Assembly: GCA_028713675.1 (NCBI GenBank) | Contig: JAQTNV010000016.1 | Coordinates: 54-64,053 of the forward strand | Length of the DNA: 64,000 nt | Reading direction: 5' to 3' | From: a bacterium | GTDB lineage: Bacteria; Desulfobacterota; JAPLJL01 | In this document: positions 1 to 64,000 of the stretch, one piece after another | Position numbering within the stretch: position 1 is the first letter of the stretch | How the letters are laid out: each line of letters starts with the position of its first letter | Notes under the pieces: model-generated | Database searches by the model: none | What the model was told of the DNA's origin: nothing | Seen by the model: only the letters and a program-made list of their open reading frames with translations | Program-made: the position numbers and the translations under genes

Positions 1-937
1 GATGGATGTTTCCCAGGACCCGGCTCTGCCAGAACTGGTCCGGCGTGATCCGGCCGTCCCAGTCCATCCCGGCGATCCCGATTCCGGAACGGTTGCCCGC
101 GTTCATTTTCAGCAGTGAATATATCATCTTGGCCCGGGCCGGATCGCGTTTTTTCACCTGGAGATACAGGTAGGGACCGTCGGCGTGGTTATCAACGGTG
201 AGAATTTCCGCTTTTCTCCCCTCCGAGAAAAGCACCCCGGAGAGCGAGATGATTGTGTCCATGGCCTGCCGGGTCTCCCAGGGAGTCAATGAGACCTCGA
301 GCAGATTGGTTCCCCGCCCGGTGCAGACCAGGTGATAGAAACAGGCCCGCACGATATTTTCCTTATCGATCAGATCAAAAACCGCCGGAATCTCGGTCAT
401 ATTCAGGCTGGTAATGGTAAACCTTAACCCGGTTTTTATCCCGGCGTCCTGGGCGTTGCGGATTCCATGCAGGGTTTTAAGATAAGCGCCGGAGACCCCG
501 CGGAAAAAATCGTTCCTTTCCCCCACCCCGTCCAGGCTTACGCCGGCATAGGCCAGGCCCGCCTTTTTCAATTCCCGCGCGGCGCTTTTAGTAATCATGG
601 TCCCGTTGGTGGACAGGACCGGCCGGAGCCCGAGGTCCCTGGCCTTGGCGACCAGCTCAAAAATACCGGGCCGGAGCAACGGCTCCCCCCCCGAAAAAAG
701 CACCACCGGGATTTTGGCGCCCGCGAGGTCCTCCAGAATCCGGAAGGCTTCTTCCTTCTTCACCTCCCCGGGATAAAAACGGTTTTTCGAGTCCGCATAG
801 CAGTGCCGGCATTTCAGATTGCAGCGGCGGGTGATATTCCAGACCACGATGGGCCTGGCTTGTTTCGGATCGCTCCGGTAACGGAGGCGGTCTCCCTCGC
901 TCTCATAATTAAACAAAAGCCGGCTTAGATTAATCAT
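1..937 (-). CDS. ahbC: Radical SAM heme-biosynthesis protein, AhbC/NirJ1-like (3' end outside window; absent from ORF track)
   Basis: Manual minus-strand translation from ATG at 937: MINLSRLLFNYESEGDRLRY...PIVVWNITRRCNLKCRHCYA (CxxxCxxC), FSGGEPLLR, LSTNGT, YHLVCTGRG, TVDNHADGPY. Lies directly downstream of cobA/hemD. Confidence 0.8.
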   Translation of the reverse strand, partial: MINLSRLLFNYESEGDRLRYRSDPKQARPIVVWNITRRCNLKCRHCYADSKNRFYPGEVKKEEAFRILEDLAGAKIPVVLFSGGEPLLRPGIFELVAKARDLGLRPVLSTNGTMITKSAARELKKAGLAYAGVSLDGVGERNDFFRGVSGAYLKTLHGIRNAQDAGIKTGLRFTITSLNMTEIPAVFDLIDKENIVRACFYHLVCTGRGTNLLEVSLTPWETRQAMDTIISLSGVLFSEGRKAEILTVDNHADGPYLYLQVKKRDPARAKMIYSLLKMNAGNRSGIGIAGMDWDGRITPDQFWQSRVLGNIH

Positions 938-944
938 ATTGAAG

Positions 945-976
945 TCTCTGGTTTCGAGTTTCTGGTTTCGGGTTAG
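945..976. repeat. Degenerate heptamer array (TTTCGAG/TTTCTGG family)
   Basis: tctctggtttcgagtttctggtttcgggttag. Confidence 0.8.
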
Positions 977-1000
977 AAATCAGCCCAAAACACTTTTTGA

Positions 1001-1119
1001 GGGCCGATCGGAGATCGGCCCCTACATTTATATATAAATAAAAAAAAATAATTGATAGCATTTGTAGGGTGCGTTCCCCGAACGCACCTCCTTCGGGCCG
1101 ATCGGAGATCGGCCCCTAC
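1001..1119. repeat. Cluster of three GTAG-type REP hairpins
   Basis: GTAGGGGCCGATCTCCGATCGGCCC on the minus strand at 1001-1025 and 1095-1119; GTAGGGTGCGTTCCCCGAACGCACC on the plus strand at 1064-1088. Confidence 0.85.
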
Positions 1120-1142
1120 ATTAATATTATTTATTAGATCAA

Positions 1143-2666
1143 TCATTTGCGTTTGTAATATCCAATTATCGCTTCCGCCAGATCGGGAATCGTCGGTTTC
1201 CGGGCCACGATCCCCGCCCTGATTTTATTTTCTTTCAGAGCCCGGGCGGTCACCTCCCCAATCGCGGCCACGAGCTTGCCTTTCAACAGGAGCCGGGCTT
1301 TGGCCTTCCCCATGATCCCCAGAAAATTTATCACCGTGGAGGAACTGGTAAAGGTGATCCCGTCGAAATCGCCCCGGGTCACCGCTTTCTTCACTTCCGG
1401 ATCCACCCGCTTCGCCCGCGCGGTCCGATAACAGATCACATCGGTAACCAGCCCCCCCGCGGCCCGGAGGACCCGGGGAAGATCCGGGTCCGCCTGCTCC
1501 GAACGGGCCAGCAGGATCCGTTTGCCCCGGATGTTTTTCCCGCCCATGGCCCGGGGCAGTTCGCTGGAATAATACTTCCCGGGCATCACCTCGGCCTTGA
1601 TCCCCCACCAGCCCAGCTCTTCCCTGGTCGCCGGGCCGATCACGGCGATCTTTACCCCTTTCAGGTCCCGCAGATCCCGGTCCAGGTCCAGCATCCTGCC
1701 GATCAGGCCTCTCACCCCGTTGGGACTGGTCAAAACCAGCCAGTCAAAATCAGAAATTTTCCCGATCGCCCGGTCCAGACCCGTGTTCCGCCGCGGCCCC
1801 AGGATTTCAATCGTGGGAAACTCGAGCGTCCAGGCCCCGGACGCCTGGAGCGTCTCTGCCAGGGCGGAAGCCTGTTCCCGGGCCCTGGTAATGACAATCT
1901 TTTTCCCGAACAGGGGTTTTTTCTCAAACCAATTCATTTCTTCCCGCAGGCGGACCACTTCACCCACAATAATCACCGCCGGCGGTTTGATCCCGGCTTT
2001 CCGGACCCGCCGGGAGATATCCCGTAAATCCCCGGTCACCGTTCTTTGAAACGGGTAGGTTCCATTCTCGACAATCCCGACCGGGGTCCGGGGAGAAAGA
2101 CCGGCCCGGGCCAGGCTCCCGGTAATTTTATCCAGGTTGGCCATCCCCATCAGGAAGACCAGGGTGCCCTTTCCCGAGGCCAGCGCCTTCCAATTAATCC
2201 CGGACTCGGTTTTGGCGGGATCTTCCTGCCCGGTGATCACGGAAAAACTCGAAGCGAAATCCCGGTGGGTCAGGGGAATTCCGGCATAGGTGGGAGCGGC
2301 AATCGCCGAGGTAACCCCCGGGACCAGTTCGATCCGCACCCCCTTCCGGACCAACGCCAGGGCTTCCTCCGCCCCGCGGCCCAGGACGAACGGGTCTCCC
2401 CCCTTGAGCCGGGCCACGATCCTGCCGGCCCGGGCCTTCCGGATCAGGAGTTCATTGATTTCCTTTTGCTTGGGTGAGGGCTTGCCGCCCCGTTTTCCGA
2501 CGGGGATAAGCTCCGCCCCGGTTCTGACCAGGGATAGAATGGATCGGTCCATCAAGGCGTCGTAAAGAACCACGTCCGCCCTGCCCAGGATTCTCTCCGC
2601 TTTCCTGGTCAGGAGCCCGGGATCCCCGGGGCCCGCGCCGATTAAATATACCTTTCCCGCCGCCAT
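1143..2666 (-). CDS. cobA: Bifunctional uroporphyrinogen-III C-methyltransferase / uroporphyrinogen-III synthase (CobA-HemD)
   Basis: KVYLIGAGPGDPGLLT, RLKGGDPFVLGRGAEE, VPGVTSA; C-terminal HEM4 part (LFGKKIVITRAREQA, FTSSSTV). Start moved to MAAGKV at 2666 because the longer ORF N-terminus is repeat-derived. Confidence 0.93.
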   Translation of the reverse strand: MAAGKVYLIGAGPGDPGLLTRKAERILGRADVVLYDALMDRSILSLVRTGAELIPVGKRGGKPSPKQKEINELLIRKARAGRIVARLKGGDPFVLGRGAEEALALVRKGVRIELVPGVTSAIAAPTYAGIPLTHRDFASSFSVITGQEDPAKTESGINWKALASGKGTLVFLMGMANLDKITGSLARAGLSPRTPVGIVENGTYPFQRTVTGDLRDISRRVRKAGIKPPAVIIVGEVVRLREEMNWFEKKPLFGKKIVITRAREQASALAETLQASGAWTLEFPTIEILGPRRNTGLDRAIGKISDFDWLVLTSPNGVRGLIGRMLDLDRDLRDLKGVKIAVIGPATREELGWWGIKAEVMPGKYYSSELPRAMGGKNIRGKRILLARSEQADPDLPRVLRAAGGLVTDVICYRTARAKRVDPEVKKAVTRGDFDGITFTSSSTVINFLGIMGKAKARLLLKGKLVAAIGEVTARALKENKIRAGIVARKPTIPDLAEAIIGYYKRK

Positions 2667-2694
2667 AACTTTCGAATTATAGCAATAAAAGTTG

Positions 2695-2946
2695 CCGGTG
2701 TCGGTGTCGGTGTCAGTTTTATCGCATAGAGCAGATGGTAAAGGGCAAAGCGCAGAAAGCAAATCGCATCAGGCAGGGAGCATAGGGTTTAACCCGAAAC
2801 TAGAAATCTGGATTCCGGCTTTCGCCGGAATGACGAACTTTTCCGTTTGATTGTTACTTTTATTTACCCTTAAAACCTTGAACCCCTTTTGCAAGGCTTC
2901 CCTCGGCCACAATACCTCGGGATCTAATCGTAAAGCCTTGCCCTAC
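2695..2946. repeat. Composite intergenic repeat block (hexamer GGTGTC array, GAGCATA heptamers, GGGTTTAACCC junction, CTGGATTCC...GGAATGAC hairpin, 56-bp composite REP)
   Basis: ggtgtcggtgtcggtgtcagt near 2697-2717; ctggattccggctttcgccggaatgac 2808-2834; gcaaggcttccctcgg...agccttgccctac 2891-2946. Confidence 0.85.
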
Positions 2947-2972
2947 TTTCCGTCTTTTTTGGCTTTTATTCG

Positions 2973-4091
2973 TCAATAGATTTCTTTGAGGATTTTTTCC
3001 AGGTCTTCCCGCCGGAGATCAACCGGGTTCAGAGCCGAGCTTTTTCCGAAGCCCCGCTCCGCCAGCCGGTAAAGGTCCTCCTCCTTCACGCCGATTTGCC
3101 GGAGGCAGATCGGGGCCTCGAGCTCCCGCATCAGGGTCTGGATTTTCCCTTCCAGGCTTTCCAGGTTTTCGAGGTTCAGGATCCGCAGGAGCCGGGCCAG
3201 GCGCTCCCCGATCGCCGGCCGGTTGATCCGTAAGAAAGACGGAATGAAAATGGCGCAGGCCAGGCCGTGCTCAAAGCCGAAGTCAAAAGTAAGCGGATAC
3301 GAAGCGGGATGAATGGCGGTGGTCCCCGTCTGGCTGATGGCCAATCCTCCCAGCATGCTGGCTTCCGACATCCCGGTCCGGGCGGCCGGATCGTCCCCGG
3401 TCCGGTAAGCCCGGACCAGGTGCTGAAAGATGAGTTCGATGGCGCGCTCGGCGAAAAGCGCCGCCAGGGGCTGGTGATTCTTCGACCAGAGGGATTCCAG
3501 GGCGTGGGCCAGGACGTCCAGTCCGGTGGCCGCGGTCTGCCGGGGGGGAAGCCCGACTGTTAAAAGCGGATCAATGATCGCGACCCGGGGATACAGAATC
3601 GGATTCCGCAGGGAAAATTTCAGGCGTTTTTCCGGAACGGTCAGGATCGAATAGGGGGTAACCTCGCTTCCGGAACCGGAAGTGGTGGGAATGGCGATCA
3701 AGGGCAGGCCCGGATGTTTCAGCGATTTTCCTTCCAGGTATTCCAGGACCCGGCCCGGGTTGCTGACCAGAACCGCCATCGCCTTGGCAGCGTCGAGAGG
3801 GCTTCCGCCCCCCAGGCCGATGATCAAACCGCATTTTTCCTTCCGGCAGACCTCGACGCCCCGGTCCACGGTCGCGGCGGACGGATTGGGCTCGACCTGG
3901 TCGAAGACCGCCACCCTTTCAGGGCCCAGTTCCGCAATGATTTTCCCGATCACCCCGGATTTCCGCATCGCGGTCTTCCCGGTCACCAGCAGGATCCGGC
4001 CCGGGCCGAAGCTGTCCGCCGCCTGGCGGAGATTTCCGAGGGCTCCCCAGCCGAAGATTATCCTGGTCGGATTTTGAAAATTAAAATCCAT
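2973..4091 (-). CDS. Iron-containing alcohol dehydrogenase family protein
   Basis: GLGGGSPLDAAK, IPTTSGSGSEVT, DVLAHALES, His ligands (IHPASY, FEHGLAC). Confidence 0.92.
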   Translation of the reverse strand: MDFNFQNPTRIIFGWGALGNLRQAADSFGPGRILLVTGKTAMRKSGVIGKIIAELGPERVAVFDQVEPNPSAATVDRGVEVCRKEKCGLIIGLGGGSPLDAAKAMAVLVSNPGRVLEYLEGKSLKHPGLPLIAIPTTSGSGSEVTPYSILTVPEKRLKFSLRNPILYPRVAIIDPLLTVGLPPRQTAATGLDVLAHALESLWSKNHQPLAALFAERAIELIFQHLVRAYRTGDDPAARTGMSEASMLGGLAISQTGTTAIHPASYPLTFDFGFEHGLACAIFIPSFLRINRPAIGERLARLLRILNLENLESLEGKIQTLMRELEAPICLRQIGVKEEDLYRLAERGFGKSSALNPVDLRREDLEKILKEIY

Positions 4092-4094
4092 TTT

Positions 4095-4216
4095 CGGTGT
4101 CGGTGTCTGTTTTATCGGGTCATAAGTGATAGGTCATAGGAAAACTTCCTGGATTCCGGCTTCCGCCGGAATGACAATCGTTTTTCCTTTGAACTTTGAC
4201 CTTTGATCTTTGAACT
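4095..4216. repeat. Intergenic hexamer/heptamer arrays plus CTGGATTCC...GGAATGAC hairpin
   Basis: ggtgtcggtgtc; gtcataagtgataggtcatag; ctggattccggcttccgccggaatgac; ctttgaactttgacctttgatctttgaact. Confidence 0.8.
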
Positions 4217-4219
4217 ATT

Positions 4220-5380
4220 TTATATGAATTGCTCCCGGATCTTGTTGATCGCCTCGTCCAGGTCCTCGGGGCTGTGGATGTTCAATCGTTCGAGGAGATC
4301 TTCGATGGCCTGGCGTTTATCGGAATCGTCAAGATCATCCAGATTGCGGAAAACCGAGCCCCCCACCGCCCCCAGTCTCCTTCCCACCCGGAAAACCAGT
4401 TTATCATCCGGGTCGAGCCCCAGGTAGCGCTCCAGGGCCGCGAGCATCCGGGGCTTTTCCTCCGGCAGTTTGCCCTCCACCTCCTCGAGCAGATTCATGA
4501 TGTGGTCGCTGGTCACCCGCGCATGGCATTCAAGCCTGGAAATAAAGGTATGAATCTCCCGGACTACGTCGTCCTCATCGAGCGTGCCGAATTCCCCGCT
4601 CTCCAGTTTTTCCCCCAACCGGGTGCCGGGCGAAACGACCAGGGACCTGATCCTGATAAAATGCGGATCTATTTCGTTCAGGACCGCGGCCGTCGCCTCG
4701 GCGTGCTCCCGGGACCATTTCTTCCCCCCCAGGCCCGGCATCACGTATTCCGAGAGCTCGATCCCGGACCCCCGGATCATCTTCCCACCCTTGATCTCAT
4801 CTTCCGCGGTGCATCCCTTGTCAATGTATTCGAGCAGCGGGTCATATCCGGTTTCGAGCCCGATGTGGATCCGGTCCAGGCCGGCGCTTTTCAATTCCCG
4901 GTATTCCTCCGGTTTTTTCCGGGCGGCGGTATGCGAGCGGGCGTAGCTCGTCACCCGCTTGAGATCGGGAAAGGTCTGGCGGAGGAATTTCAGGACCTCG
5001 ACCAGCTCCGGCGTTCTCATGATCAAAGTATTGGCATCCTGCAGAAAAGCTGATTCCCCCCCGAAATAAAGCCAGAGGGCCACCTGGCGGTAGGAATCGT
5101 TGGGCGCGTTCCGGTAGGCCAGGGCCGCGGCCTCCTGAGGACGGTCTCCGAGTCCCCCCTTCCAGGACATCGCCCGGATTTCGTCGGCGATTTCCCTGGC
5201 GGTCAGGATGTCTTTCTTTATCTCCTCCACGGTCCGGAGGCTGAATTTCTCACCCTTGTAGACCGGGCAGAAATGACAGCGGTTCCACGGGCAGTTTCGC
5301 GTGGCCCGGATCAGGAGGCTCTGGGCCTCGCTCGGCGGCCTGATCGGCCCGACTTCAAAATTCAGATCGGAACTTGGCAC
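4220..5380 (-). CDS. Radical SAM protein, function unknown
   Basis: GPIRPPSEAQSLLIRATRNCPWNRCHFC (CxxxCxxC), HIGLETG. Likely GTG start at 5380 behind TGGAGG. Confidence 0.88.
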   Translation of the reverse strand: MPSSDLNFEVGPIRPPSEAQSLLIRATRNCPWNRCHFCPVYKGEKFSLRTVEEIKKDILTAREIADEIRAMSWKGGLGDRPQEAAALAYRNAPNDSYRQVALWLYFGGESAFLQDANTLIMRTPELVEVLKFLRQTFPDLKRVTSYARSHTAARKKPEEYRELKSAGLDRIHIGLETGYDPLLEYIDKGCTAEDEIKGGKMIRGSGIELSEYVMPGLGGKKWSREHAEATAAVLNEIDPHFIRIRSLVVSPGTRLGEKLESGEFGTLDEDDVVREIHTFISRLECHARVTSDHIMNLLEEVEGKLPEEKPRMLAALERYLGLDPDDKLVFRVGRRLGAVGGSVFRNLDDLDDSDKRQAIEDLLERLNIHSPEDLDEAINKIREQFI

Positions 5381-5461
5381 TGGTATCCTCCAGGGTAATT
5401 CTACTACCCCGGCGGTTTTCTCCGCCATCCCACTCCCCGGCACTGACACTAACACCGACAC

Positions 5462-5490
5462 CCTGGCCGGCTTCGCCCGTCTCGGGCAGG
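5462..5490 (+). mobile_element. 29-bp CCTGGCCG...CTCGGGCAGG micro-element inserted in a GACACY hexamer array
   Basis: C[cctggccg gcttcgcccgt ctcgggcagg]C; the same ends recur at 41157, 60089 and 63684. Confidence 0.65.
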
Positions 5491-5547
5491 CTGACACTAT
5501 TTTCCCAACCCTTCCGATCCATACTTTTATCCTTTAAACTTATTTCA

Positions 5548-5838
5548 ATGAGGAAAAACAGACCCGATCTGAATTCCGTCCCGAGAATTACCCCCGGGAT
5601 CGCTTTCCGGATCATCGAGGGGGAAGCGGTGCTGGTTAACCCCGAAAACAAGATGATCTACGTTTTAAACCACACCGGGGCTTTTGCCTGGCAGAAAATT
5701 GACGGGAAAATCAACATTAAAAAAATCGCCCAGGCCCTTTCCCTGGAATACCAGGCAGACACCTCCAAAGCTGAAAATGATCTCCTGGAGCTTTTTGAAG
5801 GGCTGTCCGATCGCGGCCTGCTTTCCTGGAATAAATAA
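5548..5838 (+). CDS. PqqD-family peptide chaperone (RiPP recognition element)
   Basis: RIIEGEAVLVNPENKMIYVLNHTGAFAWQKIDG...DLLELFEGLSDRGLL, about 96 aa. Start at MRKNRP (5548). Confidence 0.88.
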   Translation: MRKNRPDLNSVPRITPGIAFRIIEGEAVLVNPENKMIYVLNHTGAFAWQKIDGKINIKKIAQALSLEYQADTSKAENDLLELFEGLSDRGLLSWNK

Positions 5839-5894
5839 TTTTTTCTTTTTCTTCCTTTCACCCTTGAGCTTTCAACTTTGACCTTTTTTTAATC

Positions 5895-6938
5895 ATGCCC
5901 GGTTACGAAAAAGTAATGAACCAGGCCGCGCGGCGGCTGACCCCAATTTCGGTATTAATTGAGCTGACGTACCGATGTAATCTTTCCTGCCGGCATTGCT
6001 ATATACCTCCCGGCCAACTCCATCCCAAATCCCCTTCCCAAAAATCCTCACTCACTCTAAAGGAATGGGCAAATATTTTTACCCAGCTGGCCGAATCCGG
6101 AACGCTGTTTCTGACTTTTACCGGGGGAGAAACCCTGCTCTATCCGAAATTCCCGGAACTGCTGAAAATCGCCCGGGAACAACGCTTCACCTTTCGTGTT
6201 TTTACCAACGGAACCCTGATTACGAGGGAAACCGTAAAAAAACTTTCCCGTCTGCACCCTTTCGAGGTTGAAATCAGTGTCTACGCCGCCGATCCCCGCC
6301 TTCACGACCTGGTCACCGGAAGGAAAGGCTCGTTCGAGCTCACCTGGAACGCTATCAGGATGCTCAAGAATGAGGGCATCAAGGTCAATTTAAAAACCCC
6401 GGTCATGACGCTTAATCAAAAAGAGGTCAAGCCACTGCGGGATTTGGCCCGCGACCTGGACCTTCCGATTCAATTTTCCTATGTCCTCTCCCCCCGTGAC
6501 GACGGTAACTCCGCTCCTTTGAAGCTTCAGCTCAAAACCCGGGAAATCCGGGCCTGTCTGTCGCGGGAATACGATTCCGAATCCTGCCCGGACCTGGCCC
6601 CCAATCCCGGACGCAAACCGGGTGACCCGATCTGCTCGGCCGGGAGAAATTCCCTGGCGATTTCCCCCGCAGGCAAGGTTTATCCCTGCGTTCAGATCCG
6701 CCGGGAAGCCGGCGATTTGAGAAAAGAGAAATTCGCGGCAATCTGGAAGAAATCCCCGGTGCTCCGGGAAATCAGGGGAATGACCATGGCGCAGGTTCCG
6801 GAATGCCTTTCCTGCCGTGACCTGGGATTCTGCTCTTTGTGTCCGGGAATGTCCCTGATTTTATCGGACGAAGTCGAGGAACCTTACTGGCCGTCATGCG
6901 AACTGGCCCGGGCGCGGGCAAAGGGAGGGAAAAAATAA
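5895..6938 (+). CDS. Radical SAM/SPASM domain maturase
   Basis: ELTYRCNLSCRHCY, FTGGE, FTNGT; SPASM cysteines CSAGRNSLAISPAGKVYPC...CLSCRDLGFCSLCPG...C. Confidence 0.9.
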   Translation: MPGYEKVMNQAARRLTPISVLIELTYRCNLSCRHCYIPPGQLHPKSPSQKSSLTLKEWANIFTQLAESGTLFLTFTGGETLLYPKFPELLKIAREQRFTFRVFTNGTLITRETVKKLSRLHPFEVEISVYAADPRLHDLVTGRKGSFELTWNAIRMLKNEGIKVNLKTPVMTLNQKEVKPLRDLARDLDLPIQFSYVLSPRDDGNSAPLKLQLKTREIRACLSREYDSESCPDLAPNPGRKPGDPICSAGRNSLAISPAGKVYPCVQIRREAGDLRKEKFAAIWKKSPVLREIRGMTMAQVPECLSCRDLGFCSLCPGMSLILSDEVEEPYWPSCELARARAKGGKK

Positions 6939-6939
6939 T

Positions 6940-6964
6940 GTAGGGCCTGATCCCCGATCAGGCC
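6940..6964 (+). repeat. GTAG-type REP hairpin
   Basis: GTAG GGCCTGATC CCC GATCAGGCC, 9-bp perfect stem. Confidence 0.8.
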
Positions 6965-7065
6965 GGAGAACGTTAGTCACCGTCCCCTTACCAGCCTGCC
7001 GCTTTTATAAACCCGAAAAATACGATTAAATTCATTTCTCCGTCATATGCAGGCGGCCTTTTTTT

Positions 7066-7163
7066 GTAGTTTGCCGATTCATTTATCCCGACAAAGGAGG
7101 GACGTGTCCCGTCAAGGGCGGGATCGGCGGTTTTCAAAAAAGCCCGATAGATCGGGCAACTAC
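7066..7163. repeat. Inverted REP pair (REPIN-like); first REP interrupted by a 35-bp insert
   Basis: gtagtttgccgattcatttATC[7088-7122]ATCggc, then gcccgatagatcgggcaactac at 7142-7163. Confidence 0.7.
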
Positions 7164-7247
7164 ATAATATCCGAAAATATTAACTGCATTTTTCGGGATA
7201 AAAGAAAGGAAAATTTAAGAAAGAATGGTTCGTTCGGGGAACGAACC

Positions 7248-8117
7248 CTACTTCTTCAGGAGGGGAAAGCCGCGGGCCTCGCGGCCCTGCAGATAAAGCT
7301 CGGCCGAGCGCCGGGCGAGATCGCGGACCCGGCCGATATAAGCGGCCCGCTCGGTGATGCTGATTACGCCGCGGGCGTTCAGGATATTGAAGACGTGAGA
7401 ACATTTCAAACAGTGGTCGTAGGCCGGAAGCGCCAGCCCCTTTTCCAACAAGGCCTTGCCCTCGGATTCGAAGATCTTGAAAAGCTCCTGCAGTTTCCCG
7501 CCGTCCGCCTCTTCGAAGTTATACTTGGAAAACTCCACCTCGTCCTGGTGATGCATTTCCCCGTAGGTCACCCCGTGGGCCCAGACAATATCGAAAATGC
7601 TGTTTACTCCCTGCAGATACATCGCGATTCTCTCAAGGCCGTAAGTCAGTTCCACCGGGATGGGATCCAGGTTGATCCCCCCGCTCTGCTGAAAATAGGT
7701 GAACTGCGTGACTTCCATCCCGTCGAGCCAGACTTCCCAGCCCACCCCCCAGGCCCCCAGCGTGGGAGATTCCCAGTCATCCTCGACAAACCGGAGATCG
7801 TGATCCTCCGGTTTAATCCCCAATGACCTCAGGCTGTTCAGGTAAAGATCCTGGACCTCGAGCGGTGAAGGCTTCAGAATGACCTGGAACTGGTAATAAT
7901 GCTGGAGGCGGTTGGGATTCTCTCCGTATCTGCCGTCGGTGGGGCGCCGGCAAGGTTCCACGAAGGCGACCTTCCAGGGCTCCGGGCCCAGGACCCGCAG
8001 AAAAGTCGAGGGATGGAAGGTCCCCGCCCCTTTTTCCAGGTCGTAGGGCTGGACGATCAGGCAGCCCTGGTCTTTCCAGAAATTCTGGAGATGAAGTATC
8101 AAGTCCTGAAAATTCAC
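7248..8117 (-). CDS. glyQ: Glycine--tRNA ligase alpha subunit
   Basis: [66 protein letters not shown]. Confidence 0.98.
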
Positions 8118-8244
8118 AAGTTCGAATCCTCTTCGATAATAAACATAAGCAAAAACGCAGTTTGAAAATTATAACTTTGCCTTGATAGTGTCAATTGCCC
8201 GATTCAAAACCGAGGAAGAAAGCCGATCCGTCACTGTTTCTGAT

Positions 8245-10146
8245 TTACCAGACAGGAAACCCTAGCGAAAAAACCACCAGGCAATATTCGTGAAGAACGG
8301 GGAGGACGAATTTGATTCTCTCCCCTTCCTCACTGTAGTTAAGCACACCCCCCGCCCCTCCCGGTTCCATCCACTCCAGTCCATACGAGCCGGACGGAGG
8401 CAGCCGGAGGGAAATGTTTATCCCTTCCTGCGGGACAAATCCAGACCCCTGGGAGTAGTTATAGTTGATCAGGTGGAGAAAGATTCGATCACTCGACCAG
8501 CCGGCTACGATCCCGATTTCCCGGGGAGCATCGGTCACGATCAAAGGATCGGAAACGGCGGCGGTAACCTGGTTCACGAACTCAGCTCGGGCGTCGGGAA
8601 ATTTGCTGTCCTTGCGATCCCGGAGCGACAGGTCCTTCATTTCCACAACCTTCCCGCCCTGGCTCCGGTAGTCGTTAATCACCCCGGTTTCCGCTTCGGA
8701 AAAGGAAAGGGGCGACGGCAAGATCACCGTCTTGAATTTTTCCAGCCCTAAAAGCGACAGGCCCCGTCCCGGGACGAAATCCTCATCCCCGACATAAACC
8801 ACCTCGAAAGGTATGTGCTCCTCTTCCAGGATCTCGGCGGCAGAAAGAAAAGCGAGATGAGAGGCTTCGGCGATCGACCAGGGGGTGGCATAGCCATAGT
8901 CGAAAAATTCATTCAAAACAGTGCGCTGATGATAGACCAGGCCGACTTCGGCGAGCAGTTCCGTCCCGAGGACCAGGTCCTGGTTTTCCTGAAAGAACTT
9001 GGTATAGGGCCTGATAATCTCCGGGGGAGCGGTCAGCCCGCCGGAAACCGTTTCCTGCCCTCCTCCGAAAACGTAGGCCTGATAAGGAATCAGCATTCCC
9101 TCCCCCGCGCTGGCGGCTTCCGCCATCCAATGCGTGAAGATATTCCAATCCATACTGTTTTCCTGGAAATCCAGCAGGACTCGGATATCCGGAAAGATAA
9201 AAGCCGGTTTTTTCGGATCCATCGCCCGGGCCAGGAGGTGCACCCCCAGGTGCTTCCCCAGGGGATTTAATTCGAGAGGATACTCATAGACCAGGAAATC
9301 CAGGTCAGGGATAAAAACCTGGCGGTGAGCGCTTAAAAGCACGGTATTAGCGGTGAAAGGAACCTGGCGTCCGGCATAATTGTTGGCGTGGCCGACAAGT
9401 CCTTTCAGCTGCTTTTGGCGGGCTTTTAACTGGAATCGGACAAATTCCCGGCGAAGATCAGGATTGGGGTCATCTTCCAGTTTCGACGCCCCCTTATCCT
9501 GGAGATAACTTTTATAATTAAATTCATCAAGCTGACCGATCCCCAGGCGAAAATTGATTTCAGGCGGCGAAAAATTGTCTTTCAGATACTGCCGGAAACC
9601 ATCCATACAGCTCGGGCAAAACCCGGCCAGGTAAAGATGCCCCGCGATCCCCTCCACTTCGTCGATGTCAATCGCGTCAGCTTCCCCGTGGAGATGTTCT
9701 TCCACCCGCGCGTTGAGAAAATCATTCCATTTGGAATTGTTATTGCAGGGAAGATAGGGGGAATCGGGAAAAATCCACAAAGCATAGGCCTTGGACCCGG
9801 CAAAAGTCTCGCAGGCGGTTTCGCTCAGCAGCTCGGGGTCATCGATAACACCGGGACTCCCCTGCATGGTGGCGAAGTTCGAGGCCACGATGATTCCCTT
9901 CCGATGGAGTTCCCGGACATATTGATGTTCTTCCGCGTTGAATCCCCCGTGATAGACCGACCAGGCCAGCCCAGTGCCTCCCACTGCTTCGATATATTCC
10001 AATGGCGGACGGCCGTAAATGAAAAAATTCATCCCGTTCAGCCAATCCCGGCCGGGATGGTATGATTTTCCGCCCGGGCAGGAATAAAACAGGAGAGAAG
10101 AACCGGCAATTAAGCAGCCTGCAATCAATTTATTCAGATTTTCCAC
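8245..10146 (-). CDS. Putative lipoprotein with a glycoside-hydrolase-like barrel and a class-I GATase-like trimerisation domain
   Basis: N-terminal hydrophobic stretch ending in LLFYSC; DAIDIDE, FCPSCMDGFRQYL, HIPFEVVY...FKTVILP, IFLHLINYNY resemble GH42-like architecture. Confidence 0.55.
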   Translation of the reverse strand: MENLNKLIAGCLIAGSSLLFYSCPGGKSYHPGRDWLNGMNFFIYGRPPLEYIEAVGGTGLAWSVYHGGFNAEEHQYVRELHRKGIIVASNFATMQGSPGVIDDPELLSETACETFAGSKAYALWIFPDSPYLPCNNNSKWNDFLNARVEEHLHGEADAIDIDEVEGIAGHLYLAGFCPSCMDGFRQYLKDNFSPPEINFRLGIGQLDEFNYKSYLQDKGASKLEDDPNPDLRREFVRFQLKARQKQLKGLVGHANNYAGRQVPFTANTVLLSAHRQVFIPDLDFLVYEYPLELNPLGKHLGVHLLARAMDPKKPAFIFPDIRVLLDFQENSMDWNIFTHWMAEAASAGEGMLIPYQAYVFGGGQETVSGGLTAPPEIIRPYTKFFQENQDLVLGTELLAEVGLVYHQRTVLNEFFDYGYATPWSIAEASHLAFLSAAEILEEEHIPFEVVYVGDEDFVPGRGLSLLGLEKFKTVILPSPLSFSEAETGVINDYRSQGGKVVEMKDLSLRDRKDSKFPDARAEFVNQVTAAVSDPLIVTDAPREIGIVAGWSSDRIFLHLINYNYSQGSGFVPQEGINISLRLPPSGSYGLEWMEPGGAGGVLNYSEEGERIKFVLPVLHEYCLVVFSLGFPVW

Positions 10147-10245
10147 AGGATATATCTCTTCTGCCCCAAATGATGCTTTTATTTATTGAAAAGGCATTAT
10201 AATTATAAAGATTTGTAAATTAATTTAATATCAAGGAGAGAAACC

Positions 10246-10800
10246 ATGAAGATCCATTTCTTCCAGCAATTTCCGGGAATCGAGCCGGACAAACTCAATG
10301 AAATCTGGTCGGACCCGGAAGTAATCGTCCGGATCGTCAAGGCCCTCCCCAATATCCAGGAGAGGGAGATCCTCGAGGAAAAACAGGACGAGAAGTTTCT
10401 CCGCCGGAAAGTCCGTTACCTGGCCAAGGGCCCGATTCCGGCCTTTGCCGAAAAAGTCCTGAGACCCGACATGTTATCCTGGGTCGAGGAAACTGTTTTT
10501 GACAAGAAAAACATGGTCTATCAGGTAAAATGCGTTCCGCATTTTTTCGCCGACCGGGTTGAAAACGAACTTACCATCCGGCTTCTTCCCGATGGAAAAG
10601 GCGGAACCCTGAGGGTTATCGAAGGCGTACTCAATTTGAAAGTCCCCTTCGTGGTCCGGGGCATGGCGGAGCATCTGGTCAACCGGTACCTGCAGGACAA
10701 TACCGAAAAGGAATATCAGGTCCTGAAATTCGAGGTGGAAAATTACCTGAGCAAGAAAGCCTCGGCCCGGAAAAAAACCAAGGAAAGCCGGAAAGCCTGA
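10246..10800 (+). CDS. DUF2505-like (START/SRPBCC-fold) protein
   Basis: AGGAG RBS; IPAFAEKVLRPDMLSWVEETVFD...G.TLRVIEG.L.LKVPFV pattern. Confidence 0.7.
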   Translation: MKIHFFQQFPGIEPDKLNEIWSDPEVIVRIVKALPNIQEREILEEKQDEKFLRRKVRYLAKGPIPAFAEKVLRPDMLSWVEETVFDKKNMVYQVKCVPHFFADRVENELTIRLLPDGKGGTLRVIEGVLNLKVPFVVRGMAEHLVNRYLQDNTEKEYQVLKFEVENYLSKKASARKKTKESRKA

Positions 10801-10844
10801 AGACCTCCTTCAATTGACAGAACACAATTGCTAGTGGAAAAACA

Positions 10845-11912
10845 TTGATAAAAACAGCACGCATAATTATTCTTTCCGCTTTTTTATTCCTGCCTTTTAT
10901 CTTCTCTTCGGCATATTCCGCGGAGATCCCGGCTTCCCCCGCCGTTTACTGGGCCCAGACCCAGGATGGCTGGGAGCTGGCGATTCACCGGTATCAACCA
11001 GAACCCCCGCGGGAAAACAGCGTACCGGTGGTCATGTTTAACGGCCTGGGGGCCAATCGGTACAACTTCGAAAGCGATGACCGGCACAGCATGGCCCGCT
11101 TTCTGGCCCGCCACGGGCTGGATGTCTGGATCGGTGAATGCCGCGGGATGGGCTTGTCCCGCCGTTCCGACGGGAAAAACCCCGATTATCTCTGGTCTTT
11201 CGAAGATTTCATCCTCACCGATATTCCCGCGATCCTGGAAAAGGTGAAGACTGAAACCCATGCCCGGCAGCTGGATTGGGTCGGCCACAGCATGGGGGGA
11301 ATGGAACTTTACGCCTACCTGGAGAGAGGCGACGCCAGCTTGATCCGCCGGGGAGTGGCAATCGCTTCCCCGGTATCGTTTCGCGTTCCCAATGACATCC
11401 TGGCTTCACAGGGAAAATTGTCCTTCTTTTTGAAAATTATCGACCGGATCCCGGTCAAGCAGCTAATCAAGGTTTTTCTTCTCTTCCATATGGAGTTCGG
11501 CTCCACCTTCAGTATCATCCAGTTCAACCAGGACAACATGGACCGTGATTTTATCCGTCAGCTCGCCCCTAAAGCTGTCGAAAACCTGCCTGCCAGGCTC
11601 CTCCTGCAGTTTTCCGACGCCATCAAGGAGGATAACTTTTCCGCTCACACCGATAAATACGATTACTCCGCTAATTTATCCCGGATAAAAAATCCGGTCC
11701 TGCTCGTGGCGGGGTCGCTCGACAACCTGGTCTCGCCCGCCGGAGTTCTGGAAGTCTATAACGGGATTTCTTCTCCGCGGAAGGAAATGGTGGTGGCGGG
11801 ACGGGGCAACGGCTTTCACCGGGATTACGGGCACATCGATCTTCTGCTCGGGGAAAACGCGCGCGAGGAAATCTTTCCCCTGGTCCTGGATTGGCTAGTA
11901 AAGCAGCCCTGA
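10845..11912 (+). CDS. Secreted alpha/beta hydrolase (lipase/PHA-synthase-like)
   Basis: Signal peptide; GHSMGG nucleophile elbow; GSLD acid; YGHIDLL His. TTG start. Confidence 0.88.
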   Translation: MIKTARIIILSAFLFLPFIFSSAYSAEIPASPAVYWAQTQDGWELAIHRYQPEPPRENSVPVVMFNGLGANRYNFESDDRHSMARFLARHGLDVWIGECRGMGLSRRSDGKNPDYLWSFEDFILTDIPAILEKVKTETHARQLDWVGHSMGGMELYAYLERGDASLIRRGVAIASPVSFRVPNDILASQGKLSFFLKIIDRIPVKQLIKVFLLFHMEFGSTFSIIQFNQDNMDRDFIRQLAPKAVENLPARLLLQFSDAIKEDNFSAHTDKYDYSANLSRIKNPVLLVAGSLDNLVSPAGVLEVYNGISSPRKEMVVAGRGNGFHRDYGHIDLLLGENAREEIFPLVLDWLVKQP

Positions 11913-12109
11913 CTTCGCCCGGCAAAGCAGGCGGATTGCTCCGCCTTGTTAAGGGCTACGTCGGGCTCGCAGAGCTCGTAAGCAGTAGCCGGAAACCGGA
12001 TACCGGTTAATTCAAACAAAATAAAAAGCTAAGTTCTTGATTTTTCTTCTTCTGACCGGTTACCTGCCCGTTTTTTGACTTTCACTCGTCAATCGTCAAT
12101 CTAAAATCG

Positions 12110-13264
12110 TCAATCTTTGAGTACATCCCTCGCGATGATCATCCGCTGGATCTCGCTGGTCCCTTCCACGATCCGGAACATCCGGGCATCCCGGTAAAGG
12201 TGCTCGATCGGCGCCTCTTTTATGTATCCGGTCCCGCCGTGGATCTGCAGAGACCGGTCGGTAACCCGGCAGAGCATCTCGCTGGCGAAAACCTTGGTCA
12301 TCGAGCACAGGGCATCCACCTTCTGGCCGGCGTCAAAACACGAGGCGGCGTCGATAAGCATGCACTTCGATGCGTAGATATCGGTGGCGCTGTCGGCCAG
12401 CATCCACTGAATCGCCTGGTTCTCGGCGATCGGCTTCCCGAACTGGACGCGGATCTTGGCGTAATCCCGCGCCAGCTTGAGTGCCCGCTCGGCAAACCCG
12501 ATCATCGAGGCCGAAAGGGTGAGCCGTCCCTCATTCAGGCATTTCATCGCCGTCCGGAAACCCTGCCCCACCATCTTGGGCCCCCCGATGATATTTCCTT
12601 CCGGTACCCGGCAATTTTCGAAGATAACCTCGGCCGGCTTGCTTCCGACGTTTCCCATCGCCTTGAATATCTTCCCGATGGTCAGGCCGGGGGTGCCCTT
12701 TTCCACGATAAAAGCCGTGATCCCTCCCCGGGCACGCTTCTCCTTATCGGTTAAGGCCAGGACGGTGAAAACCGAGGCCCGGGGGGCGTTGGTGATGAAA
12801 TACTTGGTCCCGTTGATCACCCAGTCATTCCCATTTTTCACCGCGGTGGTGGAAATGGCCGCGGCATCGCTTCCGGCCCCCGGCTCGGTCAGGGCGAAAC
12901 TGGCCATTTTTTCACCCGAGGCCAGGGAAGGAAGGTATTTTTTCTTCTGCTCCTCGGTTCCATCAAAAAGGATACCCTTGCAGCCGATCCCGTTATTGGT
13001 CGTGATCTGGGCGCGGACCGCGGCGTTGGTTTTGGAGAGTTCCATCAGGATCAGGCAGTAATCCAGGATTGAAAGGCCAAGGCCTCCGTATTCGGTCGGG
13101 GTGGTAACCCCGAAAAGCCCCAGCTGGCAAAGGCCTTTATAAATGTTTTCAGGGATCTCGCCTTTTTCCTCGATCTCCATTTCGACCGGGTAACATTCCT
13201 TTTCAACGAACTTGCGGACGGTTTCCAGAAACTGTTTCAGCTCGGCAGATGGCTCAAAAAACAT
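12110..13264 (-). CDS. Acyl-CoA dehydrogenase
   Basis: ASFALTEPGAGSDA, INGTKYFITNA, RVQFGKPIAENQAIQ, QIHGGTGY, RIVEGTSEIQR. Confidence 0.96.
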   Translation of the reverse strand: MFFEPSAELKQFLETVRKFVEKECYPVEMEIEEKGEIPENIYKGLCQLGLFGVTTPTEYGGLGLSILDYCLILMELSKTNAAVRAQITTNNGIGCKGILFDGTEEQKKKYLPSLASGEKMASFALTEPGAGSDAAAISTTAVKNGNDWVINGTKYFITNAPRASVFTVLALTDKEKRARGGITAFIVEKGTPGLTIGKIFKAMGNVGSKPAEVIFENCRVPEGNIIGGPKMVGQGFRTAMKCLNEGRLTLSASMIGFAERALKLARDYAKIRVQFGKPIAENQAIQWMLADSATDIYASKCMLIDAASCFDAGQKVDALCSMTKVFASEMLCRVTDRSLQIHGGTGYIKEAPIEHLYRDARMFRIVEGTSEIQRMIIARDVLKD

Positions 13265-13285
13265 GATTCCCCCCTTTTAAAATTT

Positions 13286-13446
13286 CGATTCTAGTTTCGA
13301 GTTTCTAGTTTGACGTTAAACCATTTTTTTCCGATTATTTCAACTAGAAACCAGAAAACCCAAACTCAAAACTTATTATATTTTCTGTTCTCTGGTCACT
13401 GGTTTTGATTTTTAACTCGAAACTAGAGACTGAAAACTCGAAACTG
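13286..13446. repeat. Inverted heptamer arrays (TTTCGAG... followed by ...AAACTAG/AAACTCG)
   Basis: ctagtttcgagtttctagttt, then aactagaaaccagaaaacccaaactcaaaact, then taactcgaaactagagactgaaaactcgaaact. Confidence 0.85.
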
Positions 13447-13448
13447 TT

Positions 13449-14072
13449 TTAAAACCCCATTTCCTTCCCGATCACGATTACCTCGATCTGGGACCGCATG
13501 GGAGCCCTGGTCAGGATCACCAGGGCCCGGCAGATCCGGGTAGGAAGGTCGCAATCCTTGCAGACCCCGGCCTTCACGCAGGGATTGGGCAGATTCAAGC
13601 TCTTGGCCCGCAGGGGCCCGGCCACCTCCCGGATCCGGCGGATCGCCGCTTTCCGGTCGGCCACGATTTTATTGATTCCGACCACCACCATGACTTTTTG
13701 CGGGCCAAAGATCAAAGCCGCCACCCGGTTGCCAACCCCGTCCATATTCACGATTTCACCCTCGCGGGTGATCGCATTGGCGCTGGTGAGAAACAGGTCG
13801 CAGGTCAGCTGGGCCTTCCGGATAACCTGGTCCTCCGCCGGGCTCAGCCCCTCCTGCCAGTGATCGTAAAGTTTTCCGGCTTTTTTCCGGATTTCCGGGA
13901 TCACGCCGAGATCACGAATGGTCTGGGAACCACCCACCCCGACCCCGCTCCCCGGCTCAACCCGGGAAAGCAGGTAGGAACCGGCCTCTTCGGGGGTGGG
14001 GAAAAAAACGGCCTGGTAGCCATTTTTCCGTAGGATTTTCAGAAAGGATTCGATTTCCGAAGGCAAAGCCAT
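13449..14072 (-). CDS. LUD-domain (LutC/YkgG-like) lactate utilisation protein
   Basis: GVGGSQTI, CDLFLTSANAITREGEIVNMDGVGNRVAALIFGP, VGINKIV. Confidence 0.88.
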   Translation of the reverse strand: MALPSEIESFLKILRKNGYQAVFFPTPEEAGSYLLSRVEPGSGVGVGGSQTIRDLGVIPEIRKKAGKLYDHWQEGLSPAEDQVIRKAQLTCDLFLTSANAITREGEIVNMDGVGNRVAALIFGPQKVMVVVGINKIVADRKAAIRRIREVAGPLRAKSLNLPNPCVKAGVCKDCDLPTRICRALVILTRAPMRSQIEVIVIGKEMGF

Positions 14073-14138
14073 AGTATGTTTGCCTGAATCCGTAAAGGAT
14101 GAGGGAGAATTTCTCTTTTGATCCGTGGGACTAGGGGA

Positions 14139-14627
14139 TTAATGAAAAATATTATTCAGCTTCTTTTCAATGGTGTCTTCTTCGGACTTGGTGGCGATGG
14201 AGAGTTCCCGGATGAGGAGGGAGCGCGCCGTGCCCAGCATCCGCTTTTCCCCAAAAGAAAGGTCCTTCTTGCGGCGCAGATGCTCGAGATCGCGGAGAAC
14301 CTCGGCGATTTCAAAGGCGGAACCGGTCTTCAGTTTTTCGTTATATTCCTTCTGACGGCGATTCCAGGAAAGATCCAGGCGGATATTGACTTTGCGGTCC
14401 TTTAAAATCTGGAAAATGCGGGAAGCCTCGTTCTGGTTGACCACCTCCCGGAGACCGATCTGCACCGCCGAGTCAGTCGGGACGAGCAAAACCATCCCGT
14501 TATCAAGAATCCGGAGGACATAAAACGTGCTCTCGTTGCTGGTCGAGATCCGTCTGGTTTCGATGGCTTCGATAACCCCCACGCCGTGATAAGGATACAC
14601 CGCCAAATCACCGATCTTAAAATTCAT
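14139..14627 (-). CDS. carD: CarD family transcriptional regulator
   Basis: FKIGDLAVYPYHGVGVIE, WNRRQKEYNEKLKTGSAFEIAEVLRDL, LSFGEKRML. Confidence 0.93.
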   Translation of the reverse strand: MNFKIGDLAVYPYHGVGVIEAIETRRISTSNESTFYVLRILDNGMVLLVPTDSAVQIGLREVVNQNEASRIFQILKDRKVNIRLDLSWNRRQKEYNEKLKTGSAFEIAEVLRDLEHLRRKKDLSFGEKRMLGTARSLLIRELSIATKSEEDTIEKKLNNIFH

Positions 14628-15074
14628 TGGGAGCCCTCCATTTACTAAAGTTAATGATATTCTACTATAGTAATTGTGTTTCTGTCAATTATTCTCCACG
14701 GAAAATATATAAAAGTTAGTGTCAACTATCCTTAAATCAATCTTATAAAATCAATTGTTTGGGAAGAAGTAAAAGGAAAAACATCCCCTTTATCCCCGGG
14801 ATAATCCCTTGGGTCAAGGGATGAAAACCGTTCAGCCTTTCCAGGTTGGTCTGTTTCCCCTCTCCCGGAAAGACCGGTTTTAGCAATAAATCTGTCACCT
14901 TCTAAAGCTGCCTCAAAATGCTGTTTTGTATTATAACCTTATTTCTTGATTTCGTCTACCAACCCATTCTTGACCTTGGCCAAGGCCTTCATCCCCACGG
15001 GAAACAACTCCATGGCCGGCCCCTTTTTTTAAAAAATTAAATACGAAACGTGTTTATACTTATAACACAGCGTG

Positions 15075-16280
15075 TCATGAATTGCAAATAAAGAATTCGG
15101 CAAATTCCTTGACAATGTAATCTAAATCCCGTGTTTCCAGGCCCGCATATAAAGGCAGATTAACAGTGGTCTGGGAGCAGAGAAAAGCGTTCGGACAGGA
15201 ACCGGTTCTGTATTGCCGAAAGGCCGGAATTTCCGGGACGGAATATTCGATCAGCCAGCCGAGCTGGATCCCCTTCCGGTACATGGCCTCGATGGTTTCG
15301 ATCCGGTCCGGAACGCGGACCACGTAGTGGGAATACGTGGCTCCATCCATCAACGGCGGAAGAGCGACTTTATCCCTGATCGGCTGCAGATGCCGGTCGT
15401 AATACCCGGCCATTTCCTCTTTCCGCCTGAGAATTTCCGGGTATTTTTTCAGCTGTTCGATCCCGACCCTGGCCTCGAGATCCACCATCCGCTCGAGATA
15501 ATCCCCGGGCATGGTAATTTTGTTTTCATCATAATCAGAGGTGAAATAATCAAGCCAGGAGGTTTTTTCCTCCAGGAAATCCACCAGCCGGTAAAGCGGA
15601 TCGTTCAAGGTCATGAAGGCCAGGGATAAATATACCAATCTGGTCCATCTTTTCCGAAATCCCCCGGGGGAAAAGCGGGAGTCCCGGTACTCCTGAAGTG
15701 ATCGGTAAATGCCTTCGTCGTTGGTGGTTACCATCCCCCCAAGAATCGAGGTGATCATCTTGTTGATGCCCAGGCCGAAGATGGCCGCGGCCCCTTCGTT
15801 CGCGACCGGTTTTCCCCCGGAAGCTGCGCCAAAAGAATGGGCGCAGTCCTGGAAAACCAGGATTTCCCTTCCGGTCCGTTTGACCATTTCCGACAGGCGC
15901 CGCGTGTTGCCGGGGTAACCGAAAAGACTGGTGGAAATGATCACCCTGGTCTTATCGGTGATGGCGTTTTCCAGCAAATCCAGGTCCAGGTTATAGTCAG
16001 CCAGTGATATATCAACGAAGCGGGGAATATTGCCCGAGGACACCACCGCGTTGGGAACCACCACGCAGGTATAGGCGGGCATGATAACTTCCGCTCCCTC
16101 GATTGCCAGGGCTTTCAACAGGGCATACAGCCCGCTCCTCCCATAGGGGAAAGCCAGGGCGTGTTTGGCCTGCAGGGCGCGGGCGAATTTCAGTTCGAAT
16201 TCTTCGACCGCCGGGCGGCCCCAGGCCCAGGCGGCGCGGAACTCATCCCAGCCGAGATAAGGTCTAAAACGGGGGATCAT
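15075..16280 (-). CDS. DegT/DnrJ/EryC1/StrS family PLP-dependent aminotransferase
   Basis: VIMPAYTCVVVPNAV, QDCAHSFG, FGLGINKMITSILGG (PLP Lys), VNLPLY. Confidence 0.88.
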   Translation of the reverse strand: MIPRFRPYLGWDEFRAAWAWGRPAVEEFELKFARALQAKHALAFPYGRSGLYALLKALAIEGAEVIMPAYTCVVVPNAVVSSGNIPRFVDISLADYNLDLDLLENAITDKTRVIISTSLFGYPGNTRRLSEMVKRTGREILVFQDCAHSFGAASGGKPVANEGAAAIFGLGINKMITSILGGMVTTNDEGIYRSLQEYRDSRFSPGGFRKRWTRLVYLSLAFMTLNDPLYRLVDFLEEKTSWLDYFTSDYDENKITMPGDYLERMVDLEARVGIEQLKKYPEILRRKEEMAGYYDRHLQPIRDKVALPPLMDGATYSHYVVRVPDRIETIEAMYRKGIQLGWLIEYSVPEIPAFRQYRTGSCPNAFLCSQTTVNLPLYAGLETRDLDYIVKEFAEFFICNS

Positions 16281-16396
16281 TTTACTAACATTGACGATTG
16301 GGGAGCGCCGACTAACACCCTCGCTCCCAAAATAATTCTGACTATCACGAAAACTCGCAAAGCTAAATCAAAGAAATAATTTGAGGCGGGAGATTT

Positions 16397-17116
16397 TCAA
16401 GCCTTGGGAAAATGGCCTCTCAGCATCGAAATAATGAAGCGATCCAGGCTCAGATCGCTCTTAGTGGGGCTGTACGGGGTATAGTTGATAATCCGCACCA
16501 TCCCGTGATCCGGCATTCCCTCCCTGGGAATGTAAACAATCAGGTTGAGGGCGGCGGGATCCTGGTCAATCCGGGCCAGTCCTTCCATCTGCATCGGCAG
16601 GCCGAAAAGATCCGCCAGGATTACCCGGTTTACCCCGCCGTGCGCCGCCACCAGGACCGGGCCTTCCTTCCCCTCGGTGGACACCAGTCGCTTCCAGGCT
16701 TTCAGCACCCTTCCCTCGAACTCCGAAAGGCTCTCTCCCCCGGGGAATTTCCCCTGCAGGGAAAACTGGGCCCGGAAATCCGCGGGGGACTGAGCGTCCC
16801 GGGCCGCGGGAAAATACCGGTCGATCGCCTCGGAAACCGTGATCCCCTCGAGCTGTCCCACCGAAAACTCCCGGAGCTCGGGGTCGGTTTTGACCTTCAT
16901 CCCCCGGCCCTCGACCACGATTTCGGCGGTGTGGAGGGAACGCTGCAAATCGCTGGCATAAACCGCCGAGAATTCCGTGTCGCGGAAAAAATCCCGGAGG
17001 GCCTGGGCCTGCAGGATCCCTTTTTCGGTCAGATCAGCCCCGGTGTAATTGCGGATGATGCCTTCCTCATCCAGCGTCCGGGCTTGGCCATGACGGACCA
17101 GAAAAAATGATCGCAT
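16397..17116 (-). CDS. Histidine phosphatase family protein (CobC/PGM-like)
   Basis: LVRHG, YASDLQRS, LREFSVG, AHGGVNR. Confidence 0.9.
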   Translation of the reverse strand: MRSFFLVRHGQARTLDEEGIIRNYTGADLTEKGILQAQALRDFFRDTEFSAVYASDLQRSLHTAEIVVEGRGMKVKTDPELREFSVGQLEGITVSEAIDRYFPAARDAQSPADFRAQFSLQGKFPGGESLSEFEGRVLKAWKRLVSTEGKEGPVLVAAHGGVNRVILADLFGLPMQMEGLARIDQDPAALNLIVYIPREGMPDHGMVRIINYTPYSPTKSDLSLDRFIISMLRGHFPKA

Positions 17117-17125
17117 GATTCAAAA

Positions 17126-17240
17126 TTGTCAGTTATCAGTTTTTAGTTATTAACTGTCATCTATCAGCTTCCAACCAAATAACGGACTTTGAAGTTTGAA
17201 CTTTAAACCTTGAACCTTGAACTTTGAACGCTGAACTTTG
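17126..17240. repeat. Heptamer arrays (TTATCAG; CTTTGAA/CCTTGAA)
   Basis: gtcagttatcagtttttagttat; ctttgaagtttgaactttaaaccttgaaccttgaactttgaacgctgaactttg. Confidence 0.85.
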
Positions 17241-17243
17241 TTT

Positions 17244-18032
17244 TTATATGTTCCTGAAATCCGGGTCCCGTCTCTGCATGAAAGCCATCGCCCCCTCGGT
17301 GAATTCCCCGTTTCGCACCGCGTTAATCTGGGCCTTGGTCTCCATTTCCAGGACTTCCATCATGTTCCCGTTCAGGCCCCGGTAAATGGCCGCCTTGGTG
17401 GCCGCCATCGCCCGCCGTGGGCCCCGCTCCAGTTTCTTGGCCAGCTCGTTCACCACCCGGTCCAGGTCGGCCACCGGGACCACCCGGGTGGCCAGACCGA
17501 TCTCCTCGGCTTTTTTCCCTTCGACAAAATCGCCGGTGAAAACCAGCTCGAAAGCCTTGCGCAGGCCCACCAGTCGGGGCAGGATGAAGGCGCCTCCCCC
17601 ATCGGTAGCGAGCCCGACCTTGACGAAGATCTCACTGAAGCGGGCCCGCTCCGAAGCGATGACCAGGTCCCCGGCCAGGGCCAGGTTGCAGCCGAAACCC
17701 ACCGCCGGTCCGTCCACCTTGGTGATCACCGGTTTGGGCATAGTGACCATCCAGGTGATGATCCTCTGGGCCGCCCGCGTGGTCAGTTCCATCATCCTCT
17801 CCACCGGCTCATCACCTTCCATGCCCTCCTTCAGGTCGGCCCCGGCCGAGAATGACCCGGGAACTCCGCTGAGAATCACGACCCGGGCTTCCTCGTCCTC
17901 TGCCGCCATGCCCATCTCCCTGGCCAGCATAAGCAGGGTCTGATATCGGACGGCGTTCTTGCGCTCCGGCCGGTTGATGGTAATAGTCGTAATCCCTTCA
18001 TTCTTTTCCGCAAATACTTCCAGCTTTTCCAT
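17244..18032 (-). CDS. Enoyl-CoA hydratase/isomerase family protein
   Basis: FSAGADLKE, KPVITKVDGPAVGFGCNLALAGDLVIAS, GLATDGG. Confidence 0.93.
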   Translation of the reverse strand: MEKLEVFAEKNEGITTITINRPERKNAVRYQTLLMLAREMGMAAEDEEARVVILSGVPGSFSAGADLKEGMEGDEPVERMMELTTRAAQRIITWMVTMPKPVITKVDGPAVGFGCNLALAGDLVIASERARFSEIFVKVGLATDGGGAFILPRLVGLRKAFELVFTGDFVEGKKAEEIGLATRVVPVADLDRVVNELAKKLERGPRRAMAATKAAIYRGLNGNMMEVLEMETKAQINAVRNGEFTEGAMAFMQRRDPDFRNI

Positions 18033-18084
18033 GAGCTCCTCCTTGGATAGGTGACTATTAATTATTCAATTCCAGAATCTATTT

Positions 18085-18149
18085 GTAGTTGCCTCATTTA
18101 TGAGGCTTCCAAAGTTTTACTTTCTTAGCCCGATGAATCGGGCAACTAC
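18085..18149. repeat. Inverted GTAGTTGCC REP pair (REPIN-like)
   Basis: gtagttgcctcatttatgaggc at 18085-18106 and gcccgatgaatcgggcaactac at 18128-18149. Confidence 0.8.
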
Positions 18150-18197
18150 ATTAAATATTGAGCAACCTTGGAAAACCCCGCCCCTGCCTTATTATTC

Positions 18198-19691
18198 CTA
18201 GCCTATCAGCCCATGGGCAATATCAGAAGCGACGATTTCCGAGCACTCGATCCCGCTCTGGGTAGCGAGTTCGGTTCCGACTCCGCGTCCCCCGGCGCAG
18301 TCCCCGGCGAAATACAATCCCCGGATGGGGGTGCGGATGGAAGGCCGCTTTTTTCCAACCTGGTCGATGGTCTGGGCGGTGGAAATGGCGGGTCCGAACT
18401 CCTTCCCGATCCAGTTGGCGATGAACTTGGTGTCGAAACGGTCGACCCACATGATATGCTTTTTTAGTCCGGGAATCAGCTCATCCAAGGCCTCGACCAT
18501 CTCGTCCATCCATTTTTCCGCCGGTTCCTGGAGTTCCACGTCGGTGGTGGGGCCGGCGGTGCAGGCGGTAATCAACTGTTTCCCGGGAGGGGCAAGCGAA
18601 GGGTCAAAATTGCTGGGCACGGGACCGTAAATCATGGTCACCATCGGAATCTTGCCTTCCATGATTTCCTGGTATCCCTGCTTGACCTCTTCCATGGTGA
18701 CCTGGGTCGGATCAAAGTTCTTGTCCCGGATCCGGGCGCCGAAAATCGCCCCCGGCTCGAAAATTTTCTGGTCCAGGGCGATCTTCACCTGGAAAGCGAT
18801 GATGGATTTCTTCAGCTTGCGCACCTTTTCGCGGTAGGCCTCCGGAAAGTGTTCCTCCCCCACCAGGTGGAAAACGCTGTCCCGGAGCGAAGTGGTGCTG
18901 ACCACCGCCCGGGCGGGGAAAAACTGGCCGCCATCGACTTCCACACCCTGGACCTGCCCGTTTTCCACCCTGATCCTGGTCACCTTGCTCCCGGTCCGGA
19001 GATCCGCGCCCAGTCCTTCGGCCGCCTCGCAGAAAACGGAAGGGATCCGGTGCGCCCCGCCCCGCGGGTAAGAAAGCGTCCGCTCCCCGAACATCCGCTT
19101 GTAGCACCAGATCGCCTCTCCGGCCGAAGCGTCCCAGAAGGGGATCACGAAAAAGAGCCCCAGGAGACCGCCCAGGTAACCGAGCAGGCGCAGGTTTCCG
19201 CCTACATACTTGGCCACGAATTCGTCCACCGGCCGCTCGTTCCATTTTTCGATCTCGGAATCCGGCATCATGACCAGGTCATAGAAAAGTTTGGTCACCG
19301 AGTAAAAATCCTTGAGGGGGATCTTCAGCTCCCGGTAAAGCTCAAGGTAGAATGCGGGGTACCGATAGGCCTCCTTGGGGAGAGTTATGGTATACCCTCC
19401 CCCCGTCATGAGGGCCAGGTCGTGAGTCTGTTTGAACTGGATCCGATTCGGGATCCCCAGGCGCTTCTGGACCTCACCGAACGGGCCCCGGTTCCCGCGG
19501 GTGAACATGTGGGTGCCGATATCAATTTTGAAACCGTCTTTTTCGTAATAGGAGCACGACCCCCCGATCCTTTCATTTTTCTCAAGAATCAGCGTCCTGA
19601 GCCCGGCCTTGGCGAGGAGAGCCCCGCAGGCGCTGCCACCCATCCCGGTCCCGATTACCGCCACATCGTATCCGTTCTTTGGAATTTCCAT
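18198..19691 (-). CDS. Phytoene desaturase-like FAD-dependent oxidoreductase
   Basis: DVAVIGTGMGG, LEKNERIGGSC, YPRGG, TPIRGLYFAGD. Start MEIPK behind AAGGAGG. Confidence 0.85.
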   Translation of the reverse strand: MEIPKNGYDVAVIGTGMGGSACGALLAKAGLRTLILEKNERIGGSCSYYEKDGFKIDIGTHMFTRGNRGPFGEVQKRLGIPNRIQFKQTHDLALMTGGGYTITLPKEAYRYPAFYLELYRELKIPLKDFYSVTKLFYDLVMMPDSEIEKWNERPVDEFVAKYVGGNLRLLGYLGGLLGLFFVIPFWDASAGEAIWCYKRMFGERTLSYPRGGAHRIPSVFCEAAEGLGADLRTGSKVTRIRVENGQVQGVEVDGGQFFPARAVVSTTSLRDSVFHLVGEEHFPEAYREKVRKLKKSIIAFQVKIALDQKIFEPGAIFGARIRDKNFDPTQVTMEEVKQGYQEIMEGKIPMVTMIYGPVPSNFDPSLAPPGKQLITACTAGPTTDVELQEPAEKWMDEMVEALDELIPGLKKHIMWVDRFDTKFIANWIGKEFGPAISTAQTIDQVGKKRPSIRTPIRGLYFAGDCAGGRGVGTELATQSGIECSEIVASDIAHGLIG

Positions 19692-20013
19692 GATTACTGT
19701 CCCCTCCTTGATAAAAAACTTAATTTTAAATATCAAAATCTAAATATAGTATCAAAGTCAAATCATACCAACTCCCGGATACCGCATCCCCCGCCTTTTC
19801 CGGGCGGAGAGGAAGTCGGGGCCGAAATATTATAATGAAGCGCGGGTGTATTTTTCACCCCGGGGGTTATTTATGACCCAGATCCCCGGCCGGCCTTTTT
19901 TCCCCTCTCCGTCGGATATTCCCGATTACAACCTTGCTCATTTCCTGGCACGGGGCTTGCATTCCTCTAAAGCAGAGGCAAATGAAAGCGAAATGAAACG
20001 AAAGGAGAACATC

Positions 20014-20448
20014 ATGGATAAAAGAGAAAATATAACGAATCTGATCCTGCTGATCGGCTTTCTTCTGGCAGTTCTGATCTGGGCGCCGCAGTTCCTGCAT
20101 GCGGAAGTCTTAACGGTTAATTCCTCCGCCGCCACCGTAATCGAAGAAAACGAAAGCGGCGGAATCATCAGTCAGGAAGAAATAACCGGGGATACGGTGA
20201 TAATTGCTGACTTGATCGATGTGGAAGAGCCCGTCGAAAGCGATAATTCGGTCCTTCAGGACAGCATAAATGATCTTGCCGATCCAACCGTTCAAAAACA
20301 AGTGGAAGCAATCGCGGCCGACAATGCCAAATATCTTGATAATCTCCTGGCCCAAGAGGTCAAGACGGATAACTTCGAAACCGTAGCCCGGGCCAATAAT
20401 GAGCCCCTCCCCCAGGAGCTTTATTCCATGAATATGGATCCGCAATAA
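20014..20448 (+). CDS. Hypothetical exported acidic protein
   Basis: AGGAG RBS, ATG at 20014, signal peptide (LILLIGFLLAVLIWAPQFLHA), then D/E-rich sequence. Confidence 0.6.
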   Translation: MDKRENITNLILLIGFLLAVLIWAPQFLHAEVLTVNSSAATVIEENESGGIISQEEITGDTVIIADLIDVEEPVESDNSVLQDSINDLADPTVQKQVEAIAADNAKYLDNLLAQEVKTDNFETVARANNEPLPQELYSMNMDPQ

Positions 20449-20472
20449 ATTCCCTCCCCAATCCCGCAAGAT

Positions 20473-20499
20473 CGCCCCCCTGGGATTACCAGGGGGGCG
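20473..20499. terminator. GC-rich hairpin between convergent genes
   Basis: CGCCCCCCTGG GATTA CCAGGGGGGCG, 11-bp perfect stem; no long U-tract. Confidence 0.5.
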
Positions 20500-20575
20500 C
20501 CCCCACGGCCCGCAACACCAGCGGGCCGCTTCATTTTGAATAATTGAAAGGAATGGGTTGAAGGCCGTCGAAGGA

Positions 20576-21337
20576 TTAAAATCCCGGGAGGTGCTTCATC
20601 ATAAAGTCGGCCAGGAGATCCTCATCCGACTTGGCCGCGGCCTGGGCTTTCTTGGCCTCCTCCGGCTTGTCGGCCGCGGCGGCCGCATTCGCGGCGGCCA
20701 TAGCCGAGGCAGGCACCCCGATGAAACCGGACTCAATCTCGTAAACGACATCATTATAAATAGCCGAGTTATGGTAGGCATCCACGCCCATTTCCTTCAC
20801 TTCCTTCTCGGTCTTGACCTTGCCCACCAGGTCAAACTTATCTTCGCCCTCGGTCTCCTGCTTGAGAAAACGAAAAGCCGGGACCACTTCGTAAACCCGC
20901 TCCAGGCCGTCGGGGCCGGCGATCGCGATCCGATTTCCGTCAATCTTGATCTTGTCCTCGTCATTCAGGGAATCCAAAACCTTCTGAGTAAAAAACACCT
21001 TGTTGGATATGCCCTTGGACCCTTCCATCTTGGCTCCCGAGGTTTTGGTATTGACCAGATTGCTTCCGCTCAAGTCCGCGTGGGTCAGGTCCGCTTCCCT
21101 AAGATCGGCTTCCGAGAGATTGACCCCCAGCATCAGGGCGTGCCGGAGATTCGCGTCCCGGAGGTCGGCTTTGGAAAGGTCGGCGCCGCTCAGATTCGCG
21201 TACCTTAGCTGCGCTCCCTTGAGATTTGCACCGGGAAGTTCGGCTTTCTGGAGGTCGATTCCCCGGAGATCAAAACCCGACAGGTCCTCTCCCCGCTGAA
21301 CCTTGTCCAGAACTTCCTCACGACTTAGCTTCTTCAA
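20576..21337 (-). CDS. Pentapeptide-repeat protein fused to an uncharacterised C-terminal domain
   Basis: A(D/N)Lxx repeats (ANLSGADLSKADLRDANLRHA...); C-terminal DLVGKVKT and SDEDLLADF. TTG start. Confidence 0.85.
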   Translation of the reverse strand: MKKLSREEVLDKVQRGEDLSGFDLRGIDLQKAELPGANLKGAQLRYANLSGADLSKADLRDANLRHALMLGVNLSEADLREADLTHADLSGSNLVNTKTSGAKMEGSKGISNKVFFTQKVLDSLNDEDKIKIDGNRIAIAGPDGLERVYEVVPAFRFLKQETEGEDKFDLVGKVKTEKEVKEMGVDAYHNSAIYNDVVYEIESGFIGVPASAMAAANAAAAADKPEEAKKAQAAAKSDEDLLADFMMKHLPGF

Positions 21338-21377
21338 TTTTCAATCTTTATTCGCGGGTAACAGGGGGATCCCGGGA

Positions 21378-21749
21378 TCAAAAGGTTATTCCCTTCTGCT
21401 CGGCTTCATGGGCGATGAAATCCTCGATCCTTTTCTTTTCCCGATGATCCAGGTTGCGAAATTGGATTCCCATGCCCGGGATCAGGTTGCTCTTGGATTT
21501 TTTATCGTACTCGCTCACCCAAACCACCTCCCCCTCGATATTCAGGGGAACCTCGGCGTCCGGAAAGCCGACCTTCAGGGCGATCCGGGTTCCCAGGGGA
21601 AGCGGGTTGCGGGTGGAGATAAACAACCCGCCCTGGCTGATGTTCATCGAATAATCCGAGATGAAGCCTTCCAGGCTCTGGTAGCGGACATCCAACTGGA
21701 TCGGAAGTCTTTTTTCCAGACGTTTATCCGACTCCGGATCTTTCGCCAT
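21378..21749 (-). CDS. PilZ-domain protein (TIGR02266-like)
   Basis: RLEKRLP (RxxxR), NISQGGLFI (D/NxSxxG), GEVVW, GMGIQF. Confidence 0.9.
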   Translation of the reverse strand: MAKDPESDKRLEKRLPIQLDVRYQSLEGFISDYSMNISQGGLFISTRNPLPLGTRIALKVGFPDAEVPLNIEGEVVWVSEYDKKSKSNLIPGMGIQFRNLDHREKKRIEDFIAHEAEQKGITF

Positions 21750-21935
21750 TTACGTCCTCCTGGTTAGTTCTTATCGAAAGTCAATCTACCCCGGATACGA
21801 ACTCTTTGTCAATTTCTAATTCTTGACAAAAACATGGTTTTTCCCTTCGGAAAAACCATGTTTTCTGTCTGGATAAATCCGGGAAATGCGGTTATTAATC
21901 TGTCTAATATTTGATATTTTATGGAGTGCAATAGC

Positions 21936-21957
21936 CTTGTCCTCGAGCAAAGCGAAG
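21936..21957 (-). mobile_element. 22-bp CTTCG...GGACAAG micro-element (variant)
   Basis: Minus strand tc[cttcgctttgctcgaggacaag]gc, lying between the inverted arms gcaatagc/gctattgc. Confidence 0.5.
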
Positions 21958-21971
21958 GATTGCTATTGCAT

Positions 21972-22005
21972 TGCATCCCGCCCTGGCGGGATGCAGTTCC
22001 TCTAC
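21972..22005 (-). repeat. GTAG-type REP hairpin overlapping the C25 gene stop codon
   Basis: TGCATCCCGCC CT GGCGGGATGCA perfect 11-bp stem; the minus-strand GTAG contains the TAG stop. Confidence 0.7.
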
Positions 22006-25000
22006 TCAAGTCTGGCCGAAGGGTCTCCGAACAGATGATAGCTTCTGAGAATATCAGGCGACCCTCCACCCTGGACCTGGCTGATTTTCGCCTTCAGGAA
22101 ACTGGAGCCCAAAGTCTCGCCGTCAACCAGTGAGTGCAGGAAAACATTATTCAATTGAATCTGCTGTTCGGGATAAGTGAACCCGGAAGAGAACAGGCCG
22201 GCATAGGCCCCTCCGTTCGGAAGGCGGACCAGCTCCTCGCCCAGGGACTCAAGGTAAGGCACGTCAAAATATCCGCCCAGACAACTCAAGGCAACGGCCA
22301 GGAAGGTCTTCCCGTTCCCCGCGAGAGACGAGACATCAGCAACCCCGAAAATATCCTCCTGGGCATACTTATCGATGGCGGAATGGCCCGCATATTCAAA
22401 GATCCCCCGCCCTTCCAGGAGGGAGTTCAGAATCATCTGCCGGGTCGCCTCCAGGCCCAGGCTCCCCAGATAGGCCCGGGTGATATCGAAGCCCGGAGTC
22501 AGAATCGCCGCCGCCGCTTCCATTCCCTGCTCAAAAATCGGGTCATCGTTGTCCGCGGAAACCAGCACCTTTTCCCCGGCAAGTGTCCTGCCCTTCAGGG
22601 CCAGAATCTTCGCCACCATCGTCTGTACCTCGGCCGGGGTCCGGGCCGGCAGGCGGCCGATGGCCAGGTCGGGAATCTCGTCCGTTCCGTCCACGCAGGC
22701 ATACCAGTTGTCGGAAGGAGCGGTAAGTTCCAGGTAATCGTTGGTCACCTGCGGGGCCGGGATAAATCCGGTGTTCCCGGTGCCCATGTAATCCTTGAAA
22801 TCGTAGCTCGCGTCCCCGACCAGAAGCACATAAGCCGGGGCCGGGGAAACCCACTGATGATAGGTGAAGCCGATGAAATCCCTGATGGCCTGGGGATCGG
22901 CCTGGCCGTAATTAAACTCGTCGTAAATGTCCTGCACGTCCACCAAACTGACCCGCAGGCCCTCCTCAGCCCGGGCCGAAGCCAGGGGAGCCAGATCATT
23001 ACGGAAAGCGCTGGGACTGATGATAATCAAATCCGCCTCGTTACTCGGGTCCTTGAGCATGGAGGACTGGTCCCTCAAGAGGAAGGTCTGAGCGGTCAGC
23101 GCTCCTGCCGTCAGGACCATATATTCACCGGTCGCAGCCCGGAATTTCACCTGGTACCCGGATTCCTGCTGCGTAATGTTCAGGTCAATCACCCGGGCCT
23201 GGTCCGTCCTGGCCCCCAGCCGGTAAACCATAATATCGCCGCCGGGGAACCCGGGGATTTCCACGTTCGCGTCCGTAGGTACCTGGAACCTGACTTTCCC
23301 GGAACTTCCCGAAAGCGACCGCAGGTAGCTGACCTCGATGCTGTTCAGCAAAATCACGTTGTTGACCGCCCCGGTATCCCCGACCAGGGTCAGGGTCAGG
23401 GTATTTCCGGACGCGTTCATAACGCCGGCCGGGATGGAGAAGGATGCCGAAATCTCGCCCCGGCCTCCCCAGGAAATCTCCCCGATCACAACCCGGTTCA
23501 GGACCACCCGGAGGTGATTTTCATTCTCGATCGCGGGATCTTCCAGGAGACCGATCACGGACAGATTAATACTGCCTTCCGCGCCCGCTGCCGGATCGGG
23601 AATTTCCAAGGCGAAATCCTTGGGCTGATCGGAAACCAGGTAATCCCAATACCAATGATCGACCGGATCGCCGCCGGGCATGTTCGCGAAGTAATTCTTA
23701 TTCTGCTCCAGGAGCTGAACCTGGGTAACCTTGCTCAGGCCAGGCAGGCCCGATTCGGGAGAACCGGAAACCCTGGGCAGGGAGGAACCCATCCGGAGGT
23801 CGGGAACAATCCAATAAACCGAGGTCCGGGTGTATTTGCTGTCGGGTTTCCGCCCCACGAAACGCAGTTCGAGATTATTATCCTTGGCGCCCGCCAGCCA
23901 TTGCAGGAATCTTTTCTGCACATCCCGGGAATCGGACACACCTGCCCCGGCTACGGCCAATTCAACCGGGATCTCCTCGCCCTGGTAAAACACCCGGAGG
24001 CCCCTGGTCCGAAGTCCGAGGCTGCTCAGATTATTGAGAGGAACGCGGCAGATTCCGTCTTTGTCAATTCCCAACTTCACGGCCTGGCCGGAAAGGGTAA
24101 TCAATTTCCACTGTTCGTCCGCTTCCAGATACTTCAACCACTGCCCAAACGGGAGGGAATGCCTCGCGCCCAATCCCTGGGATAACCTTCCTAAACCTCT
24201 GAAGATGCCGCTTAAAAGGTCAGAATCCAGAAGCGGATCGGTTGCGCGGCATTCCCCGAGGTTCAGCTTGATTTCGATGGTTTCGGATACCTGGTATGTC
24301 CCAACTCCGGCACCGGGTTGGACCGGGTTAACCTTGAGGACCGCGATCCTCTGCCCCCGGAGGTAACCGGCTTCAGCGATTTGAACCAGCGGCGCGTTAA
24401 GCCGATTGGCACTGGTGGATGACATCCGGCTCAAGCCCAAGGGGTCCAGGTTTTTCTGGGCGTTGTTCCACTCGCGGTTCTGCTGCCGGAAAATTTGGCC
24501 CACGTCGGCGGATACCTGCCGGATATCGGTGGAACGAACCTGTCCCAGGCTCACGTTTTCGCAATCGGGAATCGCGACCACCCGTTCGAAAGGTATGGCC
24601 TGCCACTGGGATGGATTACCGGCCAGGCCGGGGAACTGGAGAAGAATCACGTTCCCGTTTTGAGTGTTCTTTCCTCCCCCGTTCGCCGGCGGCGGATTCA
24701 CCGGGTTAAGATTGCCGTTCGCGGGCGGATTGTGATCCTGATTACCGCCGGTGTCGGAATTCTGATTCTGGCTTCTGCCGCTGATATTTTCAGACAAATT
24801 CGGATTGTTATTGTCCGCCGGCAACAAATTTTCCGGAGAAGAAATTATTCCGGAAGCGGAAAGCGCAACGGCGGAAACCGGCCCGTGCGACTTGGTCTTC
24901 CCGTCAAACTCGACATCCTCAAGGAGGTAGTAATAGGTCGTTCCCGGCTCCACATCGTAATCGGTGTAATCGTAGTTCGACCCGAGGGCCGAAGTACCCA

Positions 25001-25919
25001 ACCCAGCGATCAGATATTTATTTATTTGAACATAGCCATCGTAGGGGCGGGGCTGGTCCCCGCCCGAACTGACGGTTGACCGGTAAAGGTTGAAGCCCAA
25101 ATTCCGGATCTCGGTTCCCGTGGCCCAGTTGAGCTTTATCCCTCCGACGGTCCCGGTAGCGTTGAATGAAATCAACTCGACGGCGGTAGGATTGGGTTTC
25201 ACGCCTTGGGAATTGCCGGAAAGAAAAGCGGTTGAATAGGTGGAAAAAGTATCCGTGTAAATTATTTTCAACGCGAAATAATAAATATCGGTATTGTTCG
25301 GCGTCGTAACAGTATAAGTAGTGCCGGTGATCAAACTCGCATTTGCCTTAGTCCAGGTATCGGCATCGGTGGGCAGATAACTTGTGCTCGTTGTCTGGTA
25401 GTAGTAAACGTCATACCCGGCAATCACATTGGTAGTCCCGGCATACTGCGCCGCAGCCCAGGATAAATCAACCTGACTGGATCTGACTGCAATTATCTGT
25501 GGAACTGGAATCGTTTGGAGCGTCGCCTCCGGGAAGAAGGTAATCCCTCCATCATCCCGGATCACGTCGCTGGTCACCGCATAATATCCGGTATGGGACG
25601 AACCTCCGCCACCTGACTGGTAATCTATCTTGGTTACGAATGTTTCTCCTAAAATATAAGTATCAATATTACCGGCGTCGGAATACCAAATATCAGAGGA
25701 AACATTACCGGAAAAAGGCAGGTCATCGTTATCATTGAATTTCCAGGTGGTAAAGGCAGTGCTTGAGCCTCCCGTGTTGGAAGCAACATGCCCGGACACC
25801 GCCCAGGAAGCTCCTGGCGGGGCCGCCTTTACAAATGAAGGGAACCCAGCAAGCAATAAAATCCCGCAAGATACACTGATAATATGCCTGAACTTATTCA
25901 TGATGTTAAATTTTAGCAT
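22002..25919 (-). CDS. Secreted C25 family (gingipain-like) cysteine peptidase with N-terminal FN3-like domains
   Basis: Signal peptide; PTAVELISF...GFNLYRS module; ADLIIISP, YVLLVGDASYD, SDNWY, LAIGRLP, YAGHS (His), LSCLGG (Cys), LFGDP. Confidence 0.9.
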   Translation of the reverse strand: MLKFNIMNKFRHIISVSCGILLLAGFPSFVKAAPPGASWAVSGHVASNTGGSSTAFTTWKFNDNDDLPFSGNVSSDIWYSDAGNIDTYILGETFVTKIDYQSGGGGSSHTGYYAVTSDVIRDDGGITFFPEATLQTIPVPQIIAVRSSQVDLSWAAAQYAGTTNVIAGYDVYYYQTTSTSYLPTDADTWTKANASLITGTTYTVTTPNNTDIYYFALKIIYTDTFSTYSTAFLSGNSQGVKPNPTAVELISFNATGTVGGIKLNWATGTEIRNLGFNLYRSTVSSGGDQPRPYDGYVQINKYLIAGLGTSALGSNYDYTDYDVEPGTTYYYLLEDVEFDGKTKSHGPVSAVALSASGIISSPENLLPADNNNPNLSENISGRSQNQNSDTGGNQDHNPPANGNLNPVNPPPANGGGKNTQNGNVILLQFPGLAGNPSQWQAIPFERVVAIPDCENVSLGQVRSTDIRQVSADVGQIFRQQNREWNNAQKNLDPLGLSRMSSTSANRLNAPLVQIAEAGYLRGQRIAVLKVNPVQPGAGVGTYQVSETIEIKLNLGECRATDPLLDSDLLSGIFRGLGRLSQGLGARHSLPFGQWLKYLEADEQWKLITLSGQAVKLGIDKDGICRVPLNNLSSLGLRTRGLRVFYQGEEIPVELAVAGAGVSDSRDVQKRFLQWLAGAKDNNLELRFVGRKPDSKYTRTSVYWIVPDLRMGSSLPRVSGSPESGLPGLSKVTQVQLLEQNKNYFANMPGGDPVDHWYWDYLVSDQPKDFALEIPDPAAGAEGSINLSVIGLLEDPAIENENHLRVVLNRVVIGEISWGGRGEISASFSIPAGVMNASGNTLTLTLVGDTGAVNNVILLNSIEVSYLRSLSGSSGKVRFQVPTDANVEIPGFPGGDIMVYRLGARTDQARVIDLNITQQESGYQVKFRAATGEYMVLTAGALTAQTFLLRDQSSMLKDPSNEADLIIISPSAFRNDLAPLASARAEEGLRVSLVDVQDIYDEFNYGQADPQAIRDFIGFTYHQWVSPAPAYVLLVGDASYDFKDYMGTGNTGFIPAPQVTNDYLELTAPSDNWYACVDGTDEIPDLAIGRLPARTPAEVQTMVAKILALKGRTLAGEKVLVSADNDDPIFEQGMEAAAAILTPGFDITRAYLGSLGLEATRQMILNSLLEGRGIFEYAGHSAIDKYAQEDIFGVADVSSLAGNGKTFLAVALSCLGGYFDVPYLESLGEELVRLPNGGAYAGLFSSGFTYPEQQIQLNNVFLHSLVDGETLGSSFLKAKISQVQGGGSPDILRSYHLFGDPSARLE
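25041..25065 (+). repeat. GTAG REP hairpin inside the C25 coding sequence
   Basis: GTAG GGGCGGGG CTGGT CCCCGCCC; read as GGDQPRPY on the minus strand. Confidence 0.7.
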
Positions 25920-25925
25920 AACCTT

Positions 25926-28900
25926 TTAATAATGAGTTGGCTGCCAGGTACTATTCCCGGTTATTCTAACGTAATAACCCATGCCCGGGGTTAAGGCGAA
26001 ATTTTCCCCGATCCAGAATGGCGTGAATGGAACTTTGGTCCCGCTGTGATAACAACCTCCGATGCCGCAATTCCCACCCGGATCCAAGTAACCGACGCTC
26101 GCGCAATTAGGTACGCTGGAGCATAAAGTCTTTGCGTCCGCATAATTGTGGTGGAAAGGCAAAGAGAAATAATTATTATTGGTTTTTCCGCTATAGAACG
26201 TCTTGGATATCATGGTGATTTGATTATGAGATCCTACTAAAACCATATTTGAGTTCGCGGTAATCCGAACATAATATCCTTGGCTCGGATCAATTGTGAA
26301 ATTCTCCCCTATCCAAAAAGGCGAGAATGGAACCTTGGTCCCGCTATGATAGCATCCTCCCACTCCGCAATTCCCGCCCGGATCCGAGTAACCGATGCTT
26401 GCGCAATTAGGAATATCCGCGCAGAGGCTTTTGGCATCAGTGTAATTATGGAAATATGGAATTGTCACCCAGTTATTGTCTGTTTTACCGGCATAATAAG
26501 TTAAAGCCCTGTTAAGCTTGAATCCCATATTGGAATCCATTGACTCCAGACCCCAGATATTCACCGAAGTGATCAAATAATAATAGTTTTTATTCGTATC
26601 CTGAATTACCCAGGGATCGATATATTCGGCACTGGGTGATGTTCCGATAAGATTGCTAAAGCCGACTTTGTCTGGAACGAAATTCGGGGTTTCGCCACGG
26701 TAAACTCGGTAATAATTAATAGTGGTAGGATCACCATCCACCGTTTGAGTTACCGCTGTCCAATAAAGACGCAGGTCAGTCCCAGATTTATTCGCTTTCA
26801 AATCCGAAATCGCCTTCGGGGGGCTGGAAGGATAGAAACTGATAATAGTGCTTCCCGAAGCGCTCCCGCCGTAGGCGATGTCGTCGGCGCTGATACTGGC
26901 AATACCGTCGATGATGGCGGACTGAACGACAAATGAAATCATTCCCCCGCTCGTGCTGGCTTGGATTCCAGGTGTTAATGCATCCATATCGGAGGAAATA
27001 ATTATTCCCCAGCTGGTTGCAATCGTGATGTAAGTACCATCCGGAACGGTATTGCCGTATGCGTCCTTAATCACATCGCTGGTGACCGTGCTGGTGCTGG
27101 CTCCGTCCGCGGGAATAGCGCCCGGATTGGGAAGAAGGGTTATCGTCCCGGCGGGCGGGCCCGGGGTTAAGGCTACCGTCGTGCTTCCCGAAGCTGTCCC
27201 TCCGTAAGCGCTGTTGTTGGCGCCGAGATGGGCGGTACCGGCTAATGTCCCGGCCCGGAGAACAAACGTAATAATCCCTCCTGAAGTAGCAACTTCCTGC
27301 GTCCCCGGCGTCGCCGGATCAGCATCAGCGGTGGTTATCGTCCCCAGGTCCGTCGAGACAGTTATATATTCCCCATTCAGGACCTGGTTGCCGTAAGCGT
27401 CGTGGATTATCCCGCTGGTAATGGTGCTGGTATCGCTCCCGTTGGCCGTGATCGTTGCTGGGACCGGGGTAAGAGTAATAGGCCCCGTCGGGATATTGGA
27501 AAGGACCTGAACCGCGTCGGAGACCGAACGAGTCTGATTGTTGGTTCCCCCATCGGTCAGATAAAGTGTCGGAAAATAGGAACCCAGGGTGAAGCTTCCG
27601 CTCACCGCCTGGGAGTTGAAAATCAGATGCTGCGTGGCGCCAGCCGGGATGGAAACCAAAGAGTTAAGATCGGCGGTGTAAGTCCTCGTTCCATCGGTGA
27701 AGGTGAAATAAGATCCGGTAGCCAGGCTTACCCCCTGCCCTCCCATATTTATCACGTCGAGCCCGAAGGAAACCGGGTCTCCCGCGCGGGCGGAGGTTGG
27801 CGACAGAGTGCTTCCAATATAAAGAAGGTTTGACCCCACGTAACCGGTGAAATAAAGGACCTGGGCAGCCGTGGCTCCCAAATAAGAAGCGGTAACAACG
27901 GATTGGGTATTCACGGAGGAAACCGGAGCGGTCAAGGTCACCCTGGCCACCCCGGAACCGTCGGTCACCGCCGTCCCGGAGGAAAGTGTGCCGGAGGTCG
28001 CGGTAAAGCTGACTGTCTGGCCGGAAAGCGGTGTTCCTCCGGAGGTCAACAGCGCGTCAACCGCATAAACGCTGGAACCATCCGCGGGAAGCGGTCCGGC
28101 CGGGATGTTGGAAAGCGAAACTTCATATAGAGTCACCAGGACTTTATCCGACGCCGTCCCCAGGTAATTATTACCCTGCCTGAATACCGCTTGGATAACA
28201 TATTCGGTGTTTTCCGGGCGGGCCGGGACTGCGGAGCAAACAACGCTGAAGGTCGCCGAGCCGCCAACCGGGAGGTTGGCTCCAGTTCCGCCCGCCGAGG
28301 CCGCGCGGAAAGTCAGGTTGTTTCCTTGGATGGTAAGGGCCCAGTTCCCCAGCGGGGCACCCGGACCGGTCGCACTGACAACAGTAAAACCGGTCGGGAC
28401 GATAAACCACATCCGGTCAACCGGGGTTGAACCGTTGTTAGCCACGGTTAAATTAAGCGTCCAATTCGGGGGAACGCTGCCTGACGCCACGGTGTCCGGG
28501 TTTAATATCAGGTAATACGGAACCAGCTGGCCGGACTGCGAAACGGCTGTATTAGTGGTAGTCGGCCCATTGGCCGTAGCATCACCCTGGAATTGGTAAG
28601 TATCCCCGCCAACGCCGTTTACTTGATAAATCCAGGTAAATGTTCCGGAACCTCCGGGAGGAAGACTGGCAATGGACTCCGGAGATGGACCTGACTGCAA
28701 TGTCTTGCTGGCAGTTCCAAGAAAGGTCAAAGCCGAAGGAACAATATTTCCAAGAGAAATTGTGCCGTTATTGGTCACGCGCATGGAAACAGTCACGTTA
28801 TAACCCGAACCGATGCTGACCGGGTCGAGAGCAAGTTCGGCGGTGAAATTCCCGATTACGATAGTATTGGATGAAGTTTGATTGGAGGAAACCATCCCGT

Positions 28901-30452
28901 TGGAAGCCAGATTGGAGAAAGTTACCGTCCCGACCGTTGCCGCCTGATAATTATAAATTGTCGACCCTGATATGCCTGAAGCCAAATTTAAAGTGCCTGG
29001 AACGGGTCCCGAAACCCAGTTTGCTAAACCGGTGTTGCCGGAACCCGGAGGAAACAACATGGTGCCCGGGGTGATCCCATTCTGCTGAACCGTCGAACGA
29101 TTGGTAATTAAAAAGTCGAGATTAATTCCACCGATGACCCCAAGTGATCCGGGGGCAGCGAAAATCTGCGGCTTCAGGCCTTTTCTCGGCCAGCCGGGAA
29201 GGCCCCCCTGCCGGGTCAGAGGGTTGGTCGTAAAATCCGATCCTCCCCAGGCTAAAGCATCTGCCATGGTATCGTTCTGGTCCGAGGCGGCGGCGGGAAT
29301 GGGATTCTCTCCGTTGGGCCGGCCGGTAATCTCGGCTTTAAAGATGAGCGAACCGCCGGGAGGAATGGCCTTGGCCGGGTCCGTGGTCCAATATTCGACG
29401 GGCGCGTTGTTCCCGACCACGTTGACATTCCAGCCCGGAGGAGCTGAGCTTCCCGAGCCCGACTCGTAAATGTTATTGCCGCCGCCGAAAAAGTTGGTCC
29501 GGATCGACATAATGGACCGACCGGGGCTTGAAGTGGTGTTCGTAACCAGGAAGTAAACAACCCCCGAACCGTCACCCATCGTCACTTCCGAGGAAACCGT
29601 GGTAATGGTGAATTGCGCTGAGCTGATAGCCACGGCATTGGAAGTAACCGCCGGAGAAGTAACCGTGCTGGCGCCGTTGCGCGCCGAGTCGGAAAAAGTC
29701 GTGGTTCCTTCGGCCGCAGCCTTGTAAGTGTACATAAAGTTGCCCGATGCCCCGGAGGCTAAATTCCGGCTCGTGGGTGTCGGCCCGGTGAGCAATGTCG
29801 CCGAGCCGGTTGGCGTCACGGTCATGGTATTAGGGACAATGTTATTCTGGGTACCAGTAGTGCGGTTGGTAACGGCGAAAGTCAGGGTAATCGTCCCGTC
29901 GATACCTACTGAACCTGGTGCAGCCGAAAGCTGGGCGGCAAGTCCGTTCCGGGTCCAGGCCGGTAGAACTCCCTGGCGGGCAAAGGCAGCGCCGGTATTA
30001 TCATAGGCTGCCGCCGCCGAAAGTGAATCAGTCACGTTTGCAGCGGCGCTGGGAATAACGGATGAACTGGGCCCGGTAAGGGTGATATTGAAAATTAAAT
30101 TCGCGCCCTTCGCTATTGGATTTGTGGTGGTCGTGCAATTAATAACGTTGGCGGCCGTGGTGCAACTCCACCCCGTCGGAGGAGTCTGGCTGGAACTGAC
30201 ATAATAGGTAGCGATGGGAAAGGTTAATTGAACCCGGTAAATCGATTGATTGCTGTTCCCAGTATTAGAATTGGCAATCTGGAGTGAAACCGTCCCGGAA
30301 GCATCACCCATAGTCACGCTGCTGGATGAGGTTGTGGGAGTAAAACGCATGGCCGCATGGACATTCCCGGAATAAAATAAAATCAGCAAACCAATAATGC
30401 AGGAGAAAACCTGGCTTGGGAAAAATAACTTTAAGGAAGAGATTTTCATCAT
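25926..30452 (-). CDS. 1508-aa secreted Ser/Thr/Gly-rich adhesin-like protein with Big_1/invasin-like and FN3 domains and internal repeats
   Basis: Signal peptide; two ~245-aa N-terminal repeats; ADGSS...PLSGQTVSF and DAYGN.V..G..IT Ig-like modules; two ~90-aa Cys-containing C-terminal repeats. Confidence 0.8.
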   Translation of the reverse strand: MMKISSLKLFFPSQVFSCIIGLLILFYSGNVHAAMRFTPTTSSSSVTMGDASGTVSLQIANSNTGNSNQSIYRVQLTFPIATYYVSSSQTPPTGWSCTTAANVINCTTTTNPIAKGANLIFNITLTGPSSSVIPSAAANVTDSLSAAAAYDNTGAAFARQGVLPAWTRNGLAAQLSAAPGSVGIDGTITLTFAVTNRTTGTQNNIVPNTMTVTPTGSATLLTGPTPTSRNLASGASGNFMYTYKAAAEGTTTFSDSARNGASTVTSPAVTSNAVAISSAQFTITTVSSEVTMGDGSGVVYFLVTNTTSSPGRSIMSIRTNFFGGGNNIYESGSGSSAPPGWNVNVVGNNAPVEYWTTDPAKAIPPGGSLIFKAEITGRPNGENPIPAAASDQNDTMADALAWGGSDFTTNPLTRQGGLPGWPRKGLKPQIFAAPGSLGVIGGINLDFLITNRSTVQQNGITPGTMLFPPGSGNTGLANWVSGPVPGTLNLASGISGSTIYNYQAATVGTVTFSNLASNGMVSSNQTSSNTIVIGNFTAELALDPVSIGSGYNVTVSMRVTNNGTISLGNIVPSALTFLGTASKTLQSGPSPESIASLPPGGSGTFTWIYQVNGVGGDTYQFQGDATANGPTTTNTAVSQSGQLVPYYLILNPDTVASGSVPPNWTLNLTVANNGSTPVDRMWFIVPTGFTVVSATGPGAPLGNWALTIQGNNLTFRAASAGGTGANLPVGGSATFSVVCSAVPARPENTEYVIQAVFRQGNNYLGTASDKVLVTLYEVSLSNIPAGPLPADGSSVYAVDALLTSGGTPLSGQTVSFTATSGTLSSGTAVTDGSGVARVTLTAPVSSVNTQSVVTASYLGATAAQVLYFTGYVGSNLLYIGSTLSPTSARAGDPVSFGLDVINMGGQGVSLATGSYFTFTDGTRTYTADLNSLVSIPAGATQHLIFNSQAVSGSFTLGSYFPTLYLTDGGTNNQTRSVSDAVQVLSNIPTGPITLTPVPATITANGSDTSTITSGIIHDAYGNQVLNGEYITVSTDLGTITTADADPATPGTQEVATSGGIITFVLRAGTLAGTAHLGANNSAYGGTASGSTTVALTPGPPAGTITLLPNPGAIPADGASTSTVTSDVIKDAYGNTVPDGTYITIATSWGIIISSDMDALTPGIQASTSGGMISFVVQSAIIDGIASISADDIAYGGSASGSTIISFYPSSPPKAISDLKANKSGTDLRLYWTAVTQTVDGDPTTINYYRVYRGETPNFVPDKVGFSNLIGTSPSAEYIDPWVIQDTNKNYYYLITSVNIWGLESMDSNMGFKLNRALTYYAGKTDNNWVTIPYFHNYTDAKSLCADIPNCASIGYSDPGGNCGVGGCYHSGTKVPFSPFWIGENFTIDPSQGYYVRITANSNMVLVGSHNQITMISKTFYSGKTNNNYFSLPFHHNYADAKTLCSSVPNCASVGYLDPGGNCGIGGCYHSGTKVPFTPFWIGENFALTPGMGYYVRITGNSTWQPTHY

Positions 30453-30814
30453 GCTTCTAATCGAACCCGGGTTTCGGCCATGACCCGGTAAATTTTTGAC
30501 AAAACGATGGCCTTCATACCTGCCGATATTTTAAATAAATCCTGATTTTTATCGGTGACCCTGGTCACCCGGTCGACTCGCCCGAAAACCCGCTCCTTTT
30601 CAACCGGCGGATCGAAATTCCGACAACGATCTCCCTTGGTTAGAAACATTCCATTCTTGGATCCATACAGGCGGTGGACAAACAGGCTGGAATTTCTCCA
30701 GAAAGCGATAACGTCACCCTTGCGTAATTCTTCGACCCCGCAGGCTCTGACCTCTACCTGGTCACCATGGTTAATGGTCGGAACCATGGATTTGCCTTTA
30801 ATTTCGATTTGCAT
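30449..30814 (-). CDS. S24/S26 family peptidase (signal-peptidase-like, no transmembrane anchor)
   Basis: GKSMVPTI (Ser), GDVIAF, FVHRL (His in the Lys position), LTKGD. The stop overlaps the ATG of the adhesin gene. Confidence 0.85.
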   Translation of the reverse strand: MQIEIKGKSMVPTINHGDQVEVRACGVEELRKGDVIAFWRNSSLFVHRLYGSKNGMFLTKGDRCRNFDPPVEKERVFGRVDRVTRVTDKNQDLFKISAGMKAIVLSKIYRVMAETRVRLEA

Positions 30815-31063
30815 TTTAAAATGGTCAAAATTTAGCTATTCAACATTGAGCACAAGCCAACCACTACCTTCCCTGGCGGAGCCGGGGCGCATATCCCTGC
30901 CCTTCCCTCAATTTTTTCCTCTAAAATAATCCTGGGTTTTTCATAAGGTTTCTTCTGAATATTTTTGACTTCTTTTTTGAGCTTTTTTTCAGACATATTT
31001 TCCCGCCTTTTCCTGTTGTGCCCGCGGTTAATTACATTTACTCAATTTTCCCGGTAAAAACTC

Positions 31064-31090
31064 GGCAAATGTTCAGGAACATTTGCCTAC
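31064..31090 (-). repeat. GTAG-type REP hairpin
   Basis: GGCAAATGTTC AG GAACATTTGCC followed by TAC; 11-bp perfect stem. Confidence 0.75.
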
Positions 31091-31180
31091 CAAGCCTTAA
31101 GTATATTGTATGGAGGTAATCTTATTAAGTCAATTATATATAGGCAACAATATTATATGGTTTCAGTGCCAGTGTTTTTG

Positions 31181-31545
31181 GTCTGTCTCGTCTGTCTAGT
31201 CTATCTAGTCTATCTGGTCTATGAATGGCATGGAGCATAAGGCATAAGGCATAGAGCAAAGAACAAAGAACATAGAGCAAAGCACAGTGAGCAAAGAGTC
31301 CATTGCGTCTATTGAGTTCATTGCATCCGTTGTGTCTGTTAATCGTTTCGTCTTTCTGGTCTGTTTGGTTTCTCTGGTTTCTCTGGTTTCTCTGGTTTCT
31401 CTCGTTTCTTTGGGTTTAACTCGAGACTAGAGATCCGAAACTCGAAACTTGTTTTCTTTGGCTTAACTCTAAACAAGAGACTGGAGACTAGAGATGACCT
31501 TTTACTATTCCGCAATCCACAATCTGCATTCCGCAATTATCAGTT
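31181..31545. repeat. Block of 7- and 9-bp arrays
   Basis: gtctatcta 9-mers, ggcataa/gagcaaa heptamers, tttctctgg 9-mers, aactcgagactagagatccgaaactcgaaact, tccgcaatccacaatctgcattccgcaa. Confidence 0.85.
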
Positions 31546-31554
31546 GATATTTTG

Positions 31555-31672
31555 TGGTTTATTCTGACCTACCGGGTCGATCCTGACCCCCTTTTTCAAA
31601 TCCCGGTTATTTCCATTCCTCGTCGGCAAACCATAAATACCTTCCCCGTAAAACCTTGGCACGGACCTTGCA
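31555..31672 (+). promoter_or_regulatory. Sigma-54 promoter with tandem enhancer sites
   Basis: TGGCACGGACCTTGCA at 31657-31672; GGGTC-GATCCT-GACCC at 31574-31589 and TGGTT-TATTCT-GACCT at 31555-31570. Confidence 0.8.
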
Positions 31673-31739
31673 ACTTAAAGATGACATGGGTGAAAAAATT
31701 CAGTTCAACCTGAACCAAAAAGGAAGAAGGAGAAATTTA

Positions 31740-32714
31740 ATGAACTCACTAAAAAACCAAAAAATGGGGAAGAATATCAGGCCTCTAATAATCGCTTTTG
31801 TTCTTCTGTTGGTTTCCCTTTATTCGGGACCGGTTCTTGCCGCCCCCCAAGGCGAATCCTGGCCTGCCGTTGGGAGCTTGCTTTCTGTAACCCCGTGTTC
31901 CGAATGCACTTACACAACCTGGAAAACAAGCAATACGGACAGAACCTTTATTAGTTCCACCCTTGACCCATCAAACTGGTGGTATTCCGATCTGGGAAAT
32001 ATTACCAATTGGAGTTGGGGGGACACCTTCATCACCAAGCTGGATTTCCTGTCGGAAAGTTCCGATGCCAACCACGCAGGATTCTATGCGGTAACGAGCA
32101 AGATTATTCAAGACGATGGAGGATATACTGTTTTCCCGGAGTCTACCCTTCGCCCCATCCCGATCCCTCAGGTTGTTGACACTAGAGAATCCGGAGAGGT
32201 TGATCTGTCCTGGTCCGCAGGGCAATCGGCGGGGGATGCAGATCTTATTACCGGATACCTGCTTTATTCATTTAAAACCACCGACGAAAATTATCAGCCC
32301 ACCGATAACGACACCTGGAATCAGGTCGATGAATTGATTACCGAAACCAGCCGTACCCTTACCGGTCTAGATTCTGAAAACACCTACTATTTCGCGCTTC
32401 GAATCGTTTATCCGGACGGTTTTTCCACCACCCATATTTCCGGGAATTCGGCGGCGGTGAGAGTAAATCCTCCCGCCCCTCTTATCCCCGATGTACCGGA
32501 GCTCAGTCTGTTTATTGAACCGATTAATGATCCCCCGGCGGATGAACCGTCCGCGAACGATCCTCAGCCATCCGATCCCTCGGTTGAAAGCCAGATAAAT
32601 CCGGATCTGGGCGGCGGAACTTTCCCCGGCCTGGGCGGCTGCGGCGCCGATGGCCACCTGGGGTTCGGGTTTCTTCCCCTCTTCGGAATATTCTTCCTGA
32701 AAAGAAAGAATTAA
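31740..32714 (+). CDS. Exported protein with an FN3-like domain, Pro/Asp linker and GC-CTERM-like sorting signal
   Basis: Start at 31740 behind GGAG and downstream of the sigma-54 promoter; signal peptide; C-terminus GLGGCGADGHLGFGFLPLFGIFFLKRKN. Confidence 0.8.
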   Translation: MNSLKNQKMGKNIRPLIIAFVLLLVSLYSGPVLAAPQGESWPAVGSLLSVTPCSECTYTTWKTSNTDRTFISSTLDPSNWWYSDLGNITNWSWGDTFITKLDFLSESSDANHAGFYAVTSKIIQDDGGYTVFPESTLRPIPIPQVVDTRESGEVDLSWSAGQSAGDADLITGYLLYSFKTTDENYQPTDNDTWNQVDELITETSRTLTGLDSENTYYFALRIVYPDGFSTTHISGNSAAVRVNPPAPLIPDVPELSLFIEPINDPPADEPSANDPQPSDPSVESQINPDLGGGTFPGLGGCGADGHLGFGFLPLFGIFFLKRKN

Positions 32715-32724
32715 GGAGGAAACC

Positions 32725-33255
32725 ATGTCAAAGAAAGATAAAATCTGCAAAATCTGTCTGATCTCATTCCTTACCCTGCTCGGGGTTGGCGGGATGACCA
32801 GCTTCGCCCTTTCGGAGGAGCCGGTCGCCATCCCGGCAACCGATCAGTCGCCGGAAAACATCAAAGCCGGCCCCGAGGGTTACCAGGCTCTGAACGAAAT
32901 CGGAGTTTATCTCGACCTTTTAAACAAAGTTGAGAACGAAAATCTTGCTCCGCTTGAGCAAACCGGTTCGGATCAGGAATCCCTGGACGTCAAATCATCC
33001 GAGTATCGTGGAGACGCCACCCTGGCCATCCTTAATGAACTCGCCTTCTATCTCGGATCGATAAAACGGATGGAAACCGCCGTCACGGGAGACACCAAAA
33101 GCTCGGGGGTAAAACCCGCGGCCGAACCGGAAAATACAACTCCAGAGGTTATCGAGATTTCCCGCGATCAGAATGGCGAACTGAATTATCTCAAGGTGGT
33201 CTGGGACAACCGGGACAACGAATCCGGCAATGAAAAAGATTCCTTTAATCAATAG
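32725..33255 (+). CDS. Hypothetical exported protein
   Basis: AGGAGG RBS, signal peptide, internal repeated ALNEIGVYL / ILNELAFYL helix. Confidence 0.7.
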   Translation: MSKKDKICKICLISFLTLLGVGGMTSFALSEEPVAIPATDQSPENIKAGPEGYQALNEIGVYLDLLNKVENENLAPLEQTGSDQESLDVKSSEYRGDATLAILNELAFYLGSIKRMETAVTGDTKSSGVKPAAEPENTTPEVIEISRDQNGELNYLKVVWDNRDNESGNEKDSFNQ

Positions 33256-33297
33256 GCGACCAAAACAAATCGAGCAGAAAATACAGGAGGGATAACC

Positions 33298-33930
33298 ATG
33301 AACCAGAATCTGCTAAATGTAATAATCGTAGATGATGACGAGCTGGTCGTAAAATCCCTCCAGCGTGTCCTCCAGAGTGAAAGCTATTACCTCTGGGCAA
33401 CCACTTCGGCGAAAAAAGCTCTTTCCTTGCTTGCTTCGCAGGAAACGGCAGTGATCGTTTCCGATCACCGCATGTCTGAAATGACCGGCATTGAACTTCT
33501 GGAGAAGGCGAAAAATATTTCCCCGGCCACCGTCCGAATCCTTTTGACCGGGTATGCCGACGTGGAGGTCGCCCAGGAATCGGTCAACCGCTGCGGGGTC
33601 TACAAATTATTGTTCAAACCGTGGAACGATCAGGAATTGAAAGGAACGATAATTTCCGCGATCGGTTTATTCAAACATTTAAAAGAAAAAAACCGGTTGG
33701 TCAACGAGTCTCAGTTACTGAACAAACGAAACCAGGAACTGACGGAATTAAATGTGTTTCTCCAGGATTCCGTGGATAAGGGAAAATTGCAGATTCAAAA
33801 GCTGACGGCGGAAAAACCGAGACCGGAAAATACCATGAATTTGAGGGCAACCCTGCCGCGGCCGGAAAGCATGCGCCATCAACCCGGTCCAAATTCCCAC
33901 GTTGACGATCGTCTTCTTTACTTGGGATAA
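33298..33930 (+). CDS. Response regulator (REC plus coiled coil)
   Basis: IIVDDDE, IVSDHRMSEMTG, LLTGYAD, KPW. Confidence 0.9.
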   Translation: MNQNLLNVIIVDDDELVVKSLQRVLQSESYYLWATTSAKKALSLLASQETAVIVSDHRMSEMTGIELLEKAKNISPATVRILLTGYADVEVAQESVNRCGVYKLLFKPWNDQELKGTIISAIGLFKHLKEKNRLVNESQLLNKRNQELTELNVFLQDSVDKGKLQIQKLTAEKPRPENTMNLRATLPRPESMRHQPGPNSHVDDRLLYLG

Positions 33931-34400
33931 AAAGAGCACAGCGCAAAAGGCATCCTCCTACGCAAAGAAGCTTCGGAGGACAGATCGAGCAAAGCACATG
34001 GGCAGTAGCTTTACCATTGACGATTGCAAATTGACGATCTCATAAAACACATTGACGATTTACGATTGACGATTGTAGATTAAGGGAAAGAATCATCTGA
34101 ATCATCTGAATCATCTGAATCATCTGAATCATCTGAATCATCTGCTATTCTTTATTCATAATTCATCGTTGTTATTATTCTTGGTTTTAATCCGTCAATC
34201 TACAATCTGCAATCGTCATTTCTTCTTTGGTTTTCACTCGTCAATCGTCAAGTTTTGCAAGGCTTCCCTCGGCCACAATGCCTCGGGATCTAATCGAAAA
34301 GACTTGCCAGACATTCCGTTTCTCTTGCTTTTCATTCGTCAATCCTTCGACTTCGCTCAGGACAGGTCGTAAATCGTCAATCGTCAATTCTTTTTCATTC
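33931..34400. repeat. Large intergenic repeat block with nested micro-elements
   Basis: TTGACGA arrays and inverted TCGTCAA arrays; AATCATCTG x6 at 34091-34144; inserts at 33954-33983 and 34345-34366; composite REP at 34257-34312. Confidence 0.9.
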
Positions 34401-35495
34401 TTTCATTTTTTCATAAATCTTCCGGAACTCATCTTTAATCTTACGGAAAGCAACTATCACCTGGGGATCAAAATGTTTGCCGGAACCATCCAACACCTGG
34501 GCGCAAGCCTGCTCGTGGTCCAGGGCCGACCGATAAGCCCGTCGCGAGCAGAGCGCGTCGTAAACATCCGCCACCGCCACGATCCGGGCAGGGAAAGGAA
34601 TTTTATTTCCCGAGAGCCCCTGGGGGTAGCCGGTGCCGTCCCATTTTTCATGATGCGAAAGCGCGATCTCCATTCCCATATTTAAAAACATGTTCCCCGG
34701 GTGCTTATCCATCACCGCTTTCAACGTGCCGGCCCCCAGGGTGGTGTGGACCTTCATTTCCTCGAACTCCTCCGGGGTCAACGGACCGGGGTTCAGAAGC
34801 ACTTGGTCGCGCACCCCCACTTTTCCGATATCATGCATGGCGCTGGCCTGGGAAATATATTCGGCGTACTCGGAATCCGCCCCGCCGTGGGAAAGGGAAG
34901 TCGCGCCTAAATGAGCCGCCAGAAGCCAGCTCAGCGCCGCCACTCTTTCGATGTGCCTGCCGGTGACGGGGTCGCGCGAATCGGCCAACTTGGCCAAGGC
35001 GAAAATGGTCGCCATCTGAGCATCGGTTATTTTCCGTACTTGCTCCCGGACCAGATCCTGAAGATGGTGGTTCTTGTATTCGAGTTCAACCTGAAGCTGC
35101 CGAATTTTAAGATGGGTTTCCACCCGCGCCCGGACTTCCTCAAGCTGAAACGGCTTGATGATGTAATCAACTCCCCCGGCCCGGAAACCCTCCACCTTGT
35201 CTTCAATCCCCCCCATTCCGCTCAGAAACAACACCGGAATATCTTTAAGCCGCTCGTCTTTTTTCATCTCCCGGCAAACCTCGTAACCGTTCATCCCGGG
35301 CATTTTGATATCGAGAATAACTAGGTCGGGGGGATCGCTCCGGGCCGATTCCAGAGCCAGCTCCCCTTCCGATATGGGGCGAACCCGGTGTCCCTGGGTT
35401 CTAAGTATCCGGGTGAGAACCTTCAGATTATCCAATTCATCATCAACAACAATGACGCTCCGGCCTAACGGTTTTGCTTCGGCAATTGTGTCCAT
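34395..35495 (-). CDS. REC + HD-GYP (RpfG-like) c-di-GMP phosphodiesterase
   Basis: VVDDE, ILDIKMP, HIERV, MHDIGK, HHEKWDGTGYP, VADVYDAL. Start MDTI behind AGGAGG. Confidence 0.93.
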   Translation of the reverse strand: MDTIAEAKPLGRSVIVVDDELDNLKVLTRILRTQGHRVRPISEGELALESARSDPPDLVILDIKMPGMNGYEVCREMKKDERLKDIPVLFLSGMGGIEDKVEGFRAGGVDYIIKPFQLEEVRARVETHLKIRQLQVELEYKNHHLQDLVREQVRKITDAQMATIFALAKLADSRDPVTGRHIERVAALSWLLAAHLGATSLSHGGADSEYAEYISQASAMHDIGKVGVRDQVLLNPGPLTPEEFEEMKVHTTLGAGTLKAVMDKHPGNMFLNMGMEIALSHHEKWDGTGYPQGLSGNKIPFPARIVAVADVYDALCSRRAYRSALDHEQACAQVLDGSGKHFDPQVIVAFRKIKDEFRKIYEKMKE

Positions 35496-35524
35496 CGTGT
35501 CCCTCCTAATCGCAAATTGCACAG

Positions 35525-35645
35525 AGTCCGTAGTATCCGTAGTGTCTGTTGTGTCTCTGGTCTCTGGTCATTGTTAGCAAAGGGCCTAGAGCATAGGGCA
35601 TAGGGTTTAACCCAAAACTAGAAACTAGAGACTCGAAACTCGGAA
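35525..35645. repeat. 9-mer and heptamer arrays with GGGTTTAACCC junction
   Basis: tccgtagtatccgtagtg; gggcctagagcatagggcatagggtttaacccaaaactagaaactagagactcgaaact. Confidence 0.85.
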
Positions 35646-35649
35646 CGTT

Positions 35650-37251
35650 TTATATTAACGATGCCGGATCGATCACGAACGCCGGTTGTCCACTGGCCAG
35701 GGTAATCACGCCGATCACCCCCGGCAATCGATTCAGGGGCGGGCCCAGCGGCCGGACCACGGCTTCCATAAAATTCCCGATCTGATTTATTCCCAGGGCT
35801 ATCATTTTCTCATCCCGGCCTTCCGTAACCAGCGCCGCCCTGAATCCATTCTCTTTTTCGCTCCACCCCAATACCTTCGCCAACGGGAAAACCGGAATCC
35901 AGGAGTCGCCGGGTTCGATCGCGCCTTCAAATTGGACCGCCTTCATGATTCTATTTACCGGAATGGCGCAAATCTCGTTCTCCAGCTTTACCGTAAGCAG
36001 TTTCAGGATCGCCGCCGAAACCGGGAGCTTGATCTCAAACCGGCTCCCCTTTCCCGGGATGGAACCGATATTCAGGCTTCCTCCCATTCTTTTAACGGTC
36101 TGGTAAACCAGGTCCATCCCCACTCCCCGGCCCGAAACCCCGGTCACCTTTTCCGCGGTGCTGAAGCCGGGAGAGGTAATTAGAAACAAGGCCTCGGCGT
36201 CCGAAAGACCGGCGGCCTTTTCCGCCGTCAGGAAACCTTTTTCCACCGCCCTTTCTTTCAGCCGGGCCGGATCCATTCCTTTCCCGTCATCTTCAATCCG
36301 GATGATGACCCAGTCCCGCTTGCGCTCCGCGGAGACCTGCAGTTTACCCGCCGGAGGTTTGCCCCGGGCGGTCCGGTCTTCCGCCGTTTCGATTCCATGA
36401 TCCACCGCGTTCCGGATGATATGGAAAAGAGGGTCCTGGATCGCCTCGACCAGGGACCGGTCCAGCTCCACGTCCTCTCCCCGGCAGGAAACCTCCACTT
36501 TTATCCCTTTCCCGCGGGAAAGATCCCGAACCAGGCCGGGAACCCGGGAAAGAACCAGGTCCAGAGGCAGGAGACGCAGGTTAAGAACCCCCTGGTATAA
36601 GCCGGACATGACCCGGTTGAATTTCCGAAATTCCGGCTCGTTTTCCTCGATCAAGCCATTTTCGCCCGTCCCGGCATGGAAACCGCCGCCTTCCTTTTTT
36701 ATGGCCCGGAGGCTTTCTTCCCACTTGTTTTTAATCAGAATGATTTCGCTCAAGGAACCGAGGACATAATCCAGGAAGGCCGGATCGATCCGGACCTGGG
36801 GGGTAAGCATGGCCGACGATTCCTGATAATCCTCGAAATTAACCCCGGTGCCCTCCGGACTTTTTATCGGGGTGGGAGACTCACCGATAATTTTTCTCTT
36901 GATTAATTGTTCCAACCCGGAGAGAGACTGGTAGAGAAAATCGACGATTTTGGACATCTTCCCCAAAATCTCGCCCGCGGCGCCGGCCGCAGCGGTCTTT
37001 TCGCCCTTTTGCAGCTCCGCCCGCAGGCTTTCCAGGCGGTCCTCCATCCGATGGGCCAGCTCGGCGACGTCGGAAAAACCCATCGTCCCGGACATCCCCT
37101 TTATAGAATGCGCGACGCGAAAAAGCCGGTGGATAATCTCGATATTACCCGGTTCTTTTTCCAGCTCGGGGACGAGCTTCCTCATCACCTCGAGCTTGAT
37201 CTCGGCTTCACTGAAAAAAAGCGTTCGAAATTTATTGAGATCGAGTTCCAT
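35650..37251 (-). CDS. cheA: Chemotaxis histidine kinase CheA
   Basis: Hpt LFRVAHSIKG; DPLFHIIRNAVDHGIE; EDDGKG; SGRGVGMD; C-terminal CheW-like domain. Confidence 0.93.
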   Translation of the reverse strand: MELDLNKFRTLFFSEAEIKLEVMRKLVPELEKEPGNIEIIHRLFRVAHSIKGMSGTMGFSDVAELAHRMEDRLESLRAELQKGEKTAAAGAAGEILGKMSKIVDFLYQSLSGLEQLIKRKIIGESPTPIKSPEGTGVNFEDYQESSAMLTPQVRIDPAFLDYVLGSLSEIILIKNKWEESLRAIKKEGGGFHAGTGENGLIEENEPEFRKFNRVMSGLYQGVLNLRLLPLDLVLSRVPGLVRDLSRGKGIKVEVSCRGEDVELDRSLVEAIQDPLFHIIRNAVDHGIETAEDRTARGKPPAGKLQVSAERKRDWVIIRIEDDGKGMDPARLKERAVEKGFLTAEKAAGLSDAEALFLITSPGFSTAEKVTGVSGRGVGMDLVYQTVKRMGGSLNIGSIPGKGSRFEIKLPVSAAILKLLTVKLENEICAIPVNRIMKAVQFEGAIEPGDSWIPVFPLAKVLGWSEKENGFRAALVTEGRDEKMIALGINQIGNFMEAVVRPLGPPLNRLPGVIGVITLASGQPAFVIDPASLI

Positions 37252-37326
37252 TCTTATCTCTGGTCTCTGGTCATTGTTAGCAAAGGGCAAAGGGCAGAGA
37301 GCATAGGGTTTAATTCGAAACCTTTT

Positions 37327-37452
37327 TGTCTCTTGTCTCTTGTCTCTTGTCTCTTGTCTCTTGTCTCTTGTCTCTTGTCTCTTGTCTCTTGTCTCTGGTC
37401 TCTGGTCTCTGGTCTCTGGTTAACTCGAAACTCGAAACCCGAAACCCGAAAC
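37327..37452. repeat. TGTCTCT x10 + GGTCTCT x3, followed by an AAACTCG array
   Basis: Direct count at 37327-37417, then taactcgaaactcgaaacccgaaacccgaaact overlapping the cheW 3' end. Confidence 0.92.
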
Positions 37453-37971
37453 TATCTTTCGCCTGAACTCGGCCAGATCTAAAAGATACGCCGCGATTGA
37501 TTCCCCCCGCGCATCTTTAAACCCAAGGCTTTTTTCAAAGATTGCGTTTTGATTTAAAACGCCGTCCGCGGCTTCCGAAACAGCTACTGCCTTTCCATCT
37601 TCCCTCCGAAACACCCCGCGAACCCGGTCGGCCCGCAAAGCGATTCTCATTGCCCCCCCAAAAACCGGCACCGGGTTTAAAAGGATTATCTTTTCTTCCA
37701 GTTCATATTTCCCGTCCGGTGATGGCGGCATCTTGGGTTTAGACCCAAATTGATTCTCCGCCGGGGATTGGATCCTGATTACCGTGAAAGCGTCCCCCCG
37801 GTATCCGATGATTCCCTCAGCCATTTCCGGATCGCCGGGGATTCGGATCAGTTGCAAAGGAAGGATCACCTCCAAAACCTGCTCCAGGGGAATTCCGAAA
37901 TTCTCATTTTCAACCTGGAAAAGCAGGAGAAAACCGTTTTCAACACCAGCCGAAGGATTTTTCATGATCAA
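37420..37971 (-). CDS. cheW: CheW-like adaptor
   Basis: LLFQVENENFGIPLEQVLEV, GIIGYRGDAFTVI, RIALRADRVRGV. Confidence 0.8.
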   Translation of the reverse strand: MIMKNPSAGVENGFLLLFQVENENFGIPLEQVLEVILPLQLIRIPGDPEMAEGIIGYRGDAFTVIRIQSPAENQFGSKPKMPPSPDGKYELEEKIILLNPVPVFGGAMRIALRADRVRGVFRREDGKAVAVSEAADGVLNQNAIFEKSLGFKDARGESIAAYLLDLAEFRRKIVSGFGFRVSS

Positions 37972-38055
37972 CTTACCAAAATTAATAGGGTCCCAGGAGT
38001 CGAGGGTTCCTGGGTTCGAGGGTTCAAGAGAAAATTAGAAATCAAAGATAATAAC

Positions 38056-38119
38056 GTCATTCCCGCGAACGCGGGAATCCAGAAAAACAGACTGGATTCC
38101 GGGTCAAGCCCGGAATGAC
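38056..38119. repeat. Inverted pair of GTCATTCC...GGAATCCAG hairpins (REPIN-like)
   Basis: gtcattcccgcgaacgcgggaatccag and ctggattccgggtcaagcccggaatgac. Confidence 0.85.
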
Positions 38120-38190
38120 AAGAATTTATTAACCCCCTGCTCCCTGCTTCTTGCCCCATGCTTTATGCTCTCTGCGCTTTGCCCTTTGCG

Positions 38191-39459
38191 CTATGCACCG
38201 GCGCTGACCCGGAATTTCTCCACCCCGGCTCTAAGCTCTTCAGCGATCCGGGCCAGTTTTTGGGCGTTCTCCGCCAGGTATCCCATCGAGGCGGTCTGCT
38301 CCTCCGTGGCGGTGGATATCTGTTCGGTCTCGACCGCGCTGTTCTGGGTGACCCGGGAAACCTCTTCCACCGCGCCCGCGACTATATCGGCCCGTTCTCC
38401 CTGGGCCTGGGTCAGCTCGGAGATCCTTAAAACTTCTCCCCGGCCTTCCTGCACCCGACTGGCCATCCCGTTCAGCGACACCCAGATATTATTCAATTCC
38501 TCCCGGGCCTCGCAGATTTCCTGCGCCGCCAAGCTTACCTTTCCCATCACCTGGCTGCTTTCCGAGCGGATCCGATCAACCGAAGCGGAAACCTGGGCGG
38601 CCGAAGACTCACTCGAATCGGCCAGCTTCCTCACCTCGTCCGCCACCACCGCGAAGCCCTTCCCGGCCTCTCCGGCCCGGGCCGCCTCAATCGTGGCGTT
38701 CAGGGCGAGCAGGTTGGTCTGCTGGGCGATCCGGGTGATCATGTCGGTCATCCGGTTGATTTCACCGATCCGGTTGCCGAACTCTTTCAGGATCGCCTCA
38801 AAACCTTCAACCGAAGAGAATGCCTTCATCATCCGTTCGATCGCTTTGCGTACGTTTTCCGTTTCTTCCCGGGCCGATTGGGCGGTATCTTCCGCCGCCT
38901 CCGCGTTTTTTATCGATTGCTCCACGACTTGTTTCACGAATCCCCGGAATTCGCGCATCTCCACAAAAACCTTCTCGGCCTGCTCGGCCTGTTTGGAAGC
39001 CCCCGTAGCGATGTTCCCGATCGAACGGGCCACCTCCCGGCTGGAGGTTGCCATCTCTTCCGCCGTCGTGGAAAGGTTCTGGGCGGATTCCGAAACCTGG
39101 AAAGCGGACTGCCGGAACCGGCAGACCAGATCCTTAAGGTTTTCCAGCATCCGGTTCAAAGCCCGGGCCAGTTCGTCGCTTTCATCCTCAAAAACGCGGG
39201 GCTTGATCTCAACCTTGCAATCCAGGTCTCCCCCGCTGATCTTCTCAGCCACTAAAACTAATTTTCGGAAATTCCTGGGCAGGTTGCGGGAGATGAACCA
39301 GCTGATGGAAAACCCGGCCAGGATCGCCGCGGATACCGAGCCCAGCTCTTTCCAGGTCCCTTCCACCCCCGCCCAATCGAACACGTAAGGAATGATCACC
39401 ACCACCCCAATCACGACCAGGAATCCCAGGATGAATTTATTTCCGATCTCTATCCGCAT
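38191..39459 (-). CDS. Methyl-accepting chemotaxis protein, two TM helices without a periplasmic sensor (DifA-like)
   Basis: Start MRIEIGNK behind GGAGGAG; HAMP domain; [37 protein letters not shown]. Confidence 0.93.
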
Positions 39460-39721
39460 CACTCCTCCATATGTAATAGAATTCGAGGATCCAAGGGTCC
39501 CAGGGTGTTTAATAATTTCGTTAAGAGCGTCCATTGCGGAATGCGGATTGCAGATTGCGGATTGGAGAGAATAAGAATGTTGCGAGAGTCTATTGTTTTC
39601 ATTGGGTTTATTTGGTCTATAAATGGCATTGGGCAAGGAGCACGAAGCATAGCGTTAGTAGCTTTCTTTGCTTTAGCTGATCTATTTGTTGGTTTTCATT
39701 CCACAATCCGCAATTTTCTGG

Positions 39722-41302
39722 TCACATCGCTTGTTCTTTCGCGTTTTCTTCCTCGAACTTTACCCCTGAGGACTTCATGATCCGGCGGAAATTGCTGCGG
39801 TCGAGCTCGGCCTTCCGGGCGGCCTCGGACATATTTCCGTCCGCCTGCGAAAGTAATCGGCCGAAATACACCTGGTGAAACCTGTCCAAGGCCTGGGACT
39901 TGGCTTCCTTGTAGCCCAGATTGACCAGTTCGCCCCACTCATCGTCTTTCCGCAGGGGCTTGAGCTCACGGCTCAGGATCGCGGGCGGAAGATCGGAGGG
40001 ATGAATCGTTTCCCCTTTTTGCACGATTACCGCGTGCTCAATCGCGCTCGCCAGCTCCCGAACGTTGCCGGGCCAGGGGTAATCCAGGATGATTTTCATC
40101 GCTTCGGGGGATATCTGCTTAAGTTCGGGACCGATTTTCCGGCAGGAGCGGGTTAAGAAATGACGGGTAAGAATGGGGATATCATCGACCCTTTCCCGGA
40201 GGGGGGGGAGATGAATGGTAACCACGCTCAACCGGTAGAAAAGGTCCTCCCGGAATTTCTTTTCCGCGACGGCCCGGGAAAGGTCCTTGTTACTGGCGGC
40301 GATAACCCGGACATCCACCTTGATGGATTCGTTCCCGCCAACCCGCCGGATTTCCCCTTCTTGGAGAGTCCGGAGCAGTTTGGCCTGGACCGTAAATGGT
40401 ATCTCGGCCACCTCATCCAGGAAAATCGTGCCCCCGTTAGCCGCCTCGAAAAATCCGGCCCGGCGGGTGTTGGCCCCGGTGAACGAGCCCTTTTCGTGGC
40501 CGAAAAGCTCGCTCTCGAAAAGGCTCTCAGTAATAGCGGAACAATTAAAGGGAATGAAGGGTTTGCTCTTTCTCGGGCTCAGGGAATGCAGGGCCTTGGC
40601 TACCAGCTCCTTACCCGTCCCGCTCTCACCCTGGATCAGAGCGGTGGTATCGGTGGCCGCCAGCCTCTCGGTCAACTGGTAGACCGGAAGCATTTTAGCG
40701 CTCTGCCCGATCAGGCCGGCGAATGATTCCGGCTTGCCCGCCTCCGCTTCGAGTTTCTGTGTTTTGAAGACCAGGGCGCGGTGCTCCAGGGCTTTTTCCA
40801 CCGAGATGTTCACTTTCTCGATCGGGTCGAAAGGCTTGGTCAGGAAATCGTAAGCCCCCAGGCGCACCGCCTCGACCGCCTGTTCCATTGTCCCGAAACC
40901 GGTCATCATGATCACCTCGATTTCGGGATACTGCAGTCGGACCCTCCGGAGCACCTCCATTCCCGAGGGTCCTGGCATTTTCAGATCAAGCAGGATCACG
41001 GAGACCCGGTCGGGATCGGCTTCCAAATATTTCAGGGCCTCGTCCCCCCTCCGGGCCAGTGTCACCTCGTGCCCGGATGAGGAAAGTACCAGGTTGATCA
41101 CCTTTAAAATGGCTTCCTCGTCGTCCACAACCAGAATGACAGGTTTCGAGTTTCGGCCTGCCCGAGCCGATGGCTCGTGTCGGCCAGGGGTTTCTGGTTT
41201 CGAGTTCAACTCGAGCACAGCCGAGAGGCTGGCCTTTTCCCTGTTGGTCTGTCCAACTGCTGATCTGTTGGACTGCTGGTCTTTAGTCATTTTTTCCATC
41301 AT
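39722..41302 (-). CDS. Sigma-54-dependent REC-AAA+-HTH activator (NtrC/AtoC family)
   Basis: GESGTGKELVA, ESELFGHEKGSFTGA, FLDEV, FREDLFYRL, WPGNVREL. Confidence 0.95.
   Translation of the reverse strand: MMEKMTKDQQSNRSAVGQTNREKASLSAVLELNSKPETPGRHEPSARAGRNSKPVILVVDDEEAILKVINLVLSSSGHEVTLARRGDEALKYLEADPDRVSVILLDLKMPGPSGMEVLRRVRLQYPEIEVIMMTGFGTMEQAVEAVRLGAYDFLTKPFDPIEKVNISVEKALEHRALVFKTQKLEAEAGKPESFAGLIGQSAKMLPVYQLTERLAATDTTALIQGESGTGKELVAKALHSLSPRKSKPFIPFNCSAITESLFESELFGHEKGSFTGANTRRAGFFEAANGGTIFLDEVAEIPFTVQAKLLRTLQEGEIRRVGGNESIKVDVRVIAASNKDLSRAVAEKKFREDLFYRLSVVTIHLPPLRERVDDIPILTRHFLTRSCRKIGPELKQISPEAMKIILDYPWPGNVRELASAIEHAVIVQKGETIHPSDLPPAILSRELKPLRKDDEWGELVNLGYKEAKSQALDRFHQVYFGRLLSQADGNMSEAARKAELDRSNFRRIMKSSGVKFEEENAKEQAM
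41157..41188 (-). mobile_element. 32-bp CCTGGCCG...CTCGGGCAGG micro-element inside the activator 5' coding region
   Basis: Minus strand aaacC[cctggccg acacgagccatcgg ctcgggcagg]Ccgaaac; 32+1 = 33 nt, which keeps the frame. Confidence 0.65.
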
Positions 41303-41465
41303 TCCCCCGTTTTCCTTAGTTTCGAGTCTCGGGTTTGTGGTTTCTAGTTAATAAACCTTGAACATCTTTTCCTTCTTGTTGCTAACCCAAAACTCGAAAC
41401 TTGTTTTCTTTGGTTCAACTCAAAACTTGGTTTTTCCCCTCTTTTATTTAACTCGAGACTCGAAA

Positions 41466-42170
41466 CTATTTTTTCTTGTCCAGTCCGCATGATTCTTGGA
41501 ACCCCCTGATCGCATCCCTCCCCCGAAGGCACGCGCTTTCAATCTCCTTGAGCTCTTCGACCGGGGCTCCCTCCTCCTTTTGATATAAAATCAGCTGGGT
41601 ATTGGCGAGAATGGCGCAGAGAATGTTGTTAAGTTCATGCACCATCTTGTCCGTCATTAGCCGGAGCCCGTCAGAGGCGTCGTCCGGTTTCGCGGGTTCT
41701 ATGGGTTTCAGGTTTTCTTCCTGGGAATTCGAAGGCAAGTCCCGCTTTTGGCCCGTCCGGTAAAATTCCAGTGCCTGCCAAATGATTTCCTTCAGGTCCT
41801 GGTCATTCCAAGGCTTGGTCATCAGTTTAAAAATCCTGCATTTATTGATGGAATCCTCGGCCACCCCAAAATCTGCGTAACCGGTGAGAAGAATACTTAT
41901 GGTTCGCGGGGACACTATCCGCGCCTTTTCCAAAAGTTCCGTCCCATACATCCCCGGCATCCGGTGGTCGGAAATGATCAGGGCGACTTCCTCTTTGAGC
42001 AGAATTTCCAGTGCCTCCATCCCTGACGACGCCGTGAGTAGGTTGAAATCCTCCTTTCGGAGCGAACGTTTGAGGGCGTTCATCACCAGCTCCTCGTCAT
42101 CAACGAGCATAACGTTAAGTTTCGAGTTTCGAGTTTCTGGCTTCGGGTTCATTTCGTTAGGAGCGTTCAT
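41466..42170 (-). CDS. REC domain plus HisKA-like helix pair, without an ATPase domain
   Basis: MLVDDEE, IISDHRMP, KPW; C-terminal KMVHELNNILCAILANTQL, then stop. Confidence 0.85.
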   Translation of the reverse strand: MNAPNEMNPKPETRNSKLNVMLVDDEELVMNALKRSLRKEDFNLLTASSGMEALEILLKEEVALIISDHRMPGMYGTELLEKARIVSPRTISILLTGYADFGVAEDSINKCRIFKLMTKPWNDQDLKEIIWQALEFYRTGQKRDLPSNSQEENLKPIEPAKPDDASDGLRLMTDKMVHELNNILCAILANTQLILYQKEEGAPVEELKEIESACLRGRDAIRGFQESCGLDKKK

Positions 42171-42329
42171 TTGGTCTATCTCGTCTGTCTGGTTTATTTG
42201 GTTTATTTGGTTTCTCTGGTTTATTTGGTTTAACCCGAAACTATTCGCAAGGCTGAAGCCTTGCCCTACTTTCTGGTTTCTCTAGTTTCTTTGGTTTTCA
42301 TTCCGCAATCCGCAATCCGAAATCCGCGA

Positions 42330-45300
42330 TTATTGGTCTCCTATTACTTGTTTAATGACTTCCGCCATTTCCTCAAAACGATAAGGCTTGGCGATAACCC
42401 CGCGGAAGCCGTATTTCCGTGGATCCGACATGATCGGGTCGTTGGAGTAGCCGCTGGAAACGATTACTTTCACCTGGGGATCAATCTCGATTAATTTCTG
42501 AACGGCGATTTTGCCTCCCATCCCTCCCGGAATGGTGAGGTCCATTATCACCGCGGCGAACGGATGGGACGATTCCCCGGCCTTTTGATAAATCTCGATG
42601 GCTTCCTGCCCGTCCTTGGCGAATTCCACCTCATAACCGATTTGTTTCAACATTCTCCCGGTGACTTTCTGCACCATCAGCTCATCATCCATCACCAAGA
42701 CCCGCTTGGTCCCGTTGGTCTTTTCGAGCATGGGTTTAGCCTCTTCCCGGCCGTTTTCCCGGCGGGCAGGAAGATAAACGGAAAAGGTCGCGCCCCGTCC
42801 CGGGGTCGAATCCACCGTAATATGCCCTTCATGCCGTTTGATGATCGAGTAAACCGCCGAAAGACCGAGGCCGCTCGATTCTGGCCGGGTGGTGAAAAAC
42901 GGGTCGAAGATCTTCGACAGGTTTTCCGGGGTGATTCCCTTCCCCGAGTCGCGGAAACTGATCTTCACGTATTCCCCTTCCGAAAGATTGTCTCCGAATT
43001 CCTTCCCGACTCTCACGTTTTTCGCCCGGACTCCTATTTTTCCGCCTTCCGGCATGGCTTGGACGGCGTTGATCACCAGGTTGCTGACCACCTGTCCTAA
43101 TTGACCCGCATCCACCTCCACCGGCCATAGGTTTTCCGGCAAAATATACTCGCATTCCACCCGGGAGCCGGAGAGGGCCATCTGGACGTCGACTTTAATT
43201 AATTGTCCGATCGCCATCTGCTTTTTGATCGGGGTTCCGCCCCGGGAAAAGGTAAGTAATTGTTGGACCAGGCCGCTGGCCCGGTGGGAAGCGGTCTCCA
43301 CGTCTTTTAACAGTTCATGCATCTCACTCTGGGAATCGGTGGTGTTTAAGGCCACGGAGACATTCCCCAGGATCGCGGCCAGGAGATTATTGAAATCGTG
43401 AGCGATCCCCCCGGACAATACCGCGAGGGACTGGAGCTTTTCGTTCTTCAGCAGTTCCTCTTCCATCTTCTTCTTTTCGGTAATATCCCGGGAAATCAGC
43501 AATATGTTAAAACCGTCGGGCTTTTCGATCAGGTCGGCGGTAGTTTCCAGTTGACGAATCTCTCCATACTTGTCGATAATCCGGTAGATTAACCGCTCGG
43601 GATTTTTCCCATGTTTCAGGCGGGCAAGCTCCTCGTCGGGGGAAAAGATGAACTTCATAATCGCCGGCAGGATTTTGTCCCGGTCTTCCGGATGAATAAA
43701 ATCAAGGGAATTGTTCCCGATAAGCTCATCGGGTTTAAAACCCAAACGCTTATAGGAACTGCTCGCGTAAGTAAATTCCCCCGTCTCGTTGATAATAGTG
43801 ATGAAATCGGAGGTGTTTTCCGAAATCAGACGTAAACGCTCCTCGCTCCGATGCAGAGCTTCTTCCGCCTTTTTGCGATCGGTAACATCACGAGAAACAA
43901 ACAAAATATTAAAATCCCCGGTTTCATTGTTTGGCACAATATTTGTAGTTGATTCCAGGTAATGAATATTCCCGGATTTATCATCAACCCCGTAAATATA
44001 ACGATCAGAATTTCCTTCTTTTAACATCCTATCCAAATCCTCTTTTTCCACTTGAATCAATAATTGCAATAACGAGTTGATTTTTTCCTTATCAACCGCG
44101 CTCACAAAATCCAATACCGGTTTTCCGACAATTTCTTTGAGATCGTAACCAAGCAGCTGGTGGGAAGGGCTGGCATAAAGCATTATCCCTTTCCGATTGA
44201 TTATGTTGATGAAGTCCGAGGCATTTTCCGTAATCAGGCGGAAGCTCTCCTCACTCCGGCGCAGGGCTTCTTCCGTATTTTTGCGCTCGGTTATATCCTG
44301 TCCCTGGGCAATGGTGGAAAGCAGTGTCTTGCCATCCTCGCCGTATACGTTCGCCGAATTCCAGAGTACCCAACGCACTTCCCCGGTCTTGCGTTGGATC
44401 GGGATCTCCACCGTCTCCCAGAACTTCCCCGTAGCCGTACGATCAATCTCCAATAGGGAAGACTCCTTGCTCTCCGCGGGGAAAAGCATCTCCAGGTCCC
44501 GGCCGATTACCTCCCCGACGGCATAACCGGTCATCCGCTCAAAAGCCCGGTTGAATCGAGTGATTTTCCTGGCCGGATCCCAGACAATTACCGGAGCGTT
44601 GGAATACGCCAACAGCTTTTCCAGATAATCCCGGGTCGTCCGCAGTTCCTCTTCCGCCTGTTTACGCTCGGTGTTGTCATGAAAAAATCCCATCAAATAT
44701 TTTTTCCCAGCACTTGTAACGATTGTAGAATTAATGTCGGCATATAAAACAGTGCCGTCTTTTCTCTTTACGGGTAAATCCCGAGCTGAAACTATTTCTC
44801 CTTTGGCCTGCTTCTCAAATTGAGCGATAACATAGGGAATATCTTTTTCCGGATGAATATCCATCACCCCTAAATTATGAATTTCTTCCGGGCTGTAGCC
44901 GAGCATCCGGCAAATCGCGTTATTACCCATAAGAAATGTCTTCTTCTCTATATCGGCTACCATTATTCCATCTCCGGCACTATCAAAAATATTTTCGAAC
45001 CTTTCCGCTGATTCCCTTACTCTCTCCTCCGCCTTCTTCCTCTCGGTAATATCCCGGACGATGGCCTGCAAAGCCTGCTTTCCTCCGATTTCGATCCGGC
45101 TGAGCAAAACCTCGGCTGGAAACACCGTCCCATCAATGCGTTGATGCAGCCATTCAAAGGATTGGCCGCCAGTCGTGAACGCCGCTTCAATGCGTTCCTG
45201 GGCAGCGGTCATTGAATCCTTGCCATCCGGCTGGATTGGTGGCGATAACTCGCTGGGATGTTTGAAAATGAATTGATCACGGGATGAGCAACCGAAAACA

Positions 45301-46265
45301 TTAAGAGTAGCCCGATTGCAATCCAGAAATCCCTGGCGGTCCAAGGTCATGATCGCGTCCCGGGACGATTCGAACATGGCGCGGAACTTGTCTTCGCTTT
45401 CCCGCAAGATGTTTTCCATCCGCTTGCGCTCGCTGACATCCCGGGCCAGGCTTAAAACCGACGCCACCCGGCCGTCTTCAAAAATCGGGACAGCGTTTAT
45501 CTCAATTTCAACGATTTTGCCCTGGGAGTTGCGGACCTTCAGATTCAGGCCATCAACCGAATGACCCTGGCGCAGTCCATCAGCGAGGCTAACCAACTCT
45601 TCCTGGTTGTCTCCGGCAAAGTAATCCAGGTAACTCTTCTTTTTAAGTTCCCCGAGTGAAACATCGAAAACCTTGAGTACAGCGGGATTCGCGTCCAGAA
45701 AAGCCCCATTCACATCGTTGATGTAAATATAATCCGGGCTGTTGTTGAAAACCGAGCTATATTTTTCCTCGCTTAGCCTCAGCCTTTCGGCGATGCGCTT
45801 GTTCTCGGTGATGTCCCGCATCACATGAACCGAACTGACGACCCGGCCGGAATCGTCAAGTATCGGGCTGGTGGAAACGAGAAAATCTTTTTTCAGACCG
45901 GGATGACTGATTTCTGCCGAATGCGCTTTGCCGTCCGCCATAGTTTGCTGATGAACGCAAGTTCTAATCGGACAGTCGGTCCCGTGGATTAATCGAAAAC
46001 ATTGTTTGCCGATAATTTCTTTGAATGGAAGTCCCAGCATTTTGCTGGTCGCCATATTTACTCGCGCAATTCGATGATCCAGGTTAATCAGCATTACCGA
46101 ATCTTCCATGGCATCAAACGTTGTTCTCCATTCATCCGAGGCATGCTTCAGTTTTCCAACCATTTCCTTCCGCCGGATGATATCGCGTTCGACAGCCGTC
46201 CCTTTTAACAAGCGTGGATTTTTATTTAATATTTTCCCGTCTTTTTTCTTTTTTCCCGGCATCAT
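42330..46265 (-). CDS. Cytoplasmic multi-PAS hybrid histidine kinase (about 7 PAS, HisKA, HATPase, REC)
   Basis: Repeated RD(I/V)(T/S)ERK PAS termini; GIAHDFNNLL; NLVINAVQAM; GLGLS; VMDDE...MDLTIPG. Confidence 0.95.
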   Translation of the reverse strand: MMPGKKKKDGKILNKNPRLLKGTAVERDIIRRKEMVGKLKHASDEWRTTFDAMEDSVMLINLDHRIARVNMATSKMLGLPFKEIIGKQCFRLIHGTDCPIRTCVHQQTMADGKAHSAEISHPGLKKDFLVSTSPILDDSGRVVSSVHVMRDITENKRIAERLRLSEEKYSSVFNNSPDYIYINDVNGAFLDANPAVLKVFDVSLGELKKKSYLDYFAGDNQEELVSLADGLRQGHSVDGLNLKVRNSQGKIVEIEINAVPIFEDGRVASVLSLARDVSERKRMENILRESEDKFRAMFESSRDAIMTLDRQGFLDCNRATLNVFGCSSRDQFIFKHPSELSPPIQPDGKDSMTAAQERIEAAFTTGGQSFEWLHQRIDGTVFPAEVLLSRIEIGGKQALQAIVRDITERKKAEERVRESAERFENIFDSAGDGIMVADIEKKTFLMGNNAICRMLGYSPEEIHNLGVMDIHPEKDIPYVIAQFEKQAKGEIVSARDLPVKRKDGTVLYADINSTIVTSAGKKYLMGFFHDNTERKQAEEELRTTRDYLEKLLAYSNAPVIVWDPARKITRFNRAFERMTGYAVGEVIGRDLEMLFPAESKESSLLEIDRTATGKFWETVEIPIQRKTGEVRWVLWNSANVYGEDGKTLLSTIAQGQDITERKNTEEALRRSEESFRLITENASDFINIINRKGIMLYASPSHQLLGYDLKEIVGKPVLDFVSAVDKEKINSLLQLLIQVEKEDLDRMLKEGNSDRYIYGVDDKSGNIHYLESTTNIVPNNETGDFNILFVSRDVTDRKKAEEALHRSEERLRLISENTSDFITIINETGEFTYASSSYKRLGFKPDELIGNNSLDFIHPEDRDKILPAIMKFIFSPDEELARLKHGKNPERLIYRIIDKYGEIRQLETTADLIEKPDGFNILLISRDITEKKKMEEELLKNEKLQSLAVLSGGIAHDFNNLLAAILGNVSVALNTTDSQSEMHELLKDVETASHRASGLVQQLLTFSRGGTPIKKQMAIGQLIKVDVQMALSGSRVECEYILPENLWPVEVDAGQLGQVVSNLVINAVQAMPEGGKIGVRAKNVRVGKEFGDNLSEGEYVKISFRDSGKGITPENLSKIFDPFFTTRPESSGLGLSAVYSIIKRHEGHITVDSTPGRGATFSVYLPARRENGREEAKPMLEKTNGTKRVLVMDDELMVQKVTGRMLKQIGYEVEFAKDGQEAIEIYQKAGESSHPFAAVIMDLTIPGGMGGKIAVQKLIEIDPQVKVIVSSGYSNDPIMSDPRKYGFRGVIAKPYRFEEMAEVIKQVIGDQ

Positions 46266-46304
46266 TTACTCCTTAATTTTCTCTGATATGTCTGGTCTTT
46301 TTTA

Positions 46305-46632
46305 GCAAGGAGCAGGGAGCATGGCGCATAGGGTTTACCCCAAAACCAGAAACCTGGATTCCTGCTTTCCTTCGATCATACTCAGGACAAGTCGCAGTAA
46401 TGACGTTATGATTTTTCATTCGTCTTTTATTGTTTGGTTTTCACTCCGCATATCTCAGCAAGGTTGAAGCCTTGCCCTACATTTCCCCTTGGACCCTCGA
46501 ACCCTATTTTCTTTCTTCGCAGCCTAAAGGCTGCGGCTACCTTGGACTCTATTTTTTCTCTGCTCTTACCCTTGAACCCTGGAACCCTGTTTTTTTTCCA
46601 TTCCGCAATCCGCATTCCGCAATCCGCAATTA
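46305..46632. repeat. Intergenic block: heptamer arrays, hairpin with 22-bp insert, GTAG REPs
   Basis: ctggattcctgcttTC[46370-46391]TCgcag; gcaaggttgaagccttgccctac at 46458-46480; gcagcctaaaggctgcggctac at 46519-46540; tccgcaa array. Confidence 0.85.
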
Positions 46633-46635
46633 CCG

Positions 46636-48531
46636 TTATTCTCCCGTTGGGAGAAAAACGGTAAATCTCGTTCCTTCCCCGACCTTGCTGTCCACCTCGA
46701 TCCGACCTTTATGCTTCTCGACAATCCCATAGGCCACCGAAAGACCGAGCCCGGTTCCCTCTCCGGGGGCCTTGGTGGTAAAGAACGGATCGAAAATCCG
46801 GGGAAGATTCTCTTCCGGAATCCCGGCGCCGGTGTCATTTATCTCCACTCCCACATTTCCGTCCTGGGCGAAGGTCCTGATCCTGATCTCGCCCCGCTTG
46901 GGAATCGCCTGGGCGGCGTTGACCAGGAGGTTTAAAAACACCTGGTTCAGTTCCCCGGGTATACCCATGACGCTGGGAATGTCGCCGAATTCCCGAATTA
47001 CTTCGGCTTTATACTTGAGCTCGTTATTGATTACCGTCAGGGTCTCTTCAAGCCGTTCGTTCAGGCTAACCGGCTCGGGCTTTCCCGAATCCGCCCGGGC
47101 AAAGGCCTTGAGGTTTTTCACGATCTTGGAAACCCTCTCTGTCCCCTGCCGGGTTTCGTCCACCAGCCTCCCAAGGTCCAAGACCAACCCGTCAAGATTC
47201 ATCTTCCGCCCGAGTTCGTCCAGCTCCCGGGCCAACCCGGCGATTTTCACCCGGTCGTTTTTTTTCCAGGCGGAGAGGAACTCCGTCTGCCGGGAAATCA
47301 ACCCGAGTAGATCCTGAAAATACTCATGGAGGGAATTCAGGTTCGACTGGATATATCCGATCGGGTTGTTGATCTCATGGGCCACCCCCGCGGCCAACTG
47401 GCCCAGGCCGGCCAGTTTTTCCGATTGGATCAACTGGGCCTGGGCGTGCTTCAACTGCGCGTTCGATTTTTCCACATCGCCTAATGCTCGGGAAAGTTCG
47501 CGGGTTCTTTCCTTCACCCGCGACTCGAGTTTTTCATGCGACTTTTTAAGGTCATCAGTGATCCGGGCATTTTCGATCGCCACCGCGATATGGGGGCCGA
47601 AGGAAAGCAGAAGCCCAAGGTCGGATTCCGAAAAAGCTCGGCCGTCTTTACGGTTGATCACCTCGATCACCCCCACCACCTTCCCCCGTACGAGAAGTGG
47701 GGCAGCCAAGAGCGAGCGGGTCTGAAAACCGGAGTTCCGGTCAAAGTTTTTATCGAAGCGGGAATCCCGGGAGGTATCGGGGACGAGGAGAGGCATCCTT
47801 TCCGCCGCCACCCACCCGGCGACTCCCTGACCAAGCTTGATGGTCTGGTGTTCAAGTTTTTCCGCCCTAGGTCCCAAAGCCACCGCGATCCTGAGTTCCT
47901 GACCGCTCTCGTCCAAAATCATTAATGAAGAAGCCTCGGCCTGGAGCAGGTTCTGGGTATGCTCCATTACCAGGTTTAAAAGGGGGTCGAGTTCCAGCGT
48001 GGAGGTAATCGTGGTGGAGATCCGCCCGATCAGCTCCAACTGGCGGACCTGGCCGACGAGTTCGCCCACCAAGCGGCGGTTTTCCGCCCGGAGATCGAAC
48101 TTTTCCCTCCCCCGGCGGACGGCGTTCGCCAAGTCTTCCGGCTGAATAGGCTTGACCACATAATCGTATGCCCCCGAATGAATGGCTTCGACCGCAGTGT
48201 CTAGGCTGGCATGGGCGGTGATGATAAGAACCGAGGTGTCCGGGCAGATCTCCAGGAACTGGGGCAGGATCTTGATCCCGTTTTCATCCCCGAGAAACAG
48301 ATCAAGGAGGACCACCCCGGCCGGATTTGCCCGGAAAGCCTCGATCGCTTCCGTGACTGTTCCGAAGGCGGAAACCCGGTAGCCGGCCTTGCGTAATATT
48401 TCGGAATATACCTCCCGCAAAAAAAGATCATCATCCAATATCAAAACATCAAAAGACAGTTTCGAGTTTCGAGTTTCGGGTTTCGGGTTGTCAGTTTCGA
48501 GTTTCTGGTTCATTTCGTTAGGAACGCTCAT
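46636..48531 (-). CDS. REC-GAF histidine kinase
   Basis: LILDDD, LLDLFL; GAF ([16 protein letters not shown]); GVAHEINNP; NLLVNAAQA; GTGLGL. Confidence 0.93.
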
Positions 48532-48633
48532 TTGGTTTCTTTGGTTTCTGGTTTCTGGTTTCTTGTTAAATACCTTGGGTATCTTTTTCTTTTTTTTCTA
48601 ACTCGAAACTCGAAACTACAAACTCGAAACTAT

Positions 48634-49137
48634 TTATATAAGGATGTTTCCCTTCTCGTCCTTCTCTACCATACCGATTCCCGGGTGCTCCAACTCCAGG
48701 TCTTTCAGGATCTGCTTTTGTTTATTAACCTCCGCGGACAGGGCCCGGTTTTCGCGCTGGATCTTGAGATGCTCCAGGGCCAGGCGGATCGTGATCCGCA
48801 GATCCTGGTCGTCCCAGGGCTTGGTCAGGAACCGGTAAACCCCCGCCGAATTGATGGCCTCAATCGCCGCCTCCATGTCGGCATGACCGGTCAGGATAAT
48901 CCGGATGGTATCCGGGTAATCGGCGGCGACCCGTTTCAGGAACTCGACGCCGTCGTGCACCGGCATCTTGTAATCGCTGATTATGAGGTCGATCGGGCTC
49001 GCATAAAGCTTGTTTAATCCCTCCATCGCGGAGCCGGCGATCAAAACCTCATATGACTCCTTCCGAAGCGACCGGGCCAGGGCATTCAAGACGTTCACCT
49101 CATCATCAACCAAGAGGACTTTATATGCCTTTTCCAT
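48634..49137 (-). CDS. Response regulator (REC)
   Basis: LLVDDE, IISDYKMP, ILTGHAD, KPW. Confidence 0.92.
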   Translation of the reverse strand: MEKAYKVLLVDDEVNVLNALARSLRKESYEVLIAGSAMEGLNKLYASPIDLIISDYKMPVHDGVEFLKRVAADYPDTIRIILTGHADMEAAIEAINSAGVYRFLTKPWDDQDLRITIRLALEHLKIQRENRALSAEVNKQKQILKDLELEHPGIGMVEKDEKGNILI

Positions 49138-49227
49138 TTCCCACCCCCAATCTGGTTTATCTGTTTTTTTTAGTTTCTTTAGTTTCTTTGGTTTTCATTC
49201 CGCAATCCGCATTCCGCAATTTATATG

Positions 49228-49343
49228 AGCAATGCTTGTGCCAGGTATAAATAGACTGGGTAAAAACTGTCACCGACGGTGATAATGTTTGATGGAGCCC
49301 TGACATCCGGGTCACAATTTACCCAGGGAGTCACAATCGACCC
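49228..49343 (-). promoter_or_regulatory. Sigma-54 promoter with tandem enhancer sites
   Basis: TGGCACAAGCATTGCT at 49243-49228; GGGTC-ACAATT-TACCC at 49309-49324 and GAGTC-ACAATC-GACCC at 49328-49343. Confidence 0.82.
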
Positions 49344-49349
49344 ATGCAA

Positions 49350-50165
49350 ACATCTGTTTCGGGTTTCTAGTTTCTGGTTTCGGATTGTCAGTTTCGAGTT
49401 TCTGGTTTCGAGTTTCGAGTTTTAAATCTAATTTATTAATCTGATTTTCTTGGTCTTTTTGGTTCATTTGAATCTTTTTGATTAACCGGAATCTAAAAAC
49501 AACTTTTTATTCCCTTGTTTTAACTAGAAAATAGAGACGAGAAACTCAAAACTTGGTTTTCCCTTCTTTTATTTCAACTCGAAACTGTCTTCATCGTTTT
49601 TATTCAGTACTTCTTTGTTGCCTTAAACCCGAAGCTGTTTTTATTGTCCGCTGAACAATCTCCACACCAGAACCGCCCCGATCGCCAAAGCAAAAAGGAC
49701 CGGATAAAGCACCTCCTTGCTGAAAATCTGCCTTTCCAACCTCCGGCGGCGGTGATGGCGCCTTCCGATTGCGGAATGCGGATTTCGGATTGCGGATTGG
49801 CTATTTGTTATTTCGGCCTGTCCGTTACCTTGATCAGTCAGGGATTGATCGTTCTCAATCGTTGAGGTGATTTCTTTGCTCTCCATCTGTTTTCTCCGGT
49901 TTTTTTAGTCTCTGATCTTGGGCCATTGTTAGCAAAGGGCATAGGGTTGAGAGCAAAGGGTTAAAGAACGAATCTGGATTCCCGCTCCCGCGGGAACGAC
50001 GTTATGATTTTTCATTCCGCATTCCGCAATCCGCAATTCCCTAGACCCCTCGAACCCTTTCTTCGCAAGGCTGAAGCCTTGCCCTACTTGAATTACGCAA
50101 CCTAAAGGTTGCGGCTACCAACTTTCTTCGTTTTTCATTCCGCAATCCGCATTCCGCAATCATCA
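49350..50165. repeat. About 0.8 kb repeat-rich intergenic region (TTTCGAG, AAACTCG and TCCGCAA arrays; REPs at 49974-50001, 50065-50087, 50097-50118)
   Basis: Direct reading of multiple arrays and hairpins. Confidence 0.85.
49641..49886 (-). CDS. Small putative membrane protein with repeat-derived segment
   Basis: GGAGA RBS; Arg-rich RRHHRRRR followed by one TM helix; SQSAIRNPHSA encoded by a TCCGCAA array. Confidence 0.45.
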   Translation of the reverse strand: MESKEITSTIENDQSLTDQGNGQAEITNSQSAIRNPHSAIGRRHHRRRRLERQIFSKEVLYPVLFALAIGAVLVWRLFSGQ

Positions 50166-52250
50166 ATTCTGTATGACTCTTTCGAGTGTTTCCTGCAGTT
50201 CCTTCACCGTATATGGCTTTACCATCACGCCGATAAATCCGTAATTTTTATAATTGGACATGAGGTCTTCGTCGGAATATCCGCTGGAAACGATCAATCT
50301 GGCCTTCGGATCAATTTCATTGATAATCCCGGCCGCTTCTTTTCCTCCCATTTTGCCCGGAACGGTCAGGTCCATGATCGCCGCGGCATAATTCTTTCCG
50401 CTTTCCTTCGCTTTTCGATACATTTCGATGGCCTCTTCCCCGCAGACGGCAAAATCAACCCGGTAATTCATGAAACCCAGCAGGCGGCCGAGGGTCTTCC
50501 TAATGCTCTCTTCGTCGTCCATCACCAGGACTTTGCCTTTCCCATTTTCAGTTTGGCCATCGCCCGGGCTGATCATTTCAACCCTGGCTTCTTCATCCGA
50601 AGCCAGGGCCGGCAGGTAAACCTCAAAGATGGTCCCTTCCCCCACTCTGGATCCAACATCTATATGCCCGCCGTGGTTCTTGATAATCGAGAAAGTGACC
50701 GCCAGCCCCAGCCCGCTCCCTTCTTTCTTGGTGGTGAAGTAAGGGTCGAATATCCTGGCCAGGTTTTGCTCGGGTATGCCCTCCCCCTCGTCCTTCACGG
50801 ATACCCTTACGTACCGGCCCGGTTTCAAATTCGGCGCCGATTCTTCGCCCGCGACAATATTCTCGCCCCGGATCTCGAGAATCCCTCCTTTATTCATGGC
50901 CTGCTTGGCGTTGATCACCAGGTTCTCGAAAACCTGGTAAATCTGCCCGGCATTGGCCTCGATGGGCCAGAGGTTGTCCGATATGACGAAACGAGGGGCG
51001 ACACTCGATCCGCTGAGAATAAAACCGGTCACCTCCCGCAGAAGGCCGGCCAGGGAGGTGAATTCCCGGGCCTGGTTCCCGCCCCGGGCGAAAAGCAGTA
51101 ACTGCCGGATCAGGTCCCGCGCCCGAAGCGAGGCCTGCTCGGCGTCCATGATCGGCTCCAGGGCTTCCTCTCCCGGCTTGATCATGTTCCGGGCAATGGA
51201 GATGTTGGCCATGATCCCGGTGAGGATGTTGTTGAAGTCATGCGCGATTCCCCCCGCCAACAGCGAAAGCGACTCGAGCTTGCTGGTTTTCAACAATTCC
51301 TTTTCCATCCGCCGATGGTCAGTAATATCAATAAAAGTCCCCTCAATTCCCCCCGACCGTTCGGGTACATCCTTTACCAGGTGGGCATTGGCCAGGGCCA
51401 CGAATTTTTCATTCGTGATTTTTTTAGCGTTTATCAGGTAGTTCTTGATCAATCCTTTGGCCTTGAATTCTTCCAAATATTGTTTCCGGTCATCCGGGTT
51501 TTGCCAGAAATCTGGCAGTTTTTCTCCCTTCAGATTTTTTTCAATATCGAAGCCGAGGATGCGATTGAACGCCTTGTTGTGCTCGAGCAAAACACCTTCC
51601 ATAGTGCAACGGTAATATGCTTCATCCATACGGGTAACGATTTCACGATACTTTTGTTCGCTATCCAGCAGTTCTTCCCCATGCTTTTTAATTTCGGTGA
51701 TATCGCGCTCGGTGGAGGCAATCGCGATTACTTTTCCCTCGTCGTCTACCAGTTTCGTTACCGTCAGCCAGACGTCTAACAAGCGCCCGTCTTTGGTCAA
51801 CCGCTGGGTCTCGAACGAGGAGACCTTTTCACCTGCAAAGATCCGGCGGGTAAATTCCTCTTGTTCTGCCACTTTAAGGGGTGAGGCGAGTTGCCATATT
51901 TTCATCTGTAGCGCCTCTTGTTCACTGTAACCAAACATCTGTTCGGCGCCGTGATTCCAGGCAAGGATCTTTCCTGCTGAATCTTGTATCGTAATCGCAT
52001 CATTCGAGTCACACACTACCGTAGCTAAGCGCCTTAGATCCCCACCTTTATTCAAGAATTCTAATGATTTATTAAGGTTTGCAATTCGGGCAAGATTCTC
52101 CAATTTAGTCAGACTCTTTCGCAAACCGGCTAATTCGTCTAGAAGCTCAGGCTTGGACATGTTTTTATCTTTGGGCATTGGGCAAAGATATTTCTTTCCC
52201 TTGGGTTTCAAGGATTTTTTCTTTGAGTGGGAGATTTTATTCTTTTTCAT
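50163..52250 (-). CDS. PAS-PAS hybrid histidine kinase with C-terminal REC
   Basis: GIAHDFNNILT, NLVINAKQAM, GSGLGL, VMDDE, MDLTVPG. Confidence 0.93.
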   Translation of the reverse strand: MKKNKISHSKKKSLKPKGKKYLCPMPKDKNMSKPELLDELAGLRKSLTKLENLARIANLNKSLEFLNKGGDLRRLATVVCDSNDAITIQDSAGKILAWNHGAEQMFGYSEQEALQMKIWQLASPLKVAEQEEFTRRIFAGEKVSSFETQRLTKDGRLLDVWLTVTKLVDDEGKVIAIASTERDITEIKKHGEELLDSEQKYREIVTRMDEAYYRCTMEGVLLEHNKAFNRILGFDIEKNLKGEKLPDFWQNPDDRKQYLEEFKAKGLIKNYLINAKKITNEKFVALANAHLVKDVPERSGGIEGTFIDITDHRRMEKELLKTSKLESLSLLAGGIAHDFNNILTGIMANISIARNMIKPGEEALEPIMDAEQASLRARDLIRQLLLFARGGNQAREFTSLAGLLREVTGFILSGSSVAPRFVISDNLWPIEANAGQIYQVFENLVINAKQAMNKGGILEIRGENIVAGEESAPNLKPGRYVRVSVKDEGEGIPEQNLARIFDPYFTTKKEGSGLGLAVTFSIIKNHGGHIDVGSRVGEGTIFEVYLPALASDEEARVEMISPGDGQTENGKGKVLVMDDEESIRKTLGRLLGFMNYRVDFAVCGEEAIEMYRKAKESGKNYAAAIMDLTVPGKMGGKEAAGIINEIDPKARLIVSSGYSDEDLMSNYKNYGFIGVMVKPYTVKELQETLERVIQN

Positions 52251-52306
52251 CCTGATAAAAATTTCTTTAATTACAGAGTATTTATTATATGTTTAAGGTA
52301 AATGCT

Positions 52307-52322
52307 TGCAAATATCATTCCA
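52307..52322 (-). promoter_or_regulatory. Possible sigma-54 promoter
   Basis: TGGAATGATATTTGCA, correct GG/GC spacing, 57 bp upstream of the kinase start; no enhancer motif seen. Confidence 0.4.
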
Positions 52323-52701
52323 TTCAGTATCGATTATATATAACATATTAATTTTTATAAATAAATTATATATATTTATTTATATTATAAATCATTTAAT
52401 TAATAAAAAAAAACAACAGAAATTCCTGAATAATTCCATATAATTATCAATGATTTCAATATGTTATATTTATATTGATGAAATTTTCAACAGGTATAGC
52501 AAAATCATATAGGATTAGATGTTAAATTCGGATTAGGGGCCGATTGAGGAGTGAAAAATAGGTAGCCGGCAGCCAATGACAAGTAGCCGGCAAACAAAGG
52601 AAATCAGGATAATGATTGGAACAGATCTGATTTTAGAGAGAATGGGGCTTATTATTTCTTTTCGTAGTGCGACTTTTTAGGGTAGATCCTTTGAACTCTA
52701 T

Positions 52702-54051
52702 TTATTCGAACTTGTATTTTTTCAATTTATAAACGAGCGTGGTGCGATGTATACCCAGGTTCTTCGCGGCTAGGGATTTGTTGTTTTTGCACATCTTAAG
52801 AACATTTTGAATGTGTGCCTTTTCCGAACCTTCTAAGGATAAATCGGCTTTCCCGGTGGAAATTTCCCGGCTACTTACTCTCTTTCTGACCTCTTCGGGT
52901 AGATGTCCGGCCTGGATAACCCCTTCCGAGCAAATCAAGACCGCCCGCTCGATAATATTTCGCAATTCCCTGATATTCCCCGGCCAGTAATAAGAATGCA
53001 ATAAAACTTCCGCCTCTTCGGAAATTCCCGAAACGTTATGTTTGAGGGACCGGTTGAATTCCTCCAGCATGATCCGGGCTAATGGCAGGATATCTTCCCG
53101 CCTCTCCCGGAGCGGCGGAAGCCGGAGCGGCATTACCTTCAAGCGATAATAAAGATCTTCGCGGAACTTCTTCTCCTTGACCATTTCATCTAAGTCGATG
53201 TTGGAGGCGGCCATGATCCTGACATCCGCGTTGATATTTACCACCCCCCCGAGCCGCCGGAAGGACTTTTCCTCGATTACCTTGAGAAGCTTGGCCTGGA
53301 CGGAAAGCGAAAGATCCCCGATCTCGTCCAGAAAAACGCTTCCCCCGGCGGCCACTTCCAGGAGGCCGCGCTTCTGGCTTCTGGCATCGGTGAAAGCCCC
53401 GGCTTCATGGCCGAAAAGCTCGGATTCCAGCAGGTTCTCACTCAGGCCCGCGCAGTTGAGGTCCACGAAGGCTCTTTCCCGCCGATCGCTTAAATCATGG
53501 ATAATCCGGGAAATCATTCCTTTCCCGGTTCCCGTTTCCCCCAGGATTAATACGTTCACGGAGGATTTTTCGGAAAGTAATTTGATGCCACGGTAAATCT
53601 CCTCGGGCTGGCGGAGTTTAGAATATGTTTCCTTGCCTTCCAGCTTGGAAAGCTTTTCCCGGAGATACTGAGCCTCTATGCGCCGGGCGTAATTTTCCAG
53701 GCAGTTATTCACAATCACCAGCAGGGAAGCCAGCTCGATCGGCTTGAGGACGAAATTGTCCGCTTTCAGCTTGATCGCTTCGACCGCGGTTCTCACGTCC
53801 CCGTAGGCGGTAATGATAATCACCGCCTGGCCCGGAGAAATAGCCTTGATCTGCGACAATACTTCGAGCCCGGACAGGTCAGGAAGCTTGAGATCCAGAA
53901 GGACGATGTCTACGTGCCGGCTCCGGCAAATCTCGATGCCGCTTTTCCCATCGGCGGCGGTTTCGACGTTGAACCCCTGGGAGACGAAATACGTCTTCAG
54001 GTTCCGGCGGATGGAATCTTCATCGTCAACGATCAGAATGGTGTTGATCAT
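52702..54051 (-). CDS. Sigma-54-dependent REC-AAA+-HTH activator (AtoC-like)
   Basis: GETGTGKG, ESELFGHEAGAFTDA, FLDEIG, FREDLYYRL, WPGNIREL, Fis-type HTH. Confidence 0.95.
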   Translation of the reverse strand: MINTILIVDDEDSIRRNLKTYFVSQGFNVETAADGKSGIEICRSRHVDIVLLDLKLPDLSGLEVLSQIKAISPGQAVIIITAYGDVRTAVEAIKLKADNFVLKPIELASLLVIVNNCLENYARRIEAQYLREKLSKLEGKETYSKLRQPEEIYRGIKLLSEKSSVNVLILGETGTGKGMISRIIHDLSDRRERAFVDLNCAGLSENLLESELFGHEAGAFTDARSQKRGLLEVAAGGSVFLDEIGDLSLSVQAKLLKVIEEKSFRRLGGVVNINADVRIMAASNIDLDEMVKEKKFREDLYYRLKVMPLRLPPLRERREDILPLARIMLEEFNRSLKHNVSGISEEAEVLLHSYYWPGNIRELRNIIERAVLICSEGVIQAGHLPEEVRKRVSSREISTGKADLSLEGSEKAHIQNVLKMCKNNKSLAAKNLGIHRTTLVYKLKKYKFE

Positions 54052-54255
54052 ATGAATGCTCGTTTCGAGTTTCGGGTTTCGAGTTTCGAGTTCAGATTAA
54101 ACCCAATAATATTCAAATAACAGAGGCCATGAGTTCGAAACATCGTTTGTAATTTATTAGTCATATGAATGCTCGTCTCGAGTTTCGAGTTTCGAGTTTC
54201 GAGTTCAGATTAAACCCAAAAATAATCAAAAAACAGAAGTTATGAGTACGAAACC
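54049..54255. repeat. 113-bp-period tandem duplication containing a heptamer array and the start-codon context
   Basis: catatgaatgctcg...gagttcagattaaaccca...gag..cgaaac occurs at 54049 and at 54162. Confidence 0.9.
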
Positions 54256-54645
54256 TCATTTGTACTTGTTACCTTTTATTTCAGATCTCCGCAAATAATT
54301 CATCAAGCCGCCAGCCAATTTCCCCACTTCAGTTACCTTAACAAATAGCTGGTTAAAAGAATCCTGATTCAGATAACCCTGATCAAGGGCAACATAGAGT
54401 TGGCTTTTAACTTCACCGCTAGAACCTTTCGAAACGGAGAGAAATTGGATGAATTCCTTGGTCCCACCTCTCTCGAAACCTTCGGCTATGTTTGAAGTAA
54501 TTGAAACACAAGCTTTTCTCAATTGCTCTCGCAAACCGATATCTCTGTTGAATTTGCCTATATTTGACAAGGCGTAAATTTCATTGGTAAGTTCCCGACC
54601 TTTCTGCCAGGCTTCAATATCTTCGAAACATTTAAAGGTCGCCAT
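54256..54645 (-). CDS. Four helix bundle protein (23S rRNA IVS-protein / Avd-like family)
   Basis: FEDIEAWQKGREL, LREQLRKACVSITSNIAEGFERGGTKEFIQFLSVSKGSSGEVKSQL. Confidence 0.93.
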   Translation of the reverse strand: MATFKCFEDIEAWQKGRELTNEIYALSNIGKFNRDIGLREQLRKACVSITSNIAEGFERGGTKEFIQFLSVSKGSSGEVKSQLYVALDQGYLNQDSFNQLFVKVTEVGKLAGGLMNYLRRSEIKGNKYK

Positions 54646-54669
54646 CTTCTTTCTCCCTTCTTCCTTATT

Positions 54670-54767
54670 AGTTTCGGGTTTGTAGTTTCTAGTTTCTGGT
54701 TAAAAACTTTAAAACATTTATCATCTCTTTTATTTAACTCGAAACTCGAAACCCGAAACTCGAAACT
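54670..54767. repeat. Inverted heptamer arrays upstream of the four-helix-bundle gene
   Basis: agtttcgggtttgtagtttctagtttctggtt, AT-rich spacer, aactcgaaactcgaaacccgaaactcgaaact. Confidence 0.9.
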
Positions 54768-57700
54768 ATTTTATCGGTAGCTCCACGATAAACTTCGCTC
54801 CTTTTCCCGGTTCTGACTCCACCCGGATGTCGCCGCCGTGATCCAGGATGATCCGCCGGGAGATCGCAAGGCCCATTCCGTAGCTCCCCTTTTTGGTGGT
54901 GAAGAAAATCTCGAATATCTTATCCTTCATCTCCTTCGGAATCCCCGGGCCCATGTCCTTCATCGAGACAATCAGCGTTTTTCTCTTTTCGTCGGCCCTG
55001 GCTTCGATCTCGATGACATCCCCCTTCCCGGAAACCTCGATGGCGTTCTGCAAAAGGTTGATAAACACCTGGATCATCTCGCCCTTTTCCACCATCACCG
55101 GAGGCAAGTCCGGCGGCATCTTCTTTTCGACCTTTATTCCATTGACCTTCATTAATCCCGAATTCAGGGAAGCAACCTCATCCACGACTTCCCGCATGTC
55201 TACGGGGGCGAAAGCAATCTCGTTCAGAGCGCGATGGCGGCCGTAATCCAGAAGCTGTCTGACCAGGTAATCCATCCGGATGGTTTCCCTCAAAATAATT
55301 TCCAGGGTTTCTTTCTGAGCGCCCCCCAGTTTCAGGTGGTCGTGCAGGATCTCAATCCCGCTGGAAATCGCGAAAAGCGGGTTTTTGATCTCGTGAGCGA
55401 TATTACCGGCGATTTCCCCGATGGCGGCCATTCTCTCGGATTCCTTCAACCGTTTTTGGAGCTTTTTCTCCTCAGTGATATCGCGGGTCACATGGATCAC
55501 CCCATAACACTTATTTGCCGCGTTGAACATCGGGGTAGTCGTAATCAGGTAATCTCTCTGCAATCTCTCCGAGCGGACCATGTAGTTGCAGGATTTTCCC
55601 TCGGAAATACACCGCGATTGTCGGCAATATTCCGGGGGCGCGTCGGTCTTATGAATAAGGCGAAAGCATTGCTGTCCGATGATCTCGGGAAAGGAAAGCC
55701 CCAAAAAATCCGCCAGGGCCTGGTTGGCGCGGAGGATCCGGTAATTCAGGTCCTGCACCATGATCATATCGGGAATAGAGTCGAAAGTGATTCTCCAGGC
55801 GGTGGAGGCGTTTTTGATCATTTCCTCGGCTTGGATCTGTTCGGTAACGTCATGCAGGATCATCCCCAGTCCATCTCCTACCTTGAAAATGTCTATACAA
55901 ACGTATCTAAATTCCCCCATTGATACAGATATTTTCTGCCTCGACCGGTGAAAAGGCTTTCCCGTTTTCAATACATCCAGGTATTTGTCGAGCATATCGG
56001 AATCCCGAATCGTGGGAGAAACTTCGGTTAATTTTTTCCCGATCGCTTCCCGGCGGGAAAAGCGTTCGGCCAGCTCCGGGGATAGTGCCCGGTTGAAATC
56101 GACCAGGTTCAAATCCTGATCGAAAATATAGAAAAGGTCCGTCGCGGCGCAGGAAAAACGGCTCCATCGTTCCGTGATCACCTTTTTTTCCTCCTGAAGC
56201 CTTTTTAGCTCGGTGATGTCGACCACCGCGCCTTCAATGTGTTCCGTCCCCGGTATCATCTTGACCGAATAATTGACCCAGATTGGCGAGCCGTCGGCCT
56301 TTACCCCCCTGGCCTCGTAACCCGTGATCTCGCCGCTTTCTTTCAGTTTCCTGAGCAATCGTCTCTGATCGTCCAGATCGTTAAAATGCCGGGCCACCGA
56401 ATAATCCCGCAGGCATTCTTCCCGGCTTTTATAGCCGAGCATTCCGGCGAACCGCTCGTTGCATTCGATCACCTGCCCGTCGGTAATCCGGGTCCGGTAC
56501 AAGCCCACCTGTGCGTTATGGAAAAAGTTTCGATACTTCTCTTCGCTCAACCTTAGCTTATCTTCCGCCTGCTTAAGATCGGTGATGTCCTGCATAGTGC
56601 CAACAATCCGGTATGGGTGGCTTGATTGGTTACGGTATGCGACTGCGTGCTGGTTAATATGCTTGATCGTACCATCCGGCAGAAGAAGCCGAAACTGGAT
56701 TTCGGCATGATCTTCTTTTTCTAAAAGCAGATTGATAAAAGAATTGTTTTTATTCCGATCATCTGGATGAATCAAAGCCACGATACCATCGAAGGTGAGT
56801 GGTATTTCCCGGCCTAACCCGAACATTTGATATACCGTCTCAGACCAAGTCAATTTGTTGCCTTCAACATCCCAATCCCAGTTCCCGAGTTTGGCGATAT
56901 CCTGGGCCTGGACCAATTTATTTTCGTTCTCCTTTAGTATTTCCTCCGCCCGCTTGCGCTCGGTGATGTCGCGGGAAAAAACAAAAAGTCGGCCGCCGCT
57001 GATATCCATGAAATTGACGCTGATTTCGAAATCTATAATTTTTCCGTCTTTATGGCGGAGTTTGGTTTCAAAACGATCCCCTCCCGTTGCGATGATTTTT
57101 CTGATGCGAGCGCCGGTTTCTTCCGGTTTTTCCTCAACCACGATATCCGAAATCTTCATTCTCAGAAGTTCGCTACGGCTGTAACCAAGCATGCGGGAGC
57201 AGGCGTCGTTCGCCTCTTGAATATTTCCCTGCAGATCGTCAATCCAAAATCCGTCTATCGAAGTGTCAAGAATGGCCTTATATATCTCCTCGCTTTGGCG
57301 GAGACTATTTTCGGCCCGTTTCCGCTCGCCGATATCCCGGGCCAGGCTCAAAACCGATACCACCCGGCCGTCTTCAAAAATCGGTACCGCGTTTATTTCC
57401 ATTTCAATGATTTTGCCCTGGGAGTTTCGGGTCTTCAGATTCAGGCCATAAATCGGATGGCCCTGGCGCAGTTCATCAGCGAGGCGAATCAACTCTTCCT
57501 GGTTGTCTCCGGCAAAGTAATCCAGGTAACTCTTCTTTTTGAGCTCCTCGAGCGACACACCCAGAATTTTGAGCACCGCGGGATTCGCATCCAGAAAATT
57601 CCCATTCACATCATTGATGCAAATGAAATCCGGGCTGTTGTTGAAAATAAAGCGATATCTTTCCTCGCTTAGCCTCAGTCTCTCGGCAATGTTCTTTTGC

Positions 57701-57840
57701 TCAGTGATGTTTAATTTTAGTGCGCTTAAATCCCGGGGGGGCTTCTTCATTTTTACGGCCGTTGACTTCACCAAACGCGGCTGCCTACGAGGCCTGCCTT
57801 TCTTTATTTTTTTTCTGTTTTTTTTCTTTTTTTCCGGCAT
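54766..57840 (-). CDS. Cytoplasmic multi-PAS histidine kinase
   Basis: About 6 PAS domains; NIAHEIKNPL; NLLQNAIE; GMGLAI. Start MPEKKKK at 57840. Confidence 0.93.
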   Translation of the reverse strand: MPEKKKKNRKKIKKGRPRRQPRLVKSTAVKMKKPPRDLSALKLNITEQKNIAERLRLSEERYRFIFNNSPDFICINDVNGNFLDANPAVLKILGVSLEELKKKSYLDYFAGDNQEELIRLADELRQGHPIYGLNLKTRNSQGKIIEMEINAVPIFEDGRVVSVLSLARDIGERKRAENSLRQSEEIYKAILDTSIDGFWIDDLQGNIQEANDACSRMLGYSRSELLRMKISDIVVEEKPEETGARIRKIIATGGDRFETKLRHKDGKIIDFEISVNFMDISGGRLFVFSRDITERKRAEEILKENENKLVQAQDIAKLGNWDWDVEGNKLTWSETVYQMFGLGREIPLTFDGIVALIHPDDRNKNNSFINLLLEKEDHAEIQFRLLLPDGTIKHINQHAVAYRNQSSHPYRIVGTMQDITDLKQAEDKLRLSEEKYRNFFHNAQVGLYRTRITDGQVIECNERFAGMLGYKSREECLRDYSVARHFNDLDDQRRLLRKLKESGEITGYEARGVKADGSPIWVNYSVKMIPGTEHIEGAVVDITELKRLQEEKKVITERWSRFSCAATDLFYIFDQDLNLVDFNRALSPELAERFSRREAIGKKLTEVSPTIRDSDMLDKYLDVLKTGKPFHRSRQKISVSMGEFRYVCIDIFKVGDGLGMILHDVTEQIQAEEMIKNASTAWRITFDSIPDMIMVQDLNYRILRANQALADFLGLSFPEIIGQQCFRLIHKTDAPPEYCRQSRCISEGKSCNYMVRSERLQRDYLITTTPMFNAANKCYGVIHVTRDITEEKKLQKRLKESERMAAIGEIAGNIAHEIKNPLFAISSGIEILHDHLKLGGAQKETLEIILRETIRMDYLVRQLLDYGRHRALNEIAFAPVDMREVVDEVASLNSGLMKVNGIKVEKKMPPDLPPVMVEKGEMIQVFINLLQNAIEVSGKGDVIEIEARADEKRKTLIVSMKDMGPGIPKEMKDKIFEIFFTTKKGSYGMGLAISRRIILDHGGDIRVESEPGKGAKFIVELPIK

Positions 57841-57859
57841 TGCTCTCTCTCTAAATTTC

Positions 57860-58190
57860 TCTGGTCTATGAATGGCATAGGGCAAAGGGCATGGCGCAAA
57901 GAGCAGGGAGCATGGCGCAGGGAGCATGGCGCATATGATTTAACCCCAAACCAGAAACCTGGATTCCTGCTTTCCTTCGACCATACTCATGACAAGTCGC
58001 AGGAATAACTTTATAATTTTTCATTCGTCAGATTTTTGGGGCTCACTCGTCATTCGTCAATCGTCACTTCTTCTTCGGTTTTCATTCGTCATTCGTCAAT
58101 TCTTTTTTGTTTTTCATTCCGCAATCTACAATCCGCAATCCGCAATTCTTTCTAACTCGAAACTCGAAACTAGAGACTCGAAACTAGTAT
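57860..58190. repeat. Intergenic repeat block, paralogous to 46305-46420
   Basis: gggagcatggcgca arrays, ctggattcctgcttTC[57975-57996]TCgcagg, tcgtcat/tcgtcaa, tccgcaa and aaactcg arrays. Confidence 0.85.
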
Positions 58191-58277
58191 TACCCTGCCG
58201 ATTTCATAAAACTGGCAGATATAGGTGCCACAGGGAATATTGTCGACGATGCTTATCCCGAATTTTCTCATTTTCAT
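58170..58277 (-). pseudogene. Truncated N-terminus of a MEDS sensory domain
   Basis: MKMRKFGISIVDNIPCGTYICQFYE resembles the MEDS start R.SGI..IG..PWGTHFCQFY, then runs into a heptamer array and stops. Confidence 0.6.
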
Positions 58278-58350
58278 TTTCCAGAACTGATTGTAGTTGA
58301 TTATTTTATTCATTGTATTCCGAATAGATAATTTATCAATTAAAAAAAAG

Positions 58351-58376
58351 GGGAGCCGGCTGGGCGGCTCCCCTAC
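58351..58376 (-). repeat. GTAG-type REP hairpin
   Basis: GGGAGCCG GCTGGG CGGCTCCC followed by CTAC. Confidence 0.75.
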
Positions 58377-58411
58377 GAAAGAAACATTCTTTCTAATAAC
58401 TGACCCTCGCA

Positions 58412-59713
58412 TTACCTCGGCTCGTCGGCGACCGTGATCTCGATCGATCCGGAATCGGCTCCGCCTTTGCCGTCGTTCACTACCACCTGAATGGTGTATA
58501 CTCCGGCGGCATCCGGGGCCTGCCATTCGATCACGCTCTCATCAGAAAGAGAAAGCATCCCGCCGTCGGTTTTCCAATAATAGGTCAGATAATCCTGATC
58601 CGGATCGGCGGCCTGAACCGCGACTTTCACGGTAGCTCCCAGGCCAACCTCGCTTTCGAAGGTGACGGAATCGATCACGGGAGGCATGTTATCAACCCGA
58701 AAATCGCCGACCTGGACCGTCGGTCCGTCGTTTTCGTCAACCGTGACGGTGATTGATTCCATCAGGTTACCGTTCTCGTCCACGAAAATACCCAGGGCCT
58801 GGCTGGCAAACCGCAGTTGGTATTCCCCCGGCAAAATGAAGGGGATCCGGAAGTTACCTTCGCGGTCAACGGTACCCGGCAGACCGGAAGTCTGGTTGGA
58901 GTTTTTCAGGAAAACCAGGGTCGGATGGGACTCGCCCAGAAGATTAACCCCGGAGAGCGGGGTTTCTCCGTCACGGAAGAAAATCCGGCCGGTCACAGTA
59001 TTGTAGGTATGATCCACCTGGGGAACCATCTGGACGGGATATTCGAGCGTCAGGGTCTGTCCGGTCTGAACCTCAAGCCCGGGAATCGTCACATCCTCAA
59101 AACCGGGGGCATATATCCGAAGCGTGACTTGGCCGGGAACCATTCCGAATACCGAGAAGTCCCCGTTTATATTAACGTAGCTGACCGGGGAGCGGAACCC
59201 GCATTCACTCTCGGCGTAGATTACGGCTTCTTGGAGCGGGGCGCCTGAAACAGCATTCGTCACCCGTCCCTGGATAGTGCCGTTAACATCAACCTTGCAC
59301 TCAATCTGATAATCAACCTGGTTCCATTTTCCTCCATCCCACTGAAAGCCGACCTTCAAGATTCCGATCATGGGGCCGTTGATCTCGTCATTGTAGACAA
59401 AAGCATAAATAATATTTCCGGCGGGGGGATCCACATCATAATCGGTTTCGGTTTTCATCTCACTGATCCAGAAAGTAATATTGGCGCCGGTATCAGTATT
59501 GACCATTGGATTGATCGAAGCTGATTGGGCTCCCAGGAGATTCTGTTCCGAACAGGTCCCAGCCTGGGCCGCACGGGCCAAAAGGCTCTGAATCTCGACA
59601 TTTTCCGGGGCCGCCAACTTTAAATCGGCCATATTCACACCGTTGTTTCCGCAGCCGACCGCGGTCAGGCCGAACAGTACCGCCGCCACGAAGAATTCTT
59701 TCAGGTTTTTCAT
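58412..59713 (-). CDS. Lipoprotein with carboxypeptidase-regulatory-like and Ig/PKD-like domains
   Basis: GAGGAG RBS; lipobox LTAVGC; GTIQGRVTNAVSGAPL; NMPPVIDSV...ADPDQDYLTYYW...YTIQVVVNDGKGG. Confidence 0.85.
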   Translation of the reverse strand: MKNLKEFFVAAVLFGLTAVGCGNNGVNMADLKLAAPENVEIQSLLARAAQAGTCSEQNLLGAQSASINPMVNTDTGANITFWISEMKTETDYDVDPPAGNIIYAFVYNDEINGPMIGILKVGFQWDGGKWNQVDYQIECKVDVNGTIQGRVTNAVSGAPLQEAVIYAESECGFRSPVSYVNINGDFSVFGMVPGQVTLRIYAPGFEDVTIPGLEVQTGQTLTLEYPVQMVPQVDHTYNTVTGRIFFRDGETPLSGVNLLGESHPTLVFLKNSNQTSGLPGTVDREGNFRIPFILPGEYQLRFASQALGIFVDENGNLMESITVTVDENDGPTVQVGDFRVDNMPPVIDSVTFESEVGLGATVKVAVQAADPDQDYLTYYWKTDGGMLSLSDESVIEWQAPDAAGVYTIQVVVNDGKGGADSGSIEITVADEPR

Positions 59714-59784
59714 CTTTGCTTCTCCTCTTTTTGTTTGATGTTTTTTCATCCTTTTAAACGCTTTCGCTGCCGCATTATTAGAAA

Positions 59785-59928
59785 TGCATGAACCGTGCCA
59801 CGGTTTGAAAATACCGCGATATCTTTGGTTTTACCGTCGGTGCGGATGCAATATTGGTACCCTGTTCAGGTCCAATCCCGCGGGTTGATTTTGTGGTTCT
59901 TTTTGACCCTGAGGGGTGGAACAAACCG
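59785..59928 (-). promoter_or_regulatory. Sigma-54 promoter with enhancer site
   Basis: TGGCACGGTTCATGCA at 59800-59785; TGGTT-CTTTTT-GACCC at 59894-59909, with a weaker site 19 bp further on. Confidence 0.72.
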
Positions 59929-60003
59929 GGGCCAATTAAATTGCGGATTTTTGATTGCGGATTGCGGATTGAAATTCAAAGCCATGGAACCGGGGGTCCG
60001 AGG
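59883..60003 (+). repeat. 121-bp direct repeat, copy 1
   Basis: Near-identical to 62623-62743. Confidence 0.92.
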
Positions 60004-60076
60004 GAAACCTGCGTGTTTCAGGTTTAAAGTTTCAAGTCAAAAGAAAAGGAGCGGCATTTGACGGCCGCCCGATAAA

Positions 60077-60132
60077 GGGAGCCCGCGGCCTGCCCGAGCC
60101 GGGCAAATCCGGCCAGGGAGGGGCTCCCCTAC
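60077..60132 (-). repeat. GTAG REP carrying a 29-bp CCTG...CAGG micro-element (60089-60117)
   Basis: Minus strand gtaggggagcccctC[cctggccg gatttgcccgg ctcgggcagg]Ccgcgggctccc. Confidence 0.75.
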
Positions 60133-60203
60133 TCCAGTCTCTGATTTTGATTTTGAACCCGAAACCCGAAACTAGAAACCCGAAACCATTGAAAGCAACG
60201 CTT

Positions 60204-61199
60204 TCAATGAACTGGTTTGGGAGCTGCCGCCGGCTTCCGACAAGTCGAGCAAACAAAATTGCCCCGCAGCTCGCGGTTCCCGTTTTCCCCCTTAACAGTC
60301 AGGTCCAGAACCATGGGTTTTCCGCAATCGGTGCATCGGTAACCCTGGTCGATACCCAGGGTCTGGGCCAAGCTGGGGGCATCGAGCACGGTTTCGATGA
60401 TTTCGATCCGGAAATGCCGCTCCGGGGTCTTCTTCAATAAGGTCTGGACCTTCGAAATCATCTCATCAAGGTTGGCTTTTCCCTTCACCAGGAAATCATT
60501 GGCCCCCATGAGCATGGCTTTTTTAACCTCTTCGGGCTGGTCATGAGCCGAAACCACGAGGATCGGGATCCTGGTGGTGAGTGAATCCGCCCTGATCTTC
60601 CAGATCGCCTCGTAGCCTTTCATCTTGGGAAGCATCAGATCCATGATGATGAGATCGGGTTTATGCTTTTTCAGGATTTCCATCCCTTCCTCCCCATCGG
60701 CGGCGATCCGGACGATAAAATTTCCCTGTTCCAGAACTTTCCGGTAGAGCTCCGAAAAAAAACTGTCGTCTTCGAAAACCAGGATTTCCGGGGTTTTCTT
60801 TTCTTCCGATTCCTCCACTCCCCGGCCCTGGTAGAGAAGCTCCTTGATCTTGGCGACCACTTCATTCAGCCTCGATTTCCCCTTCACCAGGTAGGCATCG
60901 GCTCCCATACCCTTTACTTTCTGGATGTCCTCAAACTGGTCCCGGGCCGAGAGAACCAGGATCGGCACCCGGGCGAACCGCGCGTCCGCCCGGATTCGAT
61001 GAATGGCTTCCACCCCGTTCATCCCGGGCATCATCAGATCCATGAGAATCAGGTCGGGCCGGGACGTTTCCAGGGACTGCAGACACTCTTCCCCTCCGGT
61101 AACCATCCGTACCTCTAATTTTTCCATATCAAATTTCCTCTGATAAATTTCGCGGGTATACTGGTTATCTTCCACCATCAGGATTCTCGCCATTTTCAT
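60204..61199 (-). CDS. Tandem REC-REC response regulator with C-terminal CxxC...CxxC zinc-ribbon-like motif
   Basis: LMDLMMP and IMDLMLP phosphoacceptors; CTDC...CSTC. Confidence 0.9.
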   Translation of the reverse strand: MKMARILMVEDNQYTREIYQRKFDMEKLEVRMVTGGEECLQSLETSRPDLILMDLMMPGMNGVEAIHRIRADARFARVPILVLSARDQFEDIQKVKGMGADAYLVKGKSRLNEVVAKIKELLYQGRGVEESEEKKTPEILVFEDDSFFSELYRKVLEQGNFIVRIAADGEEGMEILKKHKPDLIIMDLMLPKMKGYEAIWKIRADSLTTRIPILVVSAHDQPEEVKKAMLMGANDFLVKGKANLDEMISKVQTLLKKTPERHFRIEIIETVLDAPSLAQTLGIDQGYRCTDCGKPMVLDLTVKGENGNRELRGNFVCSTCRKPAAAPKPVH

Positions 61200-61205
61200 T
61201 CTCCT

Positions 61206-62489
61206 TTAGTTTAGGGGAGGAGCCGGGGAACGGGACGGGAGATCCCCGGTGTTTTCCGCCCGGTTTTCCGCGCTGGAAAAAATAAAATCCACCGGCAGTT
61301 CTACGGTAAACGTGCTGCCGGCCCCGGGCCGGCTCTCCACACTGATCCGTCCATTCAATAGCCGGACATAGTCTTTCACGATGGCCAGTCCCAGCCCCAA
61401 CCCTTTTTCCGCCTGTTCCGCCTGGTTATCAACCCGGTAAAATTTATTGAAAATTAACGGCAATTCCTTCTCCGCGATCCCGATCCCGGTATCGGAGACC
61501 GCGGCCACCACCCCGCTGGAATCCAGGCTGGGTGCGGCCAGTATCTCGATCCCGCCTTTGCGGGTGTATTTGACCGCGTTGGAGAGAAGATTGATTAATA
61601 TATATTTAACCCGGTTCGGATCGGTCGTAATCAAGGGGGTTTTCTCATTATATTTAATTTCGATCCCGAGCCCCTTCAGCTGCGCCAGGGGTTGGACCAG
61701 GGGGAGCACTTCCTGGATAAGGCTTTTCAGATTGATCTCGGCCAGGTCGCTCTTTTCGATCTTGCCTTGTTCCAGGCGGGAGGAATGTAAAAGGTAATCC
61801 AGCATTTCCCCGATTTCATTGGTATTGATATCCATTTTTCCCAGAACTTGGCCGACTTCCTCCGAGATTTCGCCGAACGCGTTTTCCCGGAGCAGGGAGA
61901 TGTACCCCGAGATGGCATTAACCGGGGTACGGACCTCGTGAGAAATGATGTTTAGAAGCTCCTTCTGAAACCCGACCGCGATCTCCAGTCTTTGATTGGC
62001 GAGCCTGAAGTCCAGGGTCCGTTCCTCCACCGATTCTTCCAGCCGGGCGTTGATTTCCTTCAGGGAGAGATTTTTTTCCTCAATCAGCCGCAAAAGTTCG
62101 CGGTTGTGGCTAACCAGTTCGTAATTTTTCCAGGCGCCCCTGACCGAACTTCTCAGATCCGCGTTTTCCCAGGGTTTGATGATAAATTTATCCACCCTGC
62201 CCCGGTTGACCGCCTGCTCGACAATCCCAAAATCCTGGTTGCCGCTCATGACCATCCGGACCGTATCGGGGGAAATGGCTTTGATTTTCTCGAGAAGCTC
62301 CACCCCGTTAGCCCCGTTCATGGTGTAGTCGGTGATAATCAGGAAAATCGGTGTCCCGTCGAACCGGGCGACCGCCTCGTCCGGGCCGGCGGCCGTGATA
62401 ATTTCATAGCCGTCGGCAGCCAGGGTCCGGCCCAGGACTTTCAGGATCTGCGGATCGTCGTCAACTATAAGAATGATCGGGTTACCCAT
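61206..62489 (-). CDS. REC-histidine kinase
   Basis: LIVDDD, ITDYTM, KPW; ISHEVRTP; NLLSNAVKY; GLGLGL. Confidence 0.93.
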   Translation of the reverse strand: MGNPIILIVDDDPQILKVLGRTLAADGYEIITAAGPDEAVARFDGTPIFLIITDYTMNGANGVELLEKIKAISPDTVRMVMSGNQDFGIVEQAVNRGRVDKFIIKPWENADLRSSVRGAWKNYELVSHNRELLRLIEEKNLSLKEINARLEESVEERTLDFRLANQRLEIAVGFQKELLNIISHEVRTPVNAISGYISLLRENAFGEISEEVGQVLGKMDINTNEIGEMLDYLLHSSRLEQGKIEKSDLAEINLKSLIQEVLPLVQPLAQLKGLGIEIKYNEKTPLITTDPNRVKYILINLLSNAVKYTRKGGIEILAAPSLDSSGVVAAVSDTGIGIAEKELPLIFNKFYRVDNQAEQAEKGLGLGLAIVKDYVRLLNGRISVESRPGAGSTFTVELPVDFIFSSAENRAENTGDLPSRSPAPPLN

Positions 62490-62524
62490 GATTCTCTCCT
62501 TTTTTTCTCCTCATTTATACAGGA

Positions 62525-62668
62525 AGCAAGAAGAGGGCCAAGGAGCGGAAATAACGCGGAATATTTGTATTCGCCGTCGGCGCTGCAGAAACATTGGTTC
62601 CTCATCCGGGTACGATTCTTCTGGTTGATTTTGTGGTTCTTTTTGACCCTGAGGGATGAAATATACCG
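62525..62668 (-). promoter_or_regulatory. Sigma-54 promoter with enhancer site
   Basis: TGGCCCTCTTCTTGCT at 62540-62525; TGGTT-CTTTTT-GACCC at 62634-62649, the same 94-bp spacing as at 59.8 kb. Confidence 0.72.
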
Positions 62669-62743
62669 GGGCTAATTAAATTGCGGATTTTTGATTGCGG
62701 ATTGCGGATTGAAAGTCAAAGCCATGGAACCGGGGGGCCGAGG
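62623..62743 (+). repeat. 121-bp direct repeat, copy 2
   Basis: Near-identical to 59883-60003. Confidence 0.92.
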
Positions 62744-62773
62744 TTAGCCTCAGGCTTAAGACTGCATAATCAA

Positions 62774-62829
62774 GTAGGGCAAGGCTTCTCGATCAGATCC
62801 CGAAGCATTGTGGCCGAGGGAAGCCTTGC
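62774..62829 (+). repeat. 56-bp composite GTAG REP
   Basis: gtagggcaaggcttctcgatcagatcccgaagcattgtggccgagggaagccttgc; reverse complement of the 2891-2946 family. Confidence 0.85.
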
Positions 62830-62927
62830 AAATCAACAAAAATGGTCGAAGGAAGGCTGCGGCCACCTTCGGACCCTAGGCCCCCTGGGACCCTTTTTAC
62901 TGGTCCAGGTATGCTATATTTGGGGCT

Positions 62928-63602
62928 ATGGAGCAGGTAATTCAGGACATCGCCTTGATGCTGGTGCCGATGCTGTTCGCGGTTTCCTTTCACGAAGCCG
63001 CCCACGGGTATGTCGCCGACCGTCTGGGCGACCCCACCGCCCGCCTGGCCGGACGCCTGACCCTGAACCCTTTCAAACACCTGGACCTGGTGGGAACCAT
63101 CGTATTTGTCGTAACCCGCATGATCGGCTGGGCCAAGCCCGTCCCGGTCAATCCTTTCAATTTGCGCGATCCCAAGCGGGACATGATGTGGGTTTCGCTG
63201 GCCGGCCCGGGATCCAACCTGGTCCTCGCCATTATCTCCGCCATGCTGCTCCGCCTGCTGGCCTGGTATGATCCCTCCCTCCCTCTCCAAACCCAGTTTC
63301 CCAAGTTCGCTTCCAGTTCGTCTTTTTTCCTGGTTCCCCTTTTCCTGATGATTCAAATCAGCGTCGTTATGAATATCGCCCTGGCGGTTTTTAACTGCCT
63401 GCCCATTCCCCCGCTCGACGGGAGCAAGATTCTCATGGGTCTCCTGCCCCTCGATAAAGCCCAGGCCTTCGCCCGGATCGAGCCTTACGGTTTTATCATC
63501 CTGCTCGGTCTTATTATATTTCCAGGTCTTCTAGGGATTCCTAGCATAGTAGATATTTTAATTAGCCCACTCATTAATTTAGTGATCAGATTGTTACTTT
63601 AG
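62928..63602 (+). CDS. Site-2 protease (M50 family)
   Basis: HEAAH, AGPGSN, FNCLPIPPLDG. Confidence 0.95.
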   Translation: MEQVIQDIALMLVPMLFAVSFHEAAHGYVADRLGDPTARLAGRLTLNPFKHLDLVGTIVFVVTRMIGWAKPVPVNPFNLRDPKRDMMWVSLAGPGSNLVLAIISAMLLRLLAWYDPSLPLQTQFPKFASSSSFFLVPLFLMIQISVVMNIALAVFNCLPIPPLDGSKILMGLLPLDKAQAFARIEPYGFIILLGLIIFPGLLGIPSIVDILISPLINLVIRLLL

Positions 63603-63606
63603 CGAC

Positions 63607-63723
63607 AGTTTCGAGTTTCTAGTTTCGGGTTTCGGGTTAAACCCTATGCTCTTTACGCTCTGCTCTGACACCGACACCGGCACCCTGGCCGGCACAAGTC
63701 GTCAGCTCGGGCAGGCTGACACT
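63607..63723. repeat. Heptamer/hexamer arrays with a 32-bp CCTG...CAGG micro-element (63684-63715)
   Basis: tttcgagtttctagtttcgggtttcGGGTTAAACCCtatgctc; gacaccgacaccggcaC[cctggccg gcacaagtcgtcag ctcgggcagg]Ctgacact. Confidence 0.8.
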
Positions 63724-63772
63724 AAAATAGGTTTCAAGTTCAAACCTTTTCGTTTATAATCTGCCGTTAATT

Positions 63773-64000
63773 ATGAATGATTCTAAAAAACCCCGGGTTC
63801 TTTCCGGGATGCGGCCGTCGGGAAAACTCCACCTGGGACACCTGGCCGGAGCCCTGAAAAACTGGGTTGATCTCCAGAAACAATACGAGTGTTTTTATTT
63901 CGTGGCCGACTGGCACGCCCTGACCACCGAGTACGCCGACCCGGCCAATATTTATAATGACGCCCGGGAAATGGTGGTGGATTGGCTGGCCTGCGGGATC
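63773..64000 (+). CDS. trpS: Tryptophan--tRNA ligase (5' part; truncated by window)
   Basis: RVLSGMRPSGKLHLGH (HIGH-like), FVADWHALT, WLACGI. Confidence 0.95.
   Translation, partial: MNDSKKPRVLSGMRPSGKLHLGHLAGALKNWVDLQKQYECFYFVADWHALTTEYADPANIYNDAREMVVDWLACGI

Follow-up and report, generated by a model that had tools for sequence, protein, structure and literature searches.

The locus considered here raises the question of how tandem arrays of unrelated heptamers have come to occupy more than half of the gaps between its genes, and whether they are written by a dedicated mechanism, act in the transcript, or neither. The window, i.e., the whole 64-kb stretch of DNA that was analysed, comes from an uncultured bacterium of a landfill metagenome, and its gene content looks delta-proteobacterial (Thermodesulfobacteriota-like). 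Our preferred reading, to which we assign a probability of roughly 60%, is that, in the lineage of this bacterium, transcribed spacers have been colonised by fast-evolving 7-nt arrays (with some of 9, 8 and 6 nt) through slippage, copying and filtered orientation, with no dedicated writer.

At a strict threshold of at least 18 self-matches out of 21, the window has been found to contain 23 segments of period 7, eight of period 9 and two of period 6; periods 4, 5, 8 and 10-12 have given none in the window, and 30 dinucleotide-preserving shuffles of it have given none whatever the period. An earlier note on this DNA had claimed period-7 arrays of several unrelated families at more than 20 junctions, and indeed ~24 of the ~42 junctions carry at least one array. 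Unit families and copy numbers have been listed with Tandem Repeats Finder, which has recovered, in or close to the places given, all the families named there: AACTCGA/AAACTAG, TCCGCAA, TCGTCAA, TTGTCTC (13 copies at 37326-37417), GCATAGG/GAGCATA, CTTTGAA, TCAGTTA (equal to TTATCAG) and GTCATAG. The 9-bp and 6-bp arrays of the same note are likewise present, as the 9-mers GAATCATCT (6.1 copies) and TCTGGTTTC (6.6 copies) and the hexamer CGGTGT at 2696-2714. As the independent assemblies L126 and L176 and Logan contigs from two landfill runs carry the same arrays, assembly artefacts do not account for them. The arrays are confined to non-coding DNA and essentially never occur in true coding sequence: 20 of the 23 strict period-7 segments fall into the 15% of the window outside ORF calls, and the other three lie in over-extended ORF starts (CheA, MCP and RR-HisKA), where the true start codon is located immediately 3' of the array.

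Within the spacers, the arrays adjoin stop and start codons, and the G-rich strand is sense just after stops, the complementary C-rich strand just before starts. G exceeds C in the sense strand at a ratio of 13:3 near stops vs 2:9 near starts in the window (Fisher p = 0.002), and the non-random period, position and orientation inferred previously have thus been borne out as a bias tied to gene direction. The GC skew of co-directional spacers changes from +0.15 in the first half to -0.06 in the second (18 of 21 spacers), and the polarity just after stops amounts to 66:26 across 120 loci from many phyla. Plus-strand genes of the window follow the same rule; the polarity therefore follows the gene and not the DNA strand, since (AGTTTCG)n at 63607-63644 (+) is sense after a plus-strand stop.

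This polarity could reflect a function (RNA stems, Rho loading, translation leaders) instead of a filter. Arrays might, for instance, be protein- or ribosome-binding leaders and guards, the C-rich, A-rich and G-poor arrays before starts serving as unstructured, Shine-Dalgarno-independent leaders of the S1/Csp type or as Rho loading sites, and the G-rich arrays after stops exposing C-rich RNA to antisense transcripts only. We judge this improbable, as many unrelated units occupy the same position and a given array at a given gene is not conserved in close relatives, even though the C-rich strand is consistently directed into the adjacent ORF, the MCP (~39530) and RR-HisKA (~42110) starts lie directly 3' of arrays and lack a Shine-Dalgarno sequence, and a like observation and proposal exist for the TAACTGA repeats of Beggiatoaceae (PMC4679880).

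Comparison with relatives has revealed a rapid turnover. Copy numbers drift at the rSAM/Fe-ADH junction (4 in the window vs 9 at the orthologous junction of L121) and at the ECH/His-phosphatase junction (7.9 vs about 4.5 in the L121 comparison), while a sister genome has ATTGACG/CGTCAAT in place of AGTTTCG/CGAAACT as the two arms of the LUD-ACAD junction. A composite module, (AGTTTCG)n-GTTAACC-(AGAGACN)n, of the same design as window 37291-37431, is present in L126 and not at that site in the window, the genomes being 90-96% identical. Arrays per 10 kb number 6.9 in the window, 5.7 in L121, 3.0 in L126 and 0 in L123-L125, which are ~72% identical to the window and free of arrays. Copy drift, arm replacement, module gain and loss, and an array-free relative together argue for a spread as modules and not for gradual local slippage alone. 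Purely local slippage, independent at each junction and involving neither copying between sites nor selection, would accommodate the variable copy numbers at conserved junctions, and any heptamer can form arrays in public data (scans of viral contigs have returned AAACTCGx3 in 9 loci and two control heptamers of the same composition in 33 and 6); a bacterial excess of heptamers is moreover ascribed to polymerase slippage in a passage of PMC4692102 that cites earlier work. Yet it appears highly improbable, given that identical composite modules with the same non-repeat linkers (GGGTTAAACCC, GTTAACC, AATGAAAACC) recur at non-homologous junctions, both arms change in concert, and the polarity is strongly gene-anchored. 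Slippage alone does not explain the 7-nt preference, the recurrence of families at many junctions or the joint replacement of both arms.

The three inverted pairs cited earlier all exist (13283-13311 with 13414-13446, 54669-54701 with 54736-54767, and 34051-34076 with 34367-34388). The polarity rule, together with a few dominant families, can account for most inverted pairs, whose variant units do not match between the arms. Of the mRNA stems proposed on the basis of such pairs, the folding itself stands: intergenic regions fold better than shuffles, with a mean z of -2.0 and best cases of -4 to -5.7 (-4.1 for the pair 13283-13446, -3.6 for 54669-54767, -5.7 for 48458-48631). A preference for the sense strand does not, as sense and antisense are equally stable (10 of 20 spacers each way, mean difference -0.1 kcal/mol), and nothing therefore points to RNA-specific structure. 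No intrinsic terminator coincides with an array in the window, so the spacers are probably co-transcribed. [quoted passage not shown] Its appeal lies in the folding, the probable co-transcription, the placement of the arms exactly from the stop to the next ribosome-binding site, and the comparable case of the Coxiella intervening sequence, whose 28-bp stem is cut by RNase III (PMC4990558). However, the two strands fold alike, compensation of variant units in the opposite arm is seen only at the PF05635 gene, close relatives lack pairs or have others in their place, and many junctions have a single arm or arms of different families.

The suggestions of an RNase III-type stem and of a mobile module fit one case well, the PF05635 gene at 54256-54645. 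Its 31-bp arms (54062-54092/54736-54766) are perfect, the variant unit included, and the stem of 54062-54767 with the inner helix around the gene has the layout of those 23S rRNA intervening sequences that carry an ORF; RNase III cleavage is its likely fate. In L175, an unrelated PF05635 gene flanked by ATTGACG arms occupies this junction; in L178 the site is empty and the neighbouring genes overlap. In 80 PF05635 loci, sampled by protein pattern only and representing the subfamily close to the window's gene, 22-24 period-7 arrays per 10 kb occur within 250 nt on either side vs 0-3 further out, with G>C in 30:8 of upstream and G<C in 32:9 of downstream arrays. Inverted arms (score of at least 15) bracket 31 of 64 PF05635 loci vs 18 of 785 other genes; among the 8 PF05635 genes of array-rich loci, 6 have such brackets vs the same 18 of 785 (p = 1e-8). 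Proteins that are 84-86% identical share the arm family in unrelated upstream contexts.

On this evidence, the arrays at large might be arms or left-over arms of PF05635 hairpin cassettes inserted between genes in co-orientation with the operon, where the G-rich 5' arm would adjoin the upstream stop and the C-rich 3' arm the downstream start, polarity would be inherited, loss of the ORF would leave solo arms or ORF-less pairs, and the PF05635 protein might serve to bind arrays or to propagate them. The alternation of type-A arms, type-B arms and an empty site at one junction would suit such cassettes. We hold this extension to be unlikely too, with a rather small chance: a single PF05635 gene in 64 kb stands against ~24 array-bearing junctions, a six-frame HMM search of the window, L121 and L126 has found no decayed PF05635 remnants in ORF-less loops, and neither an enzyme nor a target duplication nor movement has been observed. 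Other spacers in the PF05635 loci carry arrays as well (6/25 vs 42/87, p = 0.04), so the link partly reflects array-rich genomes.

According to the preferred reading of colonised spacers, arrays would grow and shrink via replication slippage and would reach other junctions as copies, made by ectopic recombination or gene conversion among the many arrays or carried along by hairpin cassettes, and their orientation would be filtered by selection on what the neighbourhood of the stop or ribosome-binding site tolerates. G-rich and C-rich arrays of one family in one spacer can form a long imperfect transcript stem, which at most junctions looks like a by-product. A dedicated array-writing enzyme is neither needed nor seen, and the dedicated writing mechanism suggested in the earlier note has gained no support. 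The individual features are compiled in Table 1.

Table 1. Arrays, mosaics and associated features of the window (positions in the window; n, variable copy number).
Position	Strand	Feature	Context
943..974	-	(CGAAACC/CGAAACT)n, gene sense	directly 5' of start of radical-SAM gene 2-937
2696..2714	-	hexamer (ACACCG)3 in sense	cobA/hemD 5' leader
2772..2811	-	composite module CCAG-(ATTTCTA GTTTCGG)-GTTAAACCC-(TATGCTC CCTGCC)	
4094-4106		hexamer word ACACCG again	before Fe-ADH start
4118..4140	-	(CCTATGA/CCTATCA)n, GTCATAG family	before Fe-ADH start
4187..4216	-	(GTTCAAAG-type TCAAAGN)x4.3 in sense	4 nt past stop of radical-SAM gene 4220-5497
5854..5886	+	(CTTTCAA/CTTTGAC)n in sense	before start of plus-strand gene 5895-6938
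12082..12115	-	(ATTGACG)n in sense	after acyl-CoA dehydrogenase stop; L121 and L126 have this family at the orthologous site
13283..13311	-	(AAACTAG/AAACTCG)n in sense	acyl-CoA dehydrogenase start 25 nt downstream; 3' arm of pair
13414..13446	-	(AGTTTCG)n in sense	directly after stop of LUD gene 13449-14072; 5' arm of pair
17129..17150	-	(AACTGAT/TAACTGA)n	before His-phosphatase gene start
17186..17240	-	(GTTCAAA)x7.9 in sense	after enoyl-CoA hydratase stop
31181..31535		350-bp mosaic: 9-mers GTCTATCTA, heptamers GCATAAG/AGAGCAA, 9-mers GAGTCCATT, TCTGGTTTC x6.6, AACTCGA, AGAGACT, TCCGCAA	divergent intergenic region
31355-31413		9-mer TCTGGTTTC x6.6 (Tandem Repeats Finder)	within 31181..31535 mosaic
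34051..34076	+	(ATTGACG)n, sense of plus-strand gene 33298-33930	one arm of convergent pair
34090..34144		perfect 9-mer array (GAATCATCT)x6.1	
34367..34388	-	(ATTGACG)n, sense of minus-strand gene 34395-35522	6 nt past stop; other arm of convergent pair
35553..35640	-	ordered mosaic in sense: (AGTTTCG)n-GGGTTAAACCC-(CTATGCC)n-(AGAGACC)n	
37257..37453	-	ordered mosaic in sense: (AGTTTCG)n-GTTAACC-(AGAGACC)4(AAGAGAC)10-GGTTTCGAATTAAACCC-(CTATGCT/CTTTGCC)n-(AGAGACC)n-cheA start	between cheW stop and cheA start; first (AGTTTCG)n overlaps cheW stop
37988..38028	-	8-mer array (GAACCCTN)n	before cheW start
38133..38196	-	(GCAAAGG/GCATAGN)n in sense	overlaps MCP stop codon
39533..39568	-	(CAATCCG)n in sense	ends at true MCP start codon; no Shine-Dalgarno sequence
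39697..39715	-	(GATTGCG)n + AATGAAAACC	after stop of sigma-54 activator 39722-41302
41318..41468	-	pair: (AGTTTCG)n; (AGAAACC/CGAAACT)n at 41318-41349	at stop of 41466-42170; before next start
41384-41402	-	second AGTTTCG block	within 41318..41468 pair
42118..42327	-	mosaic in sense: (GATTGCG)n-AATGAAAACC-(AGAAACC)n-GTAG hairpin-AGTTTCGG-GTTAAACC-9-mers (AAATAAACC)n-leader ATGAACGCTCCTAACGAAATGAACC-(CGAAACT)n-start	ends (CGAAACT)n-start
46304..46631	-	mosaic in sense: (GATTGCG)n, 8-mers GGGTTCCA, REP-like hairpins, CCAGGTTTCTGGTTTTGGGGTAAACCC-(TATGCGCC/CTGCTCC)n	(GATTGCG)n after stop of 46636-48531
48458..48631	-	pair: (AGTTTCG)n, (AGAAACC)n, leader ATGAGCGTTCCTAACGAAATGAACC, (CGAAACY)n	(AGTTTCG)n after stop of 48634-49137
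49165..50161	-	1-kb spacer with five GATTGCG/CAATCCG arrays	contains REP-like hairpins and possible 81-aa ORF (49641-49886)
49165-49194	-	9-mers	inside spacer 49165..50161
49356-49422	-	(CGAAACY)x8.6	inside spacer 49165..50161
54048..54264	-	113-bp tandem duplication, 1.9 copies, 89% identity	doubles start region and 3' arm (copy 54178-54205)
54062..54092	-	(CGAAACT)n, 3' arm	perfect 31-bp complement of 54736-54766; 10 nt before sigma-54 activator start
54212..54239	-	inner helix, 3' half	closes on four-helix-bundle ORF
54256..54645	-	PF05635 gene (23S rRNA intervening-sequence protein, four-helix bundle), 129 aa	E = 2.9e-32
54653..54701	-	(AGAAACT/CGAAACT)n + ribosome-binding region	inner helix, 5' half
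54736..54767	-	(AGTTTCG)x4.6	from within TAG stop of PAS kinase 54766-57927; 5' arm of 31-bp stem
57874..58185	-	mosaic in sense: (AGTTTCG)n-(GATTGCG)n-AATGAAAA-(TGACGAA/ATTGACG)n-REP-like hairpin-CCAGGTTTCTGGTTTGGGGTTAAATCA-(TATGCGCC/CTTTGCC)n	
58194..58313	-	MEDS-domain kinase gene remnant, first 40 codons	terminal TAG from first array unit
59940..59971	-	(CAATCCG)n	within ~130-nt interspersed element; second copy 62680-62711
60156..60187	-	(GGTTTCG)n in sense	25 nt past stop of 60204-61199
63607..63644	+	(AGTTTCG)n-GGGTTAAACCC in sense	4 nt past stop of plus-strand gene 62928-63602

The arrays belong to the heptanucleotide long simple-sequence repeats, a class that includes cyanobacterial STRR, Xanthomonas GGGAATC and Beggiatoaceae TAACTGA. 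The G-rich heptamers GGGAATC of Xanthomonas and GGGGA(T/C)T of Nostoc PCC 7120 form hundreds of intergenic arrays, mostly of ~4 units, between co-oriented ORFs, with the G-rich strand sense <50 bp after or overlapping stops and antisense <50 bp before starts; with 70-75 per genome, inverted pairs are common, close species differ in array length and sequence, and transcription extends over most arrays (Rehm et al., 2015; PMC4692102). Published work on these heptamers already covers polarity and inverted pairing (PMC4692102), and the window arrays share both, as well as the intergenic position. In contrast to them, at least 8 unit families coexist in the window, its main units (AGTTTCG, GATTGCG, ATTGACG, GTTCAAA) have no G-tracts, which makes G-quadruplexes impossible, the arrays are chained as ordered mosaics with conserved linkers, and the host is of an uncultured, delta-proteobacterium-like lineage. 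The STRR (short tandemly repeated repetitive) heptanucleotides of heterocystous cyanobacteria, reportedly described by Mazel and colleagues in 1990 (cited in PMC4692102), comprise several unrelated, intergenic and highly repeated families per genome, as the window does with other units and in another phylum; reports of gene-anchored polarity or module turnover in STRR are not known to us.

Marine Beggiatoaceae, some Cyanobacteria and Bacteroidetes have TAACTGA direct repeats a few nt before start codons, and a canonical ribosome-binding site is often missing there; a single unit prevails, and inversion of a pair is rare (1/170) (MacGregor, 2015; PMC4679880). A two-copy TAACTGA is present at window 17129-17142, but the window has many units, arrays both after stops and before starts, and frequent inverted pairs. 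In the ORF-bearing 23S rRNA intervening sequences of Coxiella burnetii and Leptospira, a long terminal stem, of 28 bp in Coxiella, carries a PF05635/S23p gene in its loop and is an RNase III substrate; a selfish or formerly mobile nature has been proposed for the element (Warrier et al., 2016; PMC4990558). The window gene in its perfect 31-bp stem with inner helix resembles these, although the cassette lies between PAS kinase and sigma-54 activator genes instead of within rRNA, heptamer arrays of the family common in this genome make up its arms, and the likeness is limited to one junction and does not extend to the window-wide arrays. Ordered spacers of short modules, co-transcribed with their flanks, are also familiar from the BIME/REP mosaics of enterobacteria and from REPIN-RAYT, in which a Y1 transposase mobilises the REPs, each of them a single palindrome. 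The window spacers are likewise ordered mosaics of short modules, with GTAG-tagged REP-like hairpins interleaved with the arrays, but unlike REPs the arrays are tandem 7-mers with no known enzyme. For this known class of bacterial repeats, the window is a very rich case.

At least one tandem array has been found at ~24 of the ~42 gene junctions in the window, and all unit families and coordinates named in the earlier note, which had been drawn from the sequence alone, have been recovered. Tandem Repeats Finder has returned 106 rows for the 64-kb window, in the majority of which the period is 7, 14 or 21. Our own period scan (21-nt window, at least 18 self-matches) has detected 23 segments of period 7, eight of period 9 and two of period 6, none of the periods 4, 5, 8 and 10-12, and no segment at any period in 30 dinucleotide-preserving shuffles, and the at least three head-to-tail copies of a 5-11 nt unit that define heptanucleotide repeats are present far beyond chance. 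The postulated preference for gene junctions over an equal density within genes has been borne out, as 20 of the 23 period-7 segments are intergenic, within the 15% of the window outside ORF calls, and the remaining three form the first codons of ORFs that a mechanical caller has over-extended upstream. An origin as coding repeats has been excluded by this anatomy, since the arrays end at true starts, which follow directly in the genes of CheA (MELDLNKF), the chemotaxis protein MCP (MDALNEII) and a response-regulator kinase (MLVDDEEL). The arrays recur in the independent assemblies of the relatives L126 and L176, and Logan contigs agree with the window across arrays with zero differences; the arrays are therefore not assembly artefacts, an explanation that their anatomy excludes as well. 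Breaks and depth spikes have been seen in the Logan contigs at the arrays, and no clean array length polymorphism has been obtained from their alignment to the window. One variant Logan contig (runs X1 and X2) connects 49107 with 50209, the shorter side matching over 215 letters, and omits or substitutes a 1.1-kb array-filled spacer; the joint may stem from a strain or relative that co-occurs and has another spacer there. Regarding the host, the window carries a cobA/hemD fusion, radical-SAM enzymes, glyQ, a C25 peptidase and a chemotaxis cluster, is also rich in sigma-54 activators and PAS kinases, and its genes have their closest named homologues in delta-proteobacteria, while the public runs that contain the sequence are landfill DNA metagenomes only, with no RNA runs among them.

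With all spacers printed in the sense of their flanking genes, the orientation of the arrays has been found to track transcription. Right after stops, frequently sharing the TAG, stand (AGTTTCG)n, (GATTGCG)n, (ATTGACG)n, (GTTCAAA)n or (GCAAAGG)n, and right before starts their complements or other C-rich and A-rich units (including CGAAACT, AGAAACC, AGAGACC, CTATGCC and CAATCCG). The few plus-strand genes follow the same polarity (arrays at 63607-63644 and 5854-5886), and in the convergent spacer 33931-34394 (ATTGACG)n reads in the own sense of each flanking gene. G exceeds C in the sense strand at a ratio of 13:3 for arrays within 60 nt of a stop versus 2:9 within 60 nt of a start (Fisher p = 0.002), and the GC skew of co-directional spacers turns from +0.15 in the first half to -0.06 in the second, a switch seen in 18 of 21 (p = 0.002), by which the fixed position and orientation described earlier have proved non-random. 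A gene-anchored polarity, with G-rich sense arrays within ~50 nt after stops, their complements before starts, and inverted pairs, is thereby present in the window. The longer spacers are ordered mosaics, in which G-rich blocks are followed by a switch motif (GGGTTAAACCC, GTTAACC) and then by C-rich blocks, and non-repeat linkers such as AATGAAAACC recur among spacers.

Further elements have been observed in the same spacers or close to them (table below). Among the arrays stand GTAG-tagged REP-like hairpins (TGTAGGGGCCGATC..., GTAGGGCAAGGCTTCAGCCTTGC, GTAGCCGCAGCCTTTAGGCTGCG) as well as hairpins of the form ATTCCGG-N-CCGGAAT, and the number of hairpins at orthologous junctions differs between the window and its relative L121. 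A non-coding interspersed element of ~130 nt holds a short CAATCCG array and the motif TCAGGGTCAAAAAGAACCACAAAATCAACC, and two near-identical copies of it stand upstream of unrelated genes. A 25-nt leader, ATGA(A/G)CG(C/T)TCCTAACGAAATGAACC, is shared by two distinct response-regulator kinase genes and is followed in each case by a (CGAAACT)n array ahead of the gene. In 46636-48531 no in-frame start lies 3' of the array, which may therefore code for additional N-terminal residues. A candidate ORF of 81 aa, with a C-terminal hydrophobic helix and a middle segment SQSAIRNPHSAIG from a CAATCCG array, has found no match in Pfam. A 450-bp AT-rich spacer holds no arrays, several sigma-70-like promoter matches and a TTTATATATA repeat, and is probably a real promoter region, in contrast to the array-filled intercistronic spacers.

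Coordinates of individual features in the window
Feature	Position	Remark
Interleaved hairpins	1013-1120, 2825-2946, 4166-4190, 18060-18150, 38080-38160, 42259-42285, 46470-46560, 50077-50130	
Interspersed element, ~130 nt	~59880-60010, ~62620-62750, ~31505-31620	inverted at ~31505-31620
Shared 25-nt leader	42146-42170, 48507-48531	
Candidate 81-aa ORF	49641-49886	
AT-rich spacer	52251-52701	
PF05635 four-helix-bundle gene	54256-54645	129 aa; E = 2.9e-32
Tandem duplication, 113 bp	54048-54264	89% identity

Orthologous junctions have been compared in relatives with nucleotide identities of 90-96% (L126/L176), 82-88% (L121/L175, GCA_026388655.1) and ~72% (L123-L125). Period-7 arrays amount to 6.9 per 10 kb in the window, 5.7 in L121, 3.0 in L126 and 0 in L123-L125, and array-free alleles, for which the earlier note had proposed this alignment, therefore exist. 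At two junctions the unit family has been kept with a changed copy number, between the radical-SAM and Fe-ADH genes (4 copies versus 9) and between the enoyl-CoA hydratase and His-phosphatase genes (7.9 versus ~4.5). The arms between the LUD and acyl-CoA dehydrogenase genes read AGTTTCG...CGAAACT in the window and L126 and ATTGACG...CGTCAAT in L121, where a GCATAGC array and a hairpin are also found and the adjacent ribosome-binding site is conserved, and at the acyl-CoA dehydrogenase/hydrolase junction the window and L126 differ by a whole module, (AGTTTCG)n-GTTAACC-(AGAGACN)n, a composite that is also present at 37291-37431 of the window. The arrays thus vary rapidly in length and sequence among close relatives, and the exchange of arms and of a whole module amounts to the modular gain and loss on which the earlier note had based its test; it argues for copying between sites in addition to slippage. 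Modules can also replace coding sequence, as follows from a 43-codon ORF at 58194-58313 that corresponds to the first 40 residues of an intact MEDS-PAS kinase in L175 (62% identity), takes its TAG stop from the first array unit, and adjoins an array mosaic of ~320 bp (57874-58185) standing in place of the missing rest of the MEDS domain. Since that rest is missing, the kinase 54766-57927 is probably left without its sensor domain.

The spread of single units has been followed with AAACTCG. The exact 21-mer (AAACTCG)3 occurs at >120 genome loci of many phyla (Acidobacteriota, Planctomycetota, Verrucomicrobiota, Bacteroidota, Chloroflexota, Desulfobacterota including Desulfonema magnum, and Gammaproteobacteria), and 838 kb of these loci contain 330 period-7 arrays versus 19 of period 8 and 21 of period 9, with G exceeding C at a ratio of 66:26 in after-stop arrays (p = 4e-5). 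A special cross-phylum element has nevertheless been rejected, as the flanks have no conserved ends and control heptamers are as common or commoner: in viral contigs, where the controls have been counted instead of in the genome collection, AAACTCG is found in 9 loci and two heptamers of the same composition in 33 and 6. The unconserved flanks and these counts thus assign cross-phylum AAACTCG to a general heptamer phenomenon.

The spacers fold more stably than their shuffles (mean z = -2.0, best -4 to -5.7). An asymmetry that would indicate selection on the sense-strand RNA (G-U versus A-C; sense versus antisense minimum free energy) has not been found in the spacers, where sense and antisense folding are equal (10 of 20 each way, mean difference -0.1 kcal/mol). 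In ORF-less pairs, variant units are unmatched between the arms. As one dominant family with a fixed polarity is expected to generate inverted pairs within a spacer fairly often, most inverted pairs look like by-products, and most hairpins are without sign of RNA-level selection. A role as intrinsic terminators has been dismissed, since arrays and predicted terminators do not overlap: the only strong minus-strand terminators within 41-61 kb (58349-58374 and 60049-60070) lie outside arrays, and the total of 37 compares with 31 +/- 6.6 in shuffles. No Rfam family has reached its gathering score in the window, and no rRNA hits have been obtained there.

The exception is a long stem around the PF05635 gene, a member of the 23S rRNA intervening-sequence (S23p) family. 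The array at the stop of the upstream kinase (54736-54766) is complementary without mismatch over 31 bp, a GG variant unit included, to that at 54062-54092, which directly precedes the start of the downstream sigma-54 activator; for this duplex an energy of -56 kcal/mol has been obtained, versus -29 for the nearer arm. An inner 25-bp helix, formed by 54653-54681 and 54212-54239, closes on the PF05635 ORF. The intervening sequences of Coxiella and Leptospira have a 28-bp stem that is cut by RNase III (PMC4990558). The cassette of the window shares their architecture, a PF05635/S23p ORF looped out by a long terminal stem, but is located in an operon between a PAS histidine kinase and a sigma-54 activator instead of an rRNA helix. 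At the orthologous junction, L176 has the same PF05635 gene and arms, L175 another PF05635 gene, unrelated at 12% identity, between ATTGACG/CGTCAAT arms, and in the relative L178 the kinase and activator genes overlap, with neither cassette nor arrays. The 113-bp tandem duplication copies the 3' arm of the cassette and the start region of the activator, and its unit is single in L176 (spacer of 94 bp versus 204 bp). In a relative with an 81%-identical activator (contigs of protein P0127), PF05635 genes flank the activator on both sides, and in L176 the downstream spacer of the activator holds an ORF-less AGTTTCG...CGAAACT pair enclosing a 600-nt hairpin mosaic; the two may represent a filled site opposite a site of ORF-less arms.

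Eighty metagenome PF05635 loci have been fetched by a protein pattern alone, taken from a four-sequence alignment, and represent only the subfamily near the gene of the window. These loci have 22-24 period-7 arrays per 10 kb in the 250 nt flanking the PF05635 gene on each side, versus 0-3 elsewhere, with G>C at 30:8 in upstream and G<C at 32:9 in downstream arrays, and inverted tandem arms of many different units have been found in 31 of the 64 loci having both flanks. Bracketing in array-rich loci applies to 6 of 8 PF05635 genes versus 18 of 785 other genes (p = 1e-8), and other spacers of PF05635 loci are array-rich too (6 of 25 against 42 of 87). Two metagenome loci (L208 and L210) carry PF05635 genes of 79% identity in unrelated contexts without inverted arrays; here, the flanks are direct copies of a 50-nt sequence (AAGACCCGCGAC...GGGACCCGTGACCTGTTTAGG), which is another kind of cassette boundary. 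One may postulate from the bracketing that heptamer arrays and PF05635 genes form one genetic system, with cassettes as the source of the grammar in the window. Cassettes composed of a G-rich arm, the gene and a C-rich arm would settle in transcribed operon spacers and rRNA helices, might be cut from the transcript by RNase III, and would leave or seed ORF-less arms, with the four-helix-bundle protein as a putative array-binding partner. If true, much of the gene-anchored heptanucleotide DNA of bacteria, including the polarity in the window, would be the footprint of this system. We consider this unlikely. No decayed PF05635 genes have been detectable in the ORF-less hairpin loops of the window. 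We have found no paper in the literature that connects the family with heptamer arrays outside rRNA.

We favor, with a probability of roughly 0.6, a lineage-specific bloom of slippage-prone heptamer arrays, which would be copied from one transcribed spacer to another, filtered in their orientation by what stops and starts tolerate nearby, and also used to build the stem of an intervening-sequence-like four-helix-bundle cassette. From the mechanism suggested in the earlier note, arrays that are positioned, oriented and spread as modules have been retained, while no dedicated writing enzyme has been found. The lineage offers an exceptionally clean natural series, in which one relative lacks arrays, a sister genome is dominated by other units, and near-identical strains differ by whole modules; in this series polarity exists without quadruplex units, arrays move as modules, and arrays are the stem source for intervening-sequence-like cassettes within ordinary operons. 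Two old puzzles, why 7-mers and the nature of rRNA intervening sequences and S23p genes, have become testable with the same cloned junctions. If the arrays are merely tolerated junk, their practical value lies in annotation, as ORF callers run several window genes through arrays and assemblers break contigs there.

Heptanucleotide arrays have been on record since 1990 (STRR) and are over-represented in many bacteria, although, to our knowledge, how they arise and what they do is not understood. A CRISPR array has been rejected for the window, as its units of 6-9 nt abut directly, versus repeats of 23-50 nt with unique spacers of similar length. MITE- or REPIN-type elements would have defined, conserved termini and near-identical copies scattered over unrelated sites; here, composite modules with common linkers recur, and no conserved ends have been found in array flanks of 120 loci from many phyla. 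In Beggiatoaceae, TAACTGA repeats stand a few nt ahead of start codons without ribosome-binding sites (PMC4679880), a type dominated by TAACTGA that differs from the window with its single two-copy instance (17129-17142). The excess of heptamers among simple repeats of bacteria has already been documented, together with GGGAATC in Xanthomonas and GGGGAYT in Nostoc, which are intergenic between aligned ORFs, carry the G-rich strand in sense up to 50 bp downstream of stops and in antisense ahead of starts, form 70-75 inverted pairs per genome, and vary fast among species (PMC4692102). The arrays of the window have identical anatomy, and the window is a very dense example of the class with the polarity already published for Xanthomonas and Nostoc. 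The G-quadruplex subtype represented by GGGAATC and GGGGAYT carries a G3-4 tract per unit, whereas the main units of the window (AGTTTCG, GATTGCG, ATTGACG, GTTCAAA and AAGAGAC) have no GGG. What is added to the known class is that the polarity also holds for several coexisting unit families incapable of forming G-quadruplexes.

Follow-up and report, generated by a model that had tools for sequence, protein, structure and literature searches.

How does a stretch of about 30 nucleotides come to lie, with the same ends, in four different repeats of one bacterial genome region? We examined this question for 64 kb of DNA from an uncultured landfill/sediment bacterium, the whole stretch being referred to as the window. 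A preliminary description of its sequence had proposed independent insertions of a very small mobile unit. Among all DNA known to move, a length of ~30 nt marks the lower limit and, to our knowledge, the small dispersed repeats (SDR) of Nostoc, published in 2008, are the sole class so small, with no described mechanism and no known relatives outside cyanobacteria. The copies described here are a genuine mobile hairpin element, recently inserted in repeats of this bacterium. Probably the four copies represent a family of ultra-small, non-autonomous insertion elements for which a GIY-YIG nuclease is the best candidate partner.

Results

Copies and ends of the element

The pattern search for CCTGGCCG-N(9-20)-CTCGGGCAGG yielded exactly four matches in the 64-kb window, compared with 0.00 matches in 100 dinucleotide-preserving shuffles of it. 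All coordinates and strands agree with the preliminary description, which had reported four copies with identical ends and variable centres of 11 or 14 nt (Table 1). The centres of copies 1 to 4 measure 11, 14, 11 and 14 nt. While all 18 terminal bases are identical among the window copies, the centres are 27-36% different, thus the ends are under constraint. No decayed copies were found in the window; allowing up to two mismatches over the 18 terminal bases added one doubtful site, located in coding sequence, and the reversed and complement-only control patterns gave no match.

As described before, the ends form an imperfect terminal inverted repeat. Its arms are CCTGGCCG and CGGGCAGG, and a single G.G pair between them is mismatched. 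With one further base per arm the repeat reads CCTGGCCG(A)/(T)CGGGCAGG, and it reaches 9 bp in most family members. Each copy is a single hairpin with a fixed stem of nine positions (CCTGGCCGA/TCGGGCAGG), in which the G.G mismatch is conserved, and a centre that is free to vary. Hairpin stability is dominated by this terminal stem. The centre brings no gain over shuffled centres (mean z -0.27), and the idea that the centre is itself a selected stem was rejected on these grounds. Copies 3 and 4, less than 4 kb apart, are in opposite orientation, and all four copies are sense to the local gene or to the gene downstream. Pfam scans of the 48 window ORFs found no transposase, in line with the earlier reading, and no recombinase, reverse transcriptase, HUH or GIY-YIG domain.

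Table 1. Copies of the element in the window, their hosts and the gene that carries copy 2
Feature	Position	Strand	Description
Element copy 1	5462..5490	+	29 nt, 11-nt centre GCTTCGCCCGT; C at 5461 and 5491
Element copy 2	41157..41188	-	32 nt, centre ACACGAGCCATCGG
Element copy 3	60089..60117	-	29 nt, centre GATTTGCCCGG
Element copy 4	63684..63715	+	32 nt, centre GCACAAGTCGTCAG
Host of copy 1	5437..5499	+	CYRACA hexamer array between divergent radical-SAM genes
Host of copy 2	41142..41215	-	AAACYCG-type heptamer array, part of the N-terminal extension of a sigma-54 activator
Sigma-54-dependent response regulator gene (P0001)	39722..41302	-	copy 2 in variable N-terminal linker
Host of copy 3	60077..60132	-	GTAG-tagged REP hairpin, GTAG-GGGAGCCC-loop-GGGCTCCC
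Host of copy 4	63665..63724	+	CYGRCA hexamer array between M50 peptidase gene and next + strand gene

Hosts of the window copies

A C is present 5' and 3' of every window copy, as had been noted, and in silico removal of the element together with one C restores the host at all four. The restored hosts are those named in the preliminary description: two hexamer arrays, whose phase is regained on excision of copies 1 and 4, a heptamer array within a CDS (AACCCGA, copy 2) and the loop of a GTAG REP hairpin (GTAG-GGGAGCCC-CTCCGC-GGGCTCCC, copy 3). Copies 1 and 4 have similar flanks (...CCGRCAC-element-CTGACACTA), and an array resembling the host of copy 1 lies without the element at 2693-2716 (-). 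Together with one C, copy 2 adds 33 nt in frame, translated as PGRHEPSARAG, and relatives with a different array also keep the reading frame. The REP host of copy 3, a terminator-like hairpin, lies downstream of a response-regulator gene (60204-61199); element-free REP hairpins occur in the window at 58370, 1113, 1019 and 25041, and the same type of REP host holds other subtypes of the element at two further loci (L160 and L007).

Empty sites in related strains

The window was compared with assembled Logan contigs from landfill metagenome runs containing ~96%-identical strains, and the empty sites rest on these assemblies. Empty sites in relatives were found for copies 1, 2 and 4. For copy 4, runs X1 and X3 hold the junction CTGACACCGACACCGGCG^CTGACACG of a ~96% strain, from which exactly the element and one C are absent; it is supported by a depth of 3.8 in X1 and by a contig of 423 nt with 11 differences in 278 nt in X3, and the filled form is also present in X1 with 0 differences. 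Copy 1 is absent at the orthologous site of a ~96% strain (X2) and of a ~92% relative (X4), with the hexamer array kept; the empty allele in X2 has a junction with a short side of only 29 nt and a T where the target C is expected. Copy 2 is absent in ~89%-identical relatives (L001-L003). For copy 3, relative L249 offers no orthologous spacer, as spacer and neighbouring gene are absent there. Moreover, paralogous T-loops, empty and filled, occur within single loci.

The element was thus gained recently in this lineage. Because the very loci concerned hold element-free arrays in relatives, and because the centre of copy 1 differs from that of copy 4, the copies are not segmental duplicates, and this origin is excluded. 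The earlier proposal of independent insertions is therefore borne out by the empty sites of copies 1 and 4 (~96% strains) and of copy 2 (~89%).

Insertion rule and target

The sequences flanking the element are non-random: a C occupies positions -1 and +1, and in 95% of 77 sites a pyrimidine occupies -2 (T in 54, 70%; C in 19). Among copies collected without constraint on the flanks, which include the four in the window and seven genuine ones from the genome scan, all have the 5' C and all except one (L200) the 3' C. The element and one C are added in arrays, REP loops, T-loops and self-nests. We regard the boundaries of the element, the +1 C rule, the YC target and the self-nesting as established.

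Two claims of the preliminary description stood in part. It had proposed a 1-bp duplication of C; one C is indeed gained per insertion, but the same sequence would result from a duplication and from insertion, 3' of YC, of an element with a terminal C of its own. It had also proposed a preference for repeats or hairpins, of which the hairpin part holds, since 22% of insertion points, versus 12% of control positions, fall within hairpin loops closed by arms of 5 bp or more, whereas repeats as such are not the target. What is firm as a target is YC, in most cases TC, and it often lies in a hairpin loop.

Two further micro-elements in the window likewise lie 3' of TC, a rule common to three unrelated micro-elements of this stretch.

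The family beyond the window

About 80 further copies with recurring centres were found in contigs that are unrelated to one another and range from 33 to 60% G+C. The length of family members varies between 20 and 42 nt and peaks at 29, 31 and 32 nt. The family has spread across phyla and into viral contigs, with copies in MAGs labelled Planctomycetota, Verrucomicrobiota, Ignavibacteria and 'Proteobacteria', and with GIY-YIG-linked copies in Limisphaerales and Zixibacteria. Copies at least 88% alike to copy 2 occur in 23-25 contigs per landfill/sediment metagenome, and the similarity stops sharply at the ends of the element (41154/41156 and 41189/41190). The element is also hosted by REP, NTS and tRNA T-loops, some hosts being NTS-like hairpins, and further copies lie in frame inside genes. 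Self-nests account for 16 of 76 classified sites and reach three levels, as in the three-deep nesting at CTC^GGGCAGG (L173); elsewhere an element lies within an element within a REP (L007). Relative to crude ORFs, orientation in the larger set is mixed (22 sense, 16 antisense), and an orientation bias relative to genes is unsupported.

An unconstrained scan of a genome collection gave about eight genuine copies among the 120 matches listed, the rest being chance matches in high-G+C genomes. BLAST against 72,556 plasmids returned chance-level matches only and none genuine. No Rfam family matches the element, and a literature search for its sequence strings and SDR keywords gave nothing relevant. 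A 20-nt palindrome in viral contigs was discarded, as 7 of its 8 matches were chance matches in coding regions. Furthermore, 1.5 Mb of loci contained no autonomous long element with the same ends; the long end-pairs considered for this role were chance half-sites in coding DNA.

A small GIY-YIG gene adjoins the element

Unbiased ORF clustering showed that a small GIY-YIG gene adjoins the element. The encoded clade comprises single-domain proteins of 83 aa with PF01541 only, whose genes lie at tRNA/tmRNA 3' ends. The profile of these genes gave 5 matches in 407 kb of element-bearing loci versus none in 1.25 Mb of chance-hit loci. The element is present in the flanking T-arm copies of the clade at 7 of 7 loci, five of which (L259, L260, L261, L262 and L268) were retrieved by protein homology alone, at 67-80% identity; in each of these five it occupies the T-loop of the adjoining tRNA/tmRNA fragment, and at L259 and L268 it lies on both sides of the gene. 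The T-loops filled at GIY-YIG loci are those of duplicated tRNA fragments. Hairpin repeats of 20-50 nt flank the gene at L206, L234, L259, L260/L261, L262 and L268. Homologues of 53% identity or less are accompanied by a hairpin of another kind at that T-loop position (L263/L265), by other hairpin inserts (L264) or by none (L267). Among solved proteins, BH0048 and EF2693 of UPF0213 come nearest to the nuclease, for which NCBIfam gives no family. At 80% nucleotide identity or more, the L206-type gene was not found in the four metagenomes with the window's organism (runs X1-X4), nor was it found in viral contigs.

The 83-aa clade may thus be the partner that moves the element and is the best candidate for this role. 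GIY-YIG nucleases form no covalent intermediate and therefore cannot paste DNA alone. It could also be that the element simply came down to the GIY-YIG cassettes from one shared ancestor, or that T-loops are just favoured targets, and the effect of the nuclease clade is confounded with that of the host organism.

Discussion

We infer that the element is moved in trans. Insertion, for which the element is probably single-stranded, takes place immediately 3' of a pyrimidine-C, in most cases TC, that is often exposed in a hairpin loop; the product is C-element-C, which reads as a 1-nt duplication or as an element carrying a terminal C. By analogy with Ssn and NTS, the hairpin would be recognised by the GIY-YIG nuclease, which would nick TC sites of single-stranded DNA, with host ligation or repair completing the insertion. 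A tentative and more specific form of this proposal, which would be a hitherto undescribed mode of DNA movement, is 'nick and paste' without a transposase, in which the ~83-aa nuclease, itself a passenger at tRNA/tmRNA T-arms, would have the CCTGGCCG...CGGGCAGG hairpin in single-stranded DNA as its substrate. Its nicks would fall at both ends of the element and at TC within exposed loops, and host ligation or repair would paste 20-40-nt hairpins into them. If this is true, the TC rule common to the three micro-elements would mean that one machinery writes several very small repeat families and perhaps also shapes the landscape of heptamer arrays; it would explain the cyanobacterial SDRs as well.

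Movement by an HUH/Y1 transposase of the IS200/IS605 or RAYT kind is a rather unlikely explanation. Such an enzyme would work by single-strand 'peel and paste', with one cut 3' of the YC next to the element and another 3' of the C that ends it, and would rejoin the hairpin to single-stranded DNA at another YC, with no true duplication. In its favour, the hairpin element always lies 3' of a short motif, with one base at most 'duplicated', and is frequent in exposed hairpin loops; the wealth of GTAG REP hairpins in the window and the position of the two other micro-elements 3' of TC point the same way. However, the GTAG tag of REPs is missing from the element, which forms a single hairpin where IS200/IS605 ends have two subterminal ones, no Y1 gene adjoins any of the ~80 copies, and the inverse orientation of copies 3 and 4 within 4 kb argues against a strict strand bias. 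An RNA intermediate of the kind proposed for the Nostoc SDRs, with reverse copying of a hairpin transcript into DNA, is improbable. Elhai et al. reportedly favoured RNA for the spread of the SDRs, and the sense orientation of all four window copies agrees with it, but the larger set is mixed in orientation relative to crude ORFs (22 versus 16) and no reverse transcriptase was found in the window or near copies. A search of RNA runs found none with this organism.

The copies might also be immobile, either as parts of composite repeats spread by segmental duplication or gene conversion or as a motif selected by the host, such as a terminator or protein-binding site. The common flanks of copies 1 and 4, the occurrence of the element in one type of REP host at three places (the window, L160 and L007), and the position of copy 3 within a terminator-like hairpin would suit this explanation. 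Nevertheless, we consider it highly implausible: both hexamer arrays are element-free at the same loci in close strains, shared hosts hold different element subtypes, copies occur in frame in genes, self-nested and in unrelated contexts of several phyla, and the element has no Rfam match.

What is new here is a family with sharp ends and a simple target rule whose insertions were caught between co-occurring strains, with cross-phylum and viral carriage and a concrete candidate enzyme. Elements of this kind make in-frame inserts of 10-11 residues in proteins, break assembly unitigs and seed false ORFs. Moreover, a hairpin-guided single-strand nuclease is a possible tool, as proposed for Ssn.

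Comparison with known systems

The REP/REPIN elements with their RAYT transposases (Bertels and Rainey 2011, PMC3116915) are, like the element, short extragenic hairpins in many copies, presumably moved in trans as single-stranded DNA. Unlike them, the element starts with CCTG, has no GTAG-type tetranucleotide at the hairpin foot and moves as a single unit, not as a doublet; it inserts into REP loops, so that the GTAG hairpins are its hosts, and also inside genes. No RAYT gene was found near element copies. The SDR paper of Elhai et al. 2008 (Genome Res 18:1484) is among the references of PMC3116915. The REP/REPIN-RAYT system is reportedly also the subject of work by Ton-Hoang et al. in 2012.

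MITEs and Rickettsia palindromic elements are non-autonomous, have terminal inverted repeats and are tolerated in frame in genes, and the element shares all three features. It is, however, 3-10 times smaller, its duplication is one C at most compared with a MITE target-site duplication of at least 2 bp, and no parent insertion sequence with its ends was found in 1.5 Mb of loci. In contrast to minimal elements of the IS200/IS605 type (PATE) with separate subterminal hairpins, both ends of the element form one hairpin; insertion 3' of a fixed target without duplication fits on the premise that the 3' C is part of the element and YC the target, and the same data fit a 1-nt duplication.

In the NTS/SRM system (Chenal et al. 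2025, Nat Commun 16:2388, PMC11893778), the gene for the single-domain GIY-YIG ssDNA nuclease Ssn, of the cd10448 family, has hairpin repeats of 20-50 nt on one side or on both, and the NTS repeats are scattered in many copies through the genome and found across phyla (PMC11893778). The element is likewise a dispersed, cross-phylum hairpin repeat that flanks a small single-domain GIY-YIG gene. It differs in that the SRM consensus HGTCWY...RNCYNB is matched by 0 of 82 element copies on either strand, while the NTS control matches, in that the linked gene lies at tRNA/tmRNA 3' ends with the element in the T-loop of duplicated tRNA fragments, and in that the linked nuclease is nearest to UPF0213 among solved proteins. 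Precise insertion and self-nesting, both seen for the element, are undescribed for NTS.

The closest described kind is the SDRs of Nostoc. In 2008 Elhai et al. reportedly described SDR1-8 in Nostoc punctiforme and relatives as hairpin-forming, multi-copy sequences of 21-27 nt that lie in tandem heptamer and other repeats and are self-nested. Their differences between close relatives are said to point to recent mobility, and they are reportedly confined to a subgroup of cyanobacteria. Judged by this description, the element is alike in being a dispersed hairpin of tens of nucleotides that sits in heptamer and other repeats, nests in itself and differs in presence between close relatives (copies 1, 2 and 4). 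Unlike the SDRs, it is slightly longer (20-42 nt versus 21-27 nt), occurs outside cyanobacteria in several phyla and in viral contigs, has an imperfect terminal repeat of defined length (9 bp), leaves a signature of one C at its YC target, and has a linked clade of GIY-YIG genes.

Four copies and their hosts

Screening the whole window with the pattern CCTGGCCG-N(9-20)-CTCGGGCAGG yielded four matches, compared with 0.00 in 100 dinucleotide-preserving shuffles, and recovered the four copies with common ends and 11- or 14-nt centres (the variable stretch between the ends) of the preliminary description. Allowing two mismatches in the 18 terminal bases added only one doubtful coding-region site in the window and none in the controls, therefore all four copies in the window are intact and decayed ones are absent. 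When copies with centres of the same length are compared, 3 of 11 and 5 of 14 centre positions are unlike but all 18 terminal bases are the same; the ends are thus constrained and the middle is unconstrained. Folding gave a single hairpin per element with both ends forming the stem, CCTGGCCG(A) paired with (T)CGGGCAGG, including a conserved G.G mismatch, in agreement with the imperfect terminal inverted repeat described before. The centres brought no stability gain over shuffled centres (mean z -0.27, 65 distinct sequences).

Coordinates of the element copies and of other features in the window and in loci fetched from relatives, metagenomes and viral collections (L-numbers).
Feature	Location	Strand	Remarks
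Copy 1	5462-5490	+	Pattern match, 11-nt centre; in one of two CYRACA hexamer arrays, same phase as copy 4
Copy 2	41157-41188	-	Pattern match, 14-nt centre; in heptamer array, part of sigma-54 response regulator N-terminal extension
Copy 3	60089-60117	-	Pattern match, 11-nt centre; in loop of GTAG-tagged REP hairpin, downstream of response-regulator gene
Copy 4	63684-63715	+	Pattern match, 14-nt centre; in the other CYRACA array
Sigma-54 activator extension	41090-41302	-	Made of heptamer-array DNA
Second micro-element	21936-21957	-	Directly 3' of ...TC
Second micro-element	34345-34366	+	Directly 3' of ...TC
Second micro-element	46370-46391	+	Directly 3' of ...TC
REP hairpin, filled	2935-2946	-	
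REP hairpin, filled	62774-62785	+	
REP hairpin, empty	42258, 46469, 50076	-	
CarboxypepD_reg/PKD-domain gene	58412-59749	-	Upstream spacer holds copy 3
23S_rRNA_IVP (PF05635) gene	54256-54645	-	Four-helix
23S_rRNA_IVP genes	L249 1732-2112, 3318-3671		
Element in ORF	L200 6383-6414	-	Glycosyltransferase-like
Viral element copies	L245 1782-1816, L246 1428-1462, L252 9386-9405		IMG/VR
NTS/SRM-like hosts	L144 1160-1590, L231 380-520		
Distant GIY-YIG genes	L263 2753-2900, L265 2753-2900, L264 2700-2990		83-87 aa, directly after tRNA (Arg, Cys), then partial tRNA copies

The hosts, i.e. the repeats or hairpins containing the copies, differ as had been stated, and in all four of them removal of the element plus one C regains the repeat phase or the hairpin, also as claimed. 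Copy 2 plus C (33 nt) is in frame and translated as PGRHEPSARAG. The array type in this extension varies among relatives; as the frame and the first ~30 residues are conserved despite the differing arrays, the array DNA is translated.

Empty sites in close relatives

The window's organism was found in three landfill metagenome runs (X1-X3). In Logan contigs, from which empty alleles were read instead of raw reads, a strain that shows 11 differences over 278 nt (X1 and X3) has CTGACACCGACACCGGCG^CTGACACGAAATAGG at the copy 4 site, where the window has ...CCGGCA-C-[32 nt]-C-TGACACTAAAATAGG, an exact empty site, short of the element and a single C; X1 also contains the filled allele, with 0 differences. 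Copy 1 is missing, with the array kept, from a contig of run X2 that shows 11 differences over 282 nt, in which the junction's short side is only 29 nt and T stands for C-element-C, and from a 2.6-kb contig of a relative (~92% identical) in a fourth run, X4. Because copy 1 is missing even from this less closely related strain, a gain in the window's lineage is the simpler reading. Three contigs ~89% identical (L001-L003) lack copy 2 and carry a different heptamer array with the frame kept. No spacer orthologous to the one with copy 3 turned up, and the relative L249 has neither the spacer nor the neighbouring gene. Segmental duplication of a composite unit is excluded, because arrays occur that are free of the element, and because the centre of copy 1 is not that of copy 4. 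The independent insertions proposed earlier were thus borne out by the exact empty site of copy 4 and the absence of the element at the sites of copies 1 and 2.

L249, otherwise syntenic, is without the CarboxypepD_reg/PKD-domain gene and the spacer upstream of it; between strains ~90% identical, rapid turnover affects the intergenic regions and some of the genes. The window has a lone 23S_rRNA_IVP gene; L249 has two at different intergenic spots, one filling the spacer that in the window carries arrays and copy 4.

Target rule and nesting

Position -1 is C in 77 of 77 distinct sites and position +1 in 76 of 77, flanking Cs being an imposed condition of the metagenome scan; position -2 is T in 54 and C in 19 of the 77. 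Copies found without flank constraint, including the four in the window and seven genuine ones from the genome scan, all have the 5' C and all but that of L200 the 3' C, and the reported C on both sides holds for the window copies and nearly all unconstrained ones. YC, in most cases TC, is the firm rule for the target, and not "repeats". As to the preference for repeats or hairpins, a hairpin loop (arms of at least 5 bp) contains the insertion point at 22% of sites versus 12% at control positions. The claimed 1-bp duplication held insofar as every insertion brings one extra C, but it is indistinguishable from a C-ending element inserted 3' of YC.

Sixteen of 76 classified sites are nested inside another family copy or its 20-nt palindromic relative CCTGGCYGAGCTCRGCCAGG, in every case preceded by ...CTC or ...GTC and accompanied by one extra C; L173 has three nesting levels at CTC^GGGCAGG and L007 the order REP > element > element. 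Six hosts are GTAG REP loops, where element and tag always point the same way; the others include hairpins resembling NTS, T-loops of tRNAs, and plain spacers. In L144 and L231 the element lies on the antisense strand, inserted at GGATTC^CGC in hairpins (GTCATTCC...GGAATC) like the NTS/SRM repeats that flank Ssn nuclease genes, adjoining a different, Ssn-like GIY-YIG gene.

Other micro-elements occur in the window. The second, CTTCG-N10-GGACARG (22 nt), has three copies versus 0.18 expected; one is in a CGTCAAT heptamer array, and its removal leaves an extra TC. The REP hairpin GTAG-GGCAAGGC-TTCA-GCCTTGC is empty three times; in two further instances its loop is filled with 33 nt of cargo (TCGATCAGATCCCGAAGCATTGTGGCCGAGGGA and a variant) after TTC, which makes this a third family that follows a TC rule.

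Spread across genomes and viruses

Matches listed from the genome collection were mostly chance, from high-G+C genomes; genuine copies among them are in MAGs labelled Planctomycetota, Verrucomicrobiota, Ignavibacteria and "Proteobacteria" from Lake Pavin sediment. The metagenome scan with flanking Cs gave 120 loci, about half of them judged genuine from their G+C content, their context and the recurrence of centres. Centres that recur, e.g. ACACGAGYGTCAG, ACCCGAGTCGT and TGGCCCGAGGCCCCGG, are on contigs of 33-60% G+C with unrelated flanks. Copies at least 88% like copy 2 were present on 23-25 contigs in each of three metagenomes, the similarity beginning and ending within 1-3 bases of the element's ends. 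Genuine copies also reside in heptamer arrays of three viral contigs and include a 20-nt short form. In L200 the element plus C (33 nt) is in frame, read as PLAVSERQLGQA, within repeat-derived linker sequence.

A GIY-YIG gene beside the element and the possible mechanism

When every ORF lying up to 3 kb from a genuine copy was clustered, only one small family recurred, a ~83-aa GIY-YIG protein whose nearest solved proteins are UPF0213 proteins. Loci bearing the element (407 kb) gave five ORFs matching its profile; the chance-hit loci (1.25 Mb), a taxonomically different and hence weak control, gave none. In L206 and L234 the gene follows the tmRNA gene, and duplicated 3' fragments of the tmRNA stand behind it or on both sides of it, with the T-loop GGCGGGAATC[element]CGAACCCGC (antisense strand), and the intact tmRNA of the same locus keeps an empty T-loop. 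Among homologues retrieved by protein sequence alone, independently of the element, all five loci at 67-80% identity carry it: L259 (Limisphaerales) and L268 (tmRNA, element-bearing fragment, gene, second such fragment), L260 and L261 (Zixibacteria; tmRNA, gene, element-bearing fragment) and L262 (tRNA-Leu, gene, then GCGGGTTCG[element]GAATCCCGCC), where removal of the element and one G returns the native T-arm. Homologues at 53% identity or less also adjoin tRNA genes with partial tRNA copies, which bear a 25-nt hairpin unlike the element at the corresponding T-loop position (L263, L265), other hairpins (L264) or none (L267). Inserts in the partial copies of L263, L265 and L264 include caagttttcttttccgaaggaaaaa, placed in the T-loop, and a hairpin of 33 nt placed in the anticodon loop.

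With its fixed ends the element forms a hairpin of 20-42 nt, and insertion 3' of YC adds this unit and one C; it is self-nesting, recently gained in the window's lineage and carried across phyla and viral contigs. Pfam scans of the 48 ORFs in the window detected no recombinase, reverse transcriptase, HUH or GIY-YIG domain and, as previously noted, no transposase; the window has no tRNA genes and no Rfam family matches. Because targets are often hairpin loop bases and the unit is itself a hairpin, mobilisation would occur in trans on single-stranded DNA. Our preferred, though tentative, candidate is the mini GIY-YIG nuclease encoded beside tRNA/tmRNA genes, and the host would complete the insertion by ligation or repair. 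However, such a nuclease alone cannot paste DNA, and no gene at least 80% nucleotide-identical to the L206 type was found in runs X1-X4 or in viral contigs; the GIY-YIG cassettes may merely have inherited the element, or T-loops may just be hot targets. An HUH/Y1 transposase of the RAYT or IS200/IS605 kind is rather unlikely, and an RNA route, reportedly once proposed for the small dispersed repeats (SDRs) of Nostoc, more improbable still.

Comparison with known systems

Identity with MITE, REP, PATE or SRM was in each case rejected by the defining features; 0 of 82 element copies match the published SRM consensus, for which the NTS control passes. In behaviour the element matches the Nostoc SDRs, which Elhai et al. 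in 2008 reportedly described as tiny, placed in heptamer arrays, self-nested and recently mobile; it shares all four of these traits. What sets it apart is its occurrence far outside cyanobacteria, its defined imperfect terminal repeat, the YC/+1C rule and its link to a GIY-YIG gene clade. Ssn proteins consist of a single GIY-YIG nuclease domain; they bind a hairpin repeat and cleave DNA only when it is single-stranded (PMC11893778), and their NTS-ssnA-NTS layout parallels the gene with its flanking element-bearing tRNA/tmRNA fragments. A family of this kind makes the question of the SDR mechanism testable.

Follow-up and report, generated by a model that had tools for sequence, protein, structure and literature searches.

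What are the four short, similar units that recur in this window (the whole 64,000-nucleotide stretch of DNA analysed here)? A sequence-only reading had picked out four 22-mers, beginning at 34345, 46370, 57975, and 21936, and took them for a family of micro-insertions that target repeats and duplicate a TC dinucleotide. The 22-mers are indeed present, and the pattern CTTCG-N11-GACARG matches the window four times against 0.07 matches expected, with none of 100 dinucleotide shuffles reaching four. We find that these units are copies of a DNA module of 23 to 24 nt that has spread nearly unchanged across bacteria, with copy 4 only probably belonging to it. Scores below are from a family profile built on 240 independent copies, against which shuffles attain at most 18.6 bits.

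34343..34366, plus strand: copy 1, TC+CTTCGACTTCGCTCAGGACAGG, of the commonest "22-type" of the family, located exactly between two heptamer units; 37.6 bits
46368..46391, plus strand: copy 2, TC+CTTCGATCATACTCAGGACAAG, a T...A variant inside the TTTC loop of a hairpin of the Ssn-related motif (SRM) type; 25.3 bits
57973..57996, plus strand: copy 3, TC+CTTCGACCATACTCATGACAAG, which shares its insertion event with copy 2; 23.7 bits
21936..21959, minus strand: copy 4, TC+CTTCGCTTTGCTCGAGGACAAG, diverged by one deletion and one insertion, within a hairpin loop

All four consist of TC followed by a 22-nt core. Copy 4 is four edits away from copy 1, and its membership is probable but not certain because the fit needs two indels and the gap-free profile does not detect it. 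The sites that host the four copies, together with related sites that carry no insert, are as follows.

34336..34387, plus strand: tandem array hosting copy 1, which reads TCGTCAA, insert, TCGTAAA TCGTCAA TCGTCAA
46354..46405, minus strand: filled host hairpin of NTS/SRM type, copy 2, with a weakened stem (GCAGTAATGAC)
57959..58010, minus strand: filled host hairpin of NTS/SRM type, copy 3
21927..21970, minus strand: hairpin hosting copy 4, with arms TGCAATAGC / GCTATTGCA, downstream of a minus-strand open reading frame ending at 22002
2808..2835, minus strand: empty SRM hairpin CGTCATTCCGGCGAAAGCCGGAATCCAG, a paralogous empty site with TTTC as its plus-strand loop; matches the published SRM pattern
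38055..38082, plus strand: empty SRM hairpin CGTCATTCCCGCGAACGCGGGAATCCAG, which fits the NTS consensus exactly and matches the SRM pattern
49973..50000, minus strand: empty and degenerate variant of the SRM, plus-strand sequence CTGGATTCCCGCTCCCGCGGGAACGACG, with no match to the SRM pattern

Deleting 24 bp (34343-34366) from the first of these sites brings back the 7-bp register of TCGTCAA and TCGTAAA units, and a paralogous segment at 2887-2977, which is 87% identical, has a TCGTCAA unit at its end (2966-2977) without the insert. Copies 2 and 3 occupy the TTTC loop of the hairpin CTGGATTCCTGC...GCAGGAATGAC, which stands uninterrupted at 2808-2835 and 38055-38082, and this host (CTGGATTCCYGC..GCRGGAATGACG) corresponds to the published NTS/SRM. 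The SRM search pattern, HGTCWYN(0-2)YYVSBRHN(0-5)WNVSBRGN(0-2)RNCYNB, matches the window at 2808-2835 (minus strand) and 38055-38082 (plus strand), where 0.46 matches are expected; the filled host hairpins miss it only because of their long loop. The filled hairpin of copy 2 folds at only -2.4 kcal/mol, as opposed to -8.8 kcal/mol (z -4.3) for the empty one at 2808-2835, and the hairpin around copy 4 folds at -9.8 kcal/mol (z -3.3). Copies 2 and 3 both lie in a repeated 121-nt block (D14, 46304-46424 versus 57909-58029) that is 90% identical, and thus represent one insertion event that was duplicated along with its host. The sequence-only reading had placed the copy at 34345 in an interrupted TCGTCAA array, those at 46370 and 57975 in a hairpin loop, and the minus-strand copy at 21936 in another hairpin, and had suspected a common origin for the copies at 46.4 and 58.0 kb. 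All of these observations hold.

In landfill sequencing runs, depth rises about 20-fold across 46351-46404, and therefore the composite of SRM and insert is multi-copy in the landfill metagenome. Logan contigs from three landfill runs yielded no joint that skips the 24 bp at the 46.4-kb and 34.3-kb sites, the depth spikes there coming from other copies only, and a search for the orthologous locus by way of the neighboring response-regulator protein returned a single contig of 983 bp. These landfill contigs and the neighbor-protein search gave no orthologous or population-level empty site for any of the four window copies, and the empty sites identified are paralogous (2808, 38055, and 2966-2977).

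The boundaries of the unit emerge from the family as a whole. The base at position -1 is C in 108 of 113 copies (96%) and that at -2 is a pyrimidine in 110 (98%), and Y-C precedes CTTCG in 96-98% of 225 independent copies irrespective of the 3′ flank. Where the host is an array, its units are intact on either side and the flanks are unlike (TAG|CC+22|GGTT at L251; likewise L071 and L231), with a net insert of 24 nt. Thus, the inserted unit is YC plus the core, 24 nt here, no target sequence is duplicated, and the left "TC" belongs to the element itself.

Direct evidence for insertion comes from a tail-sheath gene of phages or gene transfer agents (NCTSP_N/TIM/DUF2460), for which we recovered 70 empty alleles, eight filled alleles, and one partial allele. 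The insert is 24 nt long and in frame, adding APSTGSGQ to the protein, and the filled and empty alleles are intermixed within one tight clade. Seamless insertion of 24 nt is therefore seen among close relatives. The earlier proposal of a micro-insertion family is supported.

The family consensus is 5′-YC CTTCGAC (2-3 variable nt) GCTCAGGACARG-3′, for a total of 23 to 24 nt. A scan of viral contigs that admitted cores of 20 and 23 nt besides those of 21 and 22 nt gave at least 120 loci, with 58 cores of 21 nt, 61 of 22 nt, five of 23 nt, and none of 20 nt. A scan of genomes gave 120 loci in more than 20 phyla, cultured Bacteroidota and Alphaproteobacteria among them, so that the module is found bacteria-wide and not merely locally, as well as in phage contigs. 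The ends are conserved, being near-identical over more than 20 phyla, variation is confined to the center, and the 22-mer of copy 1 recurs as an identical sequence in many phyla. A single sharply bounded 24-nt module is thus common to more than 20 phyla. A literature search by sequence words and encoded peptides gave no relevant match. BLAST against plasmids with a 35-nt query returned matches mostly too weak for use. Solitary copies were also tested for a link to tRNA genes, which was rejected.

Repeat targeting, as originally proposed, is real but describes a minority of insertions. Flanking stems of at least 7 bp occur at 5.3% of copies versus 0.7% of controls, and a 7-mer shared across the junction, as in arrays, at 6.7% versus 1.0%, which is an enrichment of about 7-fold for hairpins and arrays alike. 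The hosts include SRM loops, palindromes, and arrays, and the SRM loop has been struck independently in other organisms at other loop positions (L306 and a metagenome copy). However, ordinary sequence holds about 88% of copies, and some copies are in frame within genes; insertion is not specific to repeats, and the host is not usually a hairpin loop or an array. The tally of copies within long open frames is unreliable in GC-rich DNA.

The pair that closes the variable center is C:G in 191 copies, T:A in 15, G:C in two, and non-Watson–Crick in 17 (Fisher p = 3e-14). The center is thus closed by Watson–Crick covariation, although the T:A covariants could in part reflect one sub-lineage and not independent events, and a nested variant lengthens the covarying stem. 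The pairing potential of the module is limited to this covarying pair and CCT/AGG, and alone it has no stable fold (dG -0.3 to -1.2, z about 0). That the center might be copied from the target was considered and rejected for lack of any excess over permutation.

A candidate for what moves the module is provided by cassettes of about 0.45 kb, whose sole gene encodes a single-domain Ssn-like GIY-YIG nuclease (PF01541). A profile made from solitary copies finds the module at the 5′ end of all seven GIY-YIG cassettes with 18-27 bits (95% of the null falls below 6-8 bits), and an inverted copy lies at the 3′ end of six of the seven. On the strength of these profile matches, the module and the cassettes' terminal inverted repeats are homologous, and therefore solitary copies can be read as solo end-modules. 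Four cassettes lie directly against tRNA 3′ ends, and an 18-bp direct repeat accompanies them. All cassettes with module-type ends belong to one Patescibacteria-type clade, and 15 further Ssn-like genes have NTS-type SRMs as their flanks in place of the module. No GIY-YIG gene is present in the 64-kb window. A general association in cis of solitary copies with GIY-YIG genes was rejected, as only three of the approximately 240 solitary-copy loci contain a small GIY-YIG gene of any sort.

The module resembles several known systems and is distinct from each. Correia/NEMIS MITEs and Rickettsia palindromic elements span 100-150 bp and are bounded by terminal inverted repeats, with target duplications in the case of the MITEs. 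Like the module, they are non-autonomous insertions that can be in frame in genes, but the module has 24 nt, its ends YCCTTCG and GACARG do not form an inverted repeat, and no duplication accompanies it. To our knowledge, a single cyanobacterial family was so far the only documented source of very small mobile repeats, and we know of no enzyme that moves them; these small dispersed repeats (SDRs) reportedly resemble the module in having conserved flanks around a variable core. SDR1-8 of Nostocaceae, the repeats of Elhai et al. 2008 (Genome Res 18:1484), are described as non-coding repeats of 21-27 nt, of which SDR5 enters HIP1 between its third and fourth nucleotides (PMC4390886, PMC5861425, PMC13756078). 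By description, the module belongs beside them in size class, dispersal, and precise insertion into other repeats, with its 23-24 nt found in SRM loops, palindromes, and arrays. One Trichormus metagenome-assembled genome carries a single module copy (L299). However, the module occurs bacteria-wide, in over 20 phyla as well as in phage contigs, which sets it apart and does not fit the reported restriction of SDRs to Nostocaceae (PMC5861425).

We know of no demonstration that SRMs are themselves mobile. Like the module, an SRM has fixed polarity and a short tag beside a paired core, relatives of the module bracket small single-domain GIY-YIG genes as inverted copies, as SRMs do, and the hairpin that houses copies 2 and 3 is itself an SRM. 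Unlike SRMs, which are inverted repeats of 20-50 nt, the module lacks a stable hairpin, none of its variants matches the published SRM pattern, its tag is GGACARG(C) in place of CGTCA, and the canonical Ssn genes sampled have NTS-type flanks. NTS/SRM and the Ssn family of GIY-YIG single-stranded DNA nucleases were described by Chenal et al. 2025 (PMC11893778). REP/REPIN sequences and their RAYT transposases (Bertels and Rainey 2011, PMC3116915) share with the module a short, abundant, mostly extragenic presence in mosaics, and REPs are thought to be spread in trans by a single-copy enzyme (PMC3116915). Yet a REP is an imperfectly palindromic sequence headed by GTAG or CGTC, and REPs form inverted doublets and are species-specific (PMC3116915), whereas the module is non-palindromic, has neither head, is solitary, and is common to many phyla.

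We consider it moderately probable that the module is a non-autonomous micro-repeat, the solo end-module of GIY-YIG cassettes, laid down in trans by seamless insertion at DNA prone to become single-stranded. It enters as a block of 23-24 nt with fixed polarity and without target duplication, preferring readily single-stranded sites such as hairpin apical loops (including those of the NTS/SRM hairpins in this window), palindrome centers, and tandem heptamer arrays, and it also enters ordinary DNA and, in frame, genes. Solitary copies would derive from the cassette family, and an Ssn-type nuclease specific for strand and structure of single-stranded DNA may act on them in trans, after which a short stretch would be copied from a template or ligated where the DNA is single-stranded. 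Both the mobilization by this nuclease and the chemistry of insertion are what we infer; we know of no strand transfer catalyzed by GIY-YIG nucleases. Nevertheless, the cassette-end homology furnishes a concrete, testable candidate for what moves tiny repeats. A broader and more tentative proposal, which we regard as somewhat unlikely, is an unrecognized class of mobile DNA driven by GIY-YIG (Ssn-type) single-strand nucleases in place of a transposase, in which cassettes of about 0.45 kb home to tRNA 3′ ends and end-modules are written alone into the loops, arrays, and genes of most phyla and of phages. If the GIY-YIG-driven reading is true, these modules rank with the smallest known mobile DNAs and supply proteins generally with 8-codon insertions.

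An origin that requires no enzyme, in which the unit arises by replication slippage and template switching in quasi-palindromic repeats and then spreads as composite repeats are duplicated or converted, is unlikely but deserves the most serious consideration among the alternatives. The 21-type of the module, CTTC+GACAGGCTCAG+GACAGG, is a partial 11-nt tandem repeat, and the 16 nt at its start are reverse-complementary to the center (CTGAGCCTGTCGAAGG) of a common hairpin that hosts 13 of 130 genome copies. The 24-nt unit also occurs as a tandem triplet in L314, and the multi-copy SRM composite of this window is in keeping with such a process. An enzyme-free origin does not readily accommodate ends that are near-identical over more than 20 phyla with only the center varying, nor Watson–Crick covariation, a center not derived from the target, a clean 24-nt insertion within unrelated coding sequence, and homology of the unit with cassette terminal repeats.

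Quite improbable is a REP/REPIN-like element moved on single-stranded DNA by RAYT or an IS200/IS605-type HUH (Y1) transposase. Such transposition fits the lack of duplication, the fixed polarity, the favoring of hairpin loops, and the fact that the module lies somewhat more often on the G-rich strand (in 134 of 210 copies, p = 1e-7). However, the module is not palindromic, bears no GTAG or CGTC head, and is not preceded by a fixed target tetranucleotide 5′ of the insert, and an unsystematic look noticed no HUH gene near any copy.

We regard as very improbable that the module is a selected functional motif, such as a protein-binding or regulatory site, which recurs by convergence and not by insertion. 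Its strong sequence conservation and the location of copies 2 and 3 near gene starts are what such a site would predict, but filled and empty alleles differ by exactly one unit, the window copies differ in their orientation to neighboring genes, and the loops, arrays, coding frames, and phage contigs in which copies reside share no gene context.

More improbable still is the 22-bp miniature transposon with TC target duplication that the sequence-only reading had favored, a model already contradicted by the family-wide flanks. Three of the four window copies do have TC on both sides, but the copy at 21936 has TC...GC, and TC...TC flanks are not conserved in the wider family, where they occur in just three of 113 copies; moreover, Y-C is nearly constant whatever the 3′ flank, and array units remain intact between unlike flanks. 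Chance similarity, favored by nothing but the shortness of the unit, is already refuted for copies 1 to 3, given four pattern matches instead of 0.07, profile scores of 24-38 bits, and the dominance of the 21- and 22-nt classes in a scan open to 20 and 23 nt, and we are less sure for copy 4 taken alone.

Whatever moves it, footprint-free insertion of a 24-nt module reaches both structured repeats and coding sequence. The module yields spurious peptides in gene calls (PSTGSGQA, LRLRSGQA, and FDRLRTG), breaks assemblies at intergenic mosaics, and can make the loops of Ssn target hairpins longer.

The window holds four exact matches to the pattern CTTCG-N11-GACARG where 0.07 would be expected, and the four 22-mers described in the sequence-only reading are all exactly in place. 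With the two bases preceding CTTCG included, the copies and their hosts are as follows:

34343-34366, copy 1, interrupts a TCGTCAA array, whose 7-bp register returns when the 24 bp are removed
46368-46391, copy 2, in the TTTC loop of CTGGATTCCTGC...GCAGGAATGAC
57973-57996, copy 3, in the TTTC loop of CTGGATTCCTGC...GCAGGAATGAC
21936-21959, minus strand, copy 4, in the loop of a strong hairpin

Copies 2 and 3 lie within a 121-nt block that is 90% identical between them, which supports the single origin already proposed for the pair and indicates one event that was duplicated along with its host.

The same reading had interpreted these elements as 22-bp insertions with a TC target duplication, an interpretation that does not hold. 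Non-redundant viral copies (n = 113) have C directly before CTTCG in 108 cases and C or T one position further 5′ in 110, at both positions irrespective of the 3′ neighbor, and TC is present on both sides in only three. Tandem-array hosts reveal the boundaries directly, with the host unit intact and the flanks unlike. Three such junctions (slashes; 21 and 22 denote the core length from CTTCG on) are:

L251, TAG / CC+22 / GGTT
L071, CTCAGCA / CC+22 / CTCAGCA
L231, TCTGGTAA / CC+21 / TCTGGTAA

The conserved Y-C and the array junctions thus define the inserted block as YC plus core, without target duplication; 22-type blocks measure 24 nt, and 21-type blocks 23 or 24 nt. Within the window, the TC on the right is host sequence: in the array it opens the following TCGTAAA unit, and in the hairpin it forms the last two bases of the TTTC loop.

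The family consensus is YC-CTTCGAC-(2-3 variable)-GCTCAGGACARG. Copy 1 is its most frequent 22-type sequence, copies 2 and 3 represent a T...A sub-variant, and copy 4 can be aligned solely with one deletion and one insertion. At least 120 loci were recovered from viral contigs with the pattern CTTCGA-N3-6-CTCAGGACARG, and at least 120 from genomes, one per species; counts in both scans are samples. Core lengths among the viral matches listed were 21 (58 copies), 22 (61), 23 (5), and 20 (0), a distribution dominated by 21 and 22 that is not what chance would give. The genome matches listed come from Chloroflexota, Acidobacteriota, Nitrospirota, Verrucomicrobiota, Bacteroidota (including the cultured Gelidibacter, Leeuwenhoekiella, Aquimarina, and Altibacter), Myxococcota, Desulfobacterota, Planctomycetota, Patescibacteria, Actinomycetota, Cyanobacteriota, and about ten candidate phyla, and they include Alpha-, Beta-, and Gammaproteobacteria. 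One locus (L314, 3292-3365, read on the minus strand) carries three 24-nt units in tandem, each CTC+CTTCGACAGGCTCAGGACAGG, in the right-hand arm of a large inverted repeat of the CCGTTCGCCCTGAGCCTGTCGAAGGG type.

Filled and empty alleles were found in the gene for a 784-aa phage/GTA non-contractile tail-sheath protein (Pfam NCTSP_N, TIM-barrel_NCTSP, DUF2460), where the unit lies in frame. Of 79 relatives, 70 are empty (…TTGPD-A/S-LRVD…), eight are filled (…PDAPSTGSGQGLRVD…), and one is partly deleted; filled and empty alleles differ by exactly 24 nt. In a tree based on the flanks, the filled state appears at three separate places, and one tight clade holds filled and empty alleles intermixed, which means that either the site gained the unit more than once or recombination spread the allele. 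Among L121-L200, one codon position is filled in three lineages, by an intact unit, a copy diverged at 5 of 24 nt, and a 15-nt remnant. Insertion is proven for the family, in this gene, and not for the window copies, for which no orthologous empty site was found at the neighbor-protein locus or among contigs from landfill metagenome runs.

Read on the other strand, the host hairpin of copies 2 and 3 is CGTCATTCC(C/T)GC...GC(G/A)GGAATCCAG, which by its sequence is the Neisseria Transformation Sequence (NTS), or Ssn-related motif (SRM), of Chenal et al. 2025 (PMC11893778). The degenerate SRM pattern of that study matched two uninterrupted copies in the window (0.46 expected):

2808-2835, minus strand, SRM with a TTTC loop
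38055-38082, plus strand, SRM

The first, by its TTTC loop, shows the pre-insertion form of the filled copies. The second belongs to two inverted SRM/NTS hairpins about 12 nt apart (38055-38122; GTCATTCCGGGCTTGACCCGGAATCCAG, then CTGGATTCCCGCGTTCGCGGGAATGACG read on the minus strand) that resemble a REPIN-type doublet. Another MAG (L306) and one metagenome contig show independent hits in the same SRM loop, at other positions within it.

A preference for hairpins and arrays, as the sequence-only reading had suggested, is evident against controls. A perfect flanking stem of at least 7 bp is present at 5.3% of 225 independent copies versus 0.7% of positions drawn at random from these loci, and an array-like 7-mer common to both junction sides at 6.7% versus 1.0%; one copy (L053) occupies the exact center of a 14+14-bp palindrome. 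However, about 88% of copies reside in ordinary DNA. Scanning metagenome contigs for SRMs whose loops measure 16-40 nt (L340-L459; peak 26-28 nt) revealed, within that loop, many other "tag plus hairpin" micro-units, such as TGGAGTTTACCCCGTACTTGATACGGG, CGGAGCCTGCCCTCGACCTGATCGGGG, and TCCCCGTTTTCACGGGGACAAGC, along with the 24-nt unit reversed, hybrids with another tag, and a nested longer-stem version.

A candidate partner emerged from L288, where a canonical copy adjoins a 99-aa GIY-YIG gene. Together with six further contexts of homologues of its protein (a Patescibacteria-type clade), seven cassettes were compared by using a profile built from solitary copies alone. The module CTTCGGCAAGCTCAGTGCA(A/G)GC (CCCTTCGGCAAACTCAGGGCAAGC in L288) lies just 5′ of the gene in all seven, scoring 18-27 bits where 95% of shuffles fall below 6-8 bits, and an inverted copy is present at the 3′ end of six. 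Four cassettes (L460, L462, L467, L468) directly adjoin the 3′ end of a tRNA (Glu, Glu, Asn, Gln) at their start, and an 18-bp direct repeat of this tRNA end follows each of them; the cassettes thus behave as insertions themselves and look like minimal tRNA-targeting insertions. Each is about 0.45 kb, with a GIY-YIG nuclease of about 98 aa as its sole gene. We conclude that a 23-24-nt module, distributed across bacteria, is inserted seamlessly and is homologous to GIY-YIG cassette ends.

Ssn nucleases, a GIY-YIG family, are described as ssDNA endonucleases with strand specificity, which bind a tagged hairpin and cleave a few nucleotides upstream, and the main genomic observation made for them is that inverted SRMs lie on both sides of small GIY-YIG genes (PMC11893778), an arrangement seen again here in phage-like contigs. 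At L326 and L329, an SRM about 100 nt past an ssn-like GIY-YIG gene has, within its loop, a GC hairpin tagged with AGCCTG (GTCATGCCCGCGAAG[AGCCTGTGCCCGCAACGGCGGGTAC]GGGCATCC).

By our preferred reading, solitary copies would be solo cassette ends placed in trans by an Ssn-like GIY-YIG nuclease, with short templated synthesis or ligation where DNA is single-stranded. Several points speak against this proposal: the cassette link comes from one clade, other Ssn genes have NTS-type flanks, and only 3 of about 240 loci with solitary copies hold any small GIY-YIG gene. Moreover, joining of DNA is not known for GIY-YIG enzymes. A serious rival is an enzyme-free origin of the unit by template switching: the 21-type amounts to a partial tandem repeat of 11 nt, the center of a frequent host hairpin is the reverse complement of the first 16 nt of this type, and 24-nt tandem arrays of the unit occur.

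Within the unit, the base after CTTCGA covaries with that before CTCAGG (C:G 191, T:A 15, G:C 2, others 17; Fisher p = 3e-14). With CCT/AGG, this pair yields a very imperfect hairpin at most, and folding predicted no stability for the free element; the pair, if relevant at all, is probably so in a protein-bound single strand. No copying from the target sequence was detected in the variable center. The sense strand is on the G-rich strand at 134 of 210 loci, a weak polarity signal.

The unit failed membership tests for REPs and MITEs, and as an SRM it failed the pattern match and lacks a stable fold. A literature search found no published description of its sequence or peptides. Closest in known behavior, compared by description, are the small dispersed repeats (SDRs) of Nostocaceae (Elhai 2008), and the unit could be identical to one of those families. 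A passage of PMC5861425 reports their restriction to Nostocaceae, and one of PMC4390886 the precise insertion of SDR5 into HIP1.

Additional repeats lie in the window. At 62836-62860 (minus strand), beside a GCAAGGCTTCCC module, TTCCTTCGACCAT shares the initial 13 nt of copy 3, leading bases included, and diverges beyond; this may be a copy that was truncated or has decayed, and the family profile does not detect it. The module GCAAGGCTTCCCTCGGCCACAATGCCTCGGG at 34262-34303 recurs at 2888-2948 and 62772-62832 and in the landfill runs its summed contig depth reaches 2,000-3,000 (unique flanks, about 10), which indicates a separate, very abundant repeat. For the CCGCAAT heptamer array at 46594-46647, summed contig depth exceeds 1,000 in each of the four runs, which include one from another study; the array word is therefore common to many organisms.
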